From IMG/VR virus record IMGVR_UViG_3300033143_006101, positions 62,001-126,000 of that record: a stretch of DNA of 64,000 bases; one strand, 5' to 3'. A model generated the notes under the pieces. That model did not search any database. It had not been told where the DNA came from and saw only the letters and a program-made list of their open reading frames with translations. How positions within the stretch are numbered: the first letter of the stretch is position 1; the number at the start of each line of letters is the position of its first letter. This document shows, piece after piece, positions 1 to 64,000 of this stretch. The position numbers and the translations under genes were made by a program.

Positions 1-3000
1 TTAACTTTAAATGACGCAGTAGAATTAGAATTCTATGGTTTTGTAGTCGGCAAATCAGATATGTATTATGGAATTACCGGTGTAGAGCTTGGCGTATTAA
101 AAACAAATAGATTAGATACCGCAGCTTTAAATACTCAATGGGAAGTTGGATATGAATATAAAATATCGGATCTTGTAATGGTAGGCCAAGGTATTTTTCG
201 TTGTGCAATAGAACATACTTCAAGTAGCAATTTTACAACAGATTTTGATGCAGCTTATTGGGAAGTTCCTTTTGAAGATGGAACTGTTACTACTGCTAAA
301 TTTGCAGAGGGTGCTATTCAAGAAATAATGGCATCAACAATTACTAACTTACGAAATAGGCTTGATGCATCAGAAAATCAACTCCTAGAAATCAGCTTAC
401 AAAATTTTTATCAATCACAACAAACAAATGTAAATGCTAATTTCTTTTTGGAAACCTTTTTAAATGAAGATAAAAATGATGCTACTTTAGAAAATTCAGC
501 TAATAATCTTGTACAAATCATGGATGATACTGACTGGAATAACAACTGGAAAGAACGAGAAGGTGTTCCTAATTTTAAAAATGGATTTATGCGTCCACCA
601 AAACAATCTTATATGTTAGAAATAATTGATGAATATAATCTTAAAGGGATTGGGCAAATTTCAAAGGGTGGAATAAGTCAATATGATACTACAAGTAATT
701 GTTATTGGTTAATGACTAATAATGGTTCTAATGGTATTGGAGAAATAGTTAAACTTTCTCATAATATGAAAGATGGGAGAGTGGAAGTATTAGATAGATG
801 GTATTTAAATGCAAAAGGAAGTAGTTATTACTGGTCAGGAATAGATTCGGATGAATCATATGTTTATGCTGTTGTACATGGAGATTCACTTTCTACATCA
901 GCTATATATTCATTTGCTATAAATTCTGATGGTACAATAGGGTATAGCCATGTTCCTAATGGAGGCACAATATATGTAGGATTAACAGGAAGTATAACTA
1001 CTGTTAATGGAAGTGATCAAATAACTGTATCTTCTACTAACCCGTATCGAGTTGGTTTAAGGATAGATGCTATTGGAATACCTGCAGGATCTTATATTAC
1101 AAAAATAATAAGTTCAACTGTATTTGAAATATCAGAAGATGCTACAGCAGATGGTTCACCTAGTGCAGAATTTAATGATTATTATAGGGCACATCCAATA
1201 GCTGCTAGTGGATCAGATGTTGGTTATTATACTGATTGTTGTATTTGGGATGAGAATGATATAATGGTGCTTGTTTGTAATGGTACAACAAATGTAAATT
1301 TAATTTCTTTAGCACAAGGTACTCTTACAACTGGGACAGCTAGTAATCAAACAGGTTTAGAAAAATATATAGGAGGATCACTATCTAAATGCAGGAGTAT
1401 AACAAAATACGGAAATGATTTATATACAAGAGTTAATGATAATACAGATACTTATAGATTTATATATAAATTTGATGTAACTACTGATATAGATACTAAT
1501 ATTTTTATAAAAGCAAGCGGAAGATGGCATACTTCAAGAAATTTTGAGCCTAGAACAGCATCCGGAGGAATAACAATAGGTTATCATGGAGATTTATTAG
1601 AAATAGAAAGTACAACTAATACTGGTGATTTTATATCTCATCGATCATTAAAGAACGCACTCTGGGCAGAGAATCAAGTAGTAGGAGAAATACAAACTAC
1701 TGCTGGGCCTACAACTGATGATAATAGAGCAATTTGTTTTGATGGCGATTATGTGTGGTATAGTGCTAATAATAATAATACAAATGCGGTAAGACTATAT
1801 AGAAGAAATGTATCTACTGGTGCAGAAACGTATACGACTGTTAATGCCGGGAATTGGGATCATATATCAGGCATGTGTTGGGATGATGTTGGAGGAACAG
1901 ATTATTTCTTCATACTCGGAGAGTCTTCGATCTCTACTGGTAGATCAATTACAAGAACAGTTTTAGAAAGTGCATTAGGAGGAACTTTAAATTTCACCTC
2001 TCCTAGTACAGAAGGTTCTCCTGTTGGGGATGGATATGATTTTGCAGCTTTCCAAACTGGAGAAACTCAATATGATATTTGTACTGACGGTACATACCTG
2101 TATATTATAAATGAAAGTATAAATACAATAGATAGATGGAATCTTTTAGTAACCCCTACTATAGAAACAGCTGGTTATATAACTATCCCTGCAGCAGGTG
2201 ATTTCTGGTCTGGGATAGCATGGAAAGATAATAAACTTTATCTTTATGAAGATCAATCAGCAAAACTAGGTAAAATCCATGTAATTGAAGATGAGCCGGA
2301 TGGTAGCGGTGACTGGTATAAAATACATTTATATCAAAGTCCAAATAGCGGAATAACAGATACATACTCAATGGATTTTGATTCTGATAATAATTTATGG
2401 CTAATGGATTATGCTAGTATGAAAATGTTTGGATTCAAAACTTTTGAAGATCCTGATGTAATGCAATTACATACTTTTATAGATTCTAATAATATACTTC
2501 TTACAGATAATGTAGCCTGCTCAACACCTATAGTAGAAAGACATTTTGATCCTGATGCATTTACTGAATGGTTGCCTGTTGATATTTATGGAAATTATGA
2601 TCCTAATAATCCTGATCATTATGGGAATATCCCTTCTCTACGAAATGTTCCTGATATGAATTATTGTGCAGTAGGATATGGAAATGAAGGATTTAGTATA
2701 CTTCATCTCGATGCATTTCTCTCTGATAAATCTACTACAGGTAAAGATAGATACGATGTTAGAAAAATTACAGTACAGCACTATGAGGAGGGTACTGCAA
2801 ATCTATTTGGGTATGATTCAGCAGGCCATGCTTATGTAAGTAGTTTATCTATTGAGCGAGATATAATTGTAGTAATAGCTAATAGTGATGATGGAATTAA
2901 TGGTGTGTATAATGTAGTGGTTGATTTAAAATCTGGAGTTGCTACATATCTTTATATATCCACTCATTCTGGTAAAATATATAATGGAACGCTTTCTGAA

Positions 3001-4059
3001 AGGAATGATGGTAAAGGTATTACTGGAGTTAGTAATTCCGAACTTAACACATCACATACCTACTATAATTATAAAAGTCATGCCCACACATTCACAAAAG
3101 AAGATGCTAGTGATTATCAGGGAGAAAATCCAATAACTTTTGTAGCTATAGGTAATGAGGGTGGTTGTGATCTTCTTAGAATAGATTGGGATGAAAATGG
3201 TAACAGAACTCCTGTTAAAGTGTGGAATAGTATATGCGAAAATGATGTATCTATGGGTCGGTATGCTTGTTGGATAGCCCCCTCGGGTTATATCTTTTTT
3301 GGGGATTACGAATCCACTGGTAATATTGCAACTCTGCAAACATCTGATACTTTAGGAGATAGCGGAGGAAGCCCATTACTTCCAGTATGGGAAGTAAATT
3401 CAAACACTCATAATAGAAAACTTATAGGTTCTAATATTCTCGGTGGTGATGCAGTAGATATAGCACCTAATAGTAGATGCTGGAAAGCTCCTTCTGGTGA
3501 ATGGAGGCATCAACTTATCTGCGGTACTTATGGTGCAGCTTCCTATAATTGGCAAACCTCTATTGTAGATGTTGAAAATGAGACTAGGGAATACATAGAA
3601 TTAAAAGGAAGTTCTGAATATTCCTCTTCAAATGTTGATATATTTGAAGACACTATTTATAGTATCGTTGAAGACAGGTATAGTACAAGTTATCCTTATT
3701 TTCTTGGAATAGCTAAAAAGTTACGATTTGATGATAACTATGCTTCTTATATGTTTAATAATTGGAGTGGAAGAAATCATTACGCCACTGGTAGTTATCC
3801 GGGAATTAGAGACGAGCATAGACCTCATTTTGTAGCATTTAGTAGTGGAGATACTGGGTATAATGCAAGAGTATGCAGATATAGTCCAGAAACTAATATA
3901 CTTACAATAGGAAGTAGCATTGCGGGACTACAACTATTTCACTTTCCTCAAATGAATAATTCGATTCAAAAAAGTATAGAAGTTACAATAGATAATCCGG
4001 AACAATTCCAATATATACAAAATTCAATATTAAATGGCAGTTTCAAGATTAATACATAG
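1..4059 (+). CDS. Large virion/tail-associated protein, 5'-truncated by the window edge; CBM5/12-like motif near N-terminus, beta-rich (propeller-like) body
   Basis: Frame is open from base 1 (no stop before ATG 61). Motif WEVGYEYKISDLV..G.IFRC..EHTS..F..D...YW resembles ChtBD3/CBM5-12. GIPAGSYITKI..TVFEIS is typical of phage tail proteins. G/S/T/D/N/Y/W-rich. Confidence 0.65.
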   Translation, partial: LTLNDAVELEFYGFVVGKSDMYYGITGVELGVLKTNRLDTAALNTQWEVGYEYKISDLVMVGQGIFRCAIEHTSSSNFTTDFDAAYWEVPFEDGTVTTAKFAEGAIQEIMASTITNLRNRLDASENQLLEISLQNFYQSQQTNVNANFFLETFLNEDKNDATLENSANNLVQIMDDTDWNNNWKEREGVPNFKNGFMRPPKQSYMLEIIDEYNLKGIGQISKGGISQYDTTSNCYWLMTNNGSNGIGEIVKLSHNMKDGRVEVLDRWYLNAKGSSYYWSGIDSDESYVYAVVHGDSLSTSAIYSFAINSDGTIGYSHVPNGGTIYVGLTGSITTVNGSDQITVSSTNPYRVGLRIDAIGIPAGSYITKIISSTVFEISEDATADGSPSAEFNDYYRAHPIAASGSDVGYYTDCCIWDENDIMVLVCNGTTNVNLISLAQGTLTTGTASNQTGLEKYIGGSLSKCRSITKYGNDLYTRVNDNTDTYRFIYKFDVTTDIDTNIFIKASGRWHTSRNFEPRTASGGITIGYHGDLLEIESTTNTGDFISHRSLKNALWAENQVVGEIQTTAGPTTDDNRAICFDGDYVWYSANNNNTNAVRLYRRNVSTGAETYTTVNAGNWDHISGMCWDDVGGTDYFFILGESSISTGRSITRTVLESALGGTLNFTSPSTEGSPVGDGYDFAAFQTGETQYDICTDGTYLYIINESINTIDRWNLLVTPTIETAGYITIPAAGDFWSGIAWKDNKLYLYEDQSAKLGKIHVIEDEPDGSGDWYKIHLYQSPNSGITDTYSMDFDSDNNLWLMDYASMKMFGFKTFEDPDVMQLHTFIDSNNILLTDNVACSTPIVERHFDPDAFTEWLPVDIYGNYDPNNPDHYGNIPSLRNVPDMNYCAVGYGNEGFSILHLDAFLSDKSTTGKDRYDVRKITVQHYEEGTANLFGYDSAGHAYVSSLSIERDIIVVIANSDDGINGVYNVVVDLKSGVATYLYISTHSGKIYNGTLSERNDGKGITGVSNSELNTSHTYYNYKSHAHTFTKEDASDYQGENPITFVAIGNEGGCDLLRIDWDENGNRTPVKVWNSICENDVSMGRYACWIAPSGYIFFGDYESTGNIATLQTSDTLGDSGGSPLLPVWEVNSNTHNRKLIGSNILGGDAVDIAPNSRCWKAPSGEWRHQLICGTYGAASYNWQTSIVDVENETREYIELKGSSEYSSSNVDIFEDTIYSIVEDRYSTSYPYFLGIAKKLRFDDNYASYMFNNWSGRNHYATGSYPGIRDEHRPHFVAFSSGDTGYNARVCRYSPETNILTIGSSIAGLQLFHFPQMNNSIQKSIEVTIDNPEQFQYIQNSILNGSFKINT

Positions 4060-4132
4060 GAATTAAATATGAGTAATCAAAAATACACAGATATTTTACA
4101 ATCTCAAGAGAAAATTAAGGAGATAATATAAA

Positions 4133-7100
4133 ATGGGTAAAACAACAATTATACCAAAACAAGATGCTGCCATAAGCTATACAGGTAATTGGACAGGACT
4201 GGCAGGTGGTAATGAAATTCAGATGGAAGATGCTGGTAATGATTCCAATGCATCAGGAACTTTTGGTGTTACTGCAAGACAATTAGCAGACGGAGACGGT
4301 GCTGGAGCAGTAGGTCTTATAGAAGGTATGGATTACAATTATGATGCAAGATTAGATGATCCCGCAGGTAATGGTGTAGATATATATGATACTTCTACGG
4401 GAGGTGCTCTCGCAGAAAATAAATATTTAAGAATAGTAGAAAATGGAGCTAATATCGCTGAAACTGCTGGTGGCGGTACAAAGAGAAGCCAAATCCTTGA
4501 AGTTTATGCTAAAGATTTAACTCAATTAATTTCTCCTCCTTATGATCAAGTATATGTAGATCCTGCAAAAGGAAAATTTGTTTTACCTAGACCAAACTAT
4601 TATACTAAATGCACTGATTGGACTAATATCACTTCTCCAGAAATAGGTCAAGCTATTAAAACTTCAAATGCAGGAGAATTTCTAGATCCAACCATAAAAT
4701 TTGGAAATGGTATATGGGGTAGTTTTTCAGATGTTACTAAATATATTGATTTAGATCTATCAGATAACTTTTCAAGTTTTGATACTGGTACTTTATCGTT
4801 ATGGTATCAGCATTATCAATCCAATGCTTCTGTAGATATTATGTTTAGTGATACTTCAGTAAATAATTATGCCAAAATTTATAATTATGGTGGAAATAGA
4901 TATAAATTATTAAATCTTAGTGCGGTTGGTGGTACGAATTCAGGTGCTGCAATGGATAATACTAACATTCCAGCTGCTGCAATTACCACCCATCTTTATG
5001 TTGTATGGGATACAGGAAATGGATTAGATAGTAGTAAATCTGTAAGAGTATTTGTAGATGGAGTTGAAGTAATAAGTACAACTGATGCTAGTTTAACTTT
5101 TTCAAAAGTTAGAATTAGAATATACACAGTATCTGCAGCTTCTTCTGCAGCATATTCTAATATAAAAACATGGGAGGAGGTCGTTTCTGAAGATCCTTCT
5201 TGGGAATACAATGGAGGATCAGGAAGAGAAGATGCAATGCATTATATTTATGGTTCAGACAATGATTATAAACCAAAATTAGATAGTAGTACTAATCCTG
5301 ATAGTGGAGTAGGATATTATTATATACAAGAAGGAGTAGACACAACCGTTTCGCTTCCTCAACCTACTGGAACTGCTATAACAGAAGAAAGACAACTTGA
5401 AGATATTTCTGATTACTCTGCTGGTGTAGGATACTTTGGCCCCAATCATAGGTTATTTAAAAATGATTATTCTGCTTTGGTGGAAAACATTGACTACTAT
5501 ATAGATGAAGCATTAGATGGTACAGGTGTTCATGCAATTCTTATATGGGATGTTGGGGATAGTGGAGCTCTTGCCGGAGGTAGTGGTAGGTATATGAGAG
5601 TAGTTCATGATGGAACTAATGTTTCTACTGGAATAGGATTAAAACCTGTTGCAAAAGACACGTCTATTTCAGGAAATTTTCCTCCGGCAGATGCGTTAAC
5701 TGGAACAAAAGAATGTTGGATAGATATATCCAGGGGTAAAATAGTATTACCAAGACCTAACTATTGGAATAAATGTGAAGTAGAAAATGCTTTAAGATTG
5801 AACACCGCTGAAATATACGATGAAACTCCAGAAACATCTATTACAGATAATACTACTTATCCTGTAGTTACAGGTAAATTTTATAATGGAATTAGATTGT
5901 CTATAAATGCTGGTGATACTGATTTTTTCTATCCCTTTGGTTCTTCTTATGCAGGTTGTGAAAAAGGGACTATGTCATTTTGGATGTACTTTAATAATAA
6001 AGCAGCTAATAGAAAACCGGCAATTAGAATATATTTAAAAGAATCTACTACTGATACTTTTATAATATATCAATGGACTGGTACAGCATGGAATAATAAA
6101 ATAGTAATAAATGGTGTAAACCAGGATATTAATACTACTAATTGGGAAACAGACTATCATCATTTTTATATTGTTTGGGATATTGCTGGTGGTTTATCTG
6201 GTGGGAAAACAATTAGAGTCTTTTTTGACGGGGTAGAAGATTTAAGTACTACAAATAATTTTACAGTCGAAGATTTATTCATGACTTTTGCCAATACATT
6301 AGGAACAGATGGTGCTTGTGTTTATTTTGATAACCTTAAAATATGGAAAGATCAAATAGTGTCTGAAGATCCATCTTGGGAATACAATAGTGGTACAGGA
6401 AGAGAAAATGCTCTTCATGAAATATACGGATCTGGAAGTGACTATGAACCAAAGTTAACTTCCGGAGACAGTGGTGGCGTGGGATATTATTTCCAACAAG
6501 GTGGTGATGAGGAAATCCAACTTGAAGATGCTTCTGATATAGAAAATGGAATAGTATATACTGGAGGAACACATAATCTTGCTAAAGATGATTATAATCC
6601 TTTAGTAGAAGATACGGATTTTTATTATGATGAAGAACTTGATGGATCAGGTACACATTCTATAGATATTATAGATACTAATATTGCTGGTACTTTAGAT
6701 AGTGGTAAATATTTAAGAATAGTTCATAACGGACAAAATGTAATTACTCCTACTGGATTAAATCTACTTCCTAGAGCTACACAAATGATTTCAAATTATG
6801 TTACTCCTCCAGAAGGTGAAGTATGGGTTGATCCTTTAAGAGGAAAAATTATATTACCAAGACCTAAATATTGGAGTAAATGTGAGAGTTTGCTTAATGT
6901 TACAACAGATGCAGAAATATATGATGAAGCTAATATACCAATACTTTCAGCTGGTGGTGGAGAAGCGTGGACTATCAGTTCCCCGGGAAAATGGAATAAT
7001 ATGCTATATAGACCAAGTTCTATACAAGCTTATTATTTACATCCTTTTGGAACAGGTTCTTCTCTTAAGGAACAAGGAACACTATCTTTTTGGATAAAAC

Positions 7101-7585
7101 ACGGTGGCTCACAACCACTCACATATTTTTCACCAACCGGAAATACTACTGGATTTGGGTTTTTATGTCATTATATTGGAGGGTTTGATTGGTCATCGGC
7201 TTGGGTGCATGTATATTGTGTTTGGGATAAAAATAAATCTTTGGATAGTGGAACTAAATGGTTAAGATGTTGGAGAAATGGTGTGGAATGGACTCCTACA
7301 ACCTCACAAACTTGGGCTGAAGGTAGCCCACCAGTACCAGAATTCTATGTATTGGCGGGTGGATTATATGGAACAAATAGACTCGATAATATTAAAATAT
7401 GGGATCATATAGTAGCTGAAGATCCTGCATGGGAATACAATGGAGGATCAGGAAGAGAAGACGCACTCCATTATATGTATGGAACTTCAAATGGATATAA
7501 ACCAGCATTAACTTCTGGATTTAATGGCGGTGTAGGATACTTTAAACCCGATACTGCAGGAAGTTATATAAAATGGACAATATAG
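4133..7585 (+). CDS. Tail fibre/receptor-binding-like protein with three ~370-aa repeats, each with a LamG/concanavalin-A-like domain
   Basis: Three copies each of KGKxxLPRPxY, GT(L/M)S(L/F)W, H(L/F/V)Y(V/I/C)VWD, (V/I/L)R(V/C)xx(D/N)GVE, N(I/L)K(T/I)W and EDPxWEYNxGxGRE. Confidence 0.7.
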   Translation: MGKTTIIPKQDAAISYTGNWTGLAGGNEIQMEDAGNDSNASGTFGVTARQLADGDGAGAVGLIEGMDYNYDARLDDPAGNGVDIYDTSTGGALAENKYLRIVENGANIAETAGGGTKRSQILEVYAKDLTQLISPPYDQVYVDPAKGKFVLPRPNYYTKCTDWTNITSPEIGQAIKTSNAGEFLDPTIKFGNGIWGSFSDVTKYIDLDLSDNFSSFDTGTLSLWYQHYQSNASVDIMFSDTSVNNYAKIYNYGGNRYKLLNLSAVGGTNSGAAMDNTNIPAAAITTHLYVVWDTGNGLDSSKSVRVFVDGVEVISTTDASLTFSKVRIRIYTVSAASSAAYSNIKTWEEVVSEDPSWEYNGGSGREDAMHYIYGSDNDYKPKLDSSTNPDSGVGYYYIQEGVDTTVSLPQPTGTAITEERQLEDISDYSAGVGYFGPNHRLFKNDYSALVENIDYYIDEALDGTGVHAILIWDVGDSGALAGGSGRYMRVVHDGTNVSTGIGLKPVAKDTSISGNFPPADALTGTKECWIDISRGKIVLPRPNYWNKCEVENALRLNTAEIYDETPETSITDNTTYPVVTGKFYNGIRLSINAGDTDFFYPFGSSYAGCEKGTMSFWMYFNNKAANRKPAIRIYLKESTTDTFIIYQWTGTAWNNKIVINGVNQDINTTNWETDYHHFYIVWDIAGGLSGGKTIRVFFDGVEDLSTTNNFTVEDLFMTFANTLGTDGACVYFDNLKIWKDQIVSEDPSWEYNSGTGRENALHEIYGSGSDYEPKLTSGDSGGVGYYFQQGGDEEIQLEDASDIENGIVYTGGTHNLAKDDYNPLVEDTDFYYDEELDGSGTHSIDIIDTNIAGTLDSGKYLRIVHNGQNVITPTGLNLLPRATQMISNYVTPPEGEVWVDPLRGKIILPRPKYWSKCESLLNVTTDAEIYDEANIPILSAGGGEAWTISSPGKWNNMLYRPSSIQAYYLHPFGTGSSLKEQGTLSFWIKHGGSQPLTYFSPTGNTTGFGFLCHYIGGFDWSSAWVHVYCVWDKNKSLDSGTKWLRCWRNGVEWTPTTSQTWAEGSPPVPEFYVLAGGLYGTNRLDNIKIWDHIVAEDPAWEYNGGSGREDALHYMYGTSNGYKPALTSGFNGGVGYFKPDTAGSYIKWTI

Positions 7586-7595
7586 GAGATAAATT

Positions 7596-8372
7596 ATGGC
7601 AAGAGGAATAAAATTTTCCGGAATACAATTTAGAAAAGATGATGAATCCGGAATAGCACAAATAAGCATATTTAACTCAACAAGAGGAACTTATGTTGTT
7701 CAAGACGATTTAGTGGATTTATATACAGCAGATAAAGTTGCTGGTAATGGAGAATATGAAAAATTTACCTATTGGACATTATTAGATCCGAGTACAGATA
7801 CTTATATTGTAACCGCACAACATTCTGGAGCACATAATCCTAATTCAGGTGGATCATCCTGGCCAATACAAGTTATACAATACTTTATGACAGAAGAATT
7901 AAATGACGGAGAAATAGAAGTAATAGCTACTACATGGCATACTGATCATTTAGGAGATACATATACTTATACTTTTACTCCAAATACTAGACACGAAACA
8001 TATAACATTCAATATTTTAATGGGGATTCGAGTACAGGTAAATTCACACTTAACGATCCACATCATGCATCACAACCATATTTGTTTAGTAAAGACAGTG
8101 GAACTACCTGGTTCTATCCAACATCATATCTTGTATCTTGGGGAACTAATGTTCCTTTTTATAATGATAAACGTATAGATGCTAATGGACAATTTAGTAT
8201 TGTTTTTGACGATCCTCCAGATGTTGGAATTGGAAATGTATTAATTAAATATGCTCCAAAAGCAAATAAAATGATAATAGAAAGAACTATAAAACAACCA
8301 AATGATGGTGTAGATTTTTATGATTATAAACAGAATGTTAGATTACTTGATGATGGAGTAGAACACGTATAG
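7596..8372 (+). CDS. Putative tail/structural protein
   Basis: 258-aa beta-rich ORF with SD (taggag), contiguous with the tail genes. Confidence 0.5.
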   Translation: MARGIKFSGIQFRKDDESGIAQISIFNSTRGTYVVQDDLVDLYTADKVAGNGEYEKFTYWTLLDPSTDTYIVTAQHSGAHNPNSGGSSWPIQVIQYFMTEELNDGEIEVIATTWHTDHLGDTYTYTFTPNTRHETYNIQYFNGDSSTGKFTLNDPHHASQPYLFSKDSGTTWFYPTSYLVSWGTNVPFYNDKRIDANGQFSIVFDDPPDVGIGNVLIKYAPKANKMIIERTIKQPNDGVDFYDYKQNVRLLDDGVEHV

Positions 8373-8383
8373 GAGATAATATT

Positions 8384-8575
8384 ATGTATGAAATAACATC
8401 TACCGGAACAATAGATGCCGAAGCTATTCTAGAAGCTACTAATGATCTTACAACACTAATTAAATTAGAATTTATTACTGATGAGGATACTATATTAAAA
8501 CAGGATAAAATAATAAAACTTCTTTATGAAAGAGTAACGGAATTAGAATCAAGAATAGCAAAAATAGGAGGATAA
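8384..8575 (+). CDS. Small coiled-coil protein
   Basis: SD aggag; C-terminal LYERVTELESRIAKI heptads. Confidence 0.5.
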   Translation: MYEITSTGTIDAEAILEATNDLTTLIKLEFITDEDTILKQDKIIKLLYERVTELESRIAKIGG

Positions 8576-8576
8576 T

Positions 8577-8891
8577 ATGAGTATTACATTAGAACAATTG
8601 GTAGAACATTCTAGAAAAAAAAGAATATTCGCCAAAAAATTTGGTGTTTCTATGAGAGTAGTACAAAAATGTATAGATGAGTTGGCTTCTTTTGGTTTAA
8701 CTACTAATGGAGAATTTGATGTAGAAGATGTAATAGAATATGCCAGTGATCCAGAAAATATATTATATAACTTAATTGATTGGACAGCTGACACAGACAC
8801 ACAAAAAGCACAGATAAATGTGATACTTCAAAATATTTCATTACTAATATCTTCTTCAGATAATAAAGCATTTAATATAAAACTAAAATAA
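8577..8891 (+). CDS. Hypothetical protein
   Basis: SD aggagg; tightly packed in the operon. Confidence 0.55.
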   Translation: MSITLEQLVEHSRKKRIFAKKFGVSMRVVQKCIDELASFGLTTNGEFDVEDVIEYASDPENILYNLIDWTADTDTQKAQINVILQNISLLISSSDNKAFNIKLK

Positions 8892-8903
8892 AAGGATGAT
8901 ACT

Positions 8904-9293
8904 ATGGTAGCAGAGATAGATAAATTTTTTGATAAAATTAGTGATATAAATATCACAGACATGACAACATCAGAAATATTAAATATAGCAACGAGTAACG
9001 GATCTCCCTCACTTGTTGTTGCTATCGATGAAGAAGCAATGTTTATAACAGGAGAGATTTCTGAGAAAGATAAAGAATCATTAGAAAATCATTTAAAAAC
9101 TAATAAATATCATAAGATTGATTTAAACATACATAAAATGTCTTTATCAAGCAGTATCTACTTATTCAAAAAGTTTGGAAAAAAAGACATTACAATTTTA
9201 ATGGGAGTACTAGCTAAAAAAAATGATCGTAACAGAATAAAATTAATGGATATGCAATCACAATTTCTACTACAACGACAATCAGGCTGGTAA
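8904..9293 (+). CDS. Hypothetical protein
   Basis: SD aagga; tightly packed in the operon. Confidence 0.55.
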   Translation: MVAEIDKFFDKISDINITDMTTSEILNIATSNGSPSLVVAIDEEAMFITGEISEKDKESLENHLKTNKYHKIDLNIHKMSLSSSIYLFKKFGKKDITILMGVLAKKNDRNRIKLMDMQSQFLLQRQSGW

Positions 9294-9295
9294 AT

Positions 9296-9694
9296 ATGGA
9301 TAATATTGATGTAACTAAATTACTTGATCTAACAGAAAGAAGTGTAGATGCATGGGCTAAATTTCAAAACAGACTAGAAGATCTTTTAAAATCTACTGAA
9401 TGGCAAGCTTCAGAACTTAAAGAACTTAATAAACTATTAACAACTAAACCATGTATTACTGAAACAATACCTTATGCTACACTGGAAGCTAATATAAAAC
9501 AAGAATGGGAAAAACGTATTAAAGAACATGCAGATATTGTTACAGCTATTAAAGCATTAACAGAAAGTAATAGTAAAGTAACAGAAACAAATACTAAAAG
9601 AATAGAGCAAGCTAAAGATCTAACCTTCTGGCTTAAAATATTAATAGCTGTACTTACTATAGGAGGATTATTACTTGGGATATTTGTGGTTTAA
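9296..9694 (+). CDS. Coiled-coil protein with C-terminal transmembrane helix (holin/antiholin-like)
   Basis: C-terminal FWLKILIAVLTIGGLLLGIFVV; directly upstream of the lysin. Confidence 0.5.
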   Translation: MDNIDVTKLLDLTERSVDAWAKFQNRLEDLLKSTEWQASELKELNKLLTTKPCITETIPYATLEANIKQEWEKRIKEHADIVTAIKALTESNSKVTETNTKRIEQAKDLTFWLKILIAVLTIGGLLLGIFVV

Positions 9695-9706
9695 AGGAGA
9701 ACTGAA

Positions 9707-10426
9707 ATGTTTGGGTCAATAAAAATAGCAAATAATTTTATTCAATCTATATTAGGTTATAAAAAAGAGGCATTTGCACCAATAGAAGCAATACCAGAAG
9801 CCCCTGCTATTAATATATTCAAATCAACTCTTTATTACTTCTTAGAAAATTACTATAAAAAAATGGGAGTACCCTGGGAAGAAATAAATATGTTTGGTAT
9901 TCAAAATGAAAATAAGATGAATGAAGATGTTATAAATGATTGGATCTGTATAGCAGATAATAAAACCAAAATCATTTACAAATTTAGAGGAAGTACGAAT
10001 CCCGGAATTTATTATACTAATCACTTGATTAATTCTAAACTTAAAGGTGTTGCTCATATAGCCAATGGCTACCATCCTAAAGTATATGTAGTAGGTTTTC
10101 ATAAAGGAAAATATGAAGCTATGGTACAACGCGGAGCTAAGATTAGAATATGGAGAGATGTAGATAAAGATTTCAAGAAATCTACGAAAGATATTGTTTG
10201 TAAGGGCTGGTTTGGGACAAATATACATAAGATGTCGGATTGGAAAGTACTTACCCGTATAGGAAGATACAGTGCTGGATGCCAAATAATTGCGGATCCA
10301 AAGGAATTCAGACAATTTATGAGTATAGTGAAAGCAAGTAATCATTATAAAAGATATAGGGGAGCAGCACGTTTCAGTTATATGATTGTCCCTGTTAATT
10401 CAATTCCGCAAGAATTTCTGATATAG
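9707..10426 (+). CDS. Putative endolysin, L,D-transpeptidase (YkuD)-like Cys peptidase
   Basis: NIH-x14-SAGCQ resembles the H..S-x-G-C catalytic motif; flanked by membrane-protein genes. Confidence 0.65.
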   Translation: MFGSIKIANNFIQSILGYKKEAFAPIEAIPEAPAINIFKSTLYYFLENYYKKMGVPWEEINMFGIQNENKMNEDVINDWICIADNKTKIIYKFRGSTNPGIYYTNHLINSKLKGVAHIANGYHPKVYVVGFHKGKYEAMVQRGAKIRIWRDVDKDFKKSTKDIVCKGWFGTNIHKMSDWKVLTRIGRYSAGCQIIADPKEFRQFMSIVKASNHYKRYRGAARFSYMIVPVNSIPQEFLI

Positions 10427-10436
10427 GAGAAATAAG

Positions 10437-10874
10437 ATGAATAATGTAGAAGGAATACTTTTAACTGATAAACAATTAAAGGGACTCGAAAAATTAGGGG
10501 AAGACACTAAAAGAAAACCATCGTGGATAGCCAGGCTATTTGACTGGATAGATTATAATATATTAAGTCGCACAACAAAAATATGGGTATACTGCTTAGA
10601 GATAGTAGGAATTATTGCCCTTTTTATGGTGTTAGATGAATTTAAAACAGGGTTAGAATTGATACGTACCGCTAAAGATGCATTAGAATTACAAAAAGCT
10701 AAAGTATATATGGATGCAGTAATTACCTCAGCCCCCTCTTTGGCTACTATGATAGCTGTTATTGGAGGAGCATTACCTGGTTTGATAGGAGCATTAAGGA
10801 CATTGAAAAAGAAATGGATCAATGGATATGCAAATGGCAATGGGCACGCAAATAAGGAAGAGGATACTGCATAA
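10437..10874 (+). CDS. Putative holin
   Basis: Two hydrophobic segments and a charged C-terminus, immediately after the lysin. Confidence 0.5.
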   Translation: MNNVEGILLTDKQLKGLEKLGEDTKRKPSWIARLFDWIDYNILSRTTKIWVYCLEIVGIIALFMVLDEFKTGLELIRTAKDALELQKAKVYMDAVITSAPSLATMIAVIGGALPGLIGALRTLKKKWINGYANGNGHANKEEDTA

Positions 10875-10920
10875 TTAAATTGTCCTTCCAAATTAATCTT
10901 CAATATAACTTCAAATTTAT

Positions 10921-10963
10921 TGTATCTCCCAGTATGGGAATACTGGGAGATACATATTTTTTT
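10921..10963 (+). terminator. Intrinsic terminator after the lysis cassette
   Basis: Perfect 15-bp stem tgtatctcccagtat/atactgggagataca with ggga loop, followed by a T-run. Confidence 0.75.
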
Positions 10964-10976
10964 AAAGGAGGGAAGG

Positions 10977-11297
10977 ATGAAATTTGATTTAAATAAAGAC
11001 ATGCAACCCTGGATAGTCCTGATTAATAATAACTTAAAATGGTCTATCGCTCTCATAATTAGAATCGGTATGATGGTTATATTACTTTTCGCTATTTTAA
11101 TATTACTAAGGTGGACCGGATTAGTAACAAACTTTAATAATAAGATAAAAGTAGAAGCTGACAAACCTGTAGTAAAATCAAAACCCTCTACCCCCACACA
11201 CGAAAACGATATACAACATATAAATAATCTTAAAAAGTTAATAAAAGAAAGGTTAAATGAATCAAAGGTTAAGGGGAAAGAAAATGAAGATAAATAA
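10977..11297 (+). CDS. Membrane protein
   Basis: SD aaggaggg, start at MKFDL; one long hydrophobic segment. Confidence 0.55.
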   Translation: MKFDLNKDMQPWIVLINNNLKWSIALIIRIGMMVILLFAILILLRWTGLVTNFNNKIKVEADKPVVKSKPSTPTHENDIQHINNLKKLIKERLNESKVKGKENEDK

Positions 11298-11865
11298 CGT
11301 CTTAATTCTTATCCTAATGCTATTTGTTGGAACCAGTATAGTAGGAGAGGTGATTCTTACTGAAAAAGAAGCAGAGGAGCTCTACGAGCGTCTGGATAAG
11401 GATGAGCACATCATTAAATGGCAAGCTAAACGTTGGAATGGTTTAGTGAATACAAACCCAAAAATTACCTATAAGATAGTAGATGGTAATGTCATCATTC
11501 AAACAGTGGAATTTCCCATAAAAAACGATAAACCCTTGATATACGAAGTAAAAATGAAAATAACACAAAAAGATGAACCGAGAATGCTCTTCCCATTCAC
11601 CTTGAGTTTATGTGGTATCTTAGAATCTGGGGTAATGAGCCGTGTAGATGCTAAATTAGGGGTCCAATTGTTCAATTTTCCCTCAGTTGGCCTAAGATAT
11701 TTTAAAAGCCTTGGGATACATTGCCTTATAGGAGCCCAATCCTCCGGTGTTTCTCTCTCCTGGAGGGTAACAGATTACCTTAAAAACACAAGAATTCACT
11801 TATATTCGGGAATGACGTATGAAATGAAGAAAAGCTTTGGAATAGGGGTTTCACTTAATTTTTAA
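11284..11865 (+). CDS. Secreted/outer-membrane-like protein
   Basis: Signal peptide MKINNVLILILMLFVG; C-terminal alternating beta strands ending in ...GVSLNF. Confidence 0.5.
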   Translation: MKINNVLILILMLFVGTSIVGEVILTEKEAEELYERLDKDEHIIKWQAKRWNGLVNTNPKITYKIVDGNVIIQTVEFPIKNDKPLIYEVKMKITQKDEPRMLFPFTLSLCGILESGVMSRVDAKLGVQLFNFPSVGLRYFKSLGIHCLIGAQSSGVSLSWRVTDYLKNTRIHLYSGMTYEMKKSFGIGVSLNF

Positions 11866-12508
11866 GAGGTGATTATGGAGAAAAAAATCAAAAAACTGGT
11901 CAAAAAGTACAACCCTTTTCACATAAAAAGGGGGGAAACTAAGATAAAATGGCTAATTACACCCAAAATAGGCAAAAATGGGCGAAAATCAAGGGATTTT
12001 GAGGTTTTAGGGCAAGATCTGGCAGAAAATTCGAAGTTACGCCTCGCAGTTAAAACTCCTATTTCAGAGGATGTTAATGTAAACTTCAACTTTAAAGGAG
12101 ACTCTAAAGATAACAATATAGAGGTAAAATTTACTAAAAACTTCTAATTTTTTTGTAAAAAATCGGACAACTCGCATAATATAGTATTTATGTCCCTTAG
12201 ATTATAGGAAGCTATGGAAACACCTTTAATACATATTTTAACAGATAGCTGGTTATTCGTATTTGGTATTTTACCAAATGTATTTAATGTAATATACCCG
12301 GAAATCTATTTTATAGCCACTAAAAGACAGTTTGAGCTAAAAAATAGAGTCCTAAAGTGGGTTGTTTGTTATTTTAGCGTGATAGTACCTTTCAGCTGGG
12401 TATTACTATATGCTATGTTAGTAGTATTGAATAAAATAGTAAAAACAGGAGAAGATGTCGCAAAGTTAGCGACATCTATAAATATAGAATTAGATAAAGA
12501 GGACATAC

Positions 12509-12709
12509 TTGATGGAAGTAGACTTTAAATGCAATGATTGTGGTAATGTGACTACTTATTGGAAATCATACAAAAAGAGGATGCCTAAAACTGTACAATG
12601 TGATCAGTGCAAAAGTCGAAACACCAGAAGGATCTATGGAATAGGCCATATTAGTGTTTCTGCAGGAAAATGTGGGAATGCCAGTAATGGTTACACATCC
12701 AAAAAGTAA
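12509..12709 (+). CDS. FmdB-family zinc-ribbon protein
   Basis: FKCNDCG...VQCDQCKSRNTRRI. Confidence 0.7.
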   Translation: MMEVDFKCNDCGNVTTYWKSYKKRMPKTVQCDQCKSRNTRRIYGIGHISVSAGKCGNASNGYTSKK

Positions 12710-12719
12710 GGAGAAGATT

Positions 12720-13319
12720 ATGTTTAAACATATCAAGTCATTTGTAATGAACAAAAGAGAAGGGGTATCAAATTACTTTAGAAAAAAACAAGATGCAGAG
12801 CTGGCAAGAGCAGAAGGTTTTGCATCCGGGACAACGGTAGCCTCTACAGAGTTCACATCAAAAATAAAAAACCTAACACATAGTATAGCAGAGTTAACAG
12901 AAGAAAATATAGTAATGGAGAAAAAATTAAGAACAGTTTATGATGAAAGAGTAGATGTATTGGATACTCGATATACGAAGAAATGTGATGATTGCATGCG
13001 AGCAACGGATAGAGAAAGGAAACGGTTAAGAAAAAATCAAAATGCTATTTTGGATTTAATCCAAAATTTTAATATTGTATATATGAAGCTTTTTAAGCAT
13101 GCGAGTTTTATTATGGATGAGCATGATAATATAATAAAATCTTCAGGAAGAGTGAAGGCATCTCGAGATACTCTAACAGTTATCAGAAAAGAAGCCAATT
13201 CATTAATACAGACTGCCCTCCCCCTGTTAGGAATAGACGTGACGGAAAAGATGGAGAATAAATTACTTCAACATGATGAAATTATCAATGTGGAAAAACA
13301 AACAGACAAGGTACAATAA
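12720..13319 (+). CDS. Hypothetical coiled-coil protein
   Basis: SD aaggag before ATG 12720; long helical K/E-rich stretches. Confidence 0.55.
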   Translation: MFKHIKSFVMNKREGVSNYFRKKQDAELARAEGFASGTTVASTEFTSKIKNLTHSIAELTEENIVMEKKLRTVYDERVDVLDTRYTKKCDDCMRATDRERKRLRKNQNAILDLIQNFNIVYMKLFKHASFIMDEHDNIIKSSGRVKASRDTLTVIRKEANSLIQTALPLLGIDVTEKMENKLLQHDEIINVEKQTDKVQ

Positions 13320-13370
13320 CTTAAAGTTTTTCTAGAAAATACTATCTTTTAGTCAGATGGTATTTTAACA

Positions 13371-14150
13371 ATGCTAGAAAAAATATATAGTTTAAAAAAG
13401 GCTGAGGCTCTGTTACGAAGGTATATACTGGCTAATTCTGATATCAATCAAGAAGTAGCCAGTATGCTTCGTCAACTTGCAAGGAATCAAACTCATACTT
13501 GGAAAGCCACAGCGTATAGTCGAGCAGCAGATAGTATATCAAAATGGGAAACTCCTCTTTCTGAAATGGAGAGTTTTAAAGAAATTCCTGGAGTAGGAGA
13601 GGATATAGATCAAGAGATCAGAGAGTATCTCGAGACAGGTAAAATTCAAAAGCTTGAGATATTAAAAAAGGAAGAAGTAAGCCGTAGACCATTCACTGCA
13701 ATGGAAGTCATAGACAAGACAAAAGCTCTGTTTGATATGGCTGATAAAGTTGGCTTGATCTATGAAATTACAGGTTCCATTAGACGAAAAGAAGAACGAG
13801 TCAGAGACTTAGATATTATTATCCTCATTAAGCAGATGAAGCAATGGAATACTATTGTAGATGCTATAGCAGAGGACATACATAGAAAAGGTGAACAAGA
13901 GATTGATTTTGAAATCAATGGGGTAGAAATAAACTTAAGAGCTGTCAATGAAGATGAGCTAAGTGCGGGAGTACTATATTTCACCGGTCCCAGCTCCTAT
14001 AGTATTTGGATGAGACAAATAGCCAAAGAAAAAGGATATAAATTAAATCGTAGAGGACTGTTCGACGCACAAGAAAATCAGATAGCTAAAACAGAAGAAG
14101 ACATCTTTAAGAAACTTGATATCCCTTGGACACCACCAGAGAAGAGGTAA
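13371..14150 (+). CDS. polX: X-family DNA polymerase-like protein, compact and with atypical catalytic residues
   Basis: 8-kDa/HhH domain (AYSRAA..IPGVGEDI..I.EYLETGK), GSIRR, RDLDII, YFTG, MRQIAKEKGYKLN, ..IF..L..PW.PPE.R. No PHP domain. Confidence 0.88.
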   Translation: MLEKIYSLKKAEALLRRYILANSDINQEVASMLRQLARNQTHTWKATAYSRAADSISKWETPLSEMESFKEIPGVGEDIDQEIREYLETGKIQKLEILKKEEVSRRPFTAMEVIDKTKALFDMADKVGLIYEITGSIRRKEERVRDLDIIILIKQMKQWNTIVDAIAEDIHRKGEQEIDFEINGVEINLRAVNEDELSAGVLYFTGPSSYSIWMRQIAKEKGYKLNRRGLFDAQENQIAKTEEDIFKKLDIPWTPPEKR

Positions 14151-14153
14151 TAT

Positions 14154-14657
14154 ATGCGATATCTATTTCTTATAATAATGTTATTGGTCCCATTAATATC
14201 TGTAGCAAAAGTAGACAAAGGATTTAAATATTCACAAAAGAAATCCCCACTTATTATTAAAAAACCATCCCTCAGTAGTCAGCGACAGCATGGTGAAATA
14301 GACATTTATATTAAAGGAAACTTTTGGAGAAGCATGACTCTTGCTGAACTAGATACTTTTTTTATTAATCTAGAATTATTTGATAGAATAAAAGAATCGA
14401 TGAGAAAAGGCAAAGTGAGATTATCTGTTTTAGATTCTGTAGCAGGCAAAAAACCTGGATCTAAATGTAGAACTAGAGCAATACTAACATGCGTATCAAA
14501 GGCAAATACAATACTCTGGCAACAAACTTTTATGTTAATAATGCACGTACCAAAAGATAATAAATCTCAATTAAAATTTTATTATGAAAAAGCATCCAAA
14601 TGGGGATTCCCAATAACAGGTTTAGGATGTTTAATTTTTTTCTTTCTATGGTTATAA
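14154..14657 (+). CDS. Protein with signal peptide and C-terminal TM helix
   Basis: Hydrophobic N- and C-termini. Confidence 0.55.
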   Translation: MRYLFLIIMLLVPLISVAKVDKGFKYSQKKSPLIIKKPSLSSQRQHGEIDIYIKGNFWRSMTLAELDTFFINLELFDRIKESMRKGKVRLSVLDSVAGKKPGSKCRTRAILTCVSKANTILWQQTFMLIMHVPKDNKSQLKFYYEKASKWGFPITGLGCLIFFFLWL

Positions 14658-14859
14658 TGATGGAAGCAAAATGTATTCAAGACATCGTCAAAGGATTATC
14701 TAAAGAAGAACAAATGATCCATAAACATCTCATTAAAGAATGCGTAGAGAGAGAGAAGGCATGCTTAATAAATGTGATAGTGTAAATGATTTTAAAAATT
14801 ACTTTTAGCATTTTATCTTAAAAAACTACCAAAAGATAGCTGTTTTAAGGTGTAATACA

Positions 14860-15387
14860 ATGAATTTAAAAGGAATAGCAACAATAAAAGAACTATTAAG
14901 GAAAGCTGATATGAATGGATATGTAATCTATTGTGATTTAGACGGAGTATTAAATGACTTTGACAAAGAGTTTAAAAAGCTAGGAAAAGGTACACCAGAA
15001 GAGTATGATGCAAAATATGGTACCAGTGCTATATGGAAACTCATAAATCAAAAAACTGACCATTTCTGGTTAGAGATGGAATGGATGCCAGATGGTAAAA
15101 AACTGTGGGATTTCATAAAAAACTTCGATCCTATTTTATTAACTACACCAGCACGCTCAGTAAAAAACTGTAAAGCTGACAAACAAGCCTGGGTAGAACG
15201 GGAAATATCAAAAGATATTATAGTGATTATGTCAGGTAAGAAATATGAATACGCAGACAAAAATACAATATTAATCGATGATATGCCAAAAAATATAATG
15301 CCATGGAGAGAAGCTGGTGGTATAGGTATCCTTCATGAATCTGCAGAAAAAACCATTGAAGAGTTACAAAAAATATTAAAAAAGTAA
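14860..15387 (+). CDS. HAD-superfamily 5'(3')-deoxyribonucleotidase-like
   Basis: YCDLDGVLNDF (motif I), ILTT, K, ILIDD...N...W..AGGIGILH. Confidence 0.85.
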   Translation: MNLKGIATIKELLRKADMNGYVIYCDLDGVLNDFDKEFKKLGKGTPEEYDAKYGTSAIWKLINQKTDHFWLEMEWMPDGKKLWDFIKNFDPILLTTPARSVKNCKADKQAWVEREISKDIIVIMSGKKYEYADKNTILIDDMPKNIMPWREAGGIGILHESAEKTIEELQKILKK

Positions 15388-15439
15388 CATTTTTACCACT
15401 TATAGTATACAAATTTATACAAAAAATTGTTAATTTTAC

Positions 15440-15468
15440 TTGACAACTTTTTAGTTATGCGATATATT
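15440..15468 (+). promoter_or_regulatory. Sigma70-type promoter preceded by an AAAATT-N3-AATTTT palindrome (15423-15437)
   Basis: TTGACA-17-TATATT. Confidence 0.65.
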
Positions 15469-15481
15469 GATTAATTATAAG

Positions 15482-15521
15482 CATAAAAACCTTGGGTGAG
15501 TTATCACCCAAGGTTTTTATG
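15482..15521. terminator. Bidirectional terminator-like hairpin
   Basis: Perfect 18-bp inverted repeat cataaaaaccttgggtga/tcacccaaggtttttatg with a 4-nt loop. Confidence 0.7.
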
Positions 15522-15659
15522 GTTTAGGGTATTGCTATTATGTAACATTAACTTTAATTTACTATTGGTTTTATGTTTTTTAGTTAGTTCCTACCGAATA
15601 TACTTACCTATATTCTACACAAGAACTAGCATCTCCAAAGTCTATAGCATAAAACATTT

Positions 15660-15692
15660 ACCCCTTGGCTCTCAGCCAAGGGGTTTTTGTTT
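15660..15692 (+). terminator. Terminator-like hairpin
   Basis: accccttggct-ctc-agccaaggggt followed by ttttgttt. Confidence 0.65.
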
Positions 15693-15790
15693 GTATATAG
15701 TACATTAAAGTTTTTTAATTTTTTAAGCAAACCCTCTATTAGTATATAGTATCATAAAAAGTTTATATTTATATGATAATTTATGAATGT

Positions 15791-15819
15791 AACATAGCCA
15801 TGGATTATTTTAAAGTCAA
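15791..15819 (-). promoter_or_regulatory. Possible leftward sigma70-type promoter
   Basis: Minus strand TTGACT-17-TATGTT. Confidence 0.4.
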
Positions 15820-15953
15820 GTTATTTTTTCAAAAATTTCTCATATTTCAGAATTTTTTACTATTTCGTGGTCATATTGTGATATGTAGAAGGATAAATAT
15901 GCTACCTTAAACTTTCTTAATGACTGTCTATCTTTTAAGAGAAAGAATTTATT

Positions 15954-17060
15954 ATGGCACTAGAAGAAAGAATAAAAGAATTAGTTGATTATCTTCATAT
16001 TCAACGAAAGAAGTATTATGAGGGGGAGATAGAAATTTCTGATGAAGAATTTAATGCTTTAGAAGAAGAATTGAGATCTCTAGATTCTGAGAACGAATAT
16101 TTCAAAGAAGTTGGATCTGAACCGGATACGGATAAAATAAAACATTCCTTTCCTATGCGAAGTATCCAAAAAAAGAAATCCCCAGAGAAAGTAACCAGCT
16201 GGCTTAGAAGTAGAATGGGAGATGCTATAGATGTTATAATTCAACCTAAAATAGATGGTGTATCTTTAACAAACCGATATGAGGAAAGAGAGCTTATATA
16301 TAGTGCTACCCGAGGAGATGGGGAATATGGAAAAGAAATTACAGAAGTAATCCAGCTGATAGAAGAAGTTCCTAAAGCAACATATACTATGGATCCAATA
16401 GAAATAAGGGGTGAAGTATATTTAGAAAAAGATGCTGAATATTCAAAGCAAAAGGCTCAAGAAGGTAAAGAATCACTTAGAAATATAGCGGCTGGAATAC
16501 TAAATAGAAAGCAAAATATTGAGGATGCGGTGCATCTTAACTTTGTAGCATATGATATAATAGGAGTGCCCTTTCCCAGTGAATTAGATAAATTAGAATA
16601 TTTACAAGCAATAGTACCTAATCCAATAATATATCAGAGAGCCCAGAGTGTAGAAGAAGTTGCTGCATTATGGGAACAATATAATGAAGAACGAGAGATT
16701 CTCGCTTATGAAATAGACGGGATTGTTATAAAGATAAATGATGGTAAACTAAGAGAGCAATATCAAGGAACTAATCCTCATCATTGGGGATATGAAATAT
16801 CCTGGAAATTTGAAGCAAGAAAAGAGGTTACAACACTAACAGATATCATATGGACAATTGGGGCAAAAGGCAACGAATCTCCTGTAGCCATATTCGAACC
16901 AGTTAGTATTAGTGGCAGAAATATAGAAAAAGCCACGTTACATAACCAAAAAAGAATAAATGAATTACAGCTGGAAATTGGCGATATTATAGAAGTAGGC
17001 TTGGCCGGGGATGTTATACCTAAAGTATATTCTAATCTCAGCAAAAACATAACTATTTAA
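15954..17060 (+). CDS. ligA: NAD+-dependent DNA ligase, truncated after the OB domain
   Basis: Ia domain (KYY...ISDEEF), MRSIQK, QPKIDG, EIRGEV, LRNIAAG, EIDGIVIK, WKF, ATLHN, AGDVIPKV. The stop follows directly, so there is no Zn finger, HhH or BRCT. Confidence 0.92.
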   Translation: MALEERIKELVDYLHIQRKKYYEGEIEISDEEFNALEEELRSLDSENEYFKEVGSEPDTDKIKHSFPMRSIQKKKSPEKVTSWLRSRMGDAIDVIIQPKIDGVSLTNRYEERELIYSATRGDGEYGKEITEVIQLIEEVPKATYTMDPIEIRGEVYLEKDAEYSKQKAQEGKESLRNIAAGILNRKQNIEDAVHLNFVAYDIIGVPFPSELDKLEYLQAIVPNPIIYQRAQSVEEVAALWEQYNEEREILAYEIDGIVIKINDGKLREQYQGTNPHHWGYEISWKFEARKEVTTLTDIIWTIGAKGNESPVAIFEPVSISGRNIEKATLHNQKRINELQLEIGDIIEVGLAGDVIPKVYSNLSKNITI

Positions 17061-17274
17061 TTTTTGAGGGTGTTAAAATGTATCCAGAATGTAAATATAT
17101 AAATCAATGTTATTTGGGCAGAGAGCATAAAGAAGGAGGTAAGCATAGAGTAATTTACACTCTTTATTGTGCCGGAAGAAAACAAGATGTATGTGAGCGA
17201 TTAGTAGTATATCATCAAGGAGGAACTCCTCTTGCTACACTATTACCAAATGGTATTATTAAACGAGATATACA

Positions 17275-17457
17275 ATGAATGATTATCTGAGATGTCCTTT
17301 TTGTAATAGTAATAAGCATCAATTTATCCAATTGCATACAGAAAAAAATATTACAATAAAAACATATAAATGCGATAATTGTAGTAAGACATTCTATATG
17401 AAGCAAATAATATCTAAGAGTAAGATATCTAAGGAGGTAATGAGGTATGGAATGTGA
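17275..17457 (+). CDS. Zinc-ribbon protein
   Basis: RCPFCNS...YKCDNCSKTF. Confidence 0.6.
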   Translation: MNDYLRCPFCNSNKHQFIQLHTEKNITIKTYKCDNCSKTFYMKQIISKSKISKEVMRYGM

Positions 17458-17611
17458 ACGTTGTAAAAGTATATTATATCTTCTTATAAAAAATCAATAC
17501 GGTCCCGGGGCAGGGGGAATAGATCTATATTTTTGTCCTTGCTGTGAGACTCGATATGAAGTAGCTAAAATAGAAGGAAAACATACAATTATAAAAAGAT
17601 TAGATGATTAG
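17447..17611 (+). CDS. Small zinc-ribbon protein (54 aa, not in the ORF track)
   Basis: Hand translation MECERCKS...FCPCCETRY...; SD aggagg upstream. Confidence 0.55.
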   Translation: MECERCKSILYLLIKNQYGPGAGGIDLYFCPCCETRYEVAKIEGKHTIIKRLDD

Positions 17612-17613
17612 TG

Positions 17614-17639
17614 GATAAGCCGACTTTAGTCGGCTTATC
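17614..17639. terminator. Bidirectional terminator at the convergent strand switch
   Basis: Perfect gataagccgac-ttta-gtcggcttatc between convergent stop codons. Confidence 0.75.
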
Positions 17640-18230
17640 TCAATGCATTTTATCACATTTATCTTCAGGCTTCTTTTCAACTGCACTATCAATTATACTA
17701 CAATTCAGTTTCTTTTCACACTCCTCACATATTTTATTGTTATGACCCATTATAAAATCTTGAAGCAAAGTATTAAACATAGTAGCTACATGCTTAGAAA
17801 ATATTCCAAATAAAAGTTGAAATTTTCCTAAGTTAATAATTCTCATTTTTTTCTCTAATACTTTATCAATTGTAAAACTTATAATAAGTCCTTTTTTATT
17901 TTTAAAATGAAGAGTTCTCATTAAATATAGATTATGATATATAAATCTATATACAACAAAACATATAACAAGAATACTACAGACCATATTTAATGAAAAA
18001 CCAGTTTCAATCATTATCTGTATTATTAGAACAATTATAATTACCATCATTACAATAATTGGTATATCTGGTAATAATAGAACAAATTTACCTATTATAC
18101 CGATTTGTGGTTTATCTTTTGTTACTTCGTTCGCATTCTTTTTCTTTGGATAACTAAAAGGAAAGCGTAATGATTTTAACTTAGTAAGCAGATTAAGTTT
18201 TTCCTTTGTATCTTTTTTTTCTTCTTTCAT
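17640..18230 (-). CDS. Membrane protein
   Basis: Start at MKEEKK with SD aggag; two TM segments; C-terminal CxxC..C. Confidence 0.55.
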   Translation of the reverse strand: MKEEKKDTKEKLNLLTKLKSLRFPFSYPKKKNANEVTKDKPQIGIIGKFVLLLPDIPIIVMMVIIIVLIIQIMIETGFSLNMVCSILVICFVVYRFIYHNLYLMRTLHFKNKKGLIISFTIDKVLEKKMRIINLGKFQLLFGIFSKHVATMFNTLLQDFIMGHNNKICEECEKKLNCSIIDSAVEKKPEDKCDKMH

Positions 18231-19039
18231 GGTGTCTCCTCTTCTTCTGAAGTTTGTGCTTGCTGTGACAAATAAGATTCTGCACACTCTAGATAAATCT
18301 TACTTAAATAAGCAGAAAGTATGTTAAGTGTAAGTATAACTATACCTGGTTGTTCTTTAACTAATTCATCATAAGGCTCAGGAAATAGTACTCCTTGCTC
18401 TGCTCCCTCCTTACATTCCTCTAAGAATCCAAGAAGCTGATCAAAAGGAATTACTGCTTTTCCACCTTCAAAAATAAAATCTAATGTGTATGGTTCTCTT
18501 CTCATTGTAACCTCTTCTTTTGTTCTTCTAAAAGATCTAATATTTTATGACTACCAGTAAATTCAGTTGTAATCTTCCAAAGCTTTTCATTATCGCGTTT
18601 TCCTTCTAATTTAGCTTGTACAACTTTGCTTATTACATGATCATTTCTCATCAGTAACAGGAGTGCCAATTATATCTTTCTTTCTGATCGATTTAGGATA
18701 GCTAACATAAGAATTTATTTTCATATTTATTCTCCTATATATGGCAATCCACAATAGTAAGTAAGGTATTACTTGATATATCATCCATAAGCTTAGCTAT
18801 ATCAGTCCCAAATGCAGATAAATCTACACCTTCACCATTCCCTTTATCTTTATCCATATTCTTATACCTCCTAAAATTATAATTACCTCTATATACTATA
18901 AAGTATAAATACTCAATATTTTACAAAAAAAAAGTTAAGGTATTGCTACCCTAACTCAATTACTAGTGGATAAGTCTTATTAGGTAGGAATTGGTTAGGA
19001 TGGCAGTAATTCCACCAGTAATTATCTATGGATCCATAG

Positions 19040-19756
19040 TTACCACGGTTCTTCAGGCATACAGGTCCAATGCGATATATCTCCTCTAAATATTTCATTA
19101 GTGTCAGACCAATACCATATTTTATCTGTATAATTATAATATACTTTAAAACACTCTTTCATAAAAGGATCATATACTAATACAGTTATAGAAACAACGT
19201 GTATAGCTACAAGATTTGGATTAGTATTTCTAGGAGGAAAAGACCACGCTTGATTAACTTCTAGTTTAACCCATTGACCAAATCTACCTCTTTTTGCGTC
19301 TCTTTCTGCTCTTCGTTTTGCATGAAATTTTTTACGAGCGTCGATAGGATTGTCTGCATCGAAAGGATTATCTGGTAATGGCTCTCTAAGTTTAAAAATA
19401 GGATTATCTCTTTCTTTTTCCACCGATGCTGATTTTGTAATCATTTCTTCTGTAATCGGTACTTTACCCATACCTATTAATCCTAGTTGCTTCTCTAACT
19501 CTAATTTACGTACTGTAGGGTGTTGATTTGCTGATTTAAATAAAAGAGGAGGAGGAATTTGTAAACTATGCCTAAGCACCGCCATAATACGGTCCATCTC
19601 TTTGACATAGCTATCTCCCTGCTTTTGTGTATTACAAAGTTCTAGTATCTCAATATCATTAGGGCAATTTTCTGGTGTATAGCACAAGATACTTCCTTGT
19701 ACAATAGATGACGAAGTACCCTTTATACGTCCACATGGGTTATCGCATATCCTCAT
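19040..19756 (-). CDS. Hypothetical protein
   Basis: 238-aa ORF with SD aggag. Confidence 0.55.
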   Translation of the reverse strand: MRICDNPCGRIKGTSSSIVQGSILCYTPENCPNDIEILELCNTQKQGDSYVKEMDRIMAVLRHSLQIPPPLLFKSANQHPTVRKLELEKQLGLIGMGKVPITEEMITKSASVEKERDNPIFKLREPLPDNPFDADNPIDARKKFHAKRRAERDAKRGRFGQWVKLEVNQAWSFPPRNTNPNLVAIHVVSITVLVYDPFMKECFKVYYNYTDKIWYWSDTNEIFRGDISHWTCMPEEPW

Positions 19757-19959
19757 TATTATTCTCCTTTCTAACTATTTAGTTTATTCATTTTTATTTC
19801 TATATCTTCTATTAACTCTTCTAATGATATCTTTGTATCCCTTGTAGATACTGTTGTATCATTATATACTTTATCAATAGCTTCTCTAGCATCATCTATT
19901 AATTGCAAATGCCTAACCATATTTTTTCCATTATTATCCATTTATCCTCCTTATTATAT

Positions 19960-20496
19960 TTATACTATTGTAAGCATTTTTTCTATTTTCTTTTGAAAAT
20001 CTTTTGGTAATTCATATTTCTTTCCCGGGAAATTTCTATAACTATATTCGTATCCTAAAAATTCTACTGCAGCATCGTACATTTTAGCAGCATCTTCTTC
20101 AGTCCTTTTTGATCCTAAAGATACAAATCTACCATTAACATATATATAAGAATTATAACTCTGAATTCTTTTAGTCTTAACTTTGTATACTCCTTTATAT
20201 TTTTTACCTAATTTAGGAGGGGAGGTTCTTCTTAACTGAGAAAGCGTTACTTTTCTTAAATTTTTCTTTTGATGATTTAATCTAATATCATCAAGATGGA
20301 TAACATACTCACTTTTTTTACATTTCATTATAATTCTTTTCATAATAATAAGTTCCTTAGTACTAGGTTCTATTCGAAACACAGTTTTACGATTACACCC
20401 AGCTTGTAAGTAAGACCAATTAAATTGACTTAGAAAGTCATAATCCTCATTATCTACTAAAATATCATCTCCAGAATATGCTTTAATTTTTTTCAT
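19960..20496 (-). CDS. HNH-AP2 family endonuclease-like protein with degenerate HNH motif
   Basis: ILVDNEDY..L..FNW; M.RIIM..; VIH....LNH.K.NLR; AP2-like KYKGV...Y.S.I.VNG...LG...TEEDAAKMYDAA......Y..RNFP. Confidence 0.8.
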   Translation of the reverse strand: MKKIKAYSGDDILVDNEDYDFLSQFNWSYLQAGCNRKTVFRIEPSTKELIIMKRIIMKCKKSEYVIHLDDIRLNHQKKNLRKVTLSQLRRTSPPKLGKKYKGVYKVKTKRIQSYNSYIYVNGRFVSLGSKRTEEDAAKMYDAAVEFLGYEYSYRNFPGKKYELPKDFQKKIEKMLTIV

Positions 20497-20773
20497 AATT
20501 ACTTCTCCATATTTTCCCAATGCTATATTATCATCATCGCCCAAAGAATATACTTGGGGGGTGTACTTGGATCCTTTTTAATCATTTTTAATTTTTTAAT
20601 AACATCTTCAGTAAATCCATGAAGGTTCTTAAAAGCATTTACATACTGTTCTTCAATTATTGTATTATGTTTAATTACTTTCCCTTTACTATTGATAACT
20701 TCAACCATCCTTCCGCGTTCATCTAAATTCCATTTTCTTCTTCCACTTTCTTCTCTTATTTCAACAGACATAA

Positions 20774-21301
20774 TTAACCCTCCTGTAATACTTTTCTTAA
20801 ATACTTCTCACCCCGGCACATAAGCTGTATCACTTCTTTTGTAGTTTTAATATTCTCTTTACCCTTTATCTTTCTAATAAGGCTCCTCTTTCTTCTTAAT
20901 CCCCAAATGGCCGGTATAGTACAATGAAATACAAAAGCTAGTTCCCAATCATGATATTTATATGTACCATCTTTATTTTTTATATCCATTTTAAAAAACT
21001 TTATTGTTTCTGCTTCTGTCCAACCTCCTCCAAACCTTTCCCTCCTATCACCATATACACTGGTATAATCATGTGCATCTACTCTAATTTCATGTCTTTC
21101 TCTAAAATTTGCGTTCTTCTGTTGCTTCCAATGAGGATGCCTATTTTTAGCATATAATATATCTGTCATAGAATAGTTTGTTTTAGCCATCCATTTTCTA
21201 GTTACTATTCCTTTCTGACCAATAGTTAAAATACTATTCAGACATCTATCAATATACTGCATAGGTGTTTTTGAATTTAATATTTGTCTTTCAGTATACA
21301 T
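20774..21301 (-). CDS. Hypothetical basic protein (possible HTH)
   Basis: SD aggagg; WTEAE...D.ELAFVFHCTIPAIW.LRRK. Confidence 0.45.
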   Translation of the reverse strand: MYTERQILNSKTPMQYIDRCLNSILTIGQKGIVTRKWMAKTNYSMTDILYAKNRHPHWKQQKNANFRERHEIRVDAHDYTSVYGDRRERFGGGWTEAETIKFFKMDIKNKDGTYKYHDWELAFVFHCTIPAIWGLRRKRSLIRKIKGKENIKTTKEVIQLMCRGEKYLRKVLQEG

Positions 21302-22020
21302 ATTATACTCCTAATGATCACTAGCCCAACAGGGTATTACTATGCACCACATTAGTAATGTAAATAATAAATCTTCCATCTTAACCTTTCCCACATATAA
21401 TCCAATCCATCTTATATTCAATATTGTCCGGGCATTCTTTACATGCCTGGGATCCAACTCTTATACCATCACTTCTATATTTACAATCTTCTAAAGCTAC
21501 AAAATGAAAACCATCAGAAGTATCTACTTCATAATAAATTTTAATTGGCATTAATTACCTCTTAGACTACATAAGATATATTTGTCTCATGACTTTACAA
21601 AATAATTAGGTTTTGAAAACCTATCAGAAAAAATTATTTTCTTTTCTAATGTAAATTCAATATCAAATGCATCATCCCAGTATTTTGATAATTTTTCATC
21701 TATTAGTAAATATGCTATAATTGTTGCATACTCGCCGATTTCATTCTCACCTTCACCGCTACACCACCAGGGGTATTTTGGATTAAATATTAAAGGTCTA
21801 CAATCCTTCACAGCATATGTTTTGAATCTATATCTTTTCCATTTCATTCTTTCGCCATCCCATAATCCACACCTTTTGCATTGATATACAGATTGACTAC
21901 AATTATCGTTTCCCTTCGGGCATGGTCGTCCTCCCATAAAAACCATTACATGATTAGACTTTTTACATATAAATTTTTTAAGTATTTTCACTAATTTCTG
22001 CATACAAATACTTTGTCTTA

Positions 22021-22500
22021 TTATTTTTCTCCGTTTTCACTAGCAATAAGATGATTTAATTCTTGTTCTAATGTTGGTAATATCATTCTAATTTGTTTAC
22101 AACCTGTTTCACAAAATTCGAGTTTTTTAATCCAAATATCCCAATTATCCGAAAGAAGCTTAATAAAATCTTTATCACTCCCCCTTTCAGTATATAATTT
22201 TAAAAATCTCTCTTTTTGATCACGATCTGGATAAACCAAATAAAAGAAAATACAATTTTCTTTTAAAACATCCCTCACTTCCTTGTGTGTAGATACAAAA
22301 ATAAATTCATATTTTCCAATGTTTTCCTTAATGTGTTTTATATAATTATTAGGGAAATCAGGATCTCTGACTTTTTTCCCATCTGGTTTTCTTATCCAAC
22401 TAAACCAACTTGAATCAGAATCAAGTGTTGTTTTTGGATATTTTTTATGATAATAACTTTTTCCTATTCCAGGAAAACCTGATATAATTCTTGTTTTCAT
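22021..22500 (-). CDS. P-loop NTPase/kinase-like protein
   Basis: IISGFPGIGKS Walker A; LDSDS. Confidence 0.7.
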   Translation of the reverse strand: MKTRIISGFPGIGKSYYHKKYPKTTLDSDSSWFSWIRKPDGKKVRDPDFPNNYIKHIKENIGKYEFIFVSTHKEVRDVLKENCIFFYLVYPDRDQKERFLKLYTERGSDKDFIKLLSDNWDIWIKKLEFCETGCKQIRMILPTLEQELNHLIASENGEK

Positions 22501-23684
22501 TCTTTTGCCATCCTATTTATTAAATTCTTTATCCCTTTTACTAGGTTTATATACCATTATATCTTGACAACATGGGCAAACGAACACGTCTTTTTCTATT
22601 ACTTCCATGTATTCCCATTCTTTATTCATTCGTTTTACTGAATACAAAACCGACTTACAACTTTTATGTACACATTCAAATCTCATTTCCTTCTCCGTAA
22701 AGCATAATGAATACTTTGTATCATGGTTTAAACAAGTCTGGATATTCTCTGTAATCATGTTCGTGTATTTCTGTTTTAAAATCACATCCATCAAAACATT
22801 CACATTTCCACGCCACATATTCTTGATTGAGATATTTACATGTAATTTCATATTCAATTTCAGCTGGTGTTTGCATTGGAGTATTAACCCAGCCACATTC
22901 ACCATCTTCAGCTAAATAAGCATAATCACCTACTTTTATTTTTTTATTACTGCTCATTCTTTACCATTCCTATTTGTGGCTTATATGTTAGACACAAATA
23001 CATTTGTGTCTCATATTTTTTGGAATATGAGCCTCTAAATCCATTCTTGCATCATCCTATATTAACTCCCAAAAATGCTCATTGATAATATCAATATATT
23101 CTTGTGGTATATCTTTTTGATTTTCTACAAATTCATCAAATCTATTTTTAATATAATCAGTCAATACCTCATCGGCTGCAACCACTAGATCTTTACCATC
23201 CTGGAACTCATCTGTTACCTTTCCCGTCAGTTCATATTCTTCTGCTATGCCTACTATTTCTTTTGCCATATCTACTATCTTATCCGCAAATTTTGTAGCA
23301 TTTGCTATCACATCTACAAATCCAAGATGAGTAAGATAACAACCACAAAGCAATTCACCATCTTCTTTAATATATTTCATAAAATTATAAACTTGCTTTG
23401 GATCCTTTACTTTTAATTGTATGCTAAACTTATGCCCTTCTGGATACGCTTCTTCAAAATTAAACTCCCCCATTACTATTCTCTTTTTAAAGTTCTTCAC
23501 TATCCTCTTTTTTAAGATCACCATCTGCATCACACCACTTTGGTGGATACCCATGCTTTCTAATATTCATGTGTCGCCAAAATCTATTCCAACATTTAAA
23601 AATAAAAGTTAATATTAAACTGAATATTAAAAAGACCAACAAATGACCAGAATCCATTAAAAGCTGTTTCAAAGATAAGTTTTA

Positions 23685-24392
23685 TCATAATTGTTTTCCT
23701 AATTCTTCTACTTTTTCTTTTATGTTATCAGCTTTATAAATAGCACTTCCCACTATAGCATGCCATCTATCACCAGCAGCTTTACCAGCTTCAGTTATAT
23801 CACCACCTTGAGTAATGAGACCTGGGGAATAATAAGTAACTGGTCCAATACTTTCACTATTAGGCTCTTCTACTTCTATTACATTTTCTCTGTAATGTTT
23901 TATCCTATCGGGTTTATTTCCAGGTAATACAAAATCTGTTACACCCATAAGCATTGCGGTTTTATACATCTCATCTGGAGCGGTTTCTTTAATGTAAGAA
24001 AAAAATCCATCATGTGTCATTTCTCCACCAACAATAACATGAAGTCCATTACTCACACAGGCCCTAATCCATGATGTTTGAGTTTGTATACCAGCAAAAG
24101 GAAATAGTATAACAGCATCTACACCAGCATCTTTACAAACTTTTGCAAACTTTTCTCCCATAGCTGGAATATCATTGCCCGCTTTCTGGTGGTCGTATAT
24201 AATAGGTTTATTTGTAACTTTTCTAATAAATTCAGTAATAATTGCTAATCCATAAAACAAAGCAAGATTTAAACCTATTTTATACCCCCCAATTACTTCT
24301 AAACCACAAGTTGCTTTTACTATGTTTTCTAATTCTCCTAAAGTTGGTACATCACAAGCTACAATAATACTTTTGTTTCTTTTAATTAACAT
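23685..24392 (-). CDS. pyrF: Orotidine-5'-phosphate decarboxylase
   Basis: IIVACDV, GYKIG, YDHQKAGNDIP, GVDAVI, SPGLITQGG, AIVGSAIY. Confidence 0.85.
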   Translation of the reverse strand: MLIKRNKSIIVACDVPTLGELENIVKATCGLEVIGGYKIGLNLALFYGLAIITEFIRKVTNKPIIYDHQKAGNDIPAMGEKFAKVCKDAGVDAVILFPFAGIQTQTSWIRACVSNGLHVIVGGEMTHDGFFSYIKETAPDEMYKTAMLMGVTDFVLPGNKPDRIKHYRENVIEVEEPNSESIGPVTYYSPGLITQGGDITEAGKAAGDRWHAIVGSAIYKADNIKEKVEELGKQL

Positions 24393-24393
24393 T

Positions 24394-25158
24394 TTAATTC
24401 TCCTTTAATAATTTTTTTACAAATAATGGTCTGGTAAATAAAATGGAACCTAAAGCTATTTCTGTTACCCCCATTTCTTCTAATCTATGAACATCATCTA
24501 AACAAGTTATAGAAGAACCGGCTACACTAATCCCTTCTTTTTTTAATTCTTCTATATGACTAGCTATAAAATGCCAATTATATTTTTTAGCCCATTTACC
24601 TGATATAGCACCTATATTTATAAATCCTGTAGCTATTGAAGCTGGTACTGAATTAAGTGTTATTCTTTTTACTGATGTATTCCATTCTAATGTACTATTA
24701 GCTGCAAATAGATATGGATCCATCATCCAACTTAACTTTAAAGATAAAGGGAAAGGTGAATCTGGAATCCTTTTATTCTCGTGAGATATGATATTAGGAC
24801 AAGATAAATTAAGTTCTACCATAGGAAAATTAAAACCATATTTGTGCATAGTTGATATCATTGTTCTAAGTTCACTGTCATTTCCAGCTAAAGATGGAAT
24901 GAGTCTTTGTTTAATTTCTCTATCAAGTCCTAAATATTTCTGACACCACCAATGGAATCCATTATTGTGTAATCCTATTTTATTCCACATAGATTTTGCA
25001 AAAGGTATAGGAAAAAAATTATATGGTTTACCTCTTTTTGGTTTATAAGTAATTGTCTTAGCAACAAAAGGAAGTTCAGGAAAACCACTTATTAATTTAT
25101 GCCACCAGTAACCCTCTCCATAAAAACCCATTGTTGCTGAACTGTAAAAATATTTCAT
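24394..25158 (-). CDS. pyrD: Dihydroorotate dehydrogenase (class 1-like, compact)
   Basis: AKTIT, NKIGLHNNG, ELNLSCPN, LKLS, TLNS, GAISGK, IALGS; lies between pyrE and pyrF. Confidence 0.8.
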   Translation of the reverse strand: MKYFYSSATMGFYGEGYWWHKLISGFPELPFVAKTITYKPKRGKPYNFFPIPFAKSMWNKIGLHNNGFHWWCQKYLGLDREIKQRLIPSLAGNDSELRTMISTMHKYGFNFPMVELNLSCPNIISHENKRIPDSPFPLSLKLSWMMDPYLFAANSTLEWNTSVKRITLNSVPASIATGFINIGAISGKWAKKYNWHFIASHIEELKKEGISVAGSSITCLDDVHRLEEMGVTEIALGSILFTRPLFVKKLLKEN

Positions 25159-25172
25159 TTATTTCTCCTTAT

Positions 25173-25790
25173 TTAACAATTATATGTTGTAAAATAATCA
25201 GCAGTAAAGATACTTGTAACCATAGATGGATATTCACCATCTGGTTTTCCTTTAAGTAATGCATTTTCGATATTTAATTTACCATCGAATTCTTGTCTAT
25301 CAATAAGCACTATACAATGTATAGGTTCAAGACCGGCTTCTATCATTTTCTCTATCGCTGTAACTGTAGAACCACCTGTAGTGATAACATCTTCTACAAC
25401 TATAACCTTATCACCTTTTTCATAATTACCTTCTATCCATGCCTGTGTCCCATGACCTTTAGGTTTCTTACGAACTATAATGGGATTGAACCCTGTTTCT
25501 TTTACTACAGATAAAGCTAACGGATAAGCACCTGTTTCAATACCACCAATAGAATAATAATTTCCACCTACTACTATATTACCAGCTACTCTTTCTATAT
25601 ATTCTTTTTCAATAAACAAATCAAACAATACATTTCCTATACAACCATATCCTACAGGATCAAGCATAGTAGGTTTACAGTTAAAATATAATGGACTTTC
25701 TTTACCTGACTTTAATTTAAACGGTTCGTCAGGTCGATACAAAAAACTTTTCTCATAAAGTATTTTAAGTAACATGTCTTTACTATTCAT
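25173..25790 (-). CDS. pyrE: Orotate phosphoribosyltransferase
   Basis: FKLKSGKESPLYFNCK, VRKKPKGHGT, VIVVEDVITTGGS (PRPP loop), LIDRQE. Confidence 0.93.
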   Translation of the reverse strand: MNSKDMLLKILYEKSFLYRPDEPFKLKSGKESPLYFNCKPTMLDPVGYGCIGNVLFDLFIEKEYIERVAGNIVVGGNYYSIGGIETGAYPLALSVVKETGFNPIIVRKKPKGHGTQAWIEGNYEKGDKVIVVEDVITTGGSTVTAIEKMIEAGLEPIHCIVLIDRQEFDGKLNIENALLKGKPDGEYPSMVTSIFTADYFTTYNC

Positions 25791-26288
25791 TTTTAATCTC
25801 CTTAAATTTATTTATTATTTCCCCACTTCCTCTATCTCAAGAATCTCTTCTTCTTCACTTTCTTCTATATTACAATCACGATGTTTTCTTTTCTTCGCCA
25901 TAAGCACAGCTCCTCTACACATCCCAGTTATGGCTGAAAATGTTGACGTGGCTACAAATACCATCTCTTGAAGATCTGTGCCCTTGCCCATTTCTTCAAT
26001 TGCTTGATGACATATTTTATTAATCTCTGCTAAAACATCTTTCTTCATTTTATACCTCCTTTTTATTTTTATGTGCCTCATTCATTTGTTTTAAAAAATC
26101 CTGGACATCAACTAAACATCCAGCATTAAAAATAGTAACTGGTGCAGGAAAAAAACAATATTGTCTCCAAGCCGGATACCATTGTATAACACCTAACCTA
26201 TCATCACTTTTATTATTCCTACATTCCCAAGCTGTTGTCTTTGGTTTATTCTCGATTAATTCAAAATAAATATATTTATATTCTGTTT

Positions 26289-26762
26289 TCATATACCCTT
26301 CTGTGTTGGAATAATATGTGCTGGACCCCATTGCTTGTCTTTTGGTTTTTTAACTACTTTCTTTTTAATTAAGACCAATGCCTCTTCATCGAATAACTGT
26401 GCCTTTTCAATCTTAGTTTCACCCTTTTTAACCTTCTGTTGTACTGCTACTCTATTACAACCATATAACCAAAGAGTCCTTCCCGTAGCTATTCCTTTAT
26501 ATCCTGTTACTCTATCTTGCACTTCATCTCCTAATTCAACTATTGAAGGAATCGGATCCTGCCCAACTACCACATTCTTTTTCATAACTGTAAGTCGTGT
26601 TTCATCAATCCATTCAATATCAGATATTTCCCCTTTTTCATTAACTTTAGTTTGCACACCTATAGAAGTTTCATTCCATATCCAATCCAATTTGCCTACT
26701 GCAATACCTTTTAAACCTGTAATGTTATCTTTTACTTGATCTCCTAAATTAATTTTTTCCAT
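26289..26762 (-). CDS. Protein with two tandem SH3-like repeats
   Basis: LGD(Q/E)V(K/Q)D.(I/V)TG(L/Y)KGIA...VQ...(W/L)(I/F)DE occurs twice. Confidence 0.55.
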   Translation of the reverse strand: MEKINLGDQVKDNITGLKGIAVGKLDWIWNETSIGVQTKVNEKGEISDIEWIDETRLTVMKKNVVVGQDPIPSIVELGDEVQDRVTGYKGIATGRTLWLYGCNRVAVQQKVKKGETKIEKAQLFDEEALVLIKKKVVKKPKDKQWGPAHIIPTQKGI

Positions 26763-26783
26763 TATACTCTCCTTTATTCTAAT

Positions 26784-27113
26784 TTATTTGTTTATTTCTT
26801 CCTCCTCATCGTCATCTAACAACATATCCGTATCGTCATCTATTATAATAATTTCATCATCTTCATTGACTCCATCATACATATCAGTTAGCTTTTCTAA
26901 TTTAGGAGCAGGTATATTTACAAACATCTTTTTTATCATAGCTTGGTAAAACTTATCATGACCATTCAACCCATCTTGTATTGAAACAGCCACACCACCT
27001 AAAGATCTCCACCCATCTGTCATTCGTTTATTAACTATAAGTACTAAACCTGATAAGCTATCAGCTGTTAATACATCATATTCTACACGTTTCATATTAT
27101 CCTCCTTATCCAT
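26784..27113 (-). CDS. DUF1737-like protein with acidic tail
   Basis: YDVL....LV..VNKRM.DGWR.LGGVAVS....FYQAMIK. Confidence 0.65.
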   Translation of the reverse strand: MDKEDNMKRVEYDVLTADSLSGLVLIVNKRMTDGWRSLGGVAVSIQDGLNGHDKFYQAMIKKMFVNIPAPKLEKLTDMYDGVNEDDEIIIIDDDTDMLLDDDEEEEINK

Positions 27114-28274
27114 GTTCCTTTATATATCTTACTATTCTCCAGGCATATATATATATATATACCAAGTTAACCAAAATTCTGTAAGAGACATTATATGCCA
27201 TAATCCATTACAACAATGAAGTGAATACTCTAAAGGACAACCATCACAATAAGCACTCATACCTTGTAATTCTGTCGAATATTTTAGTGAATATTTTTGA
27301 CAATATACACAATGATCACCACCCCAGTCTTCTTCTATTGCATTAACCATGGTAGATCTATTTACTTGTCCGAAAAACCATCGCTTTCTAACAAAAACCA
27401 TCATCCTCTTATAGTGTTTAATAGTCTCCGCTTTCACTTCTTCTTGGGTTATTCCTGTTCCCACTTCTTTACCTTAGTCTCAGTAATAAATGCACTCACA
27501 AATGTATTAATAGCTAACTCCCGGATATCCTCAGTCCAAGGTACATCCTCTAACTCTACCCAATTAGAAACAAATCGTCTAGCAGATAATCTATCATAAT
27601 ACTGGACCACGTTCCACTTATGCCTTTTAGTTTTCCTTTCCTCAATTACATATCTATCAAGCCACAATATATTCCTGCTATACCAAAAAATATATATTTC
27701 CCGGGAAAGATCTTTTTCATTATAATAAACTCGAATATGATCCATTTAATACTCCTTTATATCATCCCAAGCACTAAGAAGAAAAGTGAGTTCTACTGTA
27801 CCTTCTATCTGCATGAGTAACCATGGATCAGCTGTCTCTTGTTTATTAGCAATATCTGATACAAAATATTCCCGCTTAAGATTTTTTAAAGGAAATTTAC
27901 CATATGTTATTTTTTCCTCAAATTTCTGTAAATGTTTCAGTACTTTGGTGGGTATCTCCTTGGTCCAGTCTTTCAGTAGTAGTATTTTTTTTAATACAAA
28001 AGTTTTATTATTAAGGATAACTTCAGTATTAGTATAATCACAACTATACATAATTTTTTGCTTGAGCAGGACTTGCAGTCTTCAAAAATTGAATCAACTT
28101 CTCATCACAATAAGTCTTTACAAAAGCTTGGAGAATATCTGCCGTCCCTTCCTGTTGATTCGTGAACAACAATAACTCATTCATGGGTATAGCTACCTCA
28201 CCTCCGGATCCAACCTCAGCACCAGTCTCACTAACTGTTCGCATTGTATTATCATCATCTAGTATATGCATATC

Positions 28275-28499
28275 TTACCTCCTAATTTTTGGGACTTTTC
28301 TTGGATTTTTTGGAATACAATTAATCGGCCTACCCCTATATTCCCTGAGAGTTAAAGTCAGTAAATCATCCTTTAACGTATAGTTATACATCCTGTAATT
28401 TACACAAGTAGTACCAGTTTCTTCCTTATTAATAGCCGATGAAGGATTGCAAGACACTATACAAATAAATAATATCCATAAAAATGTGGGTTTACGCAT
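28275..28499 (-). CDS. Small putative lipoprotein
   Basis: MRKPTFLWILFICIVS-C lipobox-like signal. Confidence 0.5.
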   Translation of the reverse strand: MRKPTFLWILFICIVSCNPSSAINKEETGTTCVNYRMYNYTLKDDLLTLTLREYRGRPINCIPKNPRKVPKIRR

Positions 28500-28535
28500 G
28501 TTCGCATCTCCAATATTTTGTATATTTATGTCCCC

Positions 28536-28564
28536 AATATAATCATACGCCTATTAGATGTCAA
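28536..28564 (-). promoter_or_regulatory. Sigma70-type promoter
   Basis: Minus strand TTGACA-17-TATATT, upstream of the 28499 gene. Confidence 0.65.
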
Positions 28565-28653
28565 TAGTTTTTTCACGAGACATAAAAAAAGAGAGTTTTT
28601 CAACTCTCTTCTATATATAAGTATGGATCCAAAGTTATTCATCTTCCATGATT

Positions 28654-28950
28654 TCACCTCCTCTTAGCCTCCAAGCAGTCTAATACCCACTGTAACCGAT
28701 TAACACTAATCTCCCCCTTAAACCACTCATCCCGGGGATACCGATTACACTTATCATAACCAAGCTTTAAGAGCTCAGCACGCACACTCTTCTCTACTTC
28801 CTTAGATACTACCTTAAATATACCAACCATAGAAACATAACTACTATGCGTCTTGTAATGCTTAATCCTGGCATGCGGGTCCTTGGAATAACCTACCTTA
28901 AACCTATCTCTATCTACTACTAAATATATATACATTTCTCGCTCAATCAT
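28654..28950 (-). CDS. GIY-YIG-like (T5orf172/MUG113) protein
   Basis: YIYLV...FKVGYSKDP..RI...E...EWF. Confidence 0.7.
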   Translation of the reverse strand: MIEREMYIYLVVDRDRFKVGYSKDPHARIKHYKTHSSYVSMVGIFKVVSKEVEKSVRAELLKLGYDKCNRYPRDEWFKGEISVNRLQWVLDCLEAKRR

Positions 28951-29175
28951 TAAAAACAATCCTTCCCATTCGTAACCCACTCAATATATTAAATCGGTCA
29001 AACCTGGTTAAACTTTTAGTAACTTTTGCCGATAACACTCCTAACATCCGATTTAAATCAATAGTACCACTATCTAATTTCCAAAATATCTCATCTGAAG
29101 CTAACTCAATCTCACGACCTACTAAGTTATCTACAGTCACACCCTTCAAATTAGCAAACGGTATAATCTTAGGCA

Positions 29176-29454
29176 TTACTCCACCTTAATCTTTAAATTC
29201 CAGTTCTCCTTCATCACCGTATATAATGTACAGGATAATGTGGAAATCTGTGTCTCTGTAAATTTTAAACCACAATCAATATTAATCGCATGTATTACCT
29301 CATGCAATATAGTTTCTTCCTTGATCTCCCTGGTAGTATCCTTTTCTATCCGTATAATATTATACCTTGTAAGTAACTCCCCAATAGTATGATCATCATC
29401 ATATAAATCCTTAACAAACTTAACCTTATACTTCTTGCCAAGTATATCTATCAT
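29176..29454 (-). CDS. HEXXH metallopeptidase-like protein
   Basis: ETILHEVIHAI. Confidence 0.65.
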   Translation of the reverse strand: MIDILGKKYKVKFVKDLYDDDHTIGELLTRYNIIRIEKDTTREIKEETILHEVIHAINIDCGLKFTETQISTLSCTLYTVMKENWNLKIKVE

Positions 29455-30553
29455 ACTCCTACTCTATAAATCCATCTTCAGGATCAGGCTTCGCACCCTT
29501 AAATATAGGCTTCCACCACTCACATGAATGCATGGGCTTAACATAACCTATACCACTATTCTTATCTACACATCTACTCTTAGCACTATAATATGAAGCA
29601 CACGTCTTACATTCCTTATCCTTCATATACATCCTCTCCTTATTAAAATTCAGCACATTGTACTCTATGTACAAGACCACGTAAACATGGTACCCACTCA
29701 TCTAACCCCGTGTCTTCTGTCCTATACATTAACTTATTATCTATACACTTCAACCTCTCGCTAGATACCTCATCACACTTGTAATTCTCTTGTGTCAATG
29801 GACGCTTAGCAGGTCTCTCCACCATCAATATCTGCAATATAATAAAACATATCAATAGTTTCAGTCTAATATCATACCTCCAATGCTCGCCTATTCCATA
29901 TACTTATATGTCTCCTACAAAAGTATCTTCCTTCATATAAGTCTTAGCTATCAATACTTGCAAATCAGTAACTGGTTTTCCATGATATATTAATGTACTA
30001 TCCTCTGTCTCTAATGTATCAACAACTTCATTATAATATTTATAAAAACGTGCGTTAGGATCTTCTTTATTTATTATCTCTATCGCTGCATCATAAGCTT
30101 CCCTTAGAGTAAGATAAGGCATCCTATCAAATTCCTTATCACCTTGAAGATTCGATATAATTACTTCATACCTTTCTCTTGACCCTCCAGCACTCCTAAT
30201 CAAACCATCTAAATTCTTAATTTTCTTAATATCCATACCACTTCTTCCAGTTATCAATAGATAAATAATATGAATTTTTTTCCATTCTTTAAGATTTTTT
30301 TCCAATAATAACCCAAAAAGCTACTAAATGTGCACTATAAAAGATAGAGACCAGGAGGCGAAATTCACCCCCTGAAATATACCAAGGAGAAGAACTATGA
30401 CCTATATCAAACAAAATAACAAAGGTAACTGGGAAACATGGGTTAATAACTACACACAAGTGACGAGATACCTACCTATATCATACATGTCTCGTCACTC
30501 ATTACGACATAACAGTCCAGTAGTACTATCCGCTGCGGGTTATGTAATTTTAT

Positions 30554-30610
30554 AAAAAATTATTAATTTTTTATAAAATTATTAATTTTTTATAAAATTA
30601 ATAATTTTTT
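30554..30610. repeat. Three tandem 19-bp units, each containing AAAATT-N3-AATTTT (operator-like)
   Basis: Units at 30554-30572, 30573-30591 and 30592-30610, ending 2 bp before the -35 hexamer. Confidence 0.75.
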
Positions 30611-30612
30611 AC

Positions 30613-30641
30613 TTGACGATCAGAATAAATTTGTATATACT
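30613..30641 (+). promoter_or_regulatory. Sigma70-type promoter of the RHH/RAMP island
   Basis: TTGACG-17-TATACT. Confidence 0.7.
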
Positions 30642-30672
30642 TATACATACAGGATAAAAAGGAAAATTACAA

Positions 30673-30834
30673 ATGAAAAAAAGATTTTATTATAATGTAG
30701 CTTGCCCCACAAAAAAAGAACGAGATAATTTAAGACAATCAGTTAAAATTCTGGCAGCAAGATTAGGGGTCAATATATGGCAAGCAATAAAAATTGCTGT
30801 AGAAACTTTTAAATATAAAAAGGAAGATAAATGA
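30673..30834 (+). CDS. Small ribbon-helix-helix-like regulator (53 aa, not in the ORF track)
   Basis: MKKRFYYNVACPTKKERDNLRQSVKILAARLGVNIWQAIKIAVETFKYKKEDK shows a strand-helix-G-helix pattern; ATGA overlap with the next gene. Confidence 0.5.
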   Translation: MKKRFYYNVACPTKKERDNLRQSVKILAARLGVNIWQAIKIAVETFKYKKEDK

Positions 30835-31475
30835 AAAATTCAAGGCAACTTAGAAAAGATTTTAAAAACGTAGGTATCCATATAAAACGATGGGAATTTA
30901 AAGAAGAAAGTACTTTTAAAAAGAGAGCAAAATCTAAAAAAATAAGTGAAAATAAATGTATTATTGAATTTTATAATTTACAAGCAGAAATACACTCAGA
31001 AACACCACGAGATATAGCTAAAGCTCTCATTAATAAATATGATAATGGTGATATTAATACTCTTCATAAATTATTAACTATGGATAAAAATAAAGGCCAT
31101 CTTACTAATTTAACAAGAGAAATATCACAAATAAATAGTGATATTGTAATGATTCCTGTATATCATATTAAATCTCCAGCAAAAGAAATAACATCTCTTA
31201 AAGTTAAACATTTAACCGTGAAACATAATACTACAAATATACAAACACATATTCCAGAGGAAATACCAAGAAATCAAAGTTTAGCAGATCTGATAATGCA
31301 ACCAGATATATTAGCATTACATTATATAAAATTTGCCAAAGGAATTATATCAAGATGTCAAAAAGGTTTAGAATTTAAAGCTATAGAATATGATGTAGAG
31401 AAAATTATTGATATATTACAAAAGATTATAAATACATATATGCCCCAAGTAGAAGAACTTAAAAATAAGCATTAA
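30831..31475 (+). CDS. Accessory protein of the RAMP-like locus (function unknown)
   Basis: 214 aa, translationally coupled to the RHH-like gene. TPRDI...LH.L..D..KG pattern recalls proteins I associate with neighbours of this phage RAMP-like family (unverified). Confidence 0.5.
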   Translation: MKNSRQLRKDFKNVGIHIKRWEFKEESTFKKRAKSKKISENKCIIEFYNLQAEIHSETPRDIAKALINKYDNGDINTLHKLLTMDKNKGHLTNLTREISQINSDIVMIPVYHIKSPAKEITSLKVKHLTVKHNTTNIQTHIPEEIPRNQSLADLIMQPDILALHYIKFAKGIISRCQKGLEFKAIEYDVEKIIDILQKIINTYMPQVEELKNKH

Positions 31476-31512
31476 GTTTAATTTTAAAATATTAGATAAA
31501 AGAGAGGACACC

Positions 31513-32295
31513 ATGACAACAAAAAAAACCAAGAAAAAGAAAAAGAAAACAGTAGTAGAAGTAGGTAAAGAATTGATGGACCAAGGAGGTCCCATTCTAG
31601 AAAACCTTGAAGAAGTCCACATAGATCCATTGGAATCTTTTTCTCTTATAGAATTTGAGTTAGGAGCTATCGGTTCTAAAGAAGTATTACAAAATAAAAT
31701 GCACGATGTACTTCTTGAAAAAAGAAGAGAAGAGTTTGAAAAGGAGGAAGATGAATAAAAAAAGGGATATGATAAAAAAAATCCGGATGTAGATTGTTTT
31801 GTAACAGCTCATTGGATTGATCCTAAAAACAAAAAAGTAGGTTTTCCAGCAATAGCTTTTAAAAAATCTTTTGTAATAGCAGCCCGTAATATTTTCGGTC
31901 CTAAAAGTAAAATGAAAACAGCTTTAGATAATGCTATTTTTGTAGTACCAACAGCAAGCCGAGGTCTTATCCCTGTAGATTATAAAAAATACAGCAATAG
32001 TATAGAACTCGGTAATCTTGGTGGACAGAAAAATAAACTATGCCCTTTCTATAGAGCAAAGTTTTCTGATTGGAACTGTAAAGTATTAGTTGTATTCGAT
32101 GAAGATGTAATCTCGTCTCGTCAATTAGTAAAAGCCGTATTAAAAGCAGGAATCTTTGGTGGTATCGGTGCATGGAGAGCAGCAAAATCAGGAACTTACG
32201 GAACCTATACAATAACAAAAATAGGCAGTCAGAGAGTAAGAGAATTGGTTAAATATACCATATCAAAAATAGATTGGGCACAATATATAATTTAA
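31513..32295 (+). pseudogene. Cas7/RAMP-like phage protein; one reading frame interrupted by a single in-frame TAA at 31756-31758
   Basis: Track ORFs 31513..31758 and 31912..32295 share a frame, which stays open after the TAA (KKGYDKKNPDVDCFVTAHWIDPKNKKVGFPAIAFKKSFVIAA). RAMP-like elements: IEFELG...LQN (beta1), GFPAxAFK helix, RAKFSDW.CKV.VVFD, and G-rich loop AGIFGGIGAWRAAKSGTYG. Confidence 0.72.
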
Positions 32296-32303
32296 CATAT
32301 AAA

Positions 32304-32570
32304 TGGATTGAACCTTAAGCGGTTTTCTTGATTCACTATCAGGCAATCCGAATTAGATAAAAGATTAGATTAGCTTAGCCAAGAATAGACCAGAGCAGAA
32401 AAGACAAGACGAGTCGGGCAGAATCTACAGCGATTATTAAGGTTCATTACCTTACTGCCCAAATTAGATAAAAGACTAGAATAGATCAGACTAGAATAGC
32501 AAAGAGCAGACTAGATTAGAACAGGAGCAGAACCTATAAGAGGTTATTGAGATTCACTATCTCACTACTC
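32304..32570 (+). ncRNA. Structured non-coding array: three tRNA-like cloverleaf units alternating with two (AGA-NN)10 tracts
   Basis: Units at 32304-32350, 32416-32460 and 32525-32570 share the same geometry with compensatory base changes. Tracts at 32351-32415 and 32461-32524 have strict 5-nt periodicity. Confidence 0.8.
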
Positions 32571-32683
32571 AAATTAAATTCCTCCTTCCCAACCCCAGCT
32601 TGCTCTTAGCTCACATGTGGACCCATAGCTACTTTTATAAGAATGTACTTGACAATTAGTACATATATATATAATAGTCATTT

Positions 32684-32878
32684 ATGGATAAATTTGATTT
32701 CGATAGAAGAAACAATAACCTCAAGTTAGCAAACAAAATAATGGACTACCTGGAAGATTGCCACATATCTGAATGGGAAGAAGGATTCTTAGAAGATATA
32801 CAACAACAACTCTAGTTCCCCTTCTTTACACTATCCGACGCTCAGAAAGATAAACTAGACACTATCCTGGATAAATAA
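32684..32878 (+). pseudogene. Small ORF interrupted by an in-frame TAG (32813-32815)
   Basis: MDKF...HISEWEEGFLEDIQQQL*FPFFTLSDAQKDKLDTILDK. The two parts together fit the small phage helical pattern SEWExxF....LSxxQxxKLxxI. Confidence 0.5.
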
Positions 32879-33151
32879 CCTTCACTCACCTCGTATGGTA
32901 TTTACATATCCTCAAATAAACGCTCCCACATCTCCCACTCCTCATCATCTATCTCCGGAATACCTTCAAAGAACATGTCTATTAGTAACTCCTCACAATC
33001 ATCCCAATCCAATACCTCACGCCTCCTGAAAAACTTCCTCAACCTCTCAAACATATCACTACCTCCTATCAGTCTTACTCTATATAAACGTAAAACTACC
33101 CCAAACCATGAACCAAAATAAACCCTCAACCTACCCCCAACTTGCCCCTGG

Positions 33152-33208
33152 CTCACTCCTAACTCGCGTATTACCCCCTCTCACTCCTAATTCACTCCTA
33201 ACTCGCGT
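33152..33208. repeat. Short direct repeats tcactcctaa(ctcgcgt)
   Basis: Copies start at 33153, 33181 and 33192. Confidence 0.7.
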
Positions 33209-33368
33209 GTGAACCGGTGTAATTAACTATGGATCCATAGTTACTTTATAAAATTATTAATTCTATTTCCAGCAAAAAATTAGTCTCACAGACAAGAGAG
33301 GCTGGGTACCCACCCGTCACCACCGGTGGTCAGATGTTGAAAGGGGTACATTATAGACCACCCTCAAT

Positions 33369-33473
33369 AATTGACCATCATCAAAAGTTGACCGGACTAC
33401 AATTGACCATCATCAAAAGTTGACTAGGCAATGACTGACCACACGGGATTATGTCCCCTGTCAAAAGTTGACC
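33369..33473. repeat. Iteron-like 24-bp direct repeats
   Basis: aattgaccatcatcaaaagttgac at 33369-33392 and 33401-33424; partial tcaaaagttgacc at 33461-33473. Confidence 0.8.
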
Positions 33474-33507
33474 TACTCAAATTTTTATGGAATAAAAGCC
33501 CAAAACT

Positions 33508-33751
33508 GTCAGTTTTTCGGAATTCCCAATACTCGGTGCAAGCTCGTCACAGGGATGGATGTCCTAGAGTTTGAGTCTGGTAAAGCAGTAATACCAGCAT
33601 AGACAGATATAGCTAATCATTAGACATATCTGTCTATGCTGGTGTTGGACTGAACAGATTTCCGGCTTTTGTCGGTTTTTCGGAATTTCCAATACTTGCA
33701 TCCAGTCAGTCTGGTTTGATAGATTGACTGCCTTATTGAGGATGGATGTCC
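33508..33751. repeat. Imperfect duplication bracketing a 15-bp-stem hairpin
   Basis: gtc(a/g)gtttttcggaatt(c/t)ccaatact at 33508 and 33671; ggatggatgtcc at 33553 and 33740; hairpin at 33596-33640. Confidence 0.7.
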
Positions 33752-34059
33752 AACAGGTAAGGTATAATAGCCCGATCTTGAAAGAGATCATAGCTGTTCT
33801 ATATGCGGGGTGAAAAGGTGCGAGAATTATGAACCGCACTATAGACTAATGATAGAGACATAGTTCTCTGTGGATTAAGACTTTCACTAACTATATATAG
33901 ACGAAGGTATGCGTCCACAAAGCCAACCTCCGGCTGAGGACTATAAACTATAGGGGGTGGGGTGATTAAGTTCACTTAAACGCCCCTCCTTTTCCCTGCC
34001 CATCCACCATGCATGTATTATGGTAGGGTGGTCAGAGATTGACCCCTTTGGAGGTTGTA

Positions 34060-34425
34060 ATGAGAAACAATTATTACAAGGAGTTTTTACAGGCTAACGG
34101 TTTGCTTTCTAAGTTTAATACTTGGAAGACAGAGCAGGTAGCAAAGAATCGGTATGACAAGATCAAGGATCAGGTTAAGTTTTATCATCTTGATTTTGAT
34201 CTGGAGAACGCATCTGTTGTGATCACTTTTGATCGTGCAGATCAGTATCCGACCGGAGATCATATTTGTTATAAAGATAACAATTGGTCTTTTGGTAGCA
34301 AGTCAACTGCTCAATCTATGAGTAAGGTTAAGACTGCTCATGGTGATTGCTATCCTATGCAAGATGCACTCCGCAAGTTGAAGTTCTTGCCTGTAGATAC
34401 AACTCACAAAGAATACCGTAGATAG
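34060..34425 (+). CDS. Hypothetical protein, first gene of the early-type block
   Basis: SD ggagg before ATG 34060. Confidence 0.6.
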   Translation: MRNNYYKEFLQANGLLSKFNTWKTEQVAKNRYDKIKDQVKFYHLDFDLENASVVITFDRADQYPTGDHICYKDNNWSFGSKSTAQSMSKVKTAHGDCYPMQDALRKLKFLPVDTTHKEYRR

Positions 34426-34978
34426 TTTAAGTGCATGGTGACCAAGTGAACTTGGTCACTGGCGTACCTAAATTTATGGAGGTTTAACATGAGAAACACA
34501 TTAGTTATAGGACACGATGAGAAGCATCATAAGGCTAACAAGTTTGGTCGTTGTAAGTCTAAGTGTATACCTAGTACATGCTTAGAATATAACAAGTGCC
34601 AGACAGAATTAAACAAGCCTATGGTTCGCAAGATACTTGGACTTGCGTAGTTACAGGATAGACTAAGTTAACTTGGTCTATCCCGTAATTAAATTAACTA
34701 TGGATCCATAGTTAAACTTATGGGTTCTGGAGGAAAGTATGAAGCTAACATAGATAAACTCTTGGCGATCATTACATGAGATAATGTATCATGGTGCAAG
34801 TCGTCAAGAGCTTATACATTATGTCAGGAGGTATTATGAACGGTAGGATTAGTGATGAAAGACTCCATGCTTATGTTCTTAAAGCATGGAGTAAGATGAA
34901 GAGAGGTTATAAGAAGTCCCGTTAATGGGATTTCTTATGAGCTTTTAGCTCATAATCTAATTTAGGAGGTGTTAACAC

Positions 34979-35146
34979 ATGTTAACATTAGAGATATTGC
35001 AAAAGAATCTTTTCTCAAAGGCAAAGACATTTAAGACTGGTTCAAAGGGTCACTATGTACACGGCAAGGTCGTGGACAAAGACGGCACTGTGTTTCAGAT
35101 GAATGCCAATGTCGTACAGATTGGTTCTAAACCGCAACCTAAATAA
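34979..35146 (+). CDS. Small phage protein (55 aa, not in the ORF track)
   Basis: MLTLE...AKTFKTGSKGHYVHGKV...FQMNANVVQIGSKP; SD aggagg. Confidence 0.6.
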   Translation: MLTLEILQKNLFSKAKTFKTGSKGHYVHGKVVDKDGTVFQMNANVVQIGSKPQPK

Positions 35147-36146
35147 TTAACTGCTGTTGCTTAGGCAGCTTGACTTGTCCTAAGCAACCAGGAGTTAACT
35201 AACTCAGGAGGTTAGAGATGAAAGACCAGATACTAAATGAAGTAGCATATGGTGTCGCTAAGTATGTTAAAGACAGACGAGCAGCAAGAGATCATCGTCA
35301 TCCTCTTGCCGGTTCTATTGTAGAACCTAGCCTCATTCCTCGTCGTACATATGCTCCACTCAATTCCATTGGCAACATCATCAAAGCCAAAGGACAGACC
35401 ATTGGAGTAAAGGTAGACACAGAGTAATTCCTTTAGCTTAGCTATGGGTTTAACTATGGATCCATAGCTAAGTCTAAGCACTTATTTAATAGGAGGTAAC
35501 ATGAAAACAAGAGTGTATTGTCACAAAACTCATGGATGGAAATCTGTTGACCAACTTGGGAATATCACTGATGCTCTCAATAAAAACAGGATGACTATCT
35601 CATGTAAACGGACAACTCATGTTAAGTAAAGAAGAACGTAAGAGACTACAGAATGCCATGAGGTATATCGACATGGCCAACGAGATAACAGATAATCTCG
35701 TGAAATCTGCAAGTAAAACCTACAAAGATTATGTCACCCGCAAGTAATTTAACTATGGATCCATAGATAACTATGGATCCATAGTAAAAATTAAAGGAGG
35801 TTATATGGACGGTAATTATGTCAGCATCAATCGTAGTGTAGTAACATGTAAGAAGCAGAAAGGTGAGAGAACAGCTATAGTACACAGGGGAGCATGTAAA
35901 CAGTGTCCCTTTCATCAAGACATAAGATGTCCAAACTAAATGTTATTCGATAGGATTATGACAGAACAAAACAAAAACCACAAAACAGATTATGATAGGT
36001 TAGTACGACTGTTAGAATCTATGGGAATGAGTACAGAACAAGCAAAACTCACCTCAAAAGACAGACTCAAACAATAAGGCATTATGTTATAGTTAACTGA
36101 TATCCTATAGTCAGGATATCAGCTTACTTTAAACCAGGAGGTACTT

Positions 36147-36659
36147 ATGAGTAATGCAACAGTAGTAAACGATTCAGTTAAGGAAGCTATGGGCAAGCTC
36201 CTCAAAGAGTTAGCATCAGTTGAGGAGAAACTTATAGGTAAAACCAGTAAGTATGATGCAAAGATCAATGTTCTGAAGGCTAAGAAGGTGAAGGAAACTA
36301 AGTCTCTGGTTGAAGAACTTGTTGGTATGCAGAAACATTTACTGGAACTTGCTGAATCATATGAGTTCGATGGTGATACTAAGACAGTAAGGTATGAGAT
36401 TGGTGATGTGTTTGCCAAGAAACTACCTGATACCTTGTTGATTCCTGATGTGGATGATACTATTGAGAAACTGGAAGAGCATGACTTCGATGATTGTATT
36501 AAGAAGGTTAAGACAATCGTTCGTAAGGCAGTAGAGAATCTGTCTGATGAAGATCAAGAAGAGTGTGGTATCTCAATTAACCCAGGTAAAGACAGGTATT
36601 ATTACAAAATCAACAGACTCAAAACCTCAACTGGACTCGTATTCCCTAAATCTGAGTAA
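36147..36659 (+). CDS. gam: Mu Gam-like host-nuclease inhibitor (DNA end-binding)
   Basis: N-terminal coiled coil, then KTVRY..G.V..KK.P..L.I.DVD..IE.L......I..K.I.RK.......GI.I..G.D.YY. Confidence 0.7.
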   Translation: MSNATVVNDSVKEAMGKLLKELASVEEKLIGKTSKYDAKINVLKAKKVKETKSLVEELVGMQKHLLELAESYEFDGDTKTVRYEIGDVFAKKLPDTLLIPDVDDTIEKLEEHDFDDCIKKVKTIVRKAVENLSDEDQEECGISINPGKDRYYYKINRLKTSTGLVFPKSE

Positions 36660-37207
36660 CACTGGAAGACTCCTTAGCAATAAGCCTAGGGAGTCTGTCA
36701 GTACTACGCAGATAGCTAGTACTACTATAAACCTCCCGCTGCCATCCCACATGTCCTAAATGAGAATTAACTATGGATCCATACTTGGACCACAGGAATA
36801 GTTAATCATGTGGGATGCGGGTGAGATGTTTCTAGTTATACGCATAGATATTAGTAATTTCACACATCATTACCCAAGTGTCTACCCAGCGATAGCCAAC
36901 ACCTTGTCCTACGTCCCATTGACTATATATGGCAAGTTGGGGCGTGGCTTGGGTGTGATTGGTGAGGTTATTGTCTGCCTCAAATTCTATACAGGAGGTA
37001 TTGCATGTCAGTTATAACAATTAAGTTTGAGGATCTCACTGAGAAGAAACAACAGGAGATACTAGAGGCTTATGAAATCGTGGATTACAAAGAAGTATTC
37101 CCATACGTACTGACTGAAATCTATGTCGAAGAGAATATAGACCTTATTACATCCTGTGAGGTTAAGCTACCGCCTTGTACACTATGTTCCTGTACAAAAT
37201 AATTATG

Positions 37208-37302
37208 TGGGAGAAGGCTGAGCGTAGTTTCAGCCTTCTCCCATAACACCGGACTACACTTGAGTAACACCGGACTACACTTGAGTAACACCGGACTACA
37301 CT
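37208..37302. repeat. 14-bp-stem hairpin followed by 21-bp tandem repeats
   Basis: tgggagaaggctga/tcagccttctccca, then taacaccggactacacttgag at 37244 and 37265 and a partial copy at 37286. Confidence 0.85.
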
Positions 37303-37545
37303 GGAATGTGTATTTAAGGGCTAATTTGGGCATGATATGTGTTACGGTTTGTGTAATGTGGTGTAATACGTGTCACGAATTGGATAATCGTGTTAAAGAG
37401 AGGATGTGTAATACAAAAAGAACACAAAGGCATACAATTTATATAAAGGTGACATAATTTGTCCCTTACTACAGAAAGAACACAAAGGCATACAATTGTG
37501 TTCTTTTATTGTAGACATATGGGAGAGGTTATGATAGGAGGTAGT

Positions 37546-37785
37546 ATGAAGATACCATTTAGTAAGATACATATTACATTTATACATATTGAATTAGTTC
37601 CTGACAAGTATTACATCAAGCCTATCAAGAAGCAGTTGAAGAAGTTAATGGCTGCAGGTCACAAGATACAGGCTATTAAAGTGTTACGTGATTTCAGTAA
37701 AGAGAATGGTCATCAACTAACATTGAGGGAATGCAAAGATTTTGTTGAGGATACCTTTCCATATCCTGAGACTGTTTATGTGTAG
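37546..37785 (+). CDS. Protein with ribosomal L7/L12 C-terminal-like domain
   Basis: GHKIQAIKVLRD...LTLRECKDFVE; SD aggagg before ATG 37546. Confidence 0.55.
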   Translation: MKIPFSKIHITFIHIELVPDKYYIKPIKKQLKKLMAAGHKIQAIKVLRDFSKENGHQLTLRECKDFVEDTFPYPETVYV

Positions 37786-39357
37786 ATGAGTTTAAGTATT
37801 CTCGGGTAAGTTCCTTGTGGAACTTATCGGAGAGTAATTAAGGAGTCGCATGAAGTATAGAGTATATTTATCGGAGACTACACATCAAAGTGTTATCGTT
37901 GAGGCAGACAGTGGTAAGGAAGCTGAGACTAAGGCACATGAGTGTATGTTTGAAGATGGTTTTAATTGGGATGGTAGAATGGAAACCAAGATACATGGTA
38001 ATGATGTTGTAGGTGAGCATGAGAATCTTGAACACTGTTTTGATTATATTAGTGAAGAGTTATGTGATGGCTGAGATACTTATATTTGTGCTTGTTGTGA
38101 TAGCAATAGCCTGGACTATATTTGAGGTAAGGATAGAGCGTCATTGTACTGGGTGTATTCATTATTATAAATGGAGTAACCCTTGTATTACGTGCAGGCA
38201 TCATTATAATCCTAAGGATAGGTCTTAGGGCTTATCCTTAGATTTATAAGGAGGTAAGTATGACAAAAGCAGTAGCTGAAACATTTACAACTAAAGACCT
38301 AACAAAAGCAGTTAAGGCAGCTCTTGTTGAGTGCAAAAATCCTTATGCCCAGACATATCTCAGGGCTATTCCATTATCAGCATTGGAGTATGGGAAGGAA
38401 GGAATACAAGTACAACTTTTGTATTGCCTTTCCAACATGCAGACATGGAGAGGAGAAACTGCAAGACAGTGTAAGAAAGTAATGAAATACTTTAGTAAGT
38501 AATAATGTTATACCTTGTCTTATGTAGAGACAGGGTATAAATTATTAAAATTGGAGGTAAGTATGAGAGTAATTAAGTTTCATCCTGGTGCTAACAAGAA
38601 GTATCAAGAAGCAAAGGAGAAGATAGCTGAGGTGGAGAAAGAACATCCTGAAATAGCTGAGAAGATGCTACTATCTTTTTATCAGATATGGGACAGGATG
38701 CTTACCATGCTTTTTAACGGTAATATTCCAAAGGATAAGTATGGTGAAGAGGAGAAGGATTACGAGTTACATATTGCAAGTGATTTTGTAGTTGGATCCT
38801 TTTCATTTGTTTATATGTATGATGAGAAGAGGGATTTCAATGGAGGAATAATACTTCATGGATTTGGTGAGACCTTTTCTGTTGAGTTGACTGCTCCTAG
38901 TCATCCACACTGGAGTATTCATACGTAGGATTATTAGCTCCCTGATAAGGGAGCTAGTAACTTTATGTTAGGAGGTTTAGATGGCTAAGAAAACAAGCAG
39001 GCGTAAGACTAGAGTAACACATAAGCATATTGGTATGTGTCCTAGATGTAAGAAGACTAAGGAGTTACATACTTTACGTGCGATGAAGGTCACTGGTTGT
39101 GCTGAATGTCTTTCTATATTTTTAGATGTGCTTGAGGAGGATCCATTACGATGAAGAAATTGATTAAGAGTAAGAAGGATATAGATCGGTACATTCAATC
39201 TGAATACGTTGATGATCTAGAATGGTCTACAATGGGGATACTTTATGTGAGACTGAACCAACAGAGTATCCTTGTGTGCTGGTTGATGAGACGCAAGTAG
39301 ATTATGAAAATTATGAATTGAATGTTAAGTTTAATTTTGTATATCCATCAGATTTTG

Positions 39358-39445
39358 TAGATTGAAGCCTGCTAATTGGTAGGCTTGAGTTTATTGAGTA
39401 AGCTGAGAGGTGTCAAACCCTAAACAGTATTGGAGGTAGTTATGA
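39358..39445 (+). repeat. ~88-bp intergenic element duplicated at 53669-53757
   Basis: Three differences over 88-89 bp; spans stop, hairpin, second small hairpin, SD and ATG. Confidence 0.9.
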
Positions 39446-41625
39446 CAGAGGTAATGGAGAAGATTGACTTCCCTTCTAACTTTAATGCAAATAACTATAA
39501 GCTTATTGCTACTGTGAAAACAGAGAAGGATGGCGGATATAGTAATGGGCAATTAAGATACAGTAAGGACAGGAATAAGTATGATGTAAAAGATGTTCCT
39601 TTATCTAGTGGACTTTATACTAATGGGTCATACTTATACAGAGTGATTGGTGAGTATAGTGAATTTTCCATTTATGTTTTTGAAAAGCAAGTATAATATA
39701 TCACCAGTAAGTTATATGTTTTCTGACATACTGGTGATATTATTAAGGAGGTACTATGAAGATTGCGAGTATAATAAATAGTGTAAGTCAAGTAACATCT
39801 GATGCTGTTGATGTGTTATCACATCCAGCCAAGTGTGTAAAACATGAGGTTAAAAAGGCGTATGCTTTTTATAAGATAATAAGTTCATAGTATTACACCT
39901 GAGGTGACTCACCTCAGGTGTAATATTATTTAACTGGAGGTAACAATGAGTACACAAATCAATGTTATAGTATTTGATAGAGATCAAGATACTATTATCG
40001 AAAACATTCTTGTGTTAGCACAAGGGGCTGATGACGCTGAACAAATCTTTTTAGATAAGTGTAGTGTTTACTTTACTAATTGGGATGAGTACACCGATGC
40101 AGACAAGGAGGCTATTTTAGATAATGGGTTTGAACAAAATTCCCACAAAATAGTATTCATTGGTTGGCCTGATGTTATAGACAAACGTAACTAAAATTTA
40201 GTTACTTGGAGGTAACAATGAGTGACTTTTTAACCTTTAGATCAAGAGCATTACAAGCACTTACTTTACTCAATTCAAAAGATCGTCCACGCTTTTCAAG
40301 CATGGAGGATAAAGAGAACTGGGTAAAAAAAGAATACACAAGACATTTCAAAAATGGAGTGTACAATTGCAAATAGGAACATTACAGAGAGATGGAACAG
40401 TAACTAACACAAGGATTATAAACCAGAACAATTTGACAGCAGAGTGCTGGTCTATACAGTTTCACGGTATAGAATACTGTGACACTTGTGAGTTCAAAGA
40501 CACCAGCAATTGTGGTGGAAAGAATATCCGCAAGACCCTGGCAAATGAGAAGGGTAACAAGATACCTTTATAGAAGGAGGTAGTATGAAAGCTAAGAGTA
40601 AAGCTAAGAAACAGAGAAAGAAACTCAAGGTGCTTCGATACTTTGAGGATACTTTGTATTAGATTGATGTCTGCCTTCGGGCAGTCATGAATTTATTCCA
40701 GGAGGTAATATGAATTGTTTACATTGTGCATCATCCAATGTTACTGAAGTATGTAAGGAGACTCTTTTAGTTTATCGAGATCCTGATACTGATGAGGATC
40801 TTGGTGGCAGTGAACTTCTTGAGAAAGAAACTTTACATTACTATTGTTATGATTGTGAAAAGAAATTTGATCCGGAAGATTAATATTCAGGAGGTTGTAT
40901 GAGTAATATGGATCCTAGCTTTTATGAGTTTGAGTATGATAGAAAAGTAACTGTGTATCTAGTTAGAGGTACTCGCATTATACAAACTAGAGTACACGAG
41001 AGACAAGCTATATTTGATGAGGATAAAAAAGGTAACACTTCGCTAAGAAGATATTACTTTGTCAAACTTCCTCATCGTAATGGTCAACTTTCACGACAAA
41101 AGATATCTGAGGATAGATTATATCCCACAGAGAAAGACGCGAGACTAAGTACTAGCATCACAGTAGAAGTAGTAAAGTAATATCAGATGAGTCCTAAGTT
41201 AGGACTCTTCCGAGTTTATTCCAGGAGGTAGTTATGTATATATATAAACAGAGTGAGCCACAATTATATACTGTAGGATTTTATTCTCCGGATGATAATA
41301 AGTGGCATCCAGAGAGTGATCATTCATCAAGTGAGGAAGCTGCAAAGCGTGTTGCTTGGTTGAATGGATCCGGTAAGGCGTGATAAGTTTTCATTTGCAG
41401 TTGGCTACGATAATTGTAGTCAATCGCAAAGTAAACCTAAGGAGGTTAAGTATGCCAAACAGATATCACATAGGTAAAGGTGGAGTTACAAAGAACCAAT
41501 ATGGGATAGAGTATGAGCATAGTCCTAAAGAAGTGAAGCGATTAAGAAAACATCGTAAGACTAAATACGATGCGAGAAAACCACAGATAGTATGTGTAGA
41601 CATTAAGAAGTAGAAGGAGGTAAGT

Positions 41626-42081
41626 GTGAGTAAGTATACACAGTTACATGACTCAATTACCAAAAATATAGAAAAGCATGGTTGGAATATCATCTTTGTT
41701 TTCTCACCTGAAGGAGAAGAAGGTATTGCCTATGCTTATACTATAGGAATGAGACAGACTTGTGATCATCCTGATTTAATATTATCTGGGTTACCATATG
41801 AAACTGCAGGAATAATCTTAAATCATATTGGTAAAGATATTAAGGAAGGTTTACAACTAACACACGGTGAAGAGCTACCTGGATATCTTGGTGACAATTA
41901 CAAGATAAAGGTGGTTAAGGTAGATGTTTTAAAATATCAACAGGTTATCCTACAATGCATGAATTACTATGAGGACAGAGACGTTGATCCTAGAGACATA
42001 GAATTCTTTCAGATAGTATGGCCTGATAAAGATGGGGAGTATGATACAACCCATCCTAAATTGCAAGATTTATTTATGTAA
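41626..42081 (+). CDS. DUF4262-like protein
   Basis: IEKHGWNIIFV...YAYTIGM...HPDLI.SGL...QIVWPDKDG.Y. Confidence 0.8.
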   Translation: MSKYTQLHDSITKNIEKHGWNIIFVFSPEGEEGIAYAYTIGMRQTCDHPDLILSGLPYETAGIILNHIGKDIKEGLQLTHGEELPGYLGDNYKIKVVKVDVLKYQQVILQCMNYYEDRDVDPRDIEFFQIVWPDKDGEYDTTHPKLQDLFM

Positions 42082-43409
42082 TAAATTAAGCTTGTTCTCT
42101 GAAGAACAGGCTCAATTTATTATAGGAGGTAGTGGATGTTATTAATAGTAATCTTTATCAGTTTAATTATAATAGGCATAGTTCTTCGTGTGAATAATAA
42201 ACAGCTTGAACCTTTACACACATTAGGAGAGGTTATTTGGATGTTGTTTATAATATTGTTAGCAATCTTGTTGATTGCACTACCATTTATACGGTATGGT
42301 TTTAAGACAGATGTGATAGCACATCAGGAGATGTTGAATACTGTTGACGACTATCGTAAGAGTGGAGATAATATTGAAAGAGTTGCGGTTGCTACAACTA
42401 TTATAGAACAGAATAGTAAGATAGCATGGATACAATTCTTAGAAAAGGATTGGCCTTTCCTTTTTGATATATTTATACCTGATGAGTACATGGTAATAAC
42501 ACCTATACGTATAAACGAGTAAACTGATGCTTGCCTTCGGGTAAGCATGAATTTATTCAGGAGGTATCATGGGAGATAAAAGTACGACGACTAGAAAATT
42601 TACAGGCAAAGTCAGAGAGACTAAAGATTCTTATGTAGTAGAAGAAAAGACTGGTCCGAACTCTATACATATGCATGAACCAGGATATTCAATAGATGAA
42701 GAATTATCACACTTTGATGGTAAGAATATAAAGGTAAAACTTATCATAGAAATAGAAGAGATTGAATAAGGTTTAAGCTTGGGCTAACCCAAGCTTAAGT
42801 TTTATAGGAGGTAGTTATGTCTAACTATAACAAGTATTACAAAGAGATTAGTGAATGGAATTGGGACGATATTGTACATTCTGCAAGAGCTAATCCTCAT
42901 GAAGATGATGATGATAACATCAAAGGGTATGAGCTTCTAGGTACTGTTATGTGCCTAGCACCGAGTAGAAAATATTATACTCCTATTGCTTGTTCCAATG
43001 TAACAGAGGAAGAAGCCAACGAAGACGCGGAGTATATGAAAGCTCTTGAGAAAATTGCTGAAGAATATGGTGGCTGGATTGAAGAAGGCCAGGGAGATCC
43101 ATGTAATGTATTATTTGTCTTAATGATTGTAGATAGTAGCTGGAAGGATTTGGTATATGAACCAGATACTTTTACTGAGAGCTACAAAGTATGGTATAAA
43201 GATAGTGAATATTCTGTACTTATTACTAATGATCCTGAGAATAAACCAGAAACAATAACTGTTTTTAAAGACGGGAAACAGTTAGAGTGGCATGATCCTG
43301 AAGGGGATGAAGTCTACACAGCATTTATTAAGAACAGATATAACAAGGTGACAATATAACTTGATGCTTGTCCCGTTGGACAGGCATGAATTTATTTAAG
43401 GAGGCAACA

Positions 43410-43760
43410 ATGAAGAATTATGCGTCAGTAACTGTTGAAGGTTTTATTGTAAAGGACTTGGAACTTAATAAGACCAAGTCAGATAAGAGTGTGGTACACT
43501 TTACCATAGCAGTTAATCATTATTCTAGAGACAAGGATAATCCTAAGGTATCTTTTATAGATATCGATGCATGGAATAATCTTGCTAAGCAATGCCATGA
43601 ACATTGTGGCAAAGGTTCAAGAGTAATGGTGATTGGTGAGTTACGCCAGGATAGATGGGAAGGACAGGATGGCAAGATGAGATCAAAGGTTAAGGTTGTT
43701 GCATCTGATGTTCGTTTTCTGTCAGTCAAAGCACCTGCACACAAAGTTAAGTCTGCATGA
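43410..43760 (+). CDS. ssb: Single-stranded DNA-binding protein without acidic C-terminal tail
   Basis: VTVEGFIVKDLEL..T.S...V.HFTIAVN...FID.DAWNNLA.....GKGSRV.V.GELRQDRWE..DG..RSKVKVVA..V.FL. Confidence 0.92.
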   Translation: MKNYASVTVEGFIVKDLELNKTKSDKSVVHFTIAVNHYSRDKDNPKVSFIDIDAWNNLAKQCHEHCGKGSRVMVIGELRQDRWEGQDGKMRSKVKVVASDVRFLSVKAPAHKVKSA

Positions 43761-44488
43761 TGACTTACAGGAATCCTTAATAGGATTCCCGCATGTTATT
43801 ATAGGAGGTATTAATGTCTAGAGATAACAATAGAACTGTCCGTTATGGCACAGCTGTATCATCTATGTGTTTAACAATGGACATATTAAACAAAGAGAAT
43901 AAGGTATCAGCTTTTACTGCATCTTTAATCATAGGCAACATTTTTAATTATCCTAAAGAGGAAGTGTTTAATGATATTATTGATTGTAGAAAAGCAATGA
44001 TAGAATTAAAAAGATAACTGTTTGCCTAGCACTTACAGAGTGTTGGGTTAATTATTATAGGAGGTACTATGAAGTATTTTAAATGCTATGAAACATGTAT
44101 AGCGGATGACGATTTCTTACATTTCTATACACCGGATGAAGCATTACAATTCGTTAAAGATTTCTTCTTTCCGGAGGACACATCTTACCATAAAGACTAT
44201 GTTGATAAATACGATCAACAACCTCATGAAGCATATGAAGATAGTGTAATTGAATCTGAAAAGACAAAATCAGATTTACCTATCAATTGTTTTATAGATG
44301 CATGTCTACTTATTTATGGTTTTGATGTAACATTAGTAGACTTGGATAGAGAACCATACCACATGTATAGAAGAAATAAGAATACAGATATGTGGATGAT
44401 GGAGAATCCAGATGAGTAGAATACTTAAGCCAGTTCTATTATAGAATTGGCTTAAGTCTTTTAGCATATTTTATTAAGGAGGTATTTT

Positions 44489-45583
44489 ATGCAAAGTACA
44501 TACGGTACTTTAGCTGAGTTCGCACAGGACATCGAGCAATTAGATGCTAAGAAAAATGATGTGATAGCTTGCAACAACAGCTACCGCATGGTTGGTGATG
44601 ATTCAATAGAAATCGATGGAGAACATGGTGGTGTGTTTCCATTATCTAACAATGCCGCGTCACAAGTAGCAACGTATTTGGACATACCATACAAATATTG
44701 GAAGAAGATTTTAGACATACCTGATCTTCTAACTACCAATATCAATGCCTTGTTACAGGCTAAACCGGAAGAGAAGCGTTTCCTGAGAACATGGAAAGAT
44801 CCAGAAGGGAACGAAGAGAATAGGATGAGAGCATTGCTCAGTGATTCCTATCGTCCTTATGACCATGCTCTTTATCTCTCTGCTGCATTTCCAGTATTGA
44901 GAGAGTTCCCTAACATTGAGGTTAAGAGTTATGCTCTTACCGAAGCCCGCTTCTATCTTCAAGCAGTATTCCCAACACTTACTGCTGAGATTCGACCTGG
45001 CGAAACAGTAGCTAAAGGAGTAACTTTTCGTAACTCTGAAATAGGGAGAGGTTACTATGATATCTTGGACATGGTCTGGGAATATATATGTAGTAACGGT
45101 ATGATTGGTGAATCTATTCTTCGTAAGAGACACGTTGGATCCAAACTTGATATTGATGGTGAGGATGTAAGTGTCTATGCAGATGAGACTATTGAAGCCG
45201 ACATCACTGCTCTGTCTCTTAAGATAAGAGATACATTGACAGCCGCATTAAGTGAAGCTGCATTCGACCAACAGTTGAGTGTGCTTAAAGAAGCTGCAGA
45301 AGATGATTTCTCTAAGAGGAAGTCTAAGCAGATTGTTACTAATGTAACCAAGAAGTATTCTTTCCTGAGTGAAGATGATGGGGAGATGATTCGAGATAAT
45401 CTGGTAGGCAAAGGTGATTTCTCTCGCTATGGTTTGATGAGTGCCATTACTGCTCTTGCTCATGAGATAGATGATCGTGACAAGCAGTATGATCTGGAAC
45501 GAACAGGTCATAAGATAATAACTCTCAATCCTTCCGAATGGAAAGTTATTAAGGAGACTAAAATTAAGACTAAGGCTGCATAA
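44489..45583 (+). CDS. DUF932-family phage protein
   Basis: RALLSDSYRPYD, FRNSEIG.G, CSNGMI. Confidence 0.7.
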   Translation: MQSTYGTLAEFAQDIEQLDAKKNDVIACNNSYRMVGDDSIEIDGEHGGVFPLSNNAASQVATYLDIPYKYWKKILDIPDLLTTNINALLQAKPEEKRFLRTWKDPEGNEENRMRALLSDSYRPYDHALYLSAAFPVLREFPNIEVKSYALTEARFYLQAVFPTLTAEIRPGETVAKGVTFRNSEIGRGYYDILDMVWEYICSNGMIGESILRKRHVGSKLDIDGEDVSVYADETIEADITALSLKIRDTLTAALSEAAFDQQLSVLKEAAEDDFSKRKSKQIVTNVTKKYSFLSEDDGEMIRDNLVGKGDFSRYGLMSAITALAHEIDDRDKQYDLERTGHKIITLNPSEWKVIKETKIKTKAA

Positions 45584-45920
45584 GACCTTGGATAGCTGGC
45601 TACTTTGGTAGCCAGTGTTCCAATGTTTTAATAGGAGGTAAGTATGGGAACTAGAACTGCAAGAGTTGTCGTACTATTTAGATATCATTCTCATTTGAAA
45701 AAGCGAGTAGAAGTTCCAGCTGAATTAGATGATACAGCAGGCAAGAAGTACGCTGAGAAATCAGTACTCGATCTATTAAAGAAAGCTGATCCTAAACAGG
45801 TGGAACATATTGTTTCTATTGTAGCATATGATATAGATAAGAGAAAAGAAGAAGATGATACTGGTTTGCACTAAATTTAGAGAGTAAAGCAGAGGGAATC
45901 GAACCTTTTAAGGAGGGAGA

Positions 45921-46100
45921 ATGGGATTAGATGAACCAAATGCAGATTACACTTTGTGTAAAGATGACAGGAAAGAGATTCATTGGAATGTATGCAAGCA
46001 CTTTGTTAAGGATACATTATACTATTGTAATCTTAAGAAAGGGATGCTATGTCCTGCTCATAAAGAGGCCAATGATTTTATACAGAAGTCTGAGAAGTAG
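45921..46100 (+). CDS. Small Cys-containing protein (real frame differs from track ORF 45931)
   Basis: SD aaggaggg before ATG 45921: MGLDEPNADYTLCKDDRKEIHWNVCKHF...CPAHKEANDFIQKSEK. Confidence 0.55.
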   Translation: MGLDEPNADYTLCKDDRKEIHWNVCKHFVKDTLYYCNLKKGMLCPAHKEANDFIQKSEK

Positions 46101-49100
46101 GGCTTCTGTGTAAGTTTATTAAGGAGGGATCCATGATAGAAAGACAAGCAGTTGTCATATTCAATGATGGAAAGGATTTCTATTGCAGAGTAGTACGAGA
46201 TATTAAATGGAGAGACAGTCCTGTTGAAACAACAGGGGCTGTTCGTATAAAAAATAAACAAGTACCTGTTCGCTATGATCCCAAGAATAATATATGGAGA
46301 GAAATACATAAAATGTTTTGGGAACCAATAAAAGGATTTGGAACTGAATATGAATAAGTTTACTCCAGCTACATAGTTGGAGTAAGTTTATTAAGGAGGT
46401 AACATGAAGAATATATTAGTACAGTATAAAGGCGGGGGCTATGATGGATGCTTCTGGGAATGGAATTACTTTGCGATTGATAAGCAAGGTAAGTTTCATG
46501 ACGTAGCCTCAAGTGGGCATAATGGTATCACTGAAGAGGCAGATGCTTTAGCCTGTATAAAAGAACAAGCTAGAGGTACATATATCTATGACTTGAATAC
46601 AGATGCTGACATCAGAGAGTTCCAAGCTGCATGTAATGCCGGTCATGTGATTGGTGTTATAGATAAAGTGAATGAGCTTATTGGTGATGGCATAGACATC
46701 ACTCCATTGTATTGGTTCTGTGATCATTGTAATACAAAGATGGAAGGTGGTGGTCATGGCTGTGACCATTTAGGTTGTGGTGGAGTTGCAATACAAGATA
46801 ATACAAAAATATGTAACAACTGTTATCCTGATTATGATTGTTAATGATAGAAGCAAGTTCTAATAGGGCTTGCTTATGCTTTTAACAGGAGGTAACGTAT
46901 GGAAATTGAAAGAAAACAGACCATTACTTATCGTTGGTGGAATAGTGATGCAGTACAGCTTAACTCTGAACACCTTGAGTATTTAGACGAGGAAGCTTTA
47001 GATCACATTCACAAAATGTTACGTGATGGTTACACCAGCGGTGAGCTACACAAAGAGCTTGCAATCGATAGTAATTTGTATGACTTTCAAGGCTGGTGGG
47101 AAGTTGCTACGAAAACAACAAAGAATGAGGAGTAGTTTATGAACTTAATATTTAATGACAAAGATGTTCGTAAGAGAATATACAAGGACATTAAAGAACT
47201 GCATGAGTTTCTGGAAGATGATAAAACTTATCATCAATATCTGAAGAGCCTTGCAATGGCAGTAGAAATAATAAGGAGGTCTACACTTTAATGAAATCAA
47301 CAACATTAGTAGAAGTAAAGGATCCAGGTAAAGATTATACAATCTTTTATATAAAACCTAAAGCATCCTTTCAAATTAGCAAACTTCAAGCAAAGAATTA
47401 TCTTAAAGATGCTCGTCGTACATTAGATGAGATGTCTAAAGATTTTAATCCAGTAGGTATTAATTCTTTGCTTGGTGCTCTTGTCTATGAACATATAGGC
47501 AAAGGATATAATGGTAAAGAAAACAAGTAGTTAAAATACCTTATCCTATTATTAGGATGAGGTATTTTAATTGATTGGAGATACTATGATAGTTAAAAAA
47601 ATTACTACTGGTTTTGTTATACAAACCTATGATACTGAAACAGGATACTGCATAGAACAAAACTTTAGTGCAGGAGATATCGTAGAATATGAAGATGAAC
47701 AAGGTGAGCCTGTTGATTGGCATGAAGGTAAAGATGCTTATCAACCATTTGATATGGTACAACCAAAACTCCAAGTATCTGAAGAACCAGAAGTAAAAAT
47801 TAATGATTGGAATGTAGTAAGGGATGAAGAAACAAGAGATCGAGTTAGTAGAAGCAATTACTCACGAGAAGTAGAGATAGAAGGAACATTTGAATATGAT
47901 AATAGAGAAGAAAAATTTAAGTAGTCTTACTCTGTCACATGTGATAATGGTGGTGGAGGAATAGATGAAGTAGATGGAACATATTTTACTGAAGAAGAGT
48001 TAGATATGATCTATGATTGGTTTAGTAATAATACTGACCAATGGTATTTTGAAATTTAACTTTAAGCTGTACTGTTATAATGGTACAACTTAAATTTAAA
48101 CAGGAGGTAACTAATGAAAGCATATCTTGGAGACTATGTCGTAACTAAATCACACGAGCATAGAGGAAGAGTTACAGGAATTGATCATATATTTGGAGAA
48201 ACTGGTGAAAGCGAAGCATGGTTTCAAGGACAACAACCACCACGAGATGAATCTACCAAAGAAGAAAAATGGTATTCTATTCTATGTGCTAACGACAATG
48301 GTTCTGTTGTAGTTCCAGAGAGTGATCTTCTTAAACTGGAAGAACCGTATGCTTTAAATAATATTTGGGAAGTTGACTACTTTCGAGATGCGAAGTAATA
48401 TTATGCCTGTCTTCGGTCAGGCACAATATTATTTAGGAGGTAATATGAGTTATACAGTAAATCAAGCGAAGAATAAACTTAAACATATTCTTGATAATAC
48501 ACATGTTCATGATGATATGGCAGATGTTATGAATAGTCTTCAAGAAGTATATGACATGCTTGATGATCCTAACGAAGGATTTTTACAATGGAGTGCTGAC
48601 GATTTCATTGACTTAGCTAAACAACAGAGCAGATACATTTCTGAGGAGAAAGCCCAAGAAGCCCTCAGGCATATGATAAGAAAACATGATTGTACTCTAG
48701 GTATTACTTGGGATACATTAAGTTGTTATCTTGATGAGTATGCTGAAGGTGAACTCTGGGAATGTTATGATTGTAAAGAGTTTATACCTGAACCTGATTT
48801 AGATTTAGATAATGAAGATGAAACTTGTCCTCATTGTAAGTCAAGAAGAATCAGAAAGTATGAAGATGATGAAGATTGATGCTTGCCTCATGGCAGGCAT
48901 GAATTTTTATAGGAGGTAATTATGTGGAAATGTAAAATAGGTTTACATGATTATAGAACCATACATAGACTTAGATGTAAAGCTTTAATGGGAACAGGGT
49001 TATGCTCTTCTCCAATTAAAGTACCATCAACTACTATTATTAAAAGATGTACTCTTTGTGGTAAAGAGATAGCTATACTAACTAATGGTTTAACATCTAA

Positions 49101-49579
49101 TAAAGTAGATAGAGAATATGTAAGAGTACATTCTGGTATATAAATCTTACATTAGACCATAAGGTTCGGTATAAGATTTAATAGGAGGTAACACATGGCA
49201 GAGAAATATATAATAATGGATAACAACGGAATTATCTATGACGGAAATGAAGATGAGATGACAGCTACTTTTGAAGCAATGGCAAGCGGTAAAAATGATG
49301 AACATCTTTGTGGATGGGAAGGTGATCTTGTTTTAGTTAAAGAAATAAAAAGATGGAGGTAGTTAATGAATACATATGAAATACAAGTTTGTAGAACATA
49401 TTACGCTTTGGCAATTATAGAAGTTGAGGCACACACTGAAGAAGAAGCTAAAACAATAGCATTAGATCATGTTGAGGATTTTGGTGATATACAATGTGAA
49501 GATCCTGATGTAGTAATAAGCTGTAGTGAAATTCCAGATGAAGATTGATGCTTGCCAATGGCAAGCATGAGTTTTTATC

Positions 49580-49608
49580 TTGACATATCTATGTATCAAT
49601 TTTATGAT
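49580..49608 (+). promoter_or_regulatory. Sigma70-type promoter in front of an HNH gene
   Basis: TTGACA-17-TATGAT. Confidence 0.7.
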
Positions 49609-49635
49609 GTACAATAGATGTTCTTAGGAGGTTAT

Positions 49636-50097
49636 ATGAAACAAGGAAGCAAGGAAATTAAATATGAAGTAGATGAAAAAACTGGTTGTCATATATGCAC
49701 TTCTCATAAACCAAATAGTAATGGGTATCCTCTCATCCAAAGAAATGGAAAATCCCAACATCTACATAGATACATTTACGAACAAAAACACGGAAGTTTA
49801 TCAAAAAATCTAGTAGTTAGACACACTTGTGATACCTCAAAATGTATCAATATAAAACATTTAAAAGTTGGTACTCAATATGACAATATAAAAGACAGAT
49901 GCAAAAGAAAAAGAACAGCCAAAGGAGAAAAGAGTGGGAAATCAAAACTAACAAAACAACAAGTTATAGAAATAAAAAAAAGACTTCTCAACTATCAATG
50001 GGGAGATGATATTAGGATAGCAAAAGACTATAACGTTGACCGTAGTTGCATCAATAATATCAAGAATGGTCGCACATGGAAACATTTGAATTTGTAA
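49636..50097 (+). CDS. HNH homing endonuclease with C-terminal DNA-binding domain
   Basis: HRYIYE...VRHTCD...CINIKHL..GT..DN..D; GEK...SKLT. Confidence 0.88.
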   Translation: MKQGSKEIKYEVDEKTGCHICTSHKPNSNGYPLIQRNGKSQHLHRYIYEQKHGSLSKNLVVRHTCDTSKCINIKHLKVGTQYDNIKDRCKRKRTAKGEKSGKSKLTKQQVIEIKKRLLNYQWGDDIRIAKDYNVDRSCINNIKNGRTWKHLNL

Positions 50098-50591
50098 TAT
50101 TGTTAATAATTAACAGCCTTACAAGTTCAAAAATTTGGAGGTAACAATGAACATTACATTTGAAACTGAAGTTTACTTTACTGTCAAAGTTAAAGTAACA
50201 CACTATACTCCCTATCGTCCAGCTCCATTTTGTTCTAACCACGACAGCCCTAACTTTGCTGATTCTGGAGATGACTTGGAGATTGAATATGATGCAACAG
50301 TTATTATGTATAAACAAGAGACTGATCCTAAAACTATGAAGACTACACAAGTTAAGGTAAAAGAATTCCCTTTACCTGATGAAATGTATGAAGTTTTAGA
50401 AGCACAGTTAAGTGAAGAAGCTATTCATGAAGCTGAATTATACAATGATATGCAACATGAAACTGCAATGGATGATAAATTTGAATCCATGAAAGATAGA
50501 TAGTTTAACTTTGGATCCATAGTTCTTGAATAGAACTATGGCTCAAGGGCTAAACCTAATGGTCTTATAAATCTTTAAAGGAGGAAAGGTT

Positions 50592-50834
50592 ATGCCTAAC
50601 CCAACAATGTCTGAGCTGAAGGCTCTTCACTCTACTCTTGGTGAAATGTCCATTAAAACTGTCGATTCTATGTCGCCAGGGCTTAGTGGTACCTTCATGA
50701 AGTTTTACTCTGAATTGAGTAAGACTGTTAATGGAAAGAAAAGAGGTAGAACAAGAAGAGCTCAAAAACCTACTAGTAGGCGAACTACTAGAAGGAAGAC
50801 AAGCACAAGAACTAAGGCTAAAACAAAAGCTTAA
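50592..50834 (+). CDS. Small protein with highly basic R/K/T tail
   Basis: C-terminus KKRGRTRRAQKPTSRRTTRRKTSTRTKAKTKA. Confidence 0.6.
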   Translation: MPNPTMSELKALHSTLGEMSIKTVDSMSPGLSGTFMKFYSELSKTVNGKKRGRTRRAQKPTSRRTTRRKTSTRTKAKTKA

Positions 50835-52009
50835 GTAACCTCGCCCCTGTTCTTAACTGGACAGGGGCAAGTTTATTTTAGGAGGTAATTTATGTACTAT
50901 GATATTAATGTTTCTAAGAATGGTAAGCATTATTTTGCAACAGATGAAAGATCAGCAACTACTCTTGATGAAACAACAGAGTTAGTAAATAAATTCAGAG
51001 AATGTTTTCCTAAAGAAGATGATTATGAAATAAGTGTAACCTTCTGGAAGAAAATAGGAGAGACAGTAGAGATATGAAAATAATACATTTAATAATAAGA
51101 GCTAAGAATCATGCTATTAAAGTTCCGGTAAAGCTACTGGTCTCTGATTTTGAGACAGTAGAAAAAGTAGCACACGATTACATTCGAAGTCATCCTGTTT
51201 GGATAAAGAAGATGTTCTCGACTACTTAGTTAAAGTATCTATTCTTGAGAGAGTAGATACTGAAGAGAAAGAGTTAGTATTAGAATAGTTTTATGTCTGC
51301 TCTTAAGCAGACACAAGATTATTTTTTATGGGGGTAATGATGAGTAGATTTATTGAACTACACAATCAAGAATTTGAATCGAGCTCAGTAGCTACTGAGC
51401 AATGGAATGAGTTTTATAAAGTAGCCGTAAAATACTTTAAAAGAATATTCAAATCTATTACTACACACGTCAAAATGAGTAAAAGTCACTTCTACTTTAG
51501 TGGATTCTTCACTACTAACTCAGGGAATGTATATTATTTTAGCATACCTGATGTTCGCTGGAGTGATGGGCAACTTCTTATTAGAAGGGCCGAAGACTAT
51601 CATGATTATACTGGTGGAGTGAATATGTATATTACTATAAATGACAATCTTCAAGAAAGTATAGCAAATAAAGTAATGTAAAGATTTAAGCCTGTGGGTT
51701 GTTGGATCCAACAGGCTTAAGTTTTTAATTAAGGAGGTAATTATATAATGGAGATATCTATTGAATATGGTAAGGGTAGTTATCCAACACTTACTGTTAA
51801 TATGCCAAACAGAAGTATATTAAATGATATGAATGCAATGTGTAGAGAATTAAAAAATACATATGGATTAATTAAATGGAAAATATTGTATGATGCTTTG
51901 CGTTTATATTATATTAAAACAAATAAAGAAAATGATATATTAGTAATAGATTAAATAGTTTTGTGTCTGCTTTTAAGCAGGCACAAGATTATTTTAAGGA
52001 GGTACAGAT

Positions 52010-52933
52010 TTGGGATGGACACAAACAAATTGGACTAAAGGAACCAAGATAATAGATTGGTTTAAAGAAAGCTATACTCATGAGAATGAGAACATCAAGC
52101 AGACCGTCCTTGATGCAGCTTTAGTACATAGAAAACATGCTTATGCCGCAATAGAACAAGTAATCAAAGAGACTGGAGAGCGTAACGTAACTTGTGCTAC
52201 AGTTCTTATGAGCTGGACACGAGGTTACCACTACAACTTCTGGTACAAAGACATGGACGAAACATGTGGACCGATTATGCATGATTGTCCTGAACGTATC
52301 ATGAAGCTCCTCACTCCTATAGCTAAACCAGAGAATAAAGATTCTGGTAAGCAATGGGCAAGGAATTGGAGAGCAAAGAACTGGAAAGAGATACGTAAGC
52401 GAAAGCGTAACAGACGCAAAGGTGGACAGTTTAAAGTTGGTGACACTGTAGTATTCAGAAGACCAATGCAGTTTTCTAATGGTACTGAACGCAAAGAGCT
52501 GAAGGTAAAATCTACTAGGCCATTACGATTTACAGATGGTACTTGTAATGACTTTGGTTTTGAAGCAAGCTATAAGATCAAGAGAGCAACTATTGATTGT
52601 ATGCTTGAGAAGATTATACCAGCCAGTAAACCACACGAACCTGAAGTAATTGAGTATGACACAAAAGATTGTCCTATCTATATTGATGATTTTGATCATG
52701 AACATAAAATATTAGGATGGGCTAGTGGTATGCCTAGATCAAACTGGGAATGGTATGCTACTAAATGTGTTGATAAAAAAGAACAAATCTATTATGGTTT
52801 TGTGATGGGATTCGAATATGAGTGGGGTACTTTTTCAGTAAAAGAACTTACGGAATTAGGTATCCGTTTCATAACTAATCCAGAAGAATTAAATCAGATT
52901 ATGCCTCCCCCTAAATGGCGGAAGGTATCATGA
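52010..52933 (+). CDS. DUF6927-like plus DUF2958-like fusion
   Basis: YKDMDETCGP..HDCPERI.KLLT...WARNWR; WEWYAT...YYGFV.GFE.EWGTFS..EL. Confidence 0.6.
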   Translation: MGWTQTNWTKGTKIIDWFKESYTHENENIKQTVLDAALVHRKHAYAAIEQVIKETGERNVTCATVLMSWTRGYHYNFWYKDMDETCGPIMHDCPERIMKLLTPIAKPENKDSGKQWARNWRAKNWKEIRKRKRNRRKGGQFKVGDTVVFRRPMQFSNGTERKELKVKSTRPLRFTDGTCNDFGFEASYKIKRATIDCMLEKIIPASKPHEPEVIEYDTKDCPIYIDDFDHEHKILGWASGMPRSNWEWYATKCVDKKEQIYYGFVMGFEYEWGTFSVKELTELGIRFITNPEELNQIMPPPKWRKVS

Positions 52934-52977
52934 GGTTAGCCCACAAAGTGGGCTTTCCTGATGGTAAGGAGAATTAG

Positions 52978-53463
52978 ATGAAAGAATATATTCTATTTGA
53001 AAGGGTGAATGGTGGGAAAGCTGTTAAATATAGAATCAATAAAAATGGTTGTTGGGTTTGTACTTCTCATTCTTGTGGGACATCTACATACCCTAATTTC
53101 AAAAGAGAAAAAAAGTATATGTTAATACATAGATATGTATATTTAAAATTAAAAGGAGAGATTCCTAAAGGGCTGTTTGTTTGCCATCGTTGTGATAATA
53201 CTAAATGTCTCAATCCAAACCATTTATTTCTCGGAACGCATAACGATAACATGAAAGATAGAAATAAAAAAGGTAGACAAAATAGACCTGTGGGTGACAA
53301 AAATCCTTCTGCTAAACTTACAACCAAACAAGTTGTAAGTATTAAGAAAGATTTAGCAAAAGGTATTAGTTATAAACAGTTAGCTTTGCAACATAATGTT
53401 ACAGCAACTTGTATTCAATACATTAAGAAAGGAAAAAGTTGGGAACATATTAAAATTTATTAA
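52978..53463 (+). CDS. HNH homing endonuclease, same family as 49636
   Basis: IHRYVY...VCHRCDNTKCLNPNHLFLGTHNDNMKD; GDKNPSAKLT. Confidence 0.9.
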   Translation: MKEYILFERVNGGKAVKYRINKNGCWVCTSHSCGTSTYPNFKREKKYMLIHRYVYLKLKGEIPKGLFVCHRCDNTKCLNPNHLFLGTHNDNMKDRNKKGRQNRPVGDKNPSAKLTTKQVVSIKKDLAKGISYKQLALQHNVTATCIQYIKKGKSWEHIKIY

Positions 53464-53473
53464 GGAGGAGTAC

Positions 53474-53671
53474 ATGGCTAAAACAAAAAATAAAAGACCT
53501 AAGGCAGTAGAAGACGAGCATCTTAAATTTCTGAATGACCTTAGAGAATCCAATACAACCAACATGATGGCTGGACCGCAGTATTTACAAAGTGCGTTCG
53601 GCCTGAATAGGGCTGAAGCTAAGGAAGTATTCTTCTACTGGACAAGAACTTTTGGACAGAAAGACAGATAG
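53474..53671 (+). CDS. Small conserved phage protein
   Basis: FLNDLRES..TNMM...YLQ..FGL...EA..V..YW; SD aggagg before ATG 53474. Confidence 0.6.
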   Translation: MAKTKNKRPKAVEDEHLKFLNDLRESNTTNMMAGPQYLQSAFGLNRAEAKEVFFYWTRTFGQKDR

Positions 53672-54098
53672 ATTGAAGCCTGCTAATTGGTAGGCTTGAG
53701 TTTATTGAGTAAGCTGAGAGGGTGTCGAACCCTAAACAGCATTGGAGGTAGTTATGAAACCATTTAAACACAAGGCTGACTACAAAAATGTCATAGATAA
53801 CTATGTTGAATCAATGGATGAAGTATGTCCTAACCCTCAATGCAAGAGTAATGACATTGATGGGGGCTATCCTAAGCTAAGCGAGTCTGCCAATGAATTA
53901 TATTTGGACAGACAATGCTGTGTATGTGGTACATCATGGAGAGAATACTACAAAATGTATGACGTAGAACTCCGGGATGAAAAAGGTAACCTTATTGACC
54001 TCAATGATCTAACTTGAACCAACAGGAAAACAGATAGATTGAAACTTTACCCCGAGTAGCATTATGCTATTCAGGGTAAATTTTTATAGGAGGAACAC

Positions 54099-55319
54099 AT
54101 GCAAGAAATTTACATGGAAAAAACTAGCGAGACTGGTGCAAAACTATTCTATGAGTATAAGATAGAAGAAAGCACTGTAAAATTTCGCTGGGGGCAGATT
54201 GGCAGTGACAACATTCAGTCTGATGAACGAACCTTTACAGAAGGTAAGAACATTGGTAAGAAGAATGAGAAGAGTCCGGAACAATGTTGTATAGAAGATA
54301 CGGCGAGAAGGGCTCGGAAGAAACATGAGCAGGGTTATGAAATTATCAAGGGTGAAGGATTTGTTATAGCTAACACAGGTAAAACTGTAAAGGCTACAGA
54401 TCTGAGTGTACCTAAACCCATGAAAGCTCAGACTCTTAAAGACCATTGGAAGAAAATGGATGGAGTTGACGAAGTATACTTCCAACCTAAGCTCGATGGT
54501 AATCGTGGTCTAATCAATATACGAACTGGAAAGATGTATTCCAGTGGTAGAAAAGAGATGACACATTTGCCTGAGATAGTTGAACAAGTAGTAAAAGCTT
54601 GTGAGCCTATCAAAGATGAAGTTGAATGGGTAGACGGTGAATTGTATTCACCCAAGCTTGTATTCAATGACCTTCAGTCTGTACTCAGTACATGGAAGAA
54701 CACTGAGAAAGAAGGACTTGCAGAATTACGGAAAGAAGTAAAGTTCTATTTGTTTGATGTCATATCAGACAAGCCTTTTAGTGAAAGGTTAGAGTTTATT
54801 AAAAAGCTCGAGTCAAATGATAAACTACAAATAGTAAAGACTATTGTAGGTCATCCACACGAAGCAATAGGTAGTCAGGATGACTTCATAGAACTACCTG
54901 AAGGAGTTGTTAGTCTTCATGATGTATTCATTGAAGAAGGTTATGAAGGTATTATGATTCGTACTGTCAAAACTTTAGTACGGAAGGACTGGGTAGATAA
55001 ACCATACGAATCCAAACGCTCTATGCAAATCTTCAAACACAAACTGTTTGATGATGAAGAGTTTGAAGTTATTGGTTTTGAGCCCGAAGAACATGACCCT
55101 ACAAAATTAGGGGCAGGAGTATTGAGGATGAAGAATGATGACACATTCCCTGCCAGACCTGCAATGACTGACGATTATAAAGCAGAGATATGGGCTAATC
55201 AAGATAAGTTTATTGGTCGATTAGCTACTATAAAATTTCAAGGTAAGTTTGCAGACACAGGCAAACCGAGGTTCCCCAGGTTAACCAAGTTCAGATTACC
55301 TGAGGATATTACTGAATAG
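54099..55319 (+). CDS. lig: ATP-dependent DNA ligase with N-terminal WGR-like domain
   Basis: RWGQIG and KKxEQGY (WGR-like); QPKLDGNR, DGELY, FYLFDV, EGYEGIMIR, KRS..IFKHK, KPRFP. Confidence 0.92.
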   Translation: MQEIYMEKTSETGAKLFYEYKIEESTVKFRWGQIGSDNIQSDERTFTEGKNIGKKNEKSPEQCCIEDTARRARKKHEQGYEIIKGEGFVIANTGKTVKATDLSVPKPMKAQTLKDHWKKMDGVDEVYFQPKLDGNRGLINIRTGKMYSSGRKEMTHLPEIVEQVVKACEPIKDEVEWVDGELYSPKLVFNDLQSVLSTWKNTEKEGLAELRKEVKFYLFDVISDKPFSERLEFIKKLESNDKLQIVKTIVGHPHEAIGSQDDFIELPEGVVSLHDVFIEEGYEGIMIRTVKTLVRKDWVDKPYESKRSMQIFKHKLFDDEEFEVIGFEPEEHDPTKLGAGVLRMKNDDTFPARPAMTDDYKAEIWANQDKFIGRLATIKFQGKFADTGKPRFPRLTKFRLPEDITE

Positions 55320-56330
55320 ATTGAAGCTTGCCTCACGGCAGGCTTGAGTTTATTAAAGAGGAAATTATGCTTAAAGTATTAAGCTTACAAATAGTATGTA
55401 CTGAAGACGAGATAGATCATATCATAAAGAAGTTCTACAATACTGATCTCGCTCAAGAAGGTGTGTACTGTTTTGGTGGAGAGCAAAGAGACATCACCAA
55501 CAATGAGTTTGCAGAGATCGAGGGTGAAGTTGACACCGAGATGTTTAGACTGTATGTAAATGCGGAAGACTTTTATCAGTGCGGTAGCTATGAGTCTGTG
55601 TACACCCATCCAGACAACAACGGAGACTGCCTTTACTGTCACAGTGGTAATTGGGTTAAAGGATACATAGATGATCCAGAACCTGAATAATTGATTTACC
55701 CAGCCTTAGGGCTGTGGCAAATTTATTATAGGAGGTAACAATGCATAATTTACATTTAGCAGTAATTATTGCAACAACACCAGAAGATGCTTGTAATCTT
55801 GTAGAAGATGACATTGAAGATTGGGGTAATGAAAACAACTGGAGAACTATCTGCGGTTGTGTATCAGAAGATAATAAAGTATACATTCATGATGATGGTG
55901 GACGATTTCCACCAAAAGAAAATGCAACTATAGAAACAATTAACAAAATGACTAGAGCATGGATGGGAGTTGAACAGCCAGGTATATTTAATACAGAGGG
56001 CAGAACCGAAGCGGAAAAGCATATGCAACGCCATCTTAATGGTGAACAGTTAAAACATATAGAATGGTATGCAATTGAAAGGTATGCTGAACACATGGGT
56101 GCTGTAGTTACAACCAAATCCTTTTCTATGGAAAAAAATAAAGAGTTTAGCGTATTAAAACATACTTTTAAAGAGTGGAACTTGGATGAATGTAGTGTAA
56201 CTTCTTGCATTAGTACTGCAGAAGAAATAACTGAAGGTGAAAAACGATATGTAGTTTTTATCGATATGCATAGTTAAGATTTATGCCTGGACTAATCTAG
56301 GCACAAGTTTTAAACTAAGGAGGTAATACT

Positions 56331-57338
56331 ATGGGCCGTGCACTTCATTTTAGTGTAAAACCAGACAAACCGTTTACTGACACTCAGATAGATAAAATGT
56401 ATGAAATATCTATGAAATTTAATAGTGGAAAATTCAAGGATGTTTGGACTTGCGAGAACTTCTGGTGTGATCCTTGCAACTATTATCCTAATTGGGATGA
56501 CCCGAAAGGGATATACAAAGAAGTAAAGGACGGAGAGCATTGGGAGATAATCGACAAGAGGTACTCAGAATTATTCAATGTAAATCGTAGCCGTGCCAAA
56601 ACCAGCAGACAGTTGGAGAAGGAAGGTTACATACAATTTTATAATAGTAACCCAAGAAAAGAATCACATGGTTTCTGCAAAGTACAGGGTAATGAATACA
56701 ATAGTTTACTCGTACTTCTTGCACTTGTTGAAATATCTGAAGCGATACCTAAAGCTGACATCAGAGTTAATGATGAAGGTGAGTTTCTTCTTTGTGAAAT
56801 CAAACTAAGAAACGGTAAAGCTTGCCCAGACTTGAGAGAAATGAAGAGTGATGTACTTCGCTATGCTGGGTACACACTTCTCAGTAAGCCACACTTTCTA
56901 AAGAAATTGAAGGAAGTAAAAGGTCTGGACAAAACCATAGCAACTGATCTTGGCATTGGAAATAGTTATGGTGAAATGCAATTGGAATATATTGATGAGA
57001 CATTACGCAATCTTAAGCTAGTACTCTCAAGAATTGTTCCTGTATACGAAAAGAGAAAAGAAAACCAAGGTGGCCGATTCGGTTCTTCTCCTGCATGTAT
57101 TCATAACTTAATGAATCCACCAGGATATGATCCTTTCCTATTGACCCGAGCAGATCAACTTGACATTCAGAAGTTTGCTAATTACAAGATGACACCTGAT
57201 ACCATGATGGATGGTTTTCGTGGTGAAGGTTTTGGATTAGCTGACCCAGAGAATGCTGTTAAACTGGCTCAGAATATGACTGCTATGATTAAAAAAGCTG
57301 TAGGAGATGAAGGTAAACTTCAGGTCCTCGGTGAGTAA
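56331..57338 (+). CDS. Hypothetical protein
   Basis: 335-aa ORF with SD aaggagg. Confidence 0.65.
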   Translation: MGRALHFSVKPDKPFTDTQIDKMYEISMKFNSGKFKDVWTCENFWCDPCNYYPNWDDPKGIYKEVKDGEHWEIIDKRYSELFNVNRSRAKTSRQLEKEGYIQFYNSNPRKESHGFCKVQGNEYNSLLVLLALVEISEAIPKADIRVNDEGEFLLCEIKLRNGKACPDLREMKSDVLRYAGYTLLSKPHFLKKLKEVKGLDKTIATDLGIGNSYGEMQLEYIDETLRNLKLVLSRIVPVYEKRKENQGGRFGSSPACIHNLMNPPGYDPFLLTRADQLDIQKFANYKMTPDTMMDGFRGEGFGLADPENAVKLAQNMTAMIKKAVGDEGKLQVLGE

Positions 57339-57383
57339 AATTTCTGCCTGCCCTTCGGGGCAAGCACAAGTTTTAATAGGAGG
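57333..57383 (+). repeat. 51-bp element identical to 57937-57987; the two copies flank a single gene
   Basis: gagtaaaatttctgcctgcccttcggggcaagcacaagttttaataggagg occurs twice; related copies at ~58298 and ~58677. Confidence 0.92.
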
Positions 57384-57390
57384 AAAATTT

Positions 57391-57942
57391 ATGGGATATT
57401 ATACTTATTACAAAATAGATTATCAATTGGATAAGAGCACAAACAGTAATGAAATAGACAGAGTCATCGGAGAAGATGACAATCTGGAATACGCATTTAA
57501 CGGTGATGAAAGTATTAAATGGTATGATCATGTTGATGATATGAGAATACTCTCTCTCCGATTTCCTAAAGTACTCTTCACCTTACAAGGAGAAGGGGAA
57601 GAATATGGAGATGTCTGGAAAAAATATTTCTTAAATGGTCAAACGCAAGAAGCTCAAGGCGTAATAACCTATCCGGTTTTTGATAAATCTAAACTAGACG
57701 ATTGCCCAAAGGCAATTCATGATAAATTTAAATCCATGCGAGAAGTAGAAAGACAGGCACCCACTGTACTAAGTAAAGACGTAGGAGACATTATTTATAA
57801 AGTACAAGTGAGGGGTAAAGAATACACAGTAAAAGTAAACGATTCTGAAACAACAATATTCGCAACCTCGGGAGAAAAAATAACAAATGAAGATCTAAAA
57901 ACAGAACTACTAGACATCATTAAAAATAACCCCGACGAGTAA
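57391..57942 (+). CDS. Conserved phage hypothetical protein
   Basis: MGYYTYY...KWYDH..DM..LS.RFP.VLF.L.GEGEE.GD.WKKYF.NG. Confidence 0.65.
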   Translation: MGYYTYYKIDYQLDKSTNSNEIDRVIGEDDNLEYAFNGDESIKWYDHVDDMRILSLRFPKVLFTLQGEGEEYGDVWKKYFLNGQTQEAQGVITYPVFDKSKLDDCPKAIHDKFKSMREVERQAPTVLSKDVGDIIYKVQVRGKEYTVKVNDSETTIFATSGEKITNEDLKTELLDIIKNNPDE

Positions 57943-59452
57943 AATTTCTGCCTGCCCTTCGGGGCAAGCACAAGTTTTAATAGGAGGTAACAATATGAAA
58001 ACAGCAATATTTGATAATGGAGACGTGTCTTTTGATCGCTATACTTTTATAAATGAAGATGGTGATATCTTTGGAAGCTCTGAAGATCCCCATCAGCCAC
58101 AAGGCTTCGGTCAATTTTGTGGTAACATTAAAGACCCCAGCTATGGTAAATGGAAAACTGTTGGGGAATTTATAAAAGAAGCAATTGAAGACAAGCGTCT
58201 TGGAGAGCTTATTGACTTCAAAGACATACCTGAAAGAGTACAACAATTTATTGAAGAAAGGAGATAAGCTTCACGTCTTAGGAAAGTAAGATTTTTACCT
58301 GCCCTTCGGGGCAAGCACAAATTTTAAACAGGAGGTATATGACGAATAAATTAAAAGGAAAGCATGTGACAATCATGGGACGTAGATGGTTTGATACAGC
58401 CAATGGTAACACGTATCATGTAGTCAGAGTATTTATTAATCAAGACCTACTTGTTACAAGTGACTTCACATATGGTTATGAAAACCACTACAAACAAACA
58501 GCTTTCGAATTATTACAACAACATGGATTTGTCAAAAAGACTGGGGAAAGATCTAATGGTATGGATGCTGACTACCTTAGGTATACTCAGTATATTCGTG
58601 ACAACCGAAAGAACTTTCTATTCACAGTAACTGATCATGATAGAAAGAAAGACTTACTAGATTGGTAGTAAGATTTATGCATGTCCTTCGGGACAAGCAC
58701 AAGTTTTATTAAGGAGATAACAATATGAAAAGATATGAATTTTCAATTACGCTTGGTGGATATGGTGACAATGCTGATGAAGCGTGGGTTGATGCTGTAG
58801 AAGGTTTCCAACAGGACCTGGGAGCTACACCAGATGAAGATGATTATACTGTAGAAGAAGAGGAGAAAGACTAATGGGATACAAAAAAATGACACTTGAA
58901 CAGTCAGATGATGATAATGTTCAAGATGATAATGAGTATGTCCCGACACGAAGCGAGTCCTTTCTATTTGGATTACAAGATGGTTGGGGCACAGTACCTA
59001 AAACAATAATACAATTATTTTTAGGGATTATTATAACGATATTAGTTCTTGGTCTAGTATGCTGAGAGGGTATCGAACCTTTAAGGAGGAACATTATGAG
59101 TTTCTTAGAAGATTATGATAGGAATTGGAATAATCTTAAAGAGCAAGACAAACAAGCTAAAGAAAGTGGAGTGATAGTAGGTCGTTATATACAACACCAA
59201 TATGCAGATGGGCATGCTATCTATACCATCGTTAAAGAGAACAAGAATTCTGTACGAATAGAACATTGTGCTCTTGGTGGTGATGATTGGGTCCTGCCTG
59301 CATGGGGATATAAAGCTACTATTGATAAAAATTTAGCTCTAACCAACCTCAATCAAAGAGATAGGTTGGCCGAAATATTTAGCCGTAAGAGAGCATAAGA
59401 ATTATGTTTGGGCTATTGCCCAGACACAAATCTTATTAGGAGGTAATGATTA

Positions 59453-60082
59453 TTGGATAATTTACAATTTGAAATATCTAATGGAAATACTTATCAATTT
59501 TCATTTCATCAAAATCGACATAAGATGAATGGAATGTATTCATTAAGTACAAGCACCAAAGCTAATAAGTTTTGTCAGGTTATGCATCAAGAAGCTGATT
59601 GCGTATGTTCTAGTTGTTATGCTTATACTTTAGAAAGTATGAGAGATAATGTACGTAAACGCTATATATTAAATGGGAAAACATTATCTGACAGACTACT
59701 CAAAGATAGTGAAATTGCTATCATTGATTTTGATTTTGTTAGATTCAATGCATTCGGTGAGTTATTAAACTTGACTCATTACTTTAATCTTATGGCGATG
59801 GTGGAAGCAAATCCTGATACAACTTTTGCTCTGTGGACCAAACGACCTGTGTTAATAAAAGATCATATGGTTAAATGGGATAACCTTTTCTATATCTATT
59901 CTTCTCTTATGAAGAATGAAGAGGCCGAATTACCTAAATCTTTTGACAAGGTTTTTACTGTGTTCAATAAGCCTTATGCTAGAGAACATAATATATCAAT
60001 CAATTGCACACAGAGTTGCCGTACATGTTTGTTGTGTTACACCAAAAATGATGTAACACATATTCGTGAACTAATAAGATAA
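59453..60082 (+). CDS. GP88-like (radical-SAM-related Fe-S) protein
   Basis: C...C.CSSCYA, VRFNAFGE, FALWTK, C-terminal NC..SC.TC.LCY. Confidence 0.6.
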   Translation: MDNLQFEISNGNTYQFSFHQNRHKMNGMYSLSTSTKANKFCQVMHQEADCVCSSCYAYTLESMRDNVRKRYILNGKTLSDRLLKDSEIAIIDFDFVRFNAFGELLNLTHYFNLMAMVEANPDTTFALWTKRPVLIKDHMVKWDNLFYIYSSLMKNEEAELPKSFDKVFTVFNKPYAREHNISINCTQSCRTCLLCYTKNDVTHIRELIR

Positions 60083-60149
60083 TTGGTTTACCCCACATTG
60101 CTATGGATCCATAGTAGTGTGGTGCAAATTTTTTATAAGGAGGTATCAT

Positions 60150-60884
60150 ATGCCAAATCATGTACTTAACATAATGATTCTTAGTGGAGAAGAAAAAGAC
60201 ATTGCTAAACTGAGGGAGAGTATTAAAGGAGTTGATGATGACGGTGAAGAAATGCCCATCGACTTTGACAAAATAATGCCTATGCCCAAAGATTTACGTA
60301 TTGACAGTGTTCATAGTGGTATCATTTCAGCAGCTAAATGGGCTCTAAAAGAAATCAATTTGGAACCTAGATATCCTGGAGATATGAATGACATGTCTAC
60401 GGTTATTAACGCTATGGAAACACAAAATGCTTTTAAAGAAAAATCACCATTGGAATTTAGTGATGAAGATTGGGATGTGTTTATCCAAGTATTACAAAAC
60501 TACAAGAAGCATGGAGTAGGATATTGGTATGATTGGACTAGAGCTAACTGGGATACTAAATGGAATGCATATAGCCAGCGGGAAGAAGATGGAACAATAC
60601 GTTTTGACACTGCCTGGAGCACTCCATGTAAAGTTATTCAAAAGTTGAGCAAACAACATCCTGAAGTTAAGATAGAAATACATTATGCTGATGAAGACAC
60701 AGGATGTAATTGTGGAATGTATGTCTTTAAGAATGGTAAACAAACAATGCATTACGAACCAGATTATGATGATCGTAAAGCGTCTGTCAAGTACGCTCTT
60801 AGTGTACGTGGCATTACGGACCCTGATATAATCAGGGAACATGGATATGATCCAAAAACATTTGAATACATAGAAGAAGAATAA
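60150..60884 (+). CDS. YubB/DUF1281-like ferredoxin-fold protein
   Basis: MPNH..N, DFDKI.PMP, WYDW.R.NW.TKWNA, F.TAWS.P, ..YADED.G.NCG. Confidence 0.75.
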   Translation: MPNHVLNIMILSGEEKDIAKLRESIKGVDDDGEEMPIDFDKIMPMPKDLRIDSVHSGIISAAKWALKEINLEPRYPGDMNDMSTVINAMETQNAFKEKSPLEFSDEDWDVFIQVLQNYKKHGVGYWYDWTRANWDTKWNAYSQREEDGTIRFDTAWSTPCKVIQKLSKQHPEVKIEIHYADEDTGCNCGMYVFKNGKQTMHYEPDYDDRKASVKYALSVRGITDPDIIREHGYDPKTFEYIEEE

Positions 60885-61429
60885 TTAAAGCTGTTCCCTT
60901 CGGGGAACAACTGTAATTCTTTTAAGGAGGAACAAATGGGATATACAACAGAATTCCAAGGTGAATTCAAAATTGATAAACCAGTTGATGAGGATACGTA
61001 CAAACTTCTTGTAGGACTTAACACAACGAGAAGAATGAAGCGTGACCCTAAGAAGCTGGCTAAGAGACTTGGTAAAACTACTGAAGAAGTTATTGAACTT
61101 TACGGTAAAGAGTGTGACTTGTGGGTTGGTGATACAGACGACTTTGGCCAAGAGAAACCACAGGAAGATAATCCTTTCGGTGAAGAATCCAACGGAAAAT
61201 ATTATCCTGTAAAAGTTTTACAAAAGGTTCCGCTAAAAGAGGTAACCGATACCCAAATGCAGATAATATACTTGGAAGATCAAATCGAACAGTGCAAGAA
61301 AGATTGCCCTGACGATGTACCAGAGCTTGAAGAATCACTAAAAGAACTTAAAGCGAAAGAATAAAACCTTAACCCACACTTGATGAATTTAATACAAGTG
61401 TAGGTTAAATTTTTATAAGGAGGAACTTT

Positions 61430-61963
61430 ATGAAAATAGATACAGTGAATAAATTTCTTATGATTTTATTACTTATTGCAATAGGATCATTCTTCTTTTG
61501 TGAGAAGGGTGGTTCCAACGAATCCAGTACAGCACAAGCAGAAACCTGCCCCACATGTGACGTGTGTGAAGTATGCGAAGTGTGTGAGGTATGTGAAGTG
61601 TGTGAGGTATGTCCGGAAACGGATCCGCCAGGTATTATTGGATGGAAGTTCTGGAGTAATAACTTTCCTATTACTAGTGGAGACACAATTGATAGTAATA
61701 GAATATTCTACCTTGAAATAGATGAAAGTTTGGATTCTGTTAATTCCACTATTACAATATTTAAACTCGGGGTTAATAGTTATACAGAAGTTACCCCACC
61801 TGCTGGATATGGTTGGCAATCTGGTAATACAGTATTGCAGATCTTAGTATCCGGTGGTAATTGGTGGCCTGTAGGATCATATGTTATCGTAGGCACTCTA
61901 ATTGATAGTGCAGGTAATGCTTTTACTCTGCCACCTTTCTTATTTACTACAGTTGATCCGTAA
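61430..61963 (+). CDS. Membrane/lipoprotein-like protein with a (CxV)n Cys repeat
   Basis: Hydrophobic signal ending FFFC, polar linker, CPTCDV(CEV)5CP, then a beta-sandwich-like domain. Confidence 0.65.
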   Translation: MKIDTVNKFLMILLLIAIGSFFFCEKGGSNESSTAQAETCPTCDVCEVCEVCEVCEVCEVCPETDPPGIIGWKFWSNNFPITSGDTIDSNRIFYLEIDESLDSVNSTITIFKLGVNSYTEVTPPAGYGWQSGNTVLQILVSGGNWWPVGSYVIVGTLIDSAGNAFTLPPFLFTTVDP

Positions 61964-62023
61964 GAATTATAGGACTTCAAGTGTATCTTGGAGTCTTATA
62001 TTTTTTATTAAGGAGGAAGTATT

Positions 62024-62365
62024 ATGACAGAGATATTAGACAATGGTCTTGAGATAGAAAAGACTTTAGTTGTTAGTACAATTCATATAATGGAAGCTGA
62101 CGATGCTTTTTTTACTCAACTTCAAATTGAGCCTTTTAAATTAACACCCCCACTCATTATAGATGATTTAACATATGGTTGGTATATTTATATACCTTCT
62201 GATGAGAATGATTTTAATGAGACTTGTAAATCTATTCAAGAAGATACTAGCTTGAGTGATATCTTTTTGGACTTGTTTAAATTAACACGAGAACTTGACT
62301 GTCGCTATCTCAAACTAGATAGGGATGGGCCTATCGCACCTGATCTTCCCCAGGGTGATTGGTAA
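62024..62365 (+). CDS. DUF5983-like protein
   Basis: LVVST.HI...D; YGW.I; C.YL.LD.DGP....LP..DW. Confidence 0.55.
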   Translation: MTEILDNGLEIEKTLVVSTIHIMEADDAFFTQLQIEPFKLTPPLIIDDLTYGWYIYIPSDENDFNETCKSIQEDTSLSDIFLDLFKLTRELDCRYLKLDRDGPIAPDLPQGDW

Positions 62366-64000
62366 ACAACATGAAAACTTAACCTACAACTGTGGATCCA
62401 TAGCAGATGTAGGGTAATTTTTTATGAGGAGGTATTATATATTGACAGATGAGCAACAGAAAAAGTATCTAGAACAGGGTGGTATTCGTTGTCCTTATTG
62501 TAATAGTGTAGACATTACAACCACACAACCTGTACAAACTGATATAGGTATTGCTTGGCAGAATATTTGTTGTAACGATTGTACAGAAGAATGGACAGAT
62601 GAAAATACTCTTACTAATGTAAAACCAAGTTAGATTGATGCTTGCCCTGAGGCAAGCATGAGTTTAATATAGGAGGTAATATGAATCCATACGAAAAAGA
62701 AGGGTATCTTAAACCGGTAATTCCGTATGTTCAAAGAAGTCCCGAAACAGAAAAACTGCATAAAGCAGAAGAGAATATGATAGAAGCTATATTTAAAACA
62801 ACACAGGCATTTAGATCAATTTTTAAAACAAAAGGACTCTATCAACATATCTGGAAAGAAGCTTTACCAGAAGTATTAGTACAGGCTCTTGAAGGTTTTG
62901 ATAGACCAGCAGCAGAACTTGCAGCTATAGCTTTTCTGGAAAAACAGGGTTATACTATTACAAAATAGGAGGTGCTATGAAAGTACCCAATAAGAAAAAG
63001 TTAAAGAAGTTAGATGTTTTCAGAGCAACAGATCAACCAGAGGAGTGTAGTCAATGTAGTAGCCGTACTGACTTTGAGAATATAAATGAAATCCAAGAGT
63101 ACCACGAGTGTCTTAATTGCGGTTTTGAATTTATACTTGATCATACAGAGGACTACTATCATGAGTTCTCCGTCACCTTTGACATAGAAAGTACAATGGA
63201 TCCTGACGACATTCCTTATGCAGAATTGATAAGGCTCTGCGGGGATTGGCAGACTACCTGGAGAAAAATCCAGATAGAAATGCTTTCAAATATGAAGATG
63301 GAGACCCTGACAAATAGTATATTCAATATGCGGTAATTCTATTAATACTTGAATTACTGCACATTTATTATATTAAGGAGGTAACATGAAATATACAGTA
63401 AAAGCAGTAAAATTTTCACCTGGACATGATAGTTGCTGTATGAATTGTAACCTATATCACGGCAAGAAAAAAATTGCAAGTGTATGGGATGATTCTTATG
63501 GTGGTGGCTATCAGTATACATGGGTATCTGACGAAGAAGAAAAAGAATTTTTAAATCATGTAAAAAGCCAGCCTCAATGGGAATCAGAATTTACTAAAGG
63601 TAAAAAGTTTAATATGACTAATGATATCTATATTCATAGATTAATTAAGCAAGTTGAAAAAGAAAAAGAGGAAAAGAAAAGAATTAAACTGTATGAAAAA
63701 GCAATAGTTGTAATGACTAAAGATGACGACAGCGATTATTCTTATTTTCGCATGCCGAAAGGTAAGACAGTTGCCATGATACCCAAAGAAGTATTACGTA
63801 ATTGGGTATCCGATATTGAGAGAGATTTAAAACCCGATGAATATATTGCTAACACAAACATTTAACTAACACACCCAAGCTACATGCTTGGGTGTGTTAG
63901 TTAACAGGAGGTACTATGGTAAAAGGAACTAAAACACTTCTCGCCAGAAGAGAAGGTAAAGATTATTTCTTTACATATCTTGTAGAAGATCAAGATGAAA

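What the first reader, a model, noticed from the sequence alone, without database searches (positions are those of the whole stretch)
19026..62404. Dispersed intergenic 18-bp palindrome AACTATGGATCCATAGTT concentrated at the start of the early block
Seen: about 12 copies or variants, all intergenic: 19026, 28621, 32615, 33224, 34694, 35451, 35751+35769 (tandem), 36769, 50507, 60101 and 62388. Six lie within 33.2-36.8 kb. At 60101 and 62388 the palindrome forms the apex of a longer hairpin; at 35451 and 50507 one half pairs with a flanking arm. The core is GGATCC/GATC. Inference: an operator of a dimeric phage regulator (stoperator-like), a hairpin promoter for a virion RNA polymerase (N4-like logic; few sigma70 promoters were noticed in this block), or an injection/packaging signal.
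Basis: partly seen in the sequence, partly recalled or inferred. Interest (0 to 1): 0.7.

Follow-up and report, generated by a model that had tools for sequence, protein, structure and literature searches.

The report
Dispersed GGATCC-centred palindrome in a jumbo phage
A 20-bp perfect palindrome recurs about 18 times between genes of an uncultured 253-kb phage, mostly at the start of an early-gene block, and its 8-bp centre is the most over-represented word in the genome; it looks like a family of binding sites for a still unidentified symmetric DNA-binding protein, probably a regulator of early genes.

Summary
The window holds 11 copies within 3 mismatches of AACTATGGATCCATAGTT, against 0.06 expected, plus one decayed copy. 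Six lie in 33.2-36.8 kb. The window is part of a 252,876-bp, 33% G+C IMG/VR phage genome. That genome has about 18 copies of the consensus TAACTATGGATCCATAGTTA, and 15 of the 17 best are intergenic.

New findings:
- The central octamer TGGATCCA occurs 54 times against 2.4 expected.
- It is the top outlier of all 65,536 octamers inside genes under a synonymous-codon shuffle.
- A 218-kb relative has none, and avoids GGATCC.

The centre never varies. Most changes to the arms break pairing. Weak sites keep motif-like bases, not complementarity. This pattern fits graded binding sites for a two-fold symmetric protein on double-stranded DNA. The protein is not identified. A 53-aa ribbon-helix-helix-like early gene is only a weak lead.

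The likeliest role is as operators or roadblocks that time or shut off early transcription by the host RNA polymerase. This is inferred, not shown.

An RNA or single-strand hairpin role stays open, because five window copies sit in significantly stable longer hairpins, two of them terminator-like. I found no phage RNA polymerase, so the N4-like promoter idea has no support. No transcript data were available.

The parts
33225..33242 (.). Perfect copy, the first of the early-block cluster. It lies about 550 nt downstream of a sigma70-like promoter at 32649 and in front of an 800-nt non-coding stretch.
34696..34713 (.). Perfect copy in an intergenic spacer, 47 nt after a stop codon and just after a separate hairpin.
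35452..35469 (.). Copy with 1 mismatch. A third half-site at 35437 and flanking arms give a 20-bp alternative hairpin (35430-35480, dG -24.8, z -5.3).
35751..35786 (.). Two directly abutting copies (35751-35768 and 35769-35786), each with 1 mismatch, 5 nt after a stop codon and 19 nt before the next start codon.
36769..36786 (.). Copy with 1 mismatch near the apex of a long imperfect hairpin (arms 36719-36753 and 36807-36841; dG -45.9, z -4.7).
50507..50524 (.). Copy with 1 mismatch, 5 nt after a stop codon. A third half-site at 50533 gives an alternative hairpin (dG -18.5, z -4.9).
60099..60116 (.). Copy with a perfect 14-bp core at the apex of a 13-bp-stem hairpin followed by a T run, so terminator-like. 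The outer positions changed on both sides and keep pairing.
62388..62405 (.). Copy with 3 mismatches inside a longer hairpin followed by a T run (dG -12.6, z -2.6).
28619..28636 (.). Copy with 2 mismatches in the leftward early block. In transcription order it follows a T5orf172/GIY-YIG-like gene, and is then followed by an intrinsic terminator and a TTGACA-N17-TATATT promoter.
19024..19041 (.). Copy with 1 mismatch that abuts the stop codon of a leftward gene.
32613..32630 (.). Decayed copy with 5 mismatches and centre GGACCC. It shares the downstream flank of the 33225 copy and lies just upstream of the promoter-like site at 32649.
51700..51713 (.). Weak intergenic site TGTTGGATCCAACA: the same octamer core in a different 14-bp palindrome.
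24715..24722 (.). Core octamer TGGATCCA inside a gene. It is one of about 33 such coding copies in the genome; 16390 and 45136 are the others in the window.
32649..32678 (+). Sigma70-like promoter candidate (TTGACA, 18 nt, AATAGT) at the head of the rightward early block. Six strong palindrome copies follow within 4 kb.
30673..30834 (+). First gene of the rightward block, 53 aa. It is a speculative candidate for the binding protein: its topology is compatible with ribbon-helix-helix, it has no homologue anywhere, and it is absent from the relative G003.
   Evidence: all weak

Best explanation
The element is the core of a 20-bp perfect palindrome, TAACTATGGATCCATAGTTA. I read it as the high-affinity end of a family of graded binding sites on double-stranded DNA for a two-fold symmetric (dimeric or tetrameric) sequence-specific protein. 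Because of the lineage-specificity below, that protein is probably encoded by this phage lineage. The protein reads the central TGGATCCA and, more weakly, the flanking CTA/TAG. About 18 strong sites sit in the short non-coding spacers between genes. Eight of the 11 perfect 12-mers are in the rightward early block, and six lie within the first 4 kb after its promoter. Dozens of weak octamer sites are kept throughout the genome, including inside genes. Inferred mechanism: once the protein accumulates, it occupies the strong sites inside the early operons. There it acts as an operator or roadblock for the host RNA polymerase and times or shuts off early transcription. The weak sites may hold a reservoir of the protein on phage DNA or serve a second, genome-wide role. 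Shown: the sites, their symmetry, their distribution, their selection and their lineage-specificity. Inferred: that a protein binds them, which protein, and the effect on transcription.
For: Copies far exceed chance: 11 against 0.06 expected in the window, and 15 of the 17 best genome copies lie in the 13% of the genome that is intergenic. Positions 6-13 (TGGATCCA) are invariant in all 18 copies, and the 4 central bases that would form a hairpin loop are themselves self-complementary. That is expected for a symmetric site on duplex DNA but not for a hairpin loop. Most pairs with an arm change are unpaired, about 15 of 21 (my tally). Pairing exceeds column shuffles only marginally: 84.0% against 81.1%, reached by 17 of 500 shuffles. 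TGGATCCA occurs 54 times against 2.4 expected and is the most over-represented octamer of the genome, above the Shine-Dalgarno word. Inside genes it occurs 32 times against 8.8 under a synonymous-codon shuffle and ranks first of 65,536 octamers. GGATCC is the commonest of all 960 hexamers with four G/C. In the 36 weak octamer sites the flanks are no more complementary than expected, but each flank keeps motif-like bases: W next to the core, C at -3 and G at +3. So base identity is selected, not pairing. Apart from the ribosome-binding site, no other motif recurs in intergenic DNA. The sigma70-type promoters (TTGACA-N17-TATATT, about 10 copies) do not overlap the palindrome, so the sites lie within transcription units. 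The family is lineage-specific. The 218-kb relative G003 shares 121 of 424 proteins but has 0 TGGATCCA and 2 GGATCC against 15 expected. At 8 orthologous positions with identical amino acids it uses other codons. The exact 18-mer is absent from 185,579 species' genomes and from other IMG/VR contigs.
Against: No binding protein was identified. Pfam and PHROG scans of about 300 predicted proteins found no classical repressor. The only protein-DNA modelling job was not folded by the tool and counts for nothing. Five of the 11 window copies sit in longer hairpins that are significantly more stable than shuffles, two of them followed by T runs, and six loci carry a third half-site that allows alternative hairpins. 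A pure duplex-binding model does not predict this. No copy overlaps a recognisable promoter, so a classical operator role is not shown. There are no transcript data. My gene calls are crude; at least one 'intergenic' octamer, at 16390, is inside the ligase gene.
Confidence: 0.45

Rival explanations
1. RNA-level, or single-stranded DNA, hairpin element. When transcribed, the palindrome folds into a 7-9-bp stem with a GAUC loop. It would serve as a processing, stability, termination or antitermination signal in the long early transcripts, perhaps read by a phage RNA-binding protein. Being palindromic, it gives the same hairpin in leftward and rightward operons.
For: Copies lie between co-directional genes, usually 0-26 nt after a stop codon. 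Extended hairpins with z of -4.5 to -5.3 occur at 35452, 36769, 50507 and 60099. The copies at 60099 and 62388 are followed by T runs, like intrinsic terminators. Third half-sites allow mutually exclusive hairpins at six loci. There is a weak excess of pairing and covariation: 17 and 15 of 500 shuffles reach the observed values.
Against: It does not explain the excess of the bare octamer inside genes, which cannot fold. It does not explain why the loop itself is self-complementary. Most arm changes break pairs. Weak sites keep base identity rather than complementarity. Most copies lack a T run. There is no Rfam match.
Confidence: 0.2
2. Genome-organisation or segregation sites. On this reading the palindromes are parS/NBS/OB-like loading sites for the phage's ParB-family CTPase-like protein, or for an adaptor to its tubulin homologue. 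They would be clustered near a putative origin and scattered elsewhere, and any silencing of early genes would be a side effect, as with KorB.
For: The phage encodes a 338-aa protein with a ParB N-terminal domain and the GERR motif. Its best structural relatives by sequence are Spo0J, ParB and Noc. It also encodes a tubulin/FtsZ-family protein. The site architecture, a 16-20-bp palindrome with a 6-bp palindromic centre in many dispersed copies, resembles parS, Noc sites and the KorB OB sites (own knowledge; PMC11790492). The cluster lies beside a 1.7-kb non-coding region with iteron-like repeats at a switch in strand and GC skew.
Against: ParB orthologues at 36-68% identity sit on relatives' contigs, 22.8 kb in all, that hold no GGATCC. 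G003, which has the orthologue, has no TGGATCCA. The ParB gene's own upstream region carries a different palindrome, TTGACTTTAAAGTCAA, twice, and that palindrome is conserved in the 68%-identical relative. The gene lies 110 kb from the cluster, in an operon with SbcCD-like genes. The octamer sites are spaced as a random scatter would be.
Confidence: 0.1
3. The family is linked to methylation or restriction. GGATCC/GATC in the palindrome would be the target of the phage's own methyltransferases. The sites would act as methylation-sensitive switches, or be kept for self-marking phage DNA.
For: Two C5-cytosine methyltransferase genes lie at genome 126,445-128,420, bracketed by palindrome copies at 124,388, 127,494 and 128,694. 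The genome also holds an MT-A70 adenine methylase and a YccV-like 'hemimethylated DNA-binding' domain protein. The relative avoids GGATCC 7-fold, as if the hosts restrict it, while this phage does not.
Against: Protection explains a loss of avoidance, not a 5-fold excess or a 20-bp palindrome. The transition neighbours GGATTC and GGATCT are not depleted, so there is no very-short-patch-repair signature. There is no BamHI-family nuclease hit. The methylases' specificity is unknown.
Confidence: 0.08
4. A selfish or recombinational palindromic repeat (MITE/REP-like, or a boundary of shuffled gene cassettes like the promoter-stem-loop cassettes of T4-type phages) that spread through intergenic DNA without a regulatory role.
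For: Copies separate many tiny, lineage-specific early genes. Partial half-site duplications next to copies look like footprints. The genome is rich in homing endonuclease genes: 8 HNH_3 hits plus GIY-YIG-like genes.
Against: At 20 bp it is too short to carry anything. There is no tyrosine recombinase hit. Copies do not track the HNH genes. Spread of a repeat does not explain the octamer excess created by synonymous codon choice inside genes.
Confidence: 0.06
5. N4-like hairpin promoters read by a virion RNA polymerase.
For: The hairpin could extrude. The copies cluster at the head of an early block that has few sigma70-like promoters.
Against: No RNA polymerase domain was found in the genome, and none of the giant proteins matches a virion polymerase family. 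N4 promoters are strand-specific, with a conserved loop purine and a fixed initiation region (PMC4496689). Here the element is identical on both strands and nothing downstream is conserved. The giant proteins are shared with G003, which lacks the motif.
Confidence: 0.03

Closest known systems
Stoperators of Cluster A mycobacteriophages (L5 gp71-type repressor)
   Same: More than 20 copies of one short motif are dispersed through a phage genome, mostly in short intergenic spaces inside transcription units. They are proposed to stop elongating host RNA polymerase (PMC9283540).
   Different: Stoperators are asymmetric 13-mers bound by a monomer, and they work in only one orientation relative to transcription. 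This element is a perfect 20-bp palindrome. No homologous repressor and no tyrosine integrase were found, and its core is also enriched inside genes.
KorB OB operators of plasmid RK2, and ParB-parS or Noc-NBS sites generally
   Same: These are palindromic sites of 13-16 bp with a palindromic centre, present in a dozen or more dispersed copies on one replicon and bound by a dimeric ParB-family protein that can silence genes (PMC11790492; Noc and parS from own knowledge).
   Different: The phage's ParB-like gene does not co-vary with the motif. Relatives that have the orthologue lack GGATCC, and a different conserved palindrome sits at the gene itself.
Operators of ribbon-helix-helix repressors (MetJ met-box, Arc, Mnt, CopG)
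   Same: The most conserved bases are at the dyad centre, an 8-bp palindromic unit. Extra adjacent half-sites suggest binding of higher-order oligomers (own knowledge of these systems).
   Different: The ribbon-helix-helix candidate here rests only on topology and insignificant fold matches. Known operators of this class are few and promoter-proximal, not genome-wide.
N4 early hairpin promoters
   Same: A short inverted repeat at the head of early genes, capable of extrusion.
   Different: See the rival explanation: no virion polymerase, no strand specificity and no conserved initiation region (PMC4496689).
Dispersed C1 operators of phage P1 and the dispersed SopB centromere sites of phage-plasmid N15
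   Same: One protein controls or marks many scattered sites on a large phage genome (own knowledge, not checked here).
   Different: P1 operators are asymmetric 17-mers at promoters. N15 has only four sites. Neither shows enrichment of a core word inside coding sequence.

Membership tests
Stoperator / Cluster A immunity-repressor sites | Many copies dispersed over the genome in short intergenic spaces within operons | tested here: met
   About 18 copies; 15 of the 17 best are intergenic, between co-directional genes
Stoperator / Cluster A immunity-repressor sites | Asymmetric 13-mer whose orientation follows the direction of transcription | tested here: not met
   The consensus is a perfect 20-bp palindrome, and when copies are oriented by transcription the deviations are symmetric; the feature is as stated in PMC9283540
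Stoperator / Cluster A immunity-repressor sites | Cognate repressor and temperate lifestyle | tested here: inconclusive
   No tyrosine integrase hit and no repressor-type family among about 300 proteins scanned. Family lists were capped at 25, and serine recombinases were not searched.
N4-type hairpin promoter | A virion-packaged single-subunit RNA polymerase encoded by the phage | tested here: not met
   No PF00940 hit. Giant ORFs gave no polymerase family in PHROGs or Pfam. A very divergent enzyme cannot be excluded.
N4-type hairpin promoter | Strand-specific hairpin with variable stem bases kept paired and a conserved initiation region downstream | tested here: not met
   The element is identical on both strands, covariation is only marginal, and nothing is conserved downstream
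ParB-parS / Noc-NBS / KorB-OB | Palindromic site of 13-16 bp or more, in several copies on the replicon | tested here: met
ParB-parS / Noc-NBS / KorB-OB | ParB-family protein with the CTP-binding GERR motif encoded by the replicon | tested here: met
   P0121: ParB_N E 1.5e-17, and a GERRFR motif aligned to Spo0J
ParB-parS / Noc-NBS / KorB-OB | The sites belong to that protein (linkage or co-variation of site and protein) | tested here: not met
   Contigs and a genome with the orthologue have no or almost no GGATCC. A different palindrome is conserved at the gene.
Intrinsic (Rho-independent) terminator | Stable stem-loop directly followed by a T run | tested here: not met
   Met only at 60099 and 62388. 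The other copies lack a T run, and at 28619 and genome 22225 a separate terminator follows the palindrome.
Ribbon-helix-helix operator | A ribbon-helix-helix protein that binds the site | not testable with these tools
   The candidate at window 30673-30834 has an extended N-terminus plus two helices (pLDDT 76.7). CopG, VapB and ParG are among the top Foldseek hits but at E > 1. The atlas similarity of 0.57 is at chance level. The protein-DNA complex job was not folded.
REP/MITE-like mobile palindromic repeat | Associated transposase (RAYT/TnpA) and target-site footprints | not tested
   Only tyrosine recombinases were searched. No Y1-transposase search was made.

The most novel reading that the evidence does not exclude
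The phage positively selects one palindromic octamer, TGGATCCA, throughout its 253-kb genome, including by synonymous codon choice inside genes, while purging most other palindromes. The word would serve as a self-mark or loading signal for a lineage-specific phage protein. That protein would coat, organise or distinguish phage DNA, and at the extended 20-bp sites it would also silence the early operons. This would be a genome-wide, site-density-based control system, analogous to Noc or KorB on bacterial replicons but not described for a virulent jumbo phage.
Probability: 0.15. Interest if true: 0.8.

Novelty: new variant of a known kind. Interest (0 to 1): 0.55.

Why it matters
Regulatory logic of uncultured jumbo phages is almost unknown. 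This genome offers a clean, testable case: one motif, about 18 strong sites concentrated at the head of an early operon, and about 36 weak sites kept by selection even within genes. All this sits in a genome that otherwise avoids palindromes (GCGC 0 of 194 expected) and whose relative avoids this very hexamer. Palindromes are also a liability for phages, since they can trigger Lamassu/DdmABC defence (PMC11707656). Keeping them therefore implies a benefit. Finding the binding protein would give a new operator-repressor or roadblock pair. It might also give an example of a phage marking its whole genome with a binding word.

Tried and rejected
- **Close relatives:** there is no DNA match in GenBank phages. 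The exact 18-mer is absent from IMG/VR and from 185,579 species' genomes, and occurs only as three unrelated single hits in JGI metagenomes. The 14-mer core gives only single chance hits.
- **DNA-polymerase-based locus search:** it found nothing.
- **A wasted protein search:** one search went on a gene that PHROGs weakly called terminase. It is a cellular HerA-like ATPase.
- **Transcript evidence:** the first run search listed nothing. The second found only a marine-sediment DNA run holding a 272-nt contig of a relative's Gam-like gene, so there is no RNA evidence.
- **Protein-DNA complex prediction:** I submitted the 53-aa candidate, but the tool does not fold that kind of complex. This is no evidence either way.
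- **Very-short-patch-repair explanation of the GGATCC excess:** rejected, because the transition neighbours are not depleted.
- **Regular spacing of sites:** rejected, because the gaps fit a random scatter.
- **Position bias within genes:** none.
- **Association with homing-endonuclease genes:** none.
- **Candidate binders set aside:** the 217-aa HTH protein looks like a sigma factor, and the 158-aa HTH_23 protein looks like an endonuclease DNA-binding domain.
- **Families searched and not found in this genome:** HU, AbrB and BamHI.
- **HTH_3 and RHH_1:** only sub-threshold hits.

Full report
**Where the window lies.** The window is bases 62,001-126,000 of a 252,876-bp IMG/VR virus record. The record has 33.3% G+C and a 72-bp end overlap, so it is a circular assembly and the physical ends are unknown. 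It comes from JGI sample 3300033143. A second sample holds a 99.98%-identical 4.6-kb piece. It is a tailed jumbo phage with these recognisable genes:
- structural: tail sheath, baseplate and portal;
- DNA metabolism: family-A DNA polymerase fused to a UDG-like domain, UvsX-like recombinase, SbcCD-like nuclease, ribonucleotide reductase with an intein, two DNA ligases and a Mu Gam-like protein;
- others: a tubulin homologue, a sigma-factor-like protein, a ParB-N-domain protein, two C5 methyltransferases, an MT-A70 methylase and at least eight HNH endonuclease genes.

Strong AGGAGG ribosome-binding sites and recurring TTGACA-N17-TATATT promoters show that it uses a bacterial sigma70-type polymerase. 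No phage RNA polymerase domain was detected.

**The observation.** AACTATGGATCCATAGTT occurs 11 times in the window with up to 3 mismatches, against 0.06 expected. There is also a decayed copy at 32613-32630. Six copies lie in 33.2-36.8 kb, including an abutting pair. Genome-wide there are about 18 copies. Of the 17 with at most 1 mismatch in the 14-bp core, 15 lie in the 13% of the genome that my gene calls leave intergenic. For the cluster, the depositor's own gene calls agree. Aligned, the consensus is a perfect 20-mer, TAACTATGGATCCATAGTTA. The central TGGATCCA is invariant in all 18, and conservation decays outwards. Apart from the ribosome-binding site, it is the only recurring intergenic motif.

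**Selection on the core octamer across the genome.** The central octamer TGGATCCA occurs 54 times against 2.4 expected from base composition. That makes it the most over-represented octamer of the genome, ahead of the Shine-Dalgarno word. About 32 copies lie inside genes. When synonymous codons are shuffled within each gene, the mean is 8.8-9.1. By this test TGGATCCA ranks first of all 65,536 octamers, followed by its own overlapping words. GGATCC (116 copies) is the commonest of all 960 hexamers with four G/C. The sites are scattered as a random process would scatter them, with no bias along genes and at a similar density in every block. Only the extended form concentrates in the rightward early block, which holds 8 of the 11 perfect 12-mers. 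In the 36 octamer sites that are not part of a full palindrome, the flanks are not more complementary than expected. Each flank nevertheless prefers the motif's own bases: A/T next to the core, C at -3 and G at +3. There is therefore a continuum from perfect 20-mer to bare octamer, as for binding sites of graded affinity.

**The family is lineage-specific.** A search with an alignment of the ParB-like protein found a true relative, G003 (IMGVR_UViG_3300017963_000192, 217,703 bp). It shares 121 of 424 predicted proteins, including syntenic structural and replication modules. The early blocks are not shared. G003 has no TGGATCCA at all, 2 GGATCC against 15 expected, and no recurrent palindrome of its own. 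Both genomes avoid G+C-containing palindromes heavily. In this genome GCGC is 0 of 194 expected, and G003 has zero copies of about twenty hexamers. This phage is the exception for GGATCC. At the 40 GGATCC sites in genes alignable to G003, none is GGATCC there. In the 8 cases with identical amino acids, G003 uses other codons.

**Duplex site or hairpin?**

For recognition of duplex DNA by a symmetric protein:
- The centre is the most conserved part, and its four middle bases are themselves self-complementary. A hairpin loop has no need of that.
- About 15 of the 21 pairs with an arm change are unpaired (my tally from the alignment).
- Formal counting gives 84.0% paired cells against 81.1% in shuffles, with 17 of 500 shuffles as high. 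The covariation score is 0.158 against 0.112, with 15 of 500 as high. By the tool's own caveats this is marginal.
- The bare octamer is selected inside genes, where it cannot fold.
- Weak sites keep base identity, not complementarity.

For a hairpin role:
- The regions around 35452, 36769, 50507 and 60099 fold far better than shuffles (z -4.5 to -5.3). The regions at 60099 and 62388 end in T runs like terminators.
- Six loci have a third half-site, which would allow alternative hairpins.

I weigh the first set more heavily, but the second is not explained away. Extended arms could arise from template switching at a palindrome, or the element could act at both levels.

**Position relative to transcription signals.** None of the roughly 25 good sigma70-type promoter candidates overlaps a copy. 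Copies sit between co-directional genes, typically 0-26 nt after a stop codon and 19-70 nt before the next start codon. The rightward early block starts with a promoter-like site at 32649. A decayed copy lies just upstream of it, and six strong copies follow within 4 kb, ahead of about 40 kb of small early genes that include the Gam-like gene. A protein bound there would be well placed to block elongation into the whole block. That is the basis for the operator/roadblock reading, which remains an inference.

**Who binds?** This is unknown.
- The ParB-like protein has the GERR motif and resembles Spo0J and Noc. However, its orthologues occur in relatives without GGATCC, and its own upstream region carries a different, conserved palindrome.
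- The 217-aa HTH protein looks like a sigma factor, and the 158-aa HTH_23 protein looks like an endonuclease DNA-binding domain.
- No HU, AbrB or BamHI family hit was found, and HTH_3 and RHH_1 gave only sub-threshold hits.
- The first gene of the rightward block encodes a 53-aa protein with no homologue among 5.8 billion proteins, and it is absent from G003. Its model shows an extended N-terminus plus two helices (pLDDT 76.7). Its best fold matches are CopG, VapB and ParG, but at E > 1. The atlas similarity to ribbon-helix-helix clusters is at chance level. A ribbon-helix-helix dimer would fit a site whose centre is the most conserved part, but this is a lead and not a finding.
- The protein-DNA modelling job was not folded and carries no weight.

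**Comparison with known systems.** In working logic the nearest system is the stoperator system of Cluster A mycobacteriophages. It has many intergenic sites inside operons that stop elongation (PMC9283540). Membership fails, because stoperators are asymmetric, orientation-dependent and bound by a monomer. In site architecture and dispersion the element resembles parS, Noc and KorB-OB sites (PMC11790492), but the link to the phage's ParB-like gene was tested and not met. N4 hairpin promoters (PMC4496689) fail on the polymerase, on strand specificity and on the initiation region. Only two copies qualify as terminators.

**Verdict.** This is a real, strongly non-random, lineage-specific family of palindromic sites. 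Most likely (0.45) they are binding sites for an unidentified symmetric DNA-binding protein that controls early transcription. An RNA or single-strand hairpin function is the main rival (0.2). The genome-wide selection of the core octamer, in a phage lineage that otherwise purges palindromes, is the most unusual feature and deserves a bench test.

Noticed in passing
whole genome (G000) and relative G003: Extreme avoidance of G+C-containing palindromes. In this genome GCGC occurs 0 times against 194 expected, and about 15 hexamers (AGCGCT, CGATCG, GCTAGC, GACGTC, AGGCCT and others) are absent. In G003 about 20 hexamers are absent and CGCG occurs once. A set that G003 avoids is not avoided here: GGATCC, CCCGGG, CTGCAG, CAGCTG, TCCGGA, GCATGC. 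This may be linked to the extra methylases or to a 558-aa thymidylate-synthase-like protein (genome 728-2404) that G003 lacks.
   Followed up: partly
window 30545-30611: A 67-bp A+T-only nested palindrome (arms 93-100% complementary) lies exactly at the divergence point of the leftward and rightward early blocks, beside sigma70-like promoters. It could be a bidirectional control region or an unwinding element.
   Followed up: no
window 32300-34040: A 1.7-kb stretch has almost no credible ORF and raised G+C (39%). It holds 32-bp tandem units with AAAGTTGACC-type iterons (33369-33480), two 27-nt repeats 163 nt apart (33507 and 33670), a hairpin with 28-nt arms (33590-33646) and C-rich 39-bp repeats (33135-33212). 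There is no Rfam match. It could be an origin, a packaging region or non-coding RNAs.
   Followed up: partly
window 37237-37311 and 37409-37497: Three 21-bp tandem units, and a 31-nt repeat 58 nt apart, lie in another poorly coding spacer of the early block.
   Followed up: no
L043:1960-2100 (genome about 210,140-210,280) and L052:2040-2160: The palindrome TTGACTTTAAAGTCAA occurs twice, with a 22-nt direct repeat, in the divergent region upstream of the ParB-like gene. It is conserved in the relative whose orthologue is 68% identical. It is likely the operator or parS of that module, or a bidirectional promoter.
   Followed up: partly
genome 126,445-128,420 (just beyond the window's end): Two adjacent C5-cytosine methyltransferase genes are bracketed by palindrome copies at 124,388 and 128,694, with a weak site (TGTTGGATCCATAA) between them.
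   Followed up: partly
window 28640-28655 and 34730-34750: Four-codon mini-ORFs with strong ribosome-binding sites lie directly beside two palindrome copies: ATG GAA GAT GAA TAA on the minus strand at 28619, and ATG AAG CTA ACA TAG after 34696. This may be chance.
   Followed up: no
window 23685-25790 (minus strand): The leftward early block carries pyrimidine-synthesis-type genes: OMP decarboxylase, a dihydroorotate-dehydrogenase-like gene and a phosphoribosyltransferase.
   Followed up: no
window 15954-17060 and 54099-55319: The same phage carries both an NAD-dependent and an ATP-dependent DNA ligase.
   Followed up: no
genome 131,919-133,319: A HerA-like DUF853 ATPase is 55-67% identical to cellular proteins of diverse bacteria, apparently a recent acquisition. 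PHROGs weakly calls it terminase.
   Followed up: partly
genome 143,088-145,458 (minus strand): A tubulin/FtsZ-family protein lies next to a sigma-factor-like protein and a small gene with a weak RHH_1 match. All are conserved in G003.
   Followed up: partly
genome 137,366-140,401 and 197,489-200,482: Intein-type insertions (Hint plus LAGLIDADG domains) interrupt a 1011-aa protein and the ribonucleotide reductase.
   Followed up: no

What the first reader, a model, noticed from the sequence alone, without database searches (positions are those of the whole stretch)
23685..25790. Phage-encoded pyrE-pyrD-pyrF cluster: last three steps of de novo UMP synthesis
Seen: three adjacent, tightly packed genes with catalytic motifs (DHODH Lys in AKT and Cys in SCPN, PRPP loop, OMPDC), surrounded by phage-type small ORFs. 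No pyrB/C or pyrK is in the window. Known: these convert dihydroorotate to UMP. Inference: an auxiliary metabolic module boosting pyrimidine supply for an AT-rich genome, possibly in a host with limited synthesis.
Basis: partly seen in the sequence, partly recalled or inferred. Interest (0 to 1): 0.6.

Follow-up and report, generated by a model that had tools for sequence, protein, structure and literature searches.

The report
Phage pyrE–mini-pyrD–pyrF pyrimidine gene cluster
A complete 253-kb jumbo bacteriophage carries three tightly packed genes for the last three steps of UMP synthesis, drawn from three different ancestries. One of them is an unusually small, virus-specific dihydroorotate-dehydrogenase-like enzyme whose activity has not been shown.

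Summary
Three minus-strand ORFs fill 23685-25790 exactly, each preceded by an AAGGAG ribosome-binding site:
- pyrE, 25173-25790.
- A 254-aa DHODH-like gene, 24394-25158.
- pyrF, 23685-24392.

The window lies in a complete 252,876-bp tailed phage genome with terminal repeats. The cluster's composition is typical of that genome, so it is not a chimera. The whole genome has no pyrB, pyrC, pyrK or PRPP synthetase.

- **PyrE** is of a bacterial type. PyrE is already known as a cyanophage gene.
- **PyrF** is 50-57% identical to the PyrF of DPANN archaea, where it sits in full pyrBIDKCEF operons. Here the otherwise invariant phosphate-gripping Arg is Ser216, which may weaken the enzyme.
- **"PyrD"** is not canonical. 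It belongs to a small, apparently virus-specific compact family (about 34 clusters, 220-270 aa). The family keeps every class-1 catalytic and FMN motif but lacks about 50 residues and any PyrK partner. In other viral contigs it again sits beside canonical pyrE or pyrF.
- **The host** looks bacterial. The "host with limited synthesis" idea remains untested.

Verdict: an auxiliary dihydroorotate-to-UMP module and a new variant of a known kind. Interest is moderate.

The parts
25173..25790 (-). pyrE: orotate phosphoribosyltransferase homologue, 205 aa, bacterial type
   Evidence: PF00156 scores 39.3 bits against a cut-off of 26.3. TIGR00336 scores 99.2 against 106.8, just under. The best PDB matches are OPRTs, aligned across the KKPKGHG loop and the VIVVEDVITTGGS PRPP motif. 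It is 45-50% identical to Syntrophales/Deltaproteobacteria PyrE and to phage-like contigs, and 28-34% identical to DPANN operon PyrE. It matches phrog_32468.
24394..25158 (-). Compact DHODH-like gene ('mini-PyrD'), 254 aa, from a virus-associated family
   Evidence: PF01180 scores 32.4 against 27, over residues 32-123 only. The PRK07259 equivalog scores 42 against 269. The family profile matches the L. lactis DHODB PyrD subunit 1ep1_A over positions 11-242 at E 6e-11. The AF2 model has pLDDT 85.9, and all top Foldseek hits are DHODHs at TM 0.70. Invariant in the family are K34, N59, N65, S119-C120-P121-N122, K141, N169 and G183/S186/G187.
23685..24392 (-). pyrF: orotidine-5'-phosphate decarboxylase homologue, 235 aa, DPANN-archaeal subtype
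   Evidence: PF00215 scores 54.4 against 27. PRK13813 scores 77 against 208. It is 50-57% identical to PyrF proteins that sit in pyrB-I-D-K-C-E-F operons of DPANN archaea. The AF2 model has pLDDT 91.9 and matches M. thermautotrophicus OMPDC at TM 0.82/0.88 with rmsd 1.9 A.
23745..23747 (-). Codon AGT = Ser216 of PyrF, at the position of the conserved phosphate-gripper Arg
   Evidence: All 19 aligned relatives have Arg here, including the phage-like P0013-P0016. The position aligns with R203 of MtOMPDC. The codon was read directly.
25798..25803 (-). Shine-Dalgarno AAGGAG, 7 nt before the pyrE ATG
   Evidence: Read from the sequence.
25165..25170 (-). Shine-Dalgarno AAGGAG, 6 nt before the mini-pyrD ATG, in the 14-nt gap after the pyrE stop
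   Evidence: Read from the sequence.
24400..24405 (-). Shine-Dalgarno AAGGAG before the pyrF ATG, lying inside the 3' end of mini-pyrD
   Evidence: Read from the sequence. The mini-pyrD stop codon TAA is at 24394-24396 and the pyrF ATG at 24390-24392.

Best explanation
The three genes form one co-translated auxiliary metabolic module of a jumbo tailed bacteriophage. During infection it converts host-made dihydroorotate into UMP.

- The compact flavoenzyme oxidises dihydroorotate to orotate. It uses FMN with Cys120 as the catalytic base. It has no PyrK subunit, so it presumably passes electrons to fumarate, O2 or a host acceptor, as class 1A enzymes do at the same site.
- PyrE joins orotate to host PRPP to give OMP.
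- PyrF decarboxylates OMP to UMP.
- The phage's own class II ribonucleotide reductase and thymidylate-synthase-like protein can then channel the product towards dTTP for its 67% A+T genome.

Shown here: homology, folds, conserved catalytic motifs, operon-like packing, the phage context, and recurrence of the compact enzyme beside canonical pyrE or pyrF in other viral contigs.

Inferred: the substrate of the compact enzyme, its electron acceptor, the activity of PyrF given Ser216, and the benefit to the phage.
For: **Packing and expression signals.** The gaps are 14 nt and 1 nt, and each ATG has an AAGGAG site.

**PyrF.** It is orthologous at 50-57% identity to the PyrF of complete DPANN pyr operons. 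The subfamily motif DHQKAG[TN]DI is shared. The OMPDC fold is matched at rmsd 1.9 A.

**PyrE.** The OPRT loop and PRPP motif align to solved OPRTs. TIGR00336 scores 99 bits. In the tree it groups with bacterial-type PyrE.

**Compact PyrD.** All DHODH class-1 FMN and orotate-binding motifs are invariant across the family. Every sequence hit and every top fold hit in the PDB is a DHODH.

**Independent association.** In L004 a 41%-identical compact PyrD sits in a row with a PyrE and a PyrF that both pass their curated cut-offs (148 against 106.8, and 207 against 193). That PyrF is of a different lineage from the one here. In L141 a compact PyrD lies 3.4 kb from a PyrE that also passes (121 against 106.8). 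One Logan contig has an Amidohydro_1 gene two genes away.

**Genome context.** The genome is complete, and the cluster's composition is typical of it. The phage also encodes an RNR and a ThyA-like protein.
Against: - All three proteins score below the curated equivalog cut-offs.
- The compact PyrD lacks about 50 residues of canonical DHODH. These include the N-terminal hairpin, the helix after the active-site loop, and the hairpin before GGLSG.
- The compact PyrD looks closest to class 1B, which normally needs PyrK, and the genome has no PyrK.
- In several viral contigs the compact PyrD stands alone, with no pyrE or pyrF within +/-6 kb or in the held record.
- PyrF has Ser where the phosphate-gripper Arg is otherwise invariant. 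The equivalent R235A change in yeast OMPDC lowers kcat/Km 19,000-fold (PMC12874384).
- No expression or read data could be obtained.
Confidence: 0.65

Rival explanations
1. The compact DHODH-like protein is a flavin oxidoreductase of the DHODH/DPD superfamily that acts on some substrate other than dihydroorotate. In that case only PyrE and PyrF act in UMP synthesis, using host or scavenged orotate.
For: It scores 42 bits against a 269-bit equivalog cut-off. It is about 50 residues shorter than any characterised DHODH. It often occurs in viral contigs without pyrE or pyrF nearby, for example next to AdoMet decarboxylase in L002. Related contigs L011 and L012 carry pyrE-pyrF with no pyrD between them.
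Against: The motif is SCPN, as in DHODHs. The Lys, the NxxGL motif that binds the orotate carboxylate, and the three Asn residues are invariant. The gene is wedged between pyrE and pyrF here. It also sits beside canonical pyrE and pyrF of other lineages in L004 and L141.
Confidence: 0.17
2. The module is partly decayed in this phage. PyrF is crippled by Arg->Ser at the phosphate gripper, so the cluster no longer delivers useful flux to UMP. It may stop at OMP or orotate.
For: Ser216 replaces an Arg found in 19 of 19 aligned relatives. It differs from AGA/AGG by a single base. The equivalent mutation costs 5.6 kcal/mol in yeast OMPDC.
Against: All three ORFs are intact with strong ribosome-binding sites. 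The other catalytic residues of PyrF are kept. Even a 10^4-fold weaker OMPDC retains measurable activity, and host PyrF could finish the step. The change could also be an assembly error. The identical protein is on record on only 2 contigs, and no reads could be laid.
Confidence: 0.1
3. The module makes a non-canonical pyrimidine nucleotide for DNA or RNA modification rather than UMP.
For: All three proteins are divergent from the curated models. The phage also has an unusual 601-aa thymidylate-synthase-like protein.
Against: PyrF and PyrE are ordinary members of subfamilies that sit in cellular pyr operons or are annotated as cellular PyrE. No base-modifying gene lies next to the cluster.
Confidence: 0.05
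4. The cluster is cellular DNA wrongly joined to a phage contig, that is, an assembly chimera.
For: The nearest relatives of PyrF are cellular.
Against: The genome is closed by direct terminal repeats and rated 100% complete. The cluster's GC is 30-33%. Its tetranucleotide correlation to the genome is 0.938, at the 52nd percentile of genome windows. Phage-type ORFs flank it on the same strand. The best cellular identity is only about 55%.
Confidence: 0.03

Closest known systems
Cyanophage pyrE auxiliary metabolic gene (Prochlorococcus phages P-SSM2, P-SSM5, P-SSM7)
   Same: It is a phage-encoded orotate phosphoribosyltransferase held to boost nucleotide supply. It is 31-37% identical over about 80% of the protein. 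The literature treats it as a cyanophage host gene (PMC9983427, PMC4022391).
   Different: Those phages are annotated with pyrE only. No INPHARED phage matched this PyrF, and only contaminant-like fragments matched the PyrD-like protein. Here pyrE is flanked by two further pathway genes.
PyrF of DPANN archaeal pyrB-pyrI-pyrD-pyrK-pyrC-pyrE-pyrF operons (e.g. archaeon GW2011_AR10, Woesearchaeota, Iainarchaeum)
   Same: It is 50-57% identical over the full length and shares the DHQKAG[TN]DI, GGEMTH and TQGG motifs.
   Different: The phage copy and four metagenomic phage-like copies fall outside the 97%-supported clade of 82 rows from the 80 genome loci and P0020/P0025. The phage copy has Ser216 instead of Arg. 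The gene next to it is not the archaeal 303-aa PyrD plus PyrK. The phage PyrE is only 28-34% identical to the PyrE of those operons.
Class 1 dihydroorotate dehydrogenases (L. lactis DHODB PyrD subunit 1EP1/5UE9; class 1A DHODA 1DOR)
   Same: It has the (beta/alpha)8 FMN barrel. It keeps the Cys base in SCPN, the Lys, the three Asn residues, and the GGLSG and G-x-S/T phosphate-binding motifs.
   Different: It has 254 residues rather than about 306-311. It is 16-21% identical to these enzymes. No PyrK is present. TM-scores are 0.70, and it fails the curated equivalog cut-offs by a wide margin.
DHODH-like genes on giant-virus and other IMG/VR contigs
   Same: They are virus-associated PF01180 proteins (loci L036, L040, L043, L049).
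   Different: They are only 22-26% identical and of canonical length. They do not belong to the compact family.

Membership tests
Orotate phosphoribosyltransferase (PyrE, TIGR00336) | Type I PRT fold with a PRPP-binding acidic motif followed by TTGG | tested here: met
   PF00156 scores 39.3 against 26.3. VIVVEDVITTGGS aligns to the same motif of solved OPRTs.
Orotate phosphoribosyltransferase (PyrE, TIGR00336) | Score above the curated equivalog cut-off | tested here: not met
   It scores 99.2 bits against 106.8, a narrow miss. Its nearest phage-like relative, the L011 PyrE, passes at 119.5.
Orotate phosphoribosyltransferase (PyrE, TIGR00336) | Flexible catalytic loop (K-x-x-K-x-H-G) and N-terminal orotate/PRPP-binding K-S-G...S-P-x-Y segment | tested here: met
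   RKKPKGHG and FKLKSGKESPLYFN align to OPRT chains 3qw4_B and 3m3h_A.
Orotate phosphoribosyltransferase (PyrE, TIGR00336) | Catalyses orotate + PRPP -> OMP | not testable with these tools
   This needs an enzyme assay or complementation.
Class 1 dihydroorotate dehydrogenase (PyrD) | Pfam DHO_dh domain above the gathering score | tested here: met
   It scores 32.4 against 27, but the match covers only residues 32-123.
Class 1 dihydroorotate dehydrogenase (PyrD) | Score above the curated equivalog or subfamily cut-offs | tested here: not met
   PRK07259 scores 42 against 269, and TIGR01037 scores 30 against 270. The same holds for other compact-family members.
Class 1 dihydroorotate dehydrogenase (PyrD) | Catalytic Cys base in SCPN, plus FMN/orotate-binding Lys, Asn residues and GGLSG | tested here: met
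   K34, N59, N65, C120, N122, K141, N169 and G183/S186/G187 are invariant in 10 family members. They align to the DHODB residues.
Class 1 dihydroorotate dehydrogenase (PyrD) | (beta/alpha)8 barrel resembling solved DHODHs | tested here: met
   The model has pLDDT 85.9. The top 49 Foldseek hits are all DHODHs, at TMq 0.63-0.73.
Class 1 dihydroorotate dehydrogenase (PyrD) | Full-length architecture of about 300-311 aa | tested here: not met
   It has 254 aa. Profile positions 11-242 span residues 25-283 of 1ep1_A, with three internal deletions and shortened termini.
Class 1 dihydroorotate dehydrogenase (PyrD) | Class 1B partner PyrK (FAD, 2Fe-2S) encoded alongside | tested here: not met
   PF10418 found nothing in the genome. 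tblastn with an archaeal PyrK also found nothing.
Class 1 dihydroorotate dehydrogenase (PyrD) | Oxidises dihydroorotate to orotate | not testable with these tools
   The only support is indirect: it recurs next to canonical pyrE and pyrF.
Orotidine-5'-phosphate decarboxylase (PyrF) | Pfam OMPdecase domain over the full length | tested here: met
   It scores 54.4 against 27, covering residues 9-230.
Orotidine-5'-phosphate decarboxylase (PyrF) | Score above the curated equivalog cut-offs | tested here: not met
   PRK13813 scores 77 against 208, and TIGR01740 scores 33 against 92.3.
Orotidine-5'-phosphate decarboxylase (PyrF) | Orthology to pyrF genes located in pyrimidine operons | tested here: met
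   It is 53-55% identical to genes at the end of pyrB-I-D-K-C-E-F operons.
Orotidine-5'-phosphate decarboxylase (PyrF) | Catalytic Asp / Lys / Asp-x-Lys-x-x-Asp array | tested here: met
   D14, K38, D67, K70 and D74 are present. The spacing is D-x-x-K-x-x-x-D, which is conserved in the whole DPANN-type subfamily.
Orotidine-5'-phosphate decarboxylase (PyrF) | Phosphodianion-gripper Arg (R203 in MtOMPDC, R235 in yeast) | tested here: not met
   It is Ser216 here and Arg in 19 of 19 aligned relatives.
Orotidine-5'-phosphate decarboxylase (PyrF) | OMPDC fold | tested here: met
   The model has pLDDT 91.9 and matches MtOMPDC at TM 0.82/0.88 with rmsd 1.9 A.

The most novel reading that the evidence does not exclude
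The 254-aa protein represents a new, virus-specific minimal class of dihydroorotate dehydrogenase. It is a stripped-down class-1 barrel that works without PyrK and without a quinone. This would let phages uncouple orotate synthesis from the host's respiratory or NAD-linked DHODH. Together with a bacterial-type PyrE and a DPANN-type PyrF, it would form the first described phage-assembled three-step UMP module.
Probability: 0.4. Interest if true: 0.65.

Novelty: new variant of a known kind. Interest (0 to 1): 0.5.

Why it matters
Phage genes for nucleotide supply are well known: ribonucleotide reductase, thymidylate synthase and cyanophage pyrE. Three consecutive de novo pyrimidine steps on one phage have not, as far as I could find, been described.

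If the module is active, it shows that a jumbo phage can take over the redox-dependent step and the two committed steps of UMP synthesis. It also shows that such a module can be built from genes of bacterial, archaeal-type and virus-specific origin.

The compact DHODH-like family would be the smallest known DHODH scaffold. That makes it useful for asking which parts of the enzyme are dispensable and which electron acceptors a bare PyrD barrel can use.

The natural Arg->Ser change in PyrF is a ready-made test of the 'phosphate gripper' model outside the laboratory.

Tried and rejected
- **Sequencing runs.** A search with the 2.1-kb cluster listed no runs, so no read-level check of codon 216 and no expression data were possible.
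- **Metagenome contigs.** An exact-pattern scan around codon 216 found no other copy.
- **IMG/VR scan with the PyrF alignment.** It found no other viral contig with the DPANN-type PyrF. A single-sequence scan found only a 36%-identical OMPdecase on four viral contigs.
- **Phage lineage and host.** Searches of cultured phages with TerL and PolA gave only remote hits at 23-39% identity, partly driven by inteins. The phage lineage and host genus stay unresolved.
- **Archaeal (DPANN) virus.** This was considered because of PyrF and rejected as unlikely. The genome encodes bacterial-type RecA, DnaB, PolA and an NAD-dependent ligase. It uses AAGGAG ribosome-binding sites. Its tRNA-Tyr is 86 nt long, which I take to indicate the bacterial long-variable-arm type.
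- **Co-transfer of pyrE and pyrF from one DPANN operon.** Rejected. The phage PyrE is 28-34% identical to DPANN PyrE, against 45-50% to bacterial-type PyrE. The tree separates them by a 95% branch.
- **Chimera.** Rejected on composition and genome closure.
- **Other genes sought and not found.** pyrB, pyrC, PyrK, a class II aaRS-like gene and PRPP synthetase were all absent.
- **Promoter and terminator scans.** They gave no more sites than shuffled sequence.
- **Complex prediction.** None was run, because the report claims no protein-protein binding.
- **Other checks.** No alternative genetic code was used.
Full report
**1. What is in the sequence**

Between 23685 and 25790 the minus strand carries three ORFs that fill the interval exactly.
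- 25173-25790: 205 aa.
- 24394-25158: 254 aa.
- 23685-24392: 235 aa.

They are separated by 14 nt and 1 nt. Each ATG is preceded by AAGGAG at 6-7 nt, and the site for the third gene lies inside the end of the second gene. Simple promoter and terminator scans gave nothing above shuffled sequence. The packing alone suggests one transcription and translation unit.

All three pass Pfam gathering scores: Pribosyltran 39.3, DHO_dh 32.4 (residues 32-123 only) and OMPdecase 54.4. All three fall below NCBIfam's curated equivalog cut-offs:
- pyrE TIGR00336: 99.2 against 106.8.
- DHODH PRK07259: 42 against 269.
- OMPDC PRK13813: 77 against 208.

**2. The genome around it**

The window is bases 62001-126000 of a 252,876-bp virus record with direct terminal repeats, rated complete. 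GC content is 33%.

The record is a tailed phage. It encodes:
- a tail sheath, a baseplate wedge protein and a large terminase;
- a family A DNA polymerase, a DnaB helicase and a bacterial-type RecA;
- a class II ribonucleotide reductase and a thymidylate-synthase-like protein;
- and, within the window, PolX, an NAD-dependent ligase and an ATP-dependent ligase.

It has 25 tRNA genes covering all 20 amino acids. Together with the AAGGAG sites, this points to a bacterial host. Cultured phages are only remotely related, so the host genus is unknown.

The cluster's GC is 30-33%. Its tetranucleotide profile correlates with the genome at r = 0.938, the 52nd percentile of genome windows. The flanks are small phage-type ORFs. 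A chimera is therefore very unlikely.

The whole genome has no Amidohydro_1 (pyrC), OTCace_N (pyrB), DHODB_Fe-S_bind (PyrK) or PRPP synthetase. tblastn with archaeal PyrB, PyrC and PyrK also finds nothing.

**3. PyrF**

The protein has more than 2,300 homologues. The best are 50-57% identical and mostly from DPANN archaea. In three examined genomes the homologue is the last gene of a pyrimidine operon, next to pyrE. The order is pyrB-pyrI-pyrD-pyrK-pyrC-pyrE-pyrF in the AR10-type loci and in a Woesearchaeota contig (L005/L006, L008). A 236-kb contig (L007) has a similar set but no pyrI or pyrD call, and its pyrK-like gene lies upstream of pyrB.

A scan of one genome per prokaryotic species found at least 567 relatives. 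The top 80 are almost all DPANN lineages.

The subfamily has a characteristic D-H-Q-K-A-G-[TN]-D-I motif instead of the usual D-x-K-x-x-D. The phage protein shares it. The AlphaFold model (pLDDT 91.9) superposes on Methanothermobacter OMPDC at rmsd 1.9 A, TM 0.82/0.88. This is a genuine OMPDC subfamily that the curated models under-score.

In a quick maximum-likelihood tree, the phage protein groups with four short metagenomic sequences. One of these is L011, where it again follows a pyrE on a phage-like contig. The group falls outside a 97%-supported clade of 82 rows, made up of the 80 genome loci plus P0020 and P0025. DPANN-type PyrF is thus the nearest cellular kin, but the donor and the direction of transfer are not resolved.

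No other IMG/VR contig carries this subtype. No INPHARED phage matches it, and PHROGs has no family for it.

One anomaly stands out. Residue 216 is Ser (codon AGT, window 23745-23747). All 19 aligned relatives have Arg there, including the phage-like ones. The position aligns with R203 of MtOMPDC, the phosphodianion gripper. The equivalent R235A change in yeast OMPDC lowers kcat/Km 19,000-fold (PMC12874384). Whether this is a real and tolerated change, a sign of decay, or an assembly error could not be settled. No runs were listed and no second copy was found.

**4. PyrE**

The best PDB matches are OPRTs. The KKPKGHG loop and the VIVVEDVITTGGS PRPP motif align to them.

Identity to relatives:
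- 50% to the closest protein, on a phage-like contig that carries pyrE alone (L009).
- About 45% to named cellular hits, which are Syntrophales/Deltaproteobacteria PyrE.
- 31-37% to cyanophage PyrE.
- 28-34% to DPANN operon PyrE.

In a tree it groups with the L011, L009 and P0137 sequences, inside a 95%-supported bacterial-type clade and away from DPANN PyrE. Its branch is long, so the exact placement is unsure. PyrE and PyrF therefore have different ancestries, and a small viral pyrE-pyrF pairing predates this phage.

**5. The 'PyrD'**

This is the unusual part. Only ten close relatives exist among 5.8 billion protein clusters. An exhaustive profile search finds 34 clusters at E <= 1e-30, the full-length ones mostly 220-270 aa. 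Below them comes a tail of 270-340-aa DHODH-like proteins that also fail the curated cut-offs.

Wherever context could be read, the compact proteins lie on phage-like contigs.

The family alignment shows the following residues as invariant: K34 (VAKT), N59 and N65 (WNKIGLHN), S119-C120-P121-N122, K141, N169, and G183/S186/G187 (the GGLSG motif); the AGCS and GLGS motifs are conserved. A profile of the family aligns over nearly its whole length with the PyrD subunit of L. lactis DHODB (1ep1_A, E 6e-11). These residues fall on that enzyme's catalytic Cys and its FMN and orotate ligands. The alignment also shows what is missing: the N-terminal hairpin, a helix after the active-site loop, the hairpin before GGLSG, and the C-terminal end.

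The model (pLDDT 85.9) hits only DHODHs among the listed Foldseek matches, at TM about 0.70.

**6. Independent support for a role in orotate synthesis**

This comes from gene neighbourhoods.
- In L004, a compact PyrD 41% identical to this one is followed by an AsnRS-core-only paralogue. Then come a PyrE and a bacterial-type PyrF that both pass their curated cut-offs (148 against 106.8, and 207 against 193).
- In L141, a PyrE that passes (121 against 106.8) lies 3.4 kb away.
- In a Logan contig, an Amidohydro_1 gene of dihydroorotase size lies two genes away.
- In G001, a 180-kb relative, an OMPdecase start lies at the contig end.

Against this, several contigs carry the compact gene alone.

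**7. Mechanism proposed**

Host PyrB and PyrC supply dihydroorotate. The compact flavoenzyme oxidises it, with Cys120 as the base. Electrons leave FMN to fumarate, O2 or a host carrier.
- Class 1A enzymes re-oxidise with fumarate and need no second subunit.
- Class 1B enzymes need PyrK.
- Class 2 enzymes need respiratory quinone (PMC8097209).

PyrE then uses host PRPP to make OMP, and PyrF makes UMP.

The benefit is inferred, not shown. The module would relieve the redox-coupled DHODH step and the two committed steps while the phage replicates a 253-kb, 67% A+T genome. The phage's own RNR and thymidylate-synthase-like enzymes lie downstream of UMP.

The phage depends on host dihydroorotate and PRPP. 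This does not fit a host that lacks the pathway.

**8. Comparison with what is known, and novelty**

Cyanophage pyrE is established (PMC9983427, PMC4022391). Full-text searches found no description of a phage pyrE-pyrD-pyrF cluster. They found only a virome survey mentioning viral contigs that encode ATCase and DHODH (PMC13526804).

The finding is a new variant of a known kind, namely nucleotide-supply auxiliary genes. It contains one potentially new enzyme form, the compact DHODH. Interest is moderate at 0.5. The biology is plausible rather than surprising. The mosaic origin, the mini-DHODH family and the natural gripper-Arg loss are each concrete and testable.

**9. Limits**

- No activity, expression or host data were available.
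- The trees are quick searches with long branches and no proper outgroup.
- Only part of the genome's 402 ORFs was scanned against family libraries.

Noticed in passing
window 23745-23747 (minus): PyrF codon 216 is AGT (Ser). Every aligned relative has the phosphate-gripper Arg at this position. The difference from AGA/AGG is a single base.
   Followed up: partly
L004:4323-7162: A related viral contig has this gene order: compact PyrD, then a 321-aa AsnRS-catalytic-core-only paralogue, then a canonical PyrE, then a canonical bacterial-type PyrF. The paralogue scores 153 bits to asnS and 52 bits to asparagine synthetase A. A tRNA-synthetase-like or AsnA-like enzyme inside a pyrimidine cluster is unexplained.
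   Followed up: partly
whole genome G000 (e.g. 4735-14000, 237230-252078): The phage carries 25 tRNA genes covering all 20 amino acids. The tRNA-Tyr is 86 nt long, which I take to indicate a long variable arm of the bacterial type.
   Followed up: no
G000:137366-140407 (-) and G000:197489-200482 (-): The large terminase (1013 aa) and the class II ribonucleotide reductase (997 aa) both appear to be interrupted by inteins. The evidence is Hint/intein and LAGLIDADG matches.
   Followed up: no
G000:599-2404 (+): A 601-aa protein has only a weak thymidylate-synthase-like region (E about 1e-8). It could be a dUMP/dCMP-modifying enzyme rather than a plain ThyA.
   Followed up: no
window 13371-14150, 15954-17060, 54099-55319 (+): The window also encodes a PolX (pol beta-like) protein, an NAD-dependent DNA ligase and an ATP-dependent DNA ligase. 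A phage carrying two ligases of different cofactor types is unusual.
   Followed up: no
L016:204-6059 and L016:6133-9585 (window about 1-4059 and 4133-7585, +): Two very large ORFs (1951 and 1150 aa) have no Pfam match at E <= 1e-4.
   Followed up: no
L002/L003:7580-8843: In a relative on contigs of 97-187 kb, the compact PyrD-like gene sits directly after an S-adenosylmethionine decarboxylase gene (AdoMet_dc), with no pyrE or pyrF nearby.
   Followed up: no
window 22021-22500 (-): A 159-aa P-loop protein (GFPGIGKS) lies about 1.2 kb downstream of pyrF. It matches phrog_4182 (unknown function, E 5e-47) and no Pfam family. It could be a nucleotide kinase, but this was not tested.
   Followed up: partly
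L082, L090, L093, L099 (genome contigs): Four contigs binned as Clostridia, Gammaproteobacteria or Saccharibacteria carry DPANN-type PyrF and form one 96%-supported clade. They are either mis-binned archaeal contigs or real bacterial acquisitions.
   Followed up: no

What the first reader, a model, noticed from the sequence alone, without database searches (positions are those of the whole stretch)
30613..32570. Candidate phage RNA-guided system: Cas7/RAMP-like gene plus a non-CRISPR pentamer-repeat RNA array
Seen: a + strand island inside a - strand block, laid out as promoter, RHH-like gene, 214-aa gene, 260-codon RAMP-like gene, and 9 nt later a 267-nt structured array. The protein has RAMP-type features (N-terminal beta strand, GFPAxAFK helix, W.C.V.V.FD strand, C-terminal G-rich loop GIFGGIGAWR...GTYG). 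No Cas1/2, Cas6 or CRISPR repeats are present in the window. Known: Cas7-type RAMPs polymerise along guide RNA with a fixed per-subunit periodicity. I also recall a recent report of phage RAMP ('VIPR') systems with GGY-NN repeat RNAs, which I cannot verify here. Inference: this is a related or new subtype using AGA instead of GGY, with tRNA-like processing elements, possibly acting against competing phages or host genes.
Basis: partly seen in the sequence, partly recalled or inferred. Interest (0 to 1): 0.96.

Follow-up and report, generated by a model that had tools for sequence, protein, structure and literature searches.

The report
Phage VIPR locus, AGA-type, broken vipr
This is a phage-borne VIPR system, an RNA-guided DNA-silencing system related to CRISPR that was first described in 2026; its guide RNAs use AGA-NN pentamers instead of the usual GGY-NN, and its protein gene is cut short by a stop codon, so it is a real but only moderately new find.

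Summary
On the + strand lie a promoter-like site, a 53-codon ORF, a 214-codon gene and a 260-codon RAMP gene with an in-frame TAA. Nine nt later comes a 267-nt structured RNA region.

The recalled "VIPR" systems exist (bioRxiv 10.64898/2026.04.26.720920 and .720927). The protein is a Vipr homologue. Its best PDB sequence match is "SUSP1 Vipr protein". A profile of 79 relatives scores it at E=1e-35. An intact 55%-identical homologue models as a Cas7-like RAMP fold.

The RNA region holds two vrRNAs of 11-12 pentamers each. G is invariant, the flanking A's are near-fixed and two positions are hypervariable. Each vrRNA ends in a 45-nt three-way-junction tail with strong covariation.

The fixed trinucleotide is AGA, not GGY. 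The G-loop Asp that reads G1 in SUSP1 is Ala here. In 10 loci, Asp/Glu went with G and Ala/Ser with non-G, though few of these contrasts are independent.

vipr is interrupted by a real nonsense codon, identical in two assemblies, and TAA is the genome's main stop. The locus is therefore probably VIPR-null with intact guides.

No targets were found, and the tRNA-like processing idea is unsupported. Non-canonical VIPR repeats and vipr-null phages with solo vrRNAs are already reported. This is a new variant of a known kind.

The parts
30540..30611 (.). 19-nt tandem repeat (3.7 copies, TTATTAATTTTTTATAAAA) abutting the -35 hexamer. It may be an operator or UP element; whether it belongs to the system is uncertain.
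   Evidence: TRF score 114, 92% matches. No function was tested.
30613..30641 (+). Sigma-70-like promoter TTGACG-17-TATACT for the + strand operon.
   Evidence: It is the best of the promoter-like sites in the region, with 10 of 12 matches. This is a consensus match only. The number of such sites in the region is not above the shuffled expectation.
30673..30834 (+). 53-aa ORF, possibly a small regulator. The 'RHH-like' label is unverified. It has no counterpart in the homologous locus L001.
   Evidence: ORF. No Pfam, PHROG or PADLOC hit. The only PDB hits are designed helical repeat proteins. No equivalent ORF in L001 5171-5348.
30831..31475 (+). 214-aa conserved accessory gene directly upstream of vipr. 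It is a candidate vap (vipr-accessory protein) of unknown fold.
   Evidence: 42% identical over 207 aa to the gene directly upstream of vipr in L001 (E=2e-58). It is not detectably related to the ~170-aa accessory family found next to vipr in 9 other loci or to SUSP1 vap1. The AF2 model is unusable (pLDDT 42).
31513..31758 (+). vipr, 5' piece: 81 codons ending in the in-frame TAA (31756-31758). It comprises a Lys-rich N-terminal tail, strand beta1 and the first helix of the helical bundle.
   Evidence: 42% identical to residues 3-71 of the intact homologue P0002 (E=8e-12). The family profile starts 57 positions before the C piece. The TAA is identical in a second assembly.
31759..32295 (+). 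vipr, 3' piece: 178 codons plus stop. It comprises RRM helix-1 (GFPAIAFKK), the thumb (FYR) and the G-loop (AGIFGGIGAWR). There is no in-frame ATG, GTG or TTG before 31912.
   Evidence: PDB 36pp_D SUSP1 Vipr, E=8e-4. PHROG 4652, E=2e-10. Profile of 79 homologues, E=1.4e-35 over profile positions 58-201 of 205. 55% identical to P0002, whose model matches Cmr4, Csm3 and type VII Cas7.
32305..32349 (+). Tail-like three-way-junction element with no repeat tract before it. It probably defines the 5' boundary of vrRNA1.
   Evidence: It folds to the same Y shape as the two tails (-12.8 kcal/mol, z=-3.3) and is part of the covariation alignment A6.
32350..32460 (+). vrRNA1. Conserved leader (G)AATTAGAT. 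12 pentamer units at 32359-32418 with NN = AA TT TT TT CA AT CC GC AA CA CG CG. 45-nt tail at 32416-32460.
   Evidence: Periodicity. Tail fold -16.4 kcal/mol, z=-4.6. Covariation.
32461..32570 (+). vrRNA2. Leader AAATTAGAT. 11 pentamer units at 32470-32524 with NN = AA CT AT TC CT AT AA GC CT TT AC. 46-nt tail at 32525-32570 with one C-A mismatch in the outer stem. A degenerate leader (AAATTAAAT) follows with no further array.

Best explanation
The region is a VIPR (Viral Interference Programmable Repeat) locus in a ~253-kb phage genome. It comprises a conserved accessory gene, the RAMP gene vipr, and two vrRNAs transcribed with it from one promoter.

Mechanism, by homology to the SUSP1 system. 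Vipr protomers polymerise one per pentamer along the vrRNA. Each pair of neighbouring protomers buries the fixed trinucleotide, here A1-G2-A3 instead of G1-G2-Y3. This presents the two variable bases. The 11-12 NN dinucleotides together read double-stranded DNA with one target base skipped per unit (target xNN), and binding silences transcription of a competing mobile element. The 45-nt three-way-junction tail caps the 3' end of each guide, and a copy of it upstream of vrRNA1 sets the processing boundary.

The change of the fixed base G1 to A goes with replacement of the G-loop Asp that hydrogen-bonds G1 in SUSP1 by Ala. The residues that hold the invariant G2 (thumb Arg, G-loop Trp) are kept.

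In this particular phage, vipr carries a genuine premature TAA after codon 81, inside the RAMP domain. The phage itself therefore most likely makes no functional Vipr. The guides are either recent relics or are used with Vipr supplied in trans.

Shown: homology, fold of the intact homologue, repeat architecture, tail structure, the nonsense codon.

Inferred: RNP formation, the 1-nt-skip DNA reading, silencing, the target class, processing.
For: Literature:
- VIPR and its mechanism are described in bioRxiv 10.64898/2026.04.26.720920 and 10.64898/2026.04.26.720927.

Protein:
- The best PDB sequence hit of the C piece is 'SUSP1 Vipr protein' 36pp_D (E=8e-4). The intact homologue P0002 hits it at E=1e-6.
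- A profile of 79 relatives scores the C piece at E=1.4e-35 and SUSP1 Vipr at E=3.5e-18.
- phmmer against 1.8 billion representatives finds 1443 relatives, mostly ~200 aa.
- The AF2 model of P0002 has pLDDT 87.8. Its Foldseek top hits are Cmr4, Csm3 and type VII Cas7 (E=3e-7).

RNA:
- 'AG' is in phase 11 of 11 times at the two arrays only.
- There are three constrained and two hypervariable positions per unit.
- The same leader, repeat type and tail occur in four vrRNAs after the homologous gene in L001, ending in an intrinsic terminator.
- In the tail, 99% of cells pair, 11 of 16 pairs show compensatory changes, and slid controls give 24-48%. Two G-U pairs fit only the + strand.

Specificity residues:
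- SUSP1 R138, W178 and R179 are conserved, D177 is Ala and H17 is Asn.
- Across 10 loci, Asp/Glu before the Trp goes with G at position 1 (69-80%). Ala/Ser goes with A or N.

Nonsense codon:
- It is identical in contigs from two samples (0 mismatches in 4108 nt).
- TAA ends 33 of 45 long ORFs, and no other gene is split by it.
- The homologue is colinear and uninterrupted.

Phage context:
- PHROG hits are present, and the homologue lies on an IMG/VR contig of 217.7 kb.
Against: - No transcription, RNP or binding data exist for this clade.
- No natural target was found. There was no match above chance in the window or in L001. Central 10-unit patterns gave no exact hit in IMG/VR. The 9-unit seeds gave only chance-level hits in metagenomes and genomes, with no convincing extension.
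- The 1-nt-skip rule is therefore untested for AGA-type guides.
- The window's N-terminal piece does not score against the family profile on its own.
- The accessory gene has no detectable relation to published-type vaps.
- The Asp-to-Ala versus G-to-A correlation rests on only 1-3 phylogenetically independent contrasts.
- Position 3 is a purine here, whereas the SUSP1 pocket is said to exclude purines. The pocket must differ in ways I could not map reliably.
Confidence: 0.85

Rival explanations
1. Free-rider ('guns for hire') reading. vipr is dead, but the two vrRNAs are maintained by selection. They load onto AGA-type Vipr made by a co-infecting or resident relative, redirecting that machinery to this phage's advantage. 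This mirrors the reported vipr-null SUSP1-like phages and satellites that keep solo vrRNAs.
For: - vipr carries a nonsense codon, while both arrays keep G at position 2 in 23 of 23 units and A at position 1 in 22 of 23.
- All three tail elements still fold, with compensatory changes.
- Solo vrRNAs in vipr-null phages and satellites are documented in 10.64898/2026.10.15.759431.
Against: - Here the gene is hit by a point nonsense codon, not deleted, which fits very recent inactivation equally well.
- No target was found in the relative's VIPR locus (best 16/24 and 15/22 under the 1-nt-skip rule).
- Only one related phage lineage is known, so no partner has been identified.
Confidence: 0.25
2. 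The system is fully functional in this phage. Either the TAA is read through or suppressed, or a C-terminal product is made by another route. One such route is initiation at the out-of-frame ATG 31769 followed by a -1 slip on the A_AAA_AAA run at 31774-31780, giving a split Vipr. A consensus error shared by both assemblies is a further possibility.
For: - The frame is perfectly colinear across the stop.
- The rest of the gene keeps all family-conserved residues.
- The arrays are intact.
- A slippery heptamer follows the stop (sequence read).
Against: - TAA is the dominant genuine stop codon (33 of 45 long ORFs), and no other gene is interrupted by it.
- There are no tRNA genes in the window.
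- The same codon is present in two assemblies.
- The ATG has only a poorly spaced Shine-Dalgarno-like sequence.
- The homologue needs no such device.
Confidence: 0.12
3. Not a guide system. The periodic AG RNA would be a protein sponge or attenuator for a ring or filament RNA-binding protein, as TRAP binds (G/U)AG repeats spaced by 2-3 nt. Or it would be a degenerate CRISPR-like remnant.
For: NAG triplets every 5 nt, 11-12 times, superficially resemble TRAP binding sites (sequence; the TRAP comparison is from my own knowledge).
Against: - The adjacent protein is a Vipr homologue with a Cas7-like fold, not a TRAP-like protein.
- Two positions per unit are hypervariable between paralogous and orthologous arrays.
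- No CRISPR repeats or cas genes are at the locus.
Confidence: 0.03

Closest known systems
Type II VIPR of Escherichia phage SUSP1 (Vipr + vap1 + vrRNAs; bioRxiv 10.64898/2026.04.26.720920 and .720927; PDB 36pp)
   Same: - The Vipr protein is homologous, and the thumb Arg, G-loop Trp and G-loop Arg are conserved.
- The guides have ~12 pentamers with three fixed and two hypervariable bases, followed by a conserved structured 3' tail.
- Several vrRNAs lie in tandem next to the gene.
- The system is phage-encoded and has no CRISPR array.
   Different: - The fixed trinucleotide is AGA rather than GGY (GGT in SUSP1-type phages).
- The G-loop Asp177 is Ala and His17 is Asn.
- The tail is a three-way junction rather than a pseudoknot.
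- The accessory gene lies upstream and is unrelated in sequence to vap1.
- The protein has a ~35-residue Lys-rich N-terminal extension.
- The host genome is a ~253-kb AT-rich phage.
- vipr is interrupted by a stop codon.
Non-canonical VIPR arrays (NNNGG, YNNNG, NNNNG in 10.64898/2026.04.26.720920; GAC/NN, CAC/NN, WGT/NN, TGH/NN clusters in 10.64898/2026.10.21.760802)
   Same: - The period is 5 with about 10 or more units.
- A Vipr-like fold lies next to the array.
- G2 is kept while positions 1 and/or 3 depart from G/Y. L001's WGA/NN is close to the reported WGT/NN.
   Different: - AGA/NN is not named in the text of either preprint. Their figures and tables were not available to me, so I cannot tell whether this clade is in their sets.
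- Adenine is strongly preferred at position 3 (75-83%). In the other loci I sampled, position 3 is mostly C or T.
VIPR-null phages and satellites with solo vrRNAs (10.64898/2026.10.15.759431)
   Same: Guide RNAs are retained in an element that cannot make its own Vipr.
   Different: - There, vipr-vap1 is deleted (a 1,114-bp deletion). Here vipr is present but carries a nonsense codon, and the accessory gene is intact.
- Trans use is untested here.
Class 1 CRISPR backbone RAMPs (Cas7 family: Csm3, Cmr4, type VII Cas7)
   Same: RRM core, thumb and G-rich loop. These are the best structural matches of the homologue's model (E=3e-7 to 1e-5, TM 0.4-0.57). They also form a filament of one subunit per fixed step along a guide RNA.
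   Different: - The step is 5 nt, not 6 nt.
- There is no CRISPR repeat-spacer array and there are no Cas1, Cas2, Cas6 or large/small subunit genes.
- The guide is read discontinuously.
- Sequence identity is only 9-13%.

Membership tests
VIPR system | Vipr protein: sequence homology to characterised Vipr (SUSP1) | tested here: met
   PDB phmmer: C piece vs 36pp_D, E=8e-4; intact homologue P0002, E=1e-6. A profile of 79 relatives scores both the window C piece (1.4e-35) and SUSP1 Vipr (3.5e-18).
VIPR system | Minimal RAMP fold: single RRM core, thumb and glycine-rich loop | tested here: met
   Tested on the intact 55%-identical homologue, since the window gene cannot be read through. AF2 pLDDT 87.8. 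Foldseek top hits are Cmr4, Csm3 and type VII Cas7 at probability 1.0. The G-loop AGIFGGIGAWR and the thumb FYR are present in the window sequence.
VIPR system | Uninterrupted vipr reading frame (needed for an autonomous system) | tested here: not met
   In-frame TAA at 31756-31758, after codon 81 and before profile position 58 of 205. Identical in two assemblies. No sign of TAA recoding.
VIPR system | vrRNA: at least 4 tandem pentamers with a fixed trinucleotide alternating with a hypervariable dinucleotide | tested here: met
   12 and 11 units. G is 23/23, flanking A is 22/23 and 19/23, and NN carries 0.16-0.19 bits. The signal is unique in 64 kb. It is conserved after the homologous gene in L001, with 66 units in 4 arrays.
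VIPR system | Canonical GGY fixed trinucleotide | tested here: not met
   The trinucleotide is AGA in the window and WGA in L001. The defining papers accept 'a related consensus', so this excludes the canonical type, not the family.
VIPR system | Invariable structured 3' tail capping each repeat tract | tested here: met
   A 45-47-nt three-way junction follows each tract. 99% of cells pair and 11 of 16 pairs are compensatory. The architecture differs from the SUSP1 pseudoknot.
VIPR system | Adjacent vap accessory gene | tested here: inconclusive
   A 214-aa gene is conserved next to vipr in both members of the clade. It shows no detectable similarity to SUSP1 vap1 or to the ~170-aa family beside vipr in 9 other loci, and no usable model was obtained.
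VIPR system | Viral or proviral context without a CRISPR array or cas genes | tested here: met
   Phage-type genes are present. The homologue lies on an IMG/VR contig. There are no CRISPR-like repeats in the window and no PADLOC hit for the locus proteins. The other window ORFs were not scanned for cas genes.
VIPR system | vrRNA expression, co-purification with Vipr, and dsDNA recognition by the 1-nt-skip rule | not testable with these tools
   Only indirect target searches were possible. None gave a match above chance.
Class 1 CRISPR-Cas (Cas7 backbone) | CRISPR repeat-spacer array and companion cas genes (Cas5/Cas6, large subunit, Cas1-Cas2) | tested here: not met
   No direct-repeat array with CRISPR-like periods. 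The locus proteins have no Pfam, PADLOC or NCBI-type cas hits. The only resemblance is at fold level.
   ARAGORN finds none in the window. Rfam finds no tRNA-clan hit in 32250-32650 even at E<=10. The hairpin B loop UUCAUUA/UUCACUA lacks the conserved A at T-loop position 58 (sequence; T-loop rule from my own knowledge).

The most novel reading that the evidence does not exclude
The identity of the fixed trinucleotide may be set by a simple protein code: an acidic residue before the G-loop Trp reads G1, while Ala/Ser gives A or any base. AGA-type Vipr-vrRNA pairs would then be orthogonal to GGY-type pairs, a diversification driven by guide hijacking among phages. On this reading, the present jumbo phage, with a nonsense-killed vipr but pristine AGA guides and tails, is a free-rider that loads its guides onto the Vipr of related AGA-type phages.
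Probability: 0.2. Interest if true: 0.65.

Novelty: new variant of a known kind. Interest (0 to 1): 0.42.

Why it matters
VIPR was described only in 2026 and is proposed as the ancestor of CRISPR backbone proteins and as a programmable DNA-silencing tool. Four things make a clade with AGA fixed bases useful.

1. It offers a natural experiment on how Vipr reads its fixed bases. The clade has a matching Asp-to-Ala change at the residue that contacts G1, a different (three-way-junction) tail and a different accessory gene.
2. It is a candidate for an orthogonal second channel beside GGY systems.
3. It is another example, by a different genetic route, of a phage that keeps guides while losing the effector.
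4. It places VIPR in a ~250-kb phage.

The find does not change the picture of what VIPR is.

Tried and rejected
- **Rfam.** The whole window at gathering threshold gave no hit. The array region at E<=10 gave only a sub-threshold plant miRNA model, which is a chance match.
- **tRNA/tmRNA scan.** None found.
- **DNA similarity of the locus to GenBank phages.** None.
- **Pfam, PADLOC.** No hits for any locus protein. PHROGs gave one family of unknown function for the C piece.
- **Related loci.** The search for related loci with the 80-sequence alignment failed because there was no conserved stretch. P0003 was not found in IMG/VR.
- **TAA recoding.** Rejected. The other same-frame ORF pairs separated by TAA are ordinary gene boundaries with start codons, and TAA is the main stop.
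- **Second vipr copy in the window.** None.
- **Targets under skip rules 0-3 in the window and in the relative's locus.** Nothing above unit-order shuffles.
- **Targets in public collections.** Exact 10-unit patterns in IMG/VR gave nothing. 9-unit seeds gave 38 metagenome hits and 12 genome hits. These hits have mixed GC content and extend to at most 22/24 and 20/22. I judged these numbers to be about what chance would give; that is my own estimate from pattern and collection size.
- **Accessory gene.** The homologue search found only itself. hhalign against the common vap family gave 1% probability. The AF2 model had pLDDT 42, so no fold search was run.
- **53-aa ORF as RHH.** No support.
- **G-loop code by independent contrasts.** Only 1-3 contrasts exist among the 10 loci, so significance cannot be reached.
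- **Y3-pocket residues (SUSP1 E71/M72).** I did not map them, because the alignment at ~20% identity is unreliable there.
Full report
**What is there**

The + strand between 30613 and 32570 holds these features in order:
- A promoter-like site, TTGACG-17-TATACT, at 30613-30641.
- A 53-codon ORF at 30673-30834.
- A 214-codon gene at 30831-31475.
- An 81-codon ORF at 31513-31758 that ends in TAA. The same frame continues for 178 further codons to 32295.
- Nine nucleotides later, 267 nt of structured RNA-like sequence.

A single tblastn alignment of an intact homologue crosses the stop (49.6% identity over 244 aa, E=1.5e-60). The two ORFs are therefore one gene broken by one nonsense codon.

The 5-nt periodicity is not chance. 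'AG' is in phase 11 of 11 times in 55-nt windows at 32339-32436 and 32450-32547 only. Nowhere else in the 64 kb does either strand exceed 7.

**The recalled system exists**

The library holds four 2026 preprints on VIPR.
- The founding paper (10.64898/2026.04.26.720920) describes a minimal RAMP protein, Vipr, usually with one accessory gene (vap), mostly in phages. It also describes ~100-nt vrRNAs made of 9-16 YNNGG units followed by a conserved tail. The NN dinucleotides read double-stranded DNA with one base skipped per unit. Seven types are defined, some with 'a related consensus' (NNNGG, YNNNG, NNNNG).
- The structural paper (10.64898/2026.04.26.720927) shows one protomer per pentamer. G1 is read by H17 and D177. 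G2 is held by R138 and W178. Y3 sits in a pocket that excludes purines.

**The protein is a Vipr**

- By sequence alone, the best PDB match of the C-terminal piece is 'SUSP1 Vipr protein' (36pp_D, E=8e-4).
- The closest relative in 5.8 billion proteins is P0002. It is 247 aa and uninterrupted, 55% identical to the C piece and 42% identical to the N piece. P0002 hits the SUSP1 Vipr chain at E=1e-6.
- An exhaustive phmmer search with P0002 finds 1443 relatives at E<=1e-3, mostly about 200 aa.
- A profile built from 79 of them, without P0002, scores the window's C piece at E=1.4e-35 and SUSP1 Vipr at E=3.5e-18.
- The AlphaFold model of P0002 is confident (pLDDT 87.8). Its best solved-structure matches are the Cas7-family backbone subunits Cmr4, Csm3 and type VII Cas7 (E=3e-7 and up, probability 1.0). 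Among viral models it matches uncharacterised phage proteins, including one annotated as a RAMP.

**The RNA is a pair of vrRNAs**

The 267 nt consist of:
- a tail-like element (32305-32349);
- vrRNA1, with leader AATTAGAT, 12 pentamers at 32359-32418 and a tail at 32416-32460;
- vrRNA2, with the same leader, 11 pentamers at 32470-32524 and a tail at 32525-32570.

Written in the VIPR register, the unit is A1-G2-A3-N4-N5.

| Position | Window, 23 units | L001, 66 units |
|---|---|---|
| G2 | G in 23 | G in 66 |
| Position 1 | A in 22 | A in 51, T in 14 |
| Position 3 | A in 19 | A in 50 |
| N4, N5 | 0.16 and 0.19 bits | 0.08 bits each |

L001 is the homologous locus. Its gene is followed by four arrays of 15-19 units with the same leader and the same kind of tail, closed by an intrinsic terminator. 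Two of these four guides are paralogues that differ mainly at N4 and position 3.

It is also passed for eight more distant Vipr loci that I examined.

**The tail is a real structure**

All six tails fold to the same Y shape: a 6-bp outer stem, a 4-6-bp hairpin, a 2-nt linker and a 6-bp hairpin with loop UCAYU. On their alignment:
- 99% of cells are standard pairs;
- 11 of 16 pairs show changes on both sides;
- no shuffle reaches the observed covariation;
- sliding the partners drops pairing to 24-48%.

Two G-U pairs would be A-C mismatches on the other strand. This fits transcription of the + strand.

The tail is not tRNA-like by any test available. Nothing here speaks to how the precursor is cut.

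**Why AGA instead of GGY**

In the alignment with SUSP1 Vipr:
- the residues that hold G2 are conserved (thumb Arg in FYR, G-loop Trp and Arg in GAWR);
- the Asp that hydrogen-bonds G1 is Ala;
- His17 is Asn, which is the family consensus.

Among the 80 nearest relatives, the residue before the Trp is D (21), E (20), A (19) or S (15). I collected arrays from loci of both classes.

| Residue before the G-loop Trp | Locus | Repeat unit |
|---|---|---|
| Asp/Glu | SUSP1-like Shigella phage | GGT/NN, G1 80% |
| Asp/Glu | Gordonia phage Ecliptus | GGC/NN, 79% |
| Asp/Glu | P0153 | GGC/NN, 69% |
| Asp/Glu | P0004 | GGC/A, 80% |
| Ala/Ser | window | AGA |
| Ala/Ser | L001 | WGA |
| Ala/Ser | P0055 | AGC |
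| Ala/Ser | P0038 | AGC |
| Ala/Ser | P0007 | NGC |
| Ala/Ser | P0079 | NGC |

Ten of ten loci agree with the structural contact. However, the ten loci contain only one to three independent transitions. This is a lead, not a demonstrated rule.

On a 156-row tree the residue class changes at least 23 times, so a proper test is feasible with more loci. Adenine at position 3 is peculiar to the window clade. Position 3 is mostly C or T in the other eight loci.

**The gene is broken**

- The TAA falls in the Lys/Glu-rich linker of the helical bundle. That is before profile position 58 of 205, so the downstream piece lacks strand beta1 and the first bundle helix.
- The first in-frame start after it is at 31912, beyond RNA-binding helix-1.
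- The codon is identical in contigs from two JGI samples, with 0 differences in 4108 nt.
- TAA ends 33 of 45 long ORFs, and no other gene is split by it.
- The homologue has a sense codon there.

I conclude that this phage carries a null or nearly null vipr allele beside intact guides. Vipr-null phages and satellites that retain 'solo' vrRNAs and exploit other elements' Vipr have been reported (10.64898/2026.10.15.759431). The same could apply here, but recent inactivation explains the data equally well.

**Targets**

Using the published rule (replace the fixed trinucleotide by one wildcard), neither guide matches the window or the relative's locus above unit-order shuffles. Exact 10-unit patterns are absent from IMG/VR. 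Nine-unit seeds returned 38 metagenome hits and 12 genome hits with mixed GC content and no convincing extension. By my own estimate from pattern and collection size, those numbers are about what chance would give.

**Neighbours**

The 214-aa gene is conserved directly upstream of vipr in both clade members (42% identity). It is unrelated by BLAST or hhalign to SUSP1 vap1. It is also unrelated to a ~170-aa family (motif SPLHxxFEWDD) that I found beside vipr in nine other loci, including Ecliptus gp20. Its model is unusable. The 53-aa ORF is not conserved in L001, and the RHH label is unsupported.

**Novelty**

This is a VIPR locus, and VIPR is already described. Also already in the preprints are:
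- non-canonical fixed trinucleotides (GAC, CAC, WGT, TGH; 10.64898/2026.10.21.760802);
- degenerate consensuses;
- vipr-null guide carriers.

AGA/NN is not named in their text. I could not see their figures or tables. What is distinct here:
- the A-G-A unit with a purine at position 3;
- the matching G-loop substitution;
- a three-way-junction tail;
- an unrelated upstream accessory gene;
- a Lys-rich N-terminal extension;
- the jumbo-phage host genome;
- inactivation by a nonsense codon.

I rate it a new variant of a known kind, with moderate interest.

Noticed in passing
window 30540-30611: A 19-nt tandem repeat (TTATTAATTTTTTATAAAA, 3.7 copies, 92% matches) ends exactly at the -35 hexamer of the locus promoter. 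It may be an operator or UP element for the VIPR operon.
   Followed up: partly
window 33150-33700, 35750-35784, 37244-37302: A low-coding, compositionally distinct stretch lies downstream of the locus. It has a 32-nt tandem repeat (33365-33441) carrying four copies of TCATCAAAAGTTGACC. The palindrome TAACTATGGATCCATAGTTA at about 33226-33245 recurs at 35750-35784. A perfect 21-nt repeat (2.8 copies) lies at 37244-37302. Few ORFs over 90 aa occur between 32.3 and 40.9 kb.
   Followed up: no
L011 1770-1900 (same in L012): In the locus of P0003, the closest outgroup of the window clade (G-loop GSW), the AG-periodic run lies on the strand opposite to vipr-vap. It sits between the vap stop and a bidirectional terminator. 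Its orientation and expression are unexplained.
   Followed up: partly
L006 3287-3709, L008 3600-4190, L009 1038-1595, L011 1254-1766, L014 1937-2476, L015 2922-3407, L016 3132-3632, L018 3283-3792, L019 1995-2501: A ~170-aa protein family with an SPLHxxFEWDD motif sits next to vipr in nine otherwise diverse loci, including Gordonia phage Ecliptus gp20. It has no Pfam match. It is absent from the window clade, which has an unrelated 214-aa gene instead.
   Followed up: partly
window 31756-31792: Just after the premature TAA there is an out-of-frame ATG (31769) followed by an A8 run (31774-31781). This forms an A_AAA_AAA slippery heptamer, and a -1 slip on it would re-enter the vipr frame. This is speculative: the Shine-Dalgarno spacing is poor.
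   Followed up: no
window 15954-17060 and 54099-55319: The window encodes two DNA ligases of different types: NAD-dependent (PHROG 3869, E=3e-83) and ATP-dependent (PHROG 114, E=2e-52).
   Followed up: no
L018 3694-4374 (minus strand gene call): A 226-aa gene called in the public record is entirely covered by about 600 nt of GGC/NN pentamer arrays on the + strand. It is probably a spurious ORF over vrRNAs.
   Followed up: no
alignment A1 (80 Vipr relatives): The residue two positions before the thumb Arg tends to be Arg (RYR/RFR) when the G-loop residue before Trp is Asp/Glu. It tends to be hydrophobic (FYR, IYR, VYR) when that residue is Ala/Ser. This hints at a second position that co-varies with the fixed base.
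   Followed up: no

What the first reader, a model, noticed from the sequence alone, without database searches (positions are those of the whole stretch)
31741..31792. Single in-frame TAA splits the RAMP-like gene at an internal SD and A-run
Seen: ...GAG GAA GAT GAA TAA AAA AAG GGA... The frame continues with family-like sequence, so an AAA-to-TAA change would explain it. The same spot has AAGGAGG(31741)-ATG(31751) in the +1 frame, running over A7 into an AGG codon and stopping after 13 codons; a -1 slip there would enter the C-terminal frame. Inference, with alternatives: sequencing error, recent inactivation (e.g. to escape self-targeting), or a regulated split/readthrough gene.
Basis: partly seen in the sequence, partly recalled or inferred. 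Interest (0 to 1): 0.6.

Follow-up and report, generated by a model that had tools for sequence, protein, structure and literature searches.

The report
Premature stop in a phage vipr gene
A giant phage carries a recently described RNA-guided silencing system (VIPR) whose guide-RNA array looks intact but whose single protein gene is cut by one real TAA stop codon. This is most likely a recent loss-of-function allele rather than a programmed recoding device.

Summary
TAA at 31756-31758 ends an 81-codon ORF (31513-31758). The same frame stays open for 178 more codons, to 32295.

The "RAMP-like gene" is a vipr gene, the Cas7-like protein of the VIPR systems described in 2026 preprints. A family profile crosses the stop (E 8.9e-45) and matches the solved SUSP1 Vipr (E 8.4e-18).

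Directly downstream lie two vrRNA-like units. Each has 10-11 period-5 repeats (AG-N-NN instead of GGY-NN) and a three-helix tail with strong covariation.

The only ortholog, in a distantly related jumbo phage, is one intact 247-aa ORF that aligns collinearly across the stop. It has no SD, ATG or A-run at that site.

The TAA is identical in a second, independently assembled sample, so random error is unlikely. TAA is the phage's main stop, and none of its 25 tRNAs is a suppressor. The internal SD-ATG spacing of 3 nt matches none of 47 real starts in the genome, and no stimulatory hairpin was found. No self-target was found.

Best reading: a recent nonsense allele producing a VIPR-null phage that keeps its guides. 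Split or frameshift expression stays possible but unsupported.

The parts
30831..31475 (+). 214-aa gene directly upstream of vipr; candidate accessory (vap-like) gene by synteny only
   Evidence: The ortholog (208 aa, 42-43% identity) sits directly upstream of the intact vipr in the related phage. No Pfam or PHROG hit. No similarity to SUSP1 vap1. The AF2 model is unusable, pLDDT 42.5.
31513..31758 (+). vipr N-terminal piece: an 81-codon ORF ending at the TAA. It encodes a Lys-rich tail, RRM strand beta1 and the first helix of the alpha-bundle.
   Evidence: 42% identity to residues 3-71 of the intact ortholog P0002. The family profile match begins at 31642. Secondary structure was mapped from the AF2 model of P0002 and from alignment A3.
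31756..31758 (+). The in-frame TAA (codon 82)
   Evidence: It aligns with Ile72 of P0002, in the loop at residues 68-80 between two helices, and near Leu35 of SUSP1 Vipr. It is present in two independent assemblies.
31759..32295 (+). vipr C-terminal continuation: 178 open codons in the same frame. It encodes helix-1, the thumb Arg (YR) and the G-loop GIGAWR. The first in-frame ATG/GTG/TTG is at 31912.
   Evidence: 56% identity to P0002. phrog_4652, E 2e-10. The profile match runs to 32232. ORF list.
31741..31792 (+). Internal AAGGAGG (31741-47), ATG (31751), A7 run (31757-63), AGG (31763-65) and a 13-codon ORF in the +1 frame ending at TAG 31790-92
   Evidence: Sequence. The 3-nt spacing is atypical for this genome. 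Absent from the ortholog. No significant downstream hairpin, z -0.89.
32305..32349 (+). Leading copy of the structured vrRNA tail element (outer stem GGATTG/CAATCC)
   Evidence: Alignment A4, covariation, covariance model R1 at 59.6 bits.
32350..32460 (+). vrRNA-like unit 1: 5' motif AATTAGATAAA, then 10-11 pentamers AG-N-NN (32362-32416), then a three-helix tail (32416-32460)
32461..32570 (+). vrRNA-like unit 2: the same 5' motif, then 10-11 pentamers AG-N-NN (32473-32527), then the tail (32525-32570; one mismatch in the outer stem)

Best explanation
The window comes from a complete 252,876-bp jumbo phage. Positions 30831-32570 hold a VIPR locus (Viral Interference Programmable Repeat). It consists of a conserved upstream gene, one vipr gene (a Cas7-like RAMP that in SUSP1 polymerises on a guide RNA, one protomer per 5-nt repeat) and an array of two vrRNA-like guides.

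A point nonsense mutation has put TAA at codon 82 of vipr. That position lies in a poorly conserved, Lys/Glu-rich loop of the alpha-helical bundle. Translation from ATG 31513 should therefore stop after 81 residues: basic tail, RRM strand beta1 and one bundle helix. The remainder holds helix-1, the thumb and the G-loop, the main RNA-binding surfaces in the SUSP1 structures. It has no in-frame start before Met134 and no good ribosome-binding site there. So the phage most likely makes no functional Vipr and is VIPR-null by point mutation.

The event is recent. The downstream 178 codons are still open, all family-invariant residues are kept, and the array is pristine.

Shown here: the stop, its reproducibility, the family membership, the array and its tail structure, and the intact ortholog. 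Inferred: loss of function, recency, and the idea that the retained guides are either not yet decayed or still useful with a Vipr supplied by a co-infecting relative, as described for VIPR-null 'solo vrRNA' phages.
For: - **Stop and frame:**
- **Independent assembly:** a second sample's contig is identical over 4108 bases.
- **Ortholog:** P0002 is intact, 247 aa, and aligns collinearly across the stop at 50% identity.
- **Family membership:** the profile spans the stop at E 8.9e-45, and this is the only vipr in the genome. The profile matches PDB 36pp 'SUSP1 Vipr protein' at E 8.4e-18. The AF2 model of the ortholog (pLDDT 87.5) matches Cas7-type RAMPs (Csm3, Cmr4, type VII) as its top Foldseek hits. 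The family has 1443 representatives whose alignments start about 40 residues before the stop position.
- **No recoding of TAA:** TAA ends 147 of 240 long ORFs. No stop reassignment opens the region. None of the 25 tRNAs is a suppressor.
- **Internal start is weak:** SD-ATG spacing is 3 nt against 4-10 nt at 47 real starts, and 32 of 79 AAGGAGG motifs are not starts, including one at 31583 in the same gene. The ortholog's DNA has no SD, ATG or A7 there and the same length, so there is no compensated frameshift.
- **Array intact:** 22 of 22 pentamers begin with AG. The tail helices are 96.9% paired, with compensatory changes at 12 of 16 pairs and 0 of 500 shuffles reaching the observed score.
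- **Divergence:** vipr (50%) has diverged like the rest of the two genomes (median 47.6% over 115 shared ORFs), so the gene was kept for a long time before the stop.
- **Precedent:** VIPR-null phages that keep solo vrRNAs are documented (10.64898/2026.10.15.759431, section 8).
Against: - Raw reads could not be examined. The two assemblies come from sister samples and may sample one population.
- Only one ortholog exists, at 50% identity, so recency cannot be dated. Purifying selection on the C-terminal part cannot be told apart from lack of time to decay.
- The stop lies in a surface loop between secondary-structure elements, which is where a split or a readthrough residue would be tolerated.
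- A perfect AAGGAGG plus an ATG overlapping the stop (ATGAATAA), one base out of frame across an A7 run, is an odd coincidence.
- The array shows no decay.
Confidence: 0.62

Rival explanations
1. Two-piece Vipr. The N piece (81 aa) terminates at TAA. Ribosomes start, or restart by coupling, at ATG 31751 behind AAGGAGG. A fraction then slip -1 on AAA-AAA with the AGG codon waiting in the A site, or RNA polymerase adds an A in the A7 run. That gives a C piece beginning MNKKKGYDKK, and the two pieces reassemble into an RRM. Vipr dosage would then be set by slippage.
For: - The geometry is exact.
- AAGGAGG is this phage's usual ribosome-binding site: 47 of 79 copies precede ORF starts.
- The 3' end of the SD lies about 12 nt before the AAA in the P site. 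From general knowledge of dnaX-type sites, that distance is in the range where an upstream SD stimulates -1 shifts.
- The break is in a low-confidence loop between helices.
- The C-terminal frame and the array are undamaged.
- A 152-aa C-terminal-only Vipr-like ORF starting near the same loop exists on another contig.
Against: - The 3-nt spacing is outside the range of all 47 real starts.
- The heptamer is not a canonical X XXY YYZ in the ATG frame.
- No downstream stimulatory structure: z -0.89, and the hairpin begins 17 nt away.
- The ortholog is unsplit and lacks every one of these features.
- No standalone N-piece relatives were found.
- A7 runs are common in this genome, 204 in total.
- Both assemblies give A7, not A8.
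Confidence: 0.13
2. Leaky readthrough. A small fraction of ribosomes read UAA-A with a near-cognate tRNA (for example the phage's own tRNA-Lys UUU) or a host ochre suppressor. This makes a little full-length Vipr, which is tolerated because the position is a variable loop.
For: - The frame is exactly preserved and the loop position is variable (Ile in the ortholog).
- The phage encodes tRNA-Lys(ttt).
- The stop is followed by A. From general knowledge, UAA-A is not the strongest termination context.
Against: - TAA is the phage's commonest genuine stop.
- No suppressor tRNA in the genome.
- No sign of recoding elsewhere in the genome.
- No conserved readthrough context in the ortholog.
- Basal UAA readthrough in bacteria is very low (general knowledge). 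Vipr acts as a filament of about ten protomers per guide (10.64898/2026.04.26.720927), so it needs stoichiometric amounts.
Confidence: 0.1
3. Artefact or minority allele. The true dominant phage sequence has a sense codon at 31756, and the TAA reflects a consensus error or a rare variant fixed by the assembler.
For: Reads could not be inspected. Both contigs come from one project's sister samples.
Against: Two separately assembled samples agree at every one of 4108 bases. A substitution at a T is not a homopolymer-length error. The rest of the genome shows no excess of broken genes.
Confidence: 0.07

Closest known systems
VIPR systems (Vipr protein plus vrRNA); reference Escherichia phage SUSP1. 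Preprints 10.64898/2026.04.26.720920 and 10.64898/2026.04.26.720927.
   Same: - Phage-borne minimal locus with no CRISPR array.
- Single small RAMP of about 200-250 aa with an RRM core, thumb Arg (YR) and G-loop GxGxWR.
- Profile match to the solved SUSP1 Vipr.
- Guide-like RNAs of about 110 nt made of 10-11 pentanucleotide repeats followed by a conserved structured 3' tail, arrayed directly next to vipr.
   Different: - The vipr ORF is broken by TAA.
- The repeats are AG-N-NN (W-G-N-NN in the ortholog), not GG-Y-NN. The paper does mention NNNNG-type variants.
- The G-loop has Ala where SUSP1 has Asp177, and Asn where SUSP1 has His17. Both residues contact G1 in SUSP1.
- The tail is a three-helix element rather than the SUSP1 pseudoknot.
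- There is no gene directly downstream of vipr. Instead a conserved 214-aa gene lies upstream, unrelated to vap1.
- The host is a jumbo phage.
- No target was found with the 1-nt skip rule.
VIPR-null phages with solo vrRNAs (10.64898/2026.10.15.759431)
   Same: A phage that lacks a working vipr but keeps vrRNAs in place. In that work the guides are proposed to use a competitor's Vipr.
   Different: In those phages vipr and vap1 were lost by a shared deletion of about 1.1-1.4 kb. Here the gene is complete except for one stop codon. No target in a rival vipr or vrRNA was found.
Cas7-family RAMPs of class 1 CRISPR effectors (Csm3, Cmr4, type VII Cas7)
   Same: Best structural matches of the ortholog's model (Foldseek E about 1e-6, probability 1.00). 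Backbone subunits that bind a guide at regular intervals.
   Different: About 10-12% sequence identity. No cas genes and no CRISPR repeats. Periodicity of 5 nt rather than 6 nt.
dnaX- and IS-type programmed -1 frameshift sites
   Same: An A-rich slippery run with an SD-like element about 10-14 nt upstream.
   Different: Wrong register for X XXY YYZ. No downstream hairpin. Not conserved. It would rescue only the C-terminal piece, from an internal start.

Membership tests
VIPR system | Vipr protein: RAMP homolog with RRM core, thumb and glycine-rich loop | tested here: met
   The profile of 51 family members matches PDB 36pp SUSP1 Vipr at E 8.4e-18. The profile matches the window at E 8.9e-45. 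The ortholog's model matches Cas7 RAMPs. YR and GIGAWR are conserved.
VIPR system | An intact, translatable vipr reading frame | tested here: not met
   TAA at codon 82 lies inside the conserved core. The next in-frame start is 52 codons later.
VIPR system | vrRNA: at least 4 tandem pentanucleotide repeats, GGY/NN or a related consensus | tested here: met
   Two tracts of 10-11 pentamers, 22 of 22 starting with AG. No YNNGG x4 anywhere in the genome, so this is a variant consensus. The same scan recovers the four published SUSP1 vrRNAs.
VIPR system | Conserved structured 3' tail after each repeat tract | tested here: met
   Three helices, 96.9% of cells paired, 12 of 16 pairs with compensatory changes, 0 of 500 shuffles as good. 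The covariance model finds only these copies.
VIPR system | Minimal non-CRISPR locus on a virus | tested here: met
   Complete 252,876-bp phage with terminal repeats. No Rfam CRISPR or other RNA family in the window.
VIPR system | Associated vap accessory gene | tested here: inconclusive
   The upstream 214-aa gene is syntenic in the one relative. It has no family, fold or vap1 similarity.
VIPR system | vrRNA expression, RNP formation and DNA targeting by the 1-nt skip rule | not testable with these tools
   No RNA runs were listed. Target searches were negative: own genome and related phage at the control level, and no exact match in viral contigs.
Programmed -1 ribosomal frameshift | Canonical slippery heptamer in the zero frame, a downstream stimulatory structure, and conservation in relatives | tested here: not met
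   In the ATG-31751 frame the heptamer is U AAA AAA. The downstream fold has z -0.89. The ortholog lacks the site.
Stop-codon reassignment or suppression | TAA avoided as a terminator, other genes interrupted by it, or a suppressor tRNA | tested here: not met
   TAA ends 61% of long ORFs. Treating TAA as sense merges neighbouring genes rather than repairing them. No tta anticodon among the 25 tRNAs.

The most novel reading that the evidence does not exclude
The stop is not a defect. It would be part of a device that expresses Vipr as two polypeptides, or in small regulated amounts. An N piece ends at TAA. A C piece starts at the overlapping AAGGAGG-ATG and is brought into frame by -1 slippage on A7 before a rare AGG. 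The result would be a naturally split, slippage-gated RAMP on a jumbo phage.
Probability: 0.1. Interest if true: 0.75.

Novelty: new member of a known kind. Interest (0 to 1): 0.42.

Why it matters
VIPR was described only in 2026 and is proposed to be older than CRISPR. This locus adds a jumbo-phage example with AG-type repeats and matching changes at the two protein positions that read the first G in SUSP1. That makes it a natural test case for how Vipr reads its repeat.

The nonsense allele would be a one-base route to the 'VIPR-null but guide-bearing' state, so far known only from deletions. If correct, it catches that transition early.

It also offers a simple experiment: changing the stop to a sense codon in a plasmid-borne copy of the locus should switch silencing on or off.

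For annotation, the two ORFs called here (81 aa and 127 aa) should be labelled as one disrupted vipr.

Tried and rejected
- **Alternative genetic codes.** Reading TGA, TAG or TAA as sense explains neither the site nor the short-ORF region. TAA is the main stop.
- **Suppressor tRNA.** None found. The odd tRNA-Asn(att) has a normal 7-nt anticodon loop and is not tta.
- **Reads.** No sequencing run was listed.
- **Closer relatives or other alleles.**
  - Phage GenBank collection, by DNA and by protein: none.
  - Viral and metagenome contigs by protein pattern: none.
  - DNA pattern with N at 31756 and a variable A-run in both collections: none.
  - The window's own records may have been left out of these searches.
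- **Standalone N-fragment relatives.** None found.
- **Self-targeting as a motive.**
  - Best self-match was 16/22, equal to the shuffled guides.
  - Cross-targeting between the two phages was at the control level for all six guides under three pairing rules.
  - No exact 1-nt-skip target for either guide in viral contigs.
- **Second vipr or extra vrRNAs in the genome.** None.
- **Upstream 214-aa gene.** The following all gave nothing usable:
  - Pfam and PHROGs
  - ESM Atlas
  - vap1 comparison
  - Word search
  - AF2, pLDDT 42.5
- **VIPR type I-VII assignment.** The held supplement has no per-type repeat logos or accession lists.
- **Complex prediction for the two pieces.** Not run.

Full report
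**1. What is in the sequence**

- AAGGAGG at 31741-31747 and ATG at 31751.
- TAA at 31756-31758, followed by an A7 run at 31757-31763.
- AGG at 31763-31765 in the ATG-31751 frame, and TAG at 31790-31792 after 13 sense codons.

The TAA ends an 81-codon ORF that starts at 31513. The same frame then runs open for 178 more codons, to the stop at 32293-32295. The first ATG, GTG or TTG in that frame after the TAA is at 31912.

**2. Where the window comes from**

The window is bases 62001-126000 of a 252,876-bp virus record with direct terminal repeats, rated complete.
- It carries 25 tRNAs, two DNA ligases and a Mu Gam-like gene.
- It uses the standard code. TAA ends 147 of 240 long ORFs, and no single stop reassignment opens the region.

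**3. The stop breaks one ancestral gene**

- A word search found one relative, P0002 (247 aa, intact). It comes from jumbo-phage contigs of up to about 235 kb, including a 217,703-bp IMG/VR record.
- P0002 aligns with the read-through translation over 249 columns at 50% identity. There is no gap at the stop, which faces Ile72.
- The gene directly upstream (214 aa) is also conserved, at 42-43% identity.
- The two phages share 115 ORFs with a median identity of 47.6%. The locus has therefore diverged like the rest of the genome.
- An exhaustive search with P0002 found 1443 family representatives of about 200 aa. Their alignments begin near P0002 residue 30, about 40 residues before the stop position.
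- A profile of 70 members matches window 31642-32232 at E 8.9e-45 with one TAA inside. It finds no second copy in the genome.

**4. What the gene is**

- Pfam has nothing, and PHROGs gives only an unnamed family.
- The family profile matches PDB 36pp, 'SUSP1 Vipr protein', at E 8.4e-18. P0002 alone matches at E 1e-6 over the thumb and G-loop.
- Three 2026 preprints describe VIPR. Vipr is a small Cas7-like RAMP on phages. One protomer binds each unit of a vrRNA made of 9-16 GGY/NN pentamers followed by a structured tail. The NN bases then pair with DNA, skipping every third base, and silence transcription.
- The AF2 model of P0002 (pLDDT 87.5) has Csm3, Cmr4 and type VII Cas7 as its best PDB matches.

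**5. The rest of the locus**

Directly after the gene lie three elements:
- A leading tail copy at 32305-32349.
- Two units of about 110 nt, at 32350-32460 and 32461-32570.
- Each unit has the motif AATTAGATAAA, then 10-11 pentamers that all begin with AG (22 of 22), then a 45-nt tail.

The related phage has four such units (16-20 pentamers, W-G-N-NN) followed by a terminator.

The six tails form three helices. Of all cells, 96.9% are paired, 12 of 16 pairs show compensatory changes, and none of 500 shuffles reaches the observed score. A covariance model finds only these copies in either genome.

No YNNGG x4 run exists anywhere in the genome. The same period-5 scan recovers the four published SUSP1 vrRNAs.

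This is therefore a variant repeat, AG instead of GG. The window protein and P0002 have Ala and Asn where SUSP1 has Asp177 and His17, the two residues reported to read G1. The link between those residues and the changed repeat base is an inference. The closest other family member (G-loop GSWR) also sits beside AG-period repeats.

**6. Where the stop falls in the protein**

The stop maps to the loop at P0002 residues 68-80, between bundle helix 55-67 and helix 81-87. That is near SUSP1 Leu35, just after Lys33.
- The N piece keeps strand beta1.
- The C piece keeps helix-1, the thumb Arg and the G-loop.

Neither piece alone is a complete RRM.

**7. Is the stop real?**

A 4.5-kb contig from a different metagenome sample is identical over 4108 bases, including the TAA and the A7 run. 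Reads were not available. Random error is therefore unlikely, though both samples belong to one project.

**8. Is it programmed?**

Against suppression:
- No suppressor tRNA was found.
- TAA is the main stop codon.
- There is no genome-wide pattern of interrupted genes.

Against an internal start with a -1 shift:
- Of 79 AAGGAGG motifs in the genome, 47 precede real ORF starts at spacings of 4-10 nt. None of those has the 3-nt spacing seen here.
- Another 32 motifs are not starts at all, including one at 31583 in this same gene.
- A7 runs number 204.
- The heptamer is out of register for a canonical slip site.
- The downstream fold is not better than shuffles, z -0.89.
- The ortholog's DNA reads GAA AAA GAA AAA AAT AAA ATC at this place. 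It has no SD, ATG or A7 and is the same length.
- No standalone N-piece relatives exist in the word index.

In favour:
- The coincidence of a perfect SD and an ATG overlapping the stop.
- The loop location of the break.
- The undamaged C-terminal frame and array.
- One C-terminal-only Vipr-like ORF on a 628-bp contig.

**9. Motive**

Neither guide matches the phage's own genome, or the related phage, above shuffled controls under the 1-nt skip rule or the alternatives tested. No exact target exists in the viral contig collection. Escape from self-targeting is not supported, and the targets remain unknown.

**10. Verdict**

The most likely reading is a genuine, recent nonsense allele of vipr in an otherwise intact VIPR locus (confidence 0.62). 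The phage would be VIPR-null while still carrying guides. That state is already documented, by deletion, in SUSP1-like phages, where solo vrRNAs are thought to use a rival's Vipr.

The rivals are split or frameshift expression (0.13), leaky readthrough (0.10) and artefact (0.07).

The locus is a new member of a known kind. The stop itself is ordinary unless experiments show recoding.

Noticed in passing
window 32362-32527; L005 6801-7318; L027 1763-1888: This Vipr clade uses period-5 repeats with AG (W-G) instead of GG. Its G-loop has Ala or Ser where SUSP1 has Asp177, and Asn where SUSP1 has His17. Both residues contact G1 in SUSP1. This may be a natural covariation between protein and repeat base.
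   Followed up: partly
window 33224, 34695, 35451, 35750, 35768, 36768: Six copies of the perfect palindrome TAACTATGGATCCATAGTTA lie between short ORFs. They may be operators or terminators of the early region.
   Followed up: no
window 32571-34038: A stretch of about 1.5 kb after the array has almost no long ORF. It holds several repeats:
- a 32-nt direct repeat at 33369 and 33401
- a 27-nt repeat at 33507 and 33670
- a 28-nt hairpin at 33590-33646
- CTCACTCCTAA repeats at 33135-33212
   Followed up: no
window 37237-37311: Three tandem copies of the 21-nt unit ACTTGAGTAACACCGGACTAC.
   Followed up: no
window 28000-48000: Coverage by ORFs of at least 100 aa falls to 30-44%. The region is filled with short ORFs that have strong AGGAGGT-N4-ATG sites. 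No alternative code lengthens them.
   Followed up: partly
G000 173028-173100 (outside the window): A tRNA called Asn with the unusual anticodon ATT and two mismatches in the acceptor stem. It is not a suppressor.
   Followed up: partly
L026 141-599: A 152-aa Vipr-like ORF lacks the N-terminal strand and starts near the loop where the window gene is broken. It sits on a 628-bp contig, and the sequence upstream is not Vipr-like.
   Followed up: partly
G000 174464, minus strand (outside the window): Another pair of long same-frame ORFs (95 and 272 codons) is separated by a single TAG, with no start for 46 codons after it.
   Followed up: no
L027 1254-1766; L029 3632-4132: Other family members have a gene of 166-170 aa directly downstream of vipr, as SUSP1 has vap1. 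The window and its ortholog have none there and instead share an upstream gene.
   Followed up: no
window 15954-17060 and 54099-55319: The window encodes both an NAD-dependent and an ATP-dependent DNA ligase. It also encodes a Mu Gam-like protein at 36147-36659.
   Followed up: no
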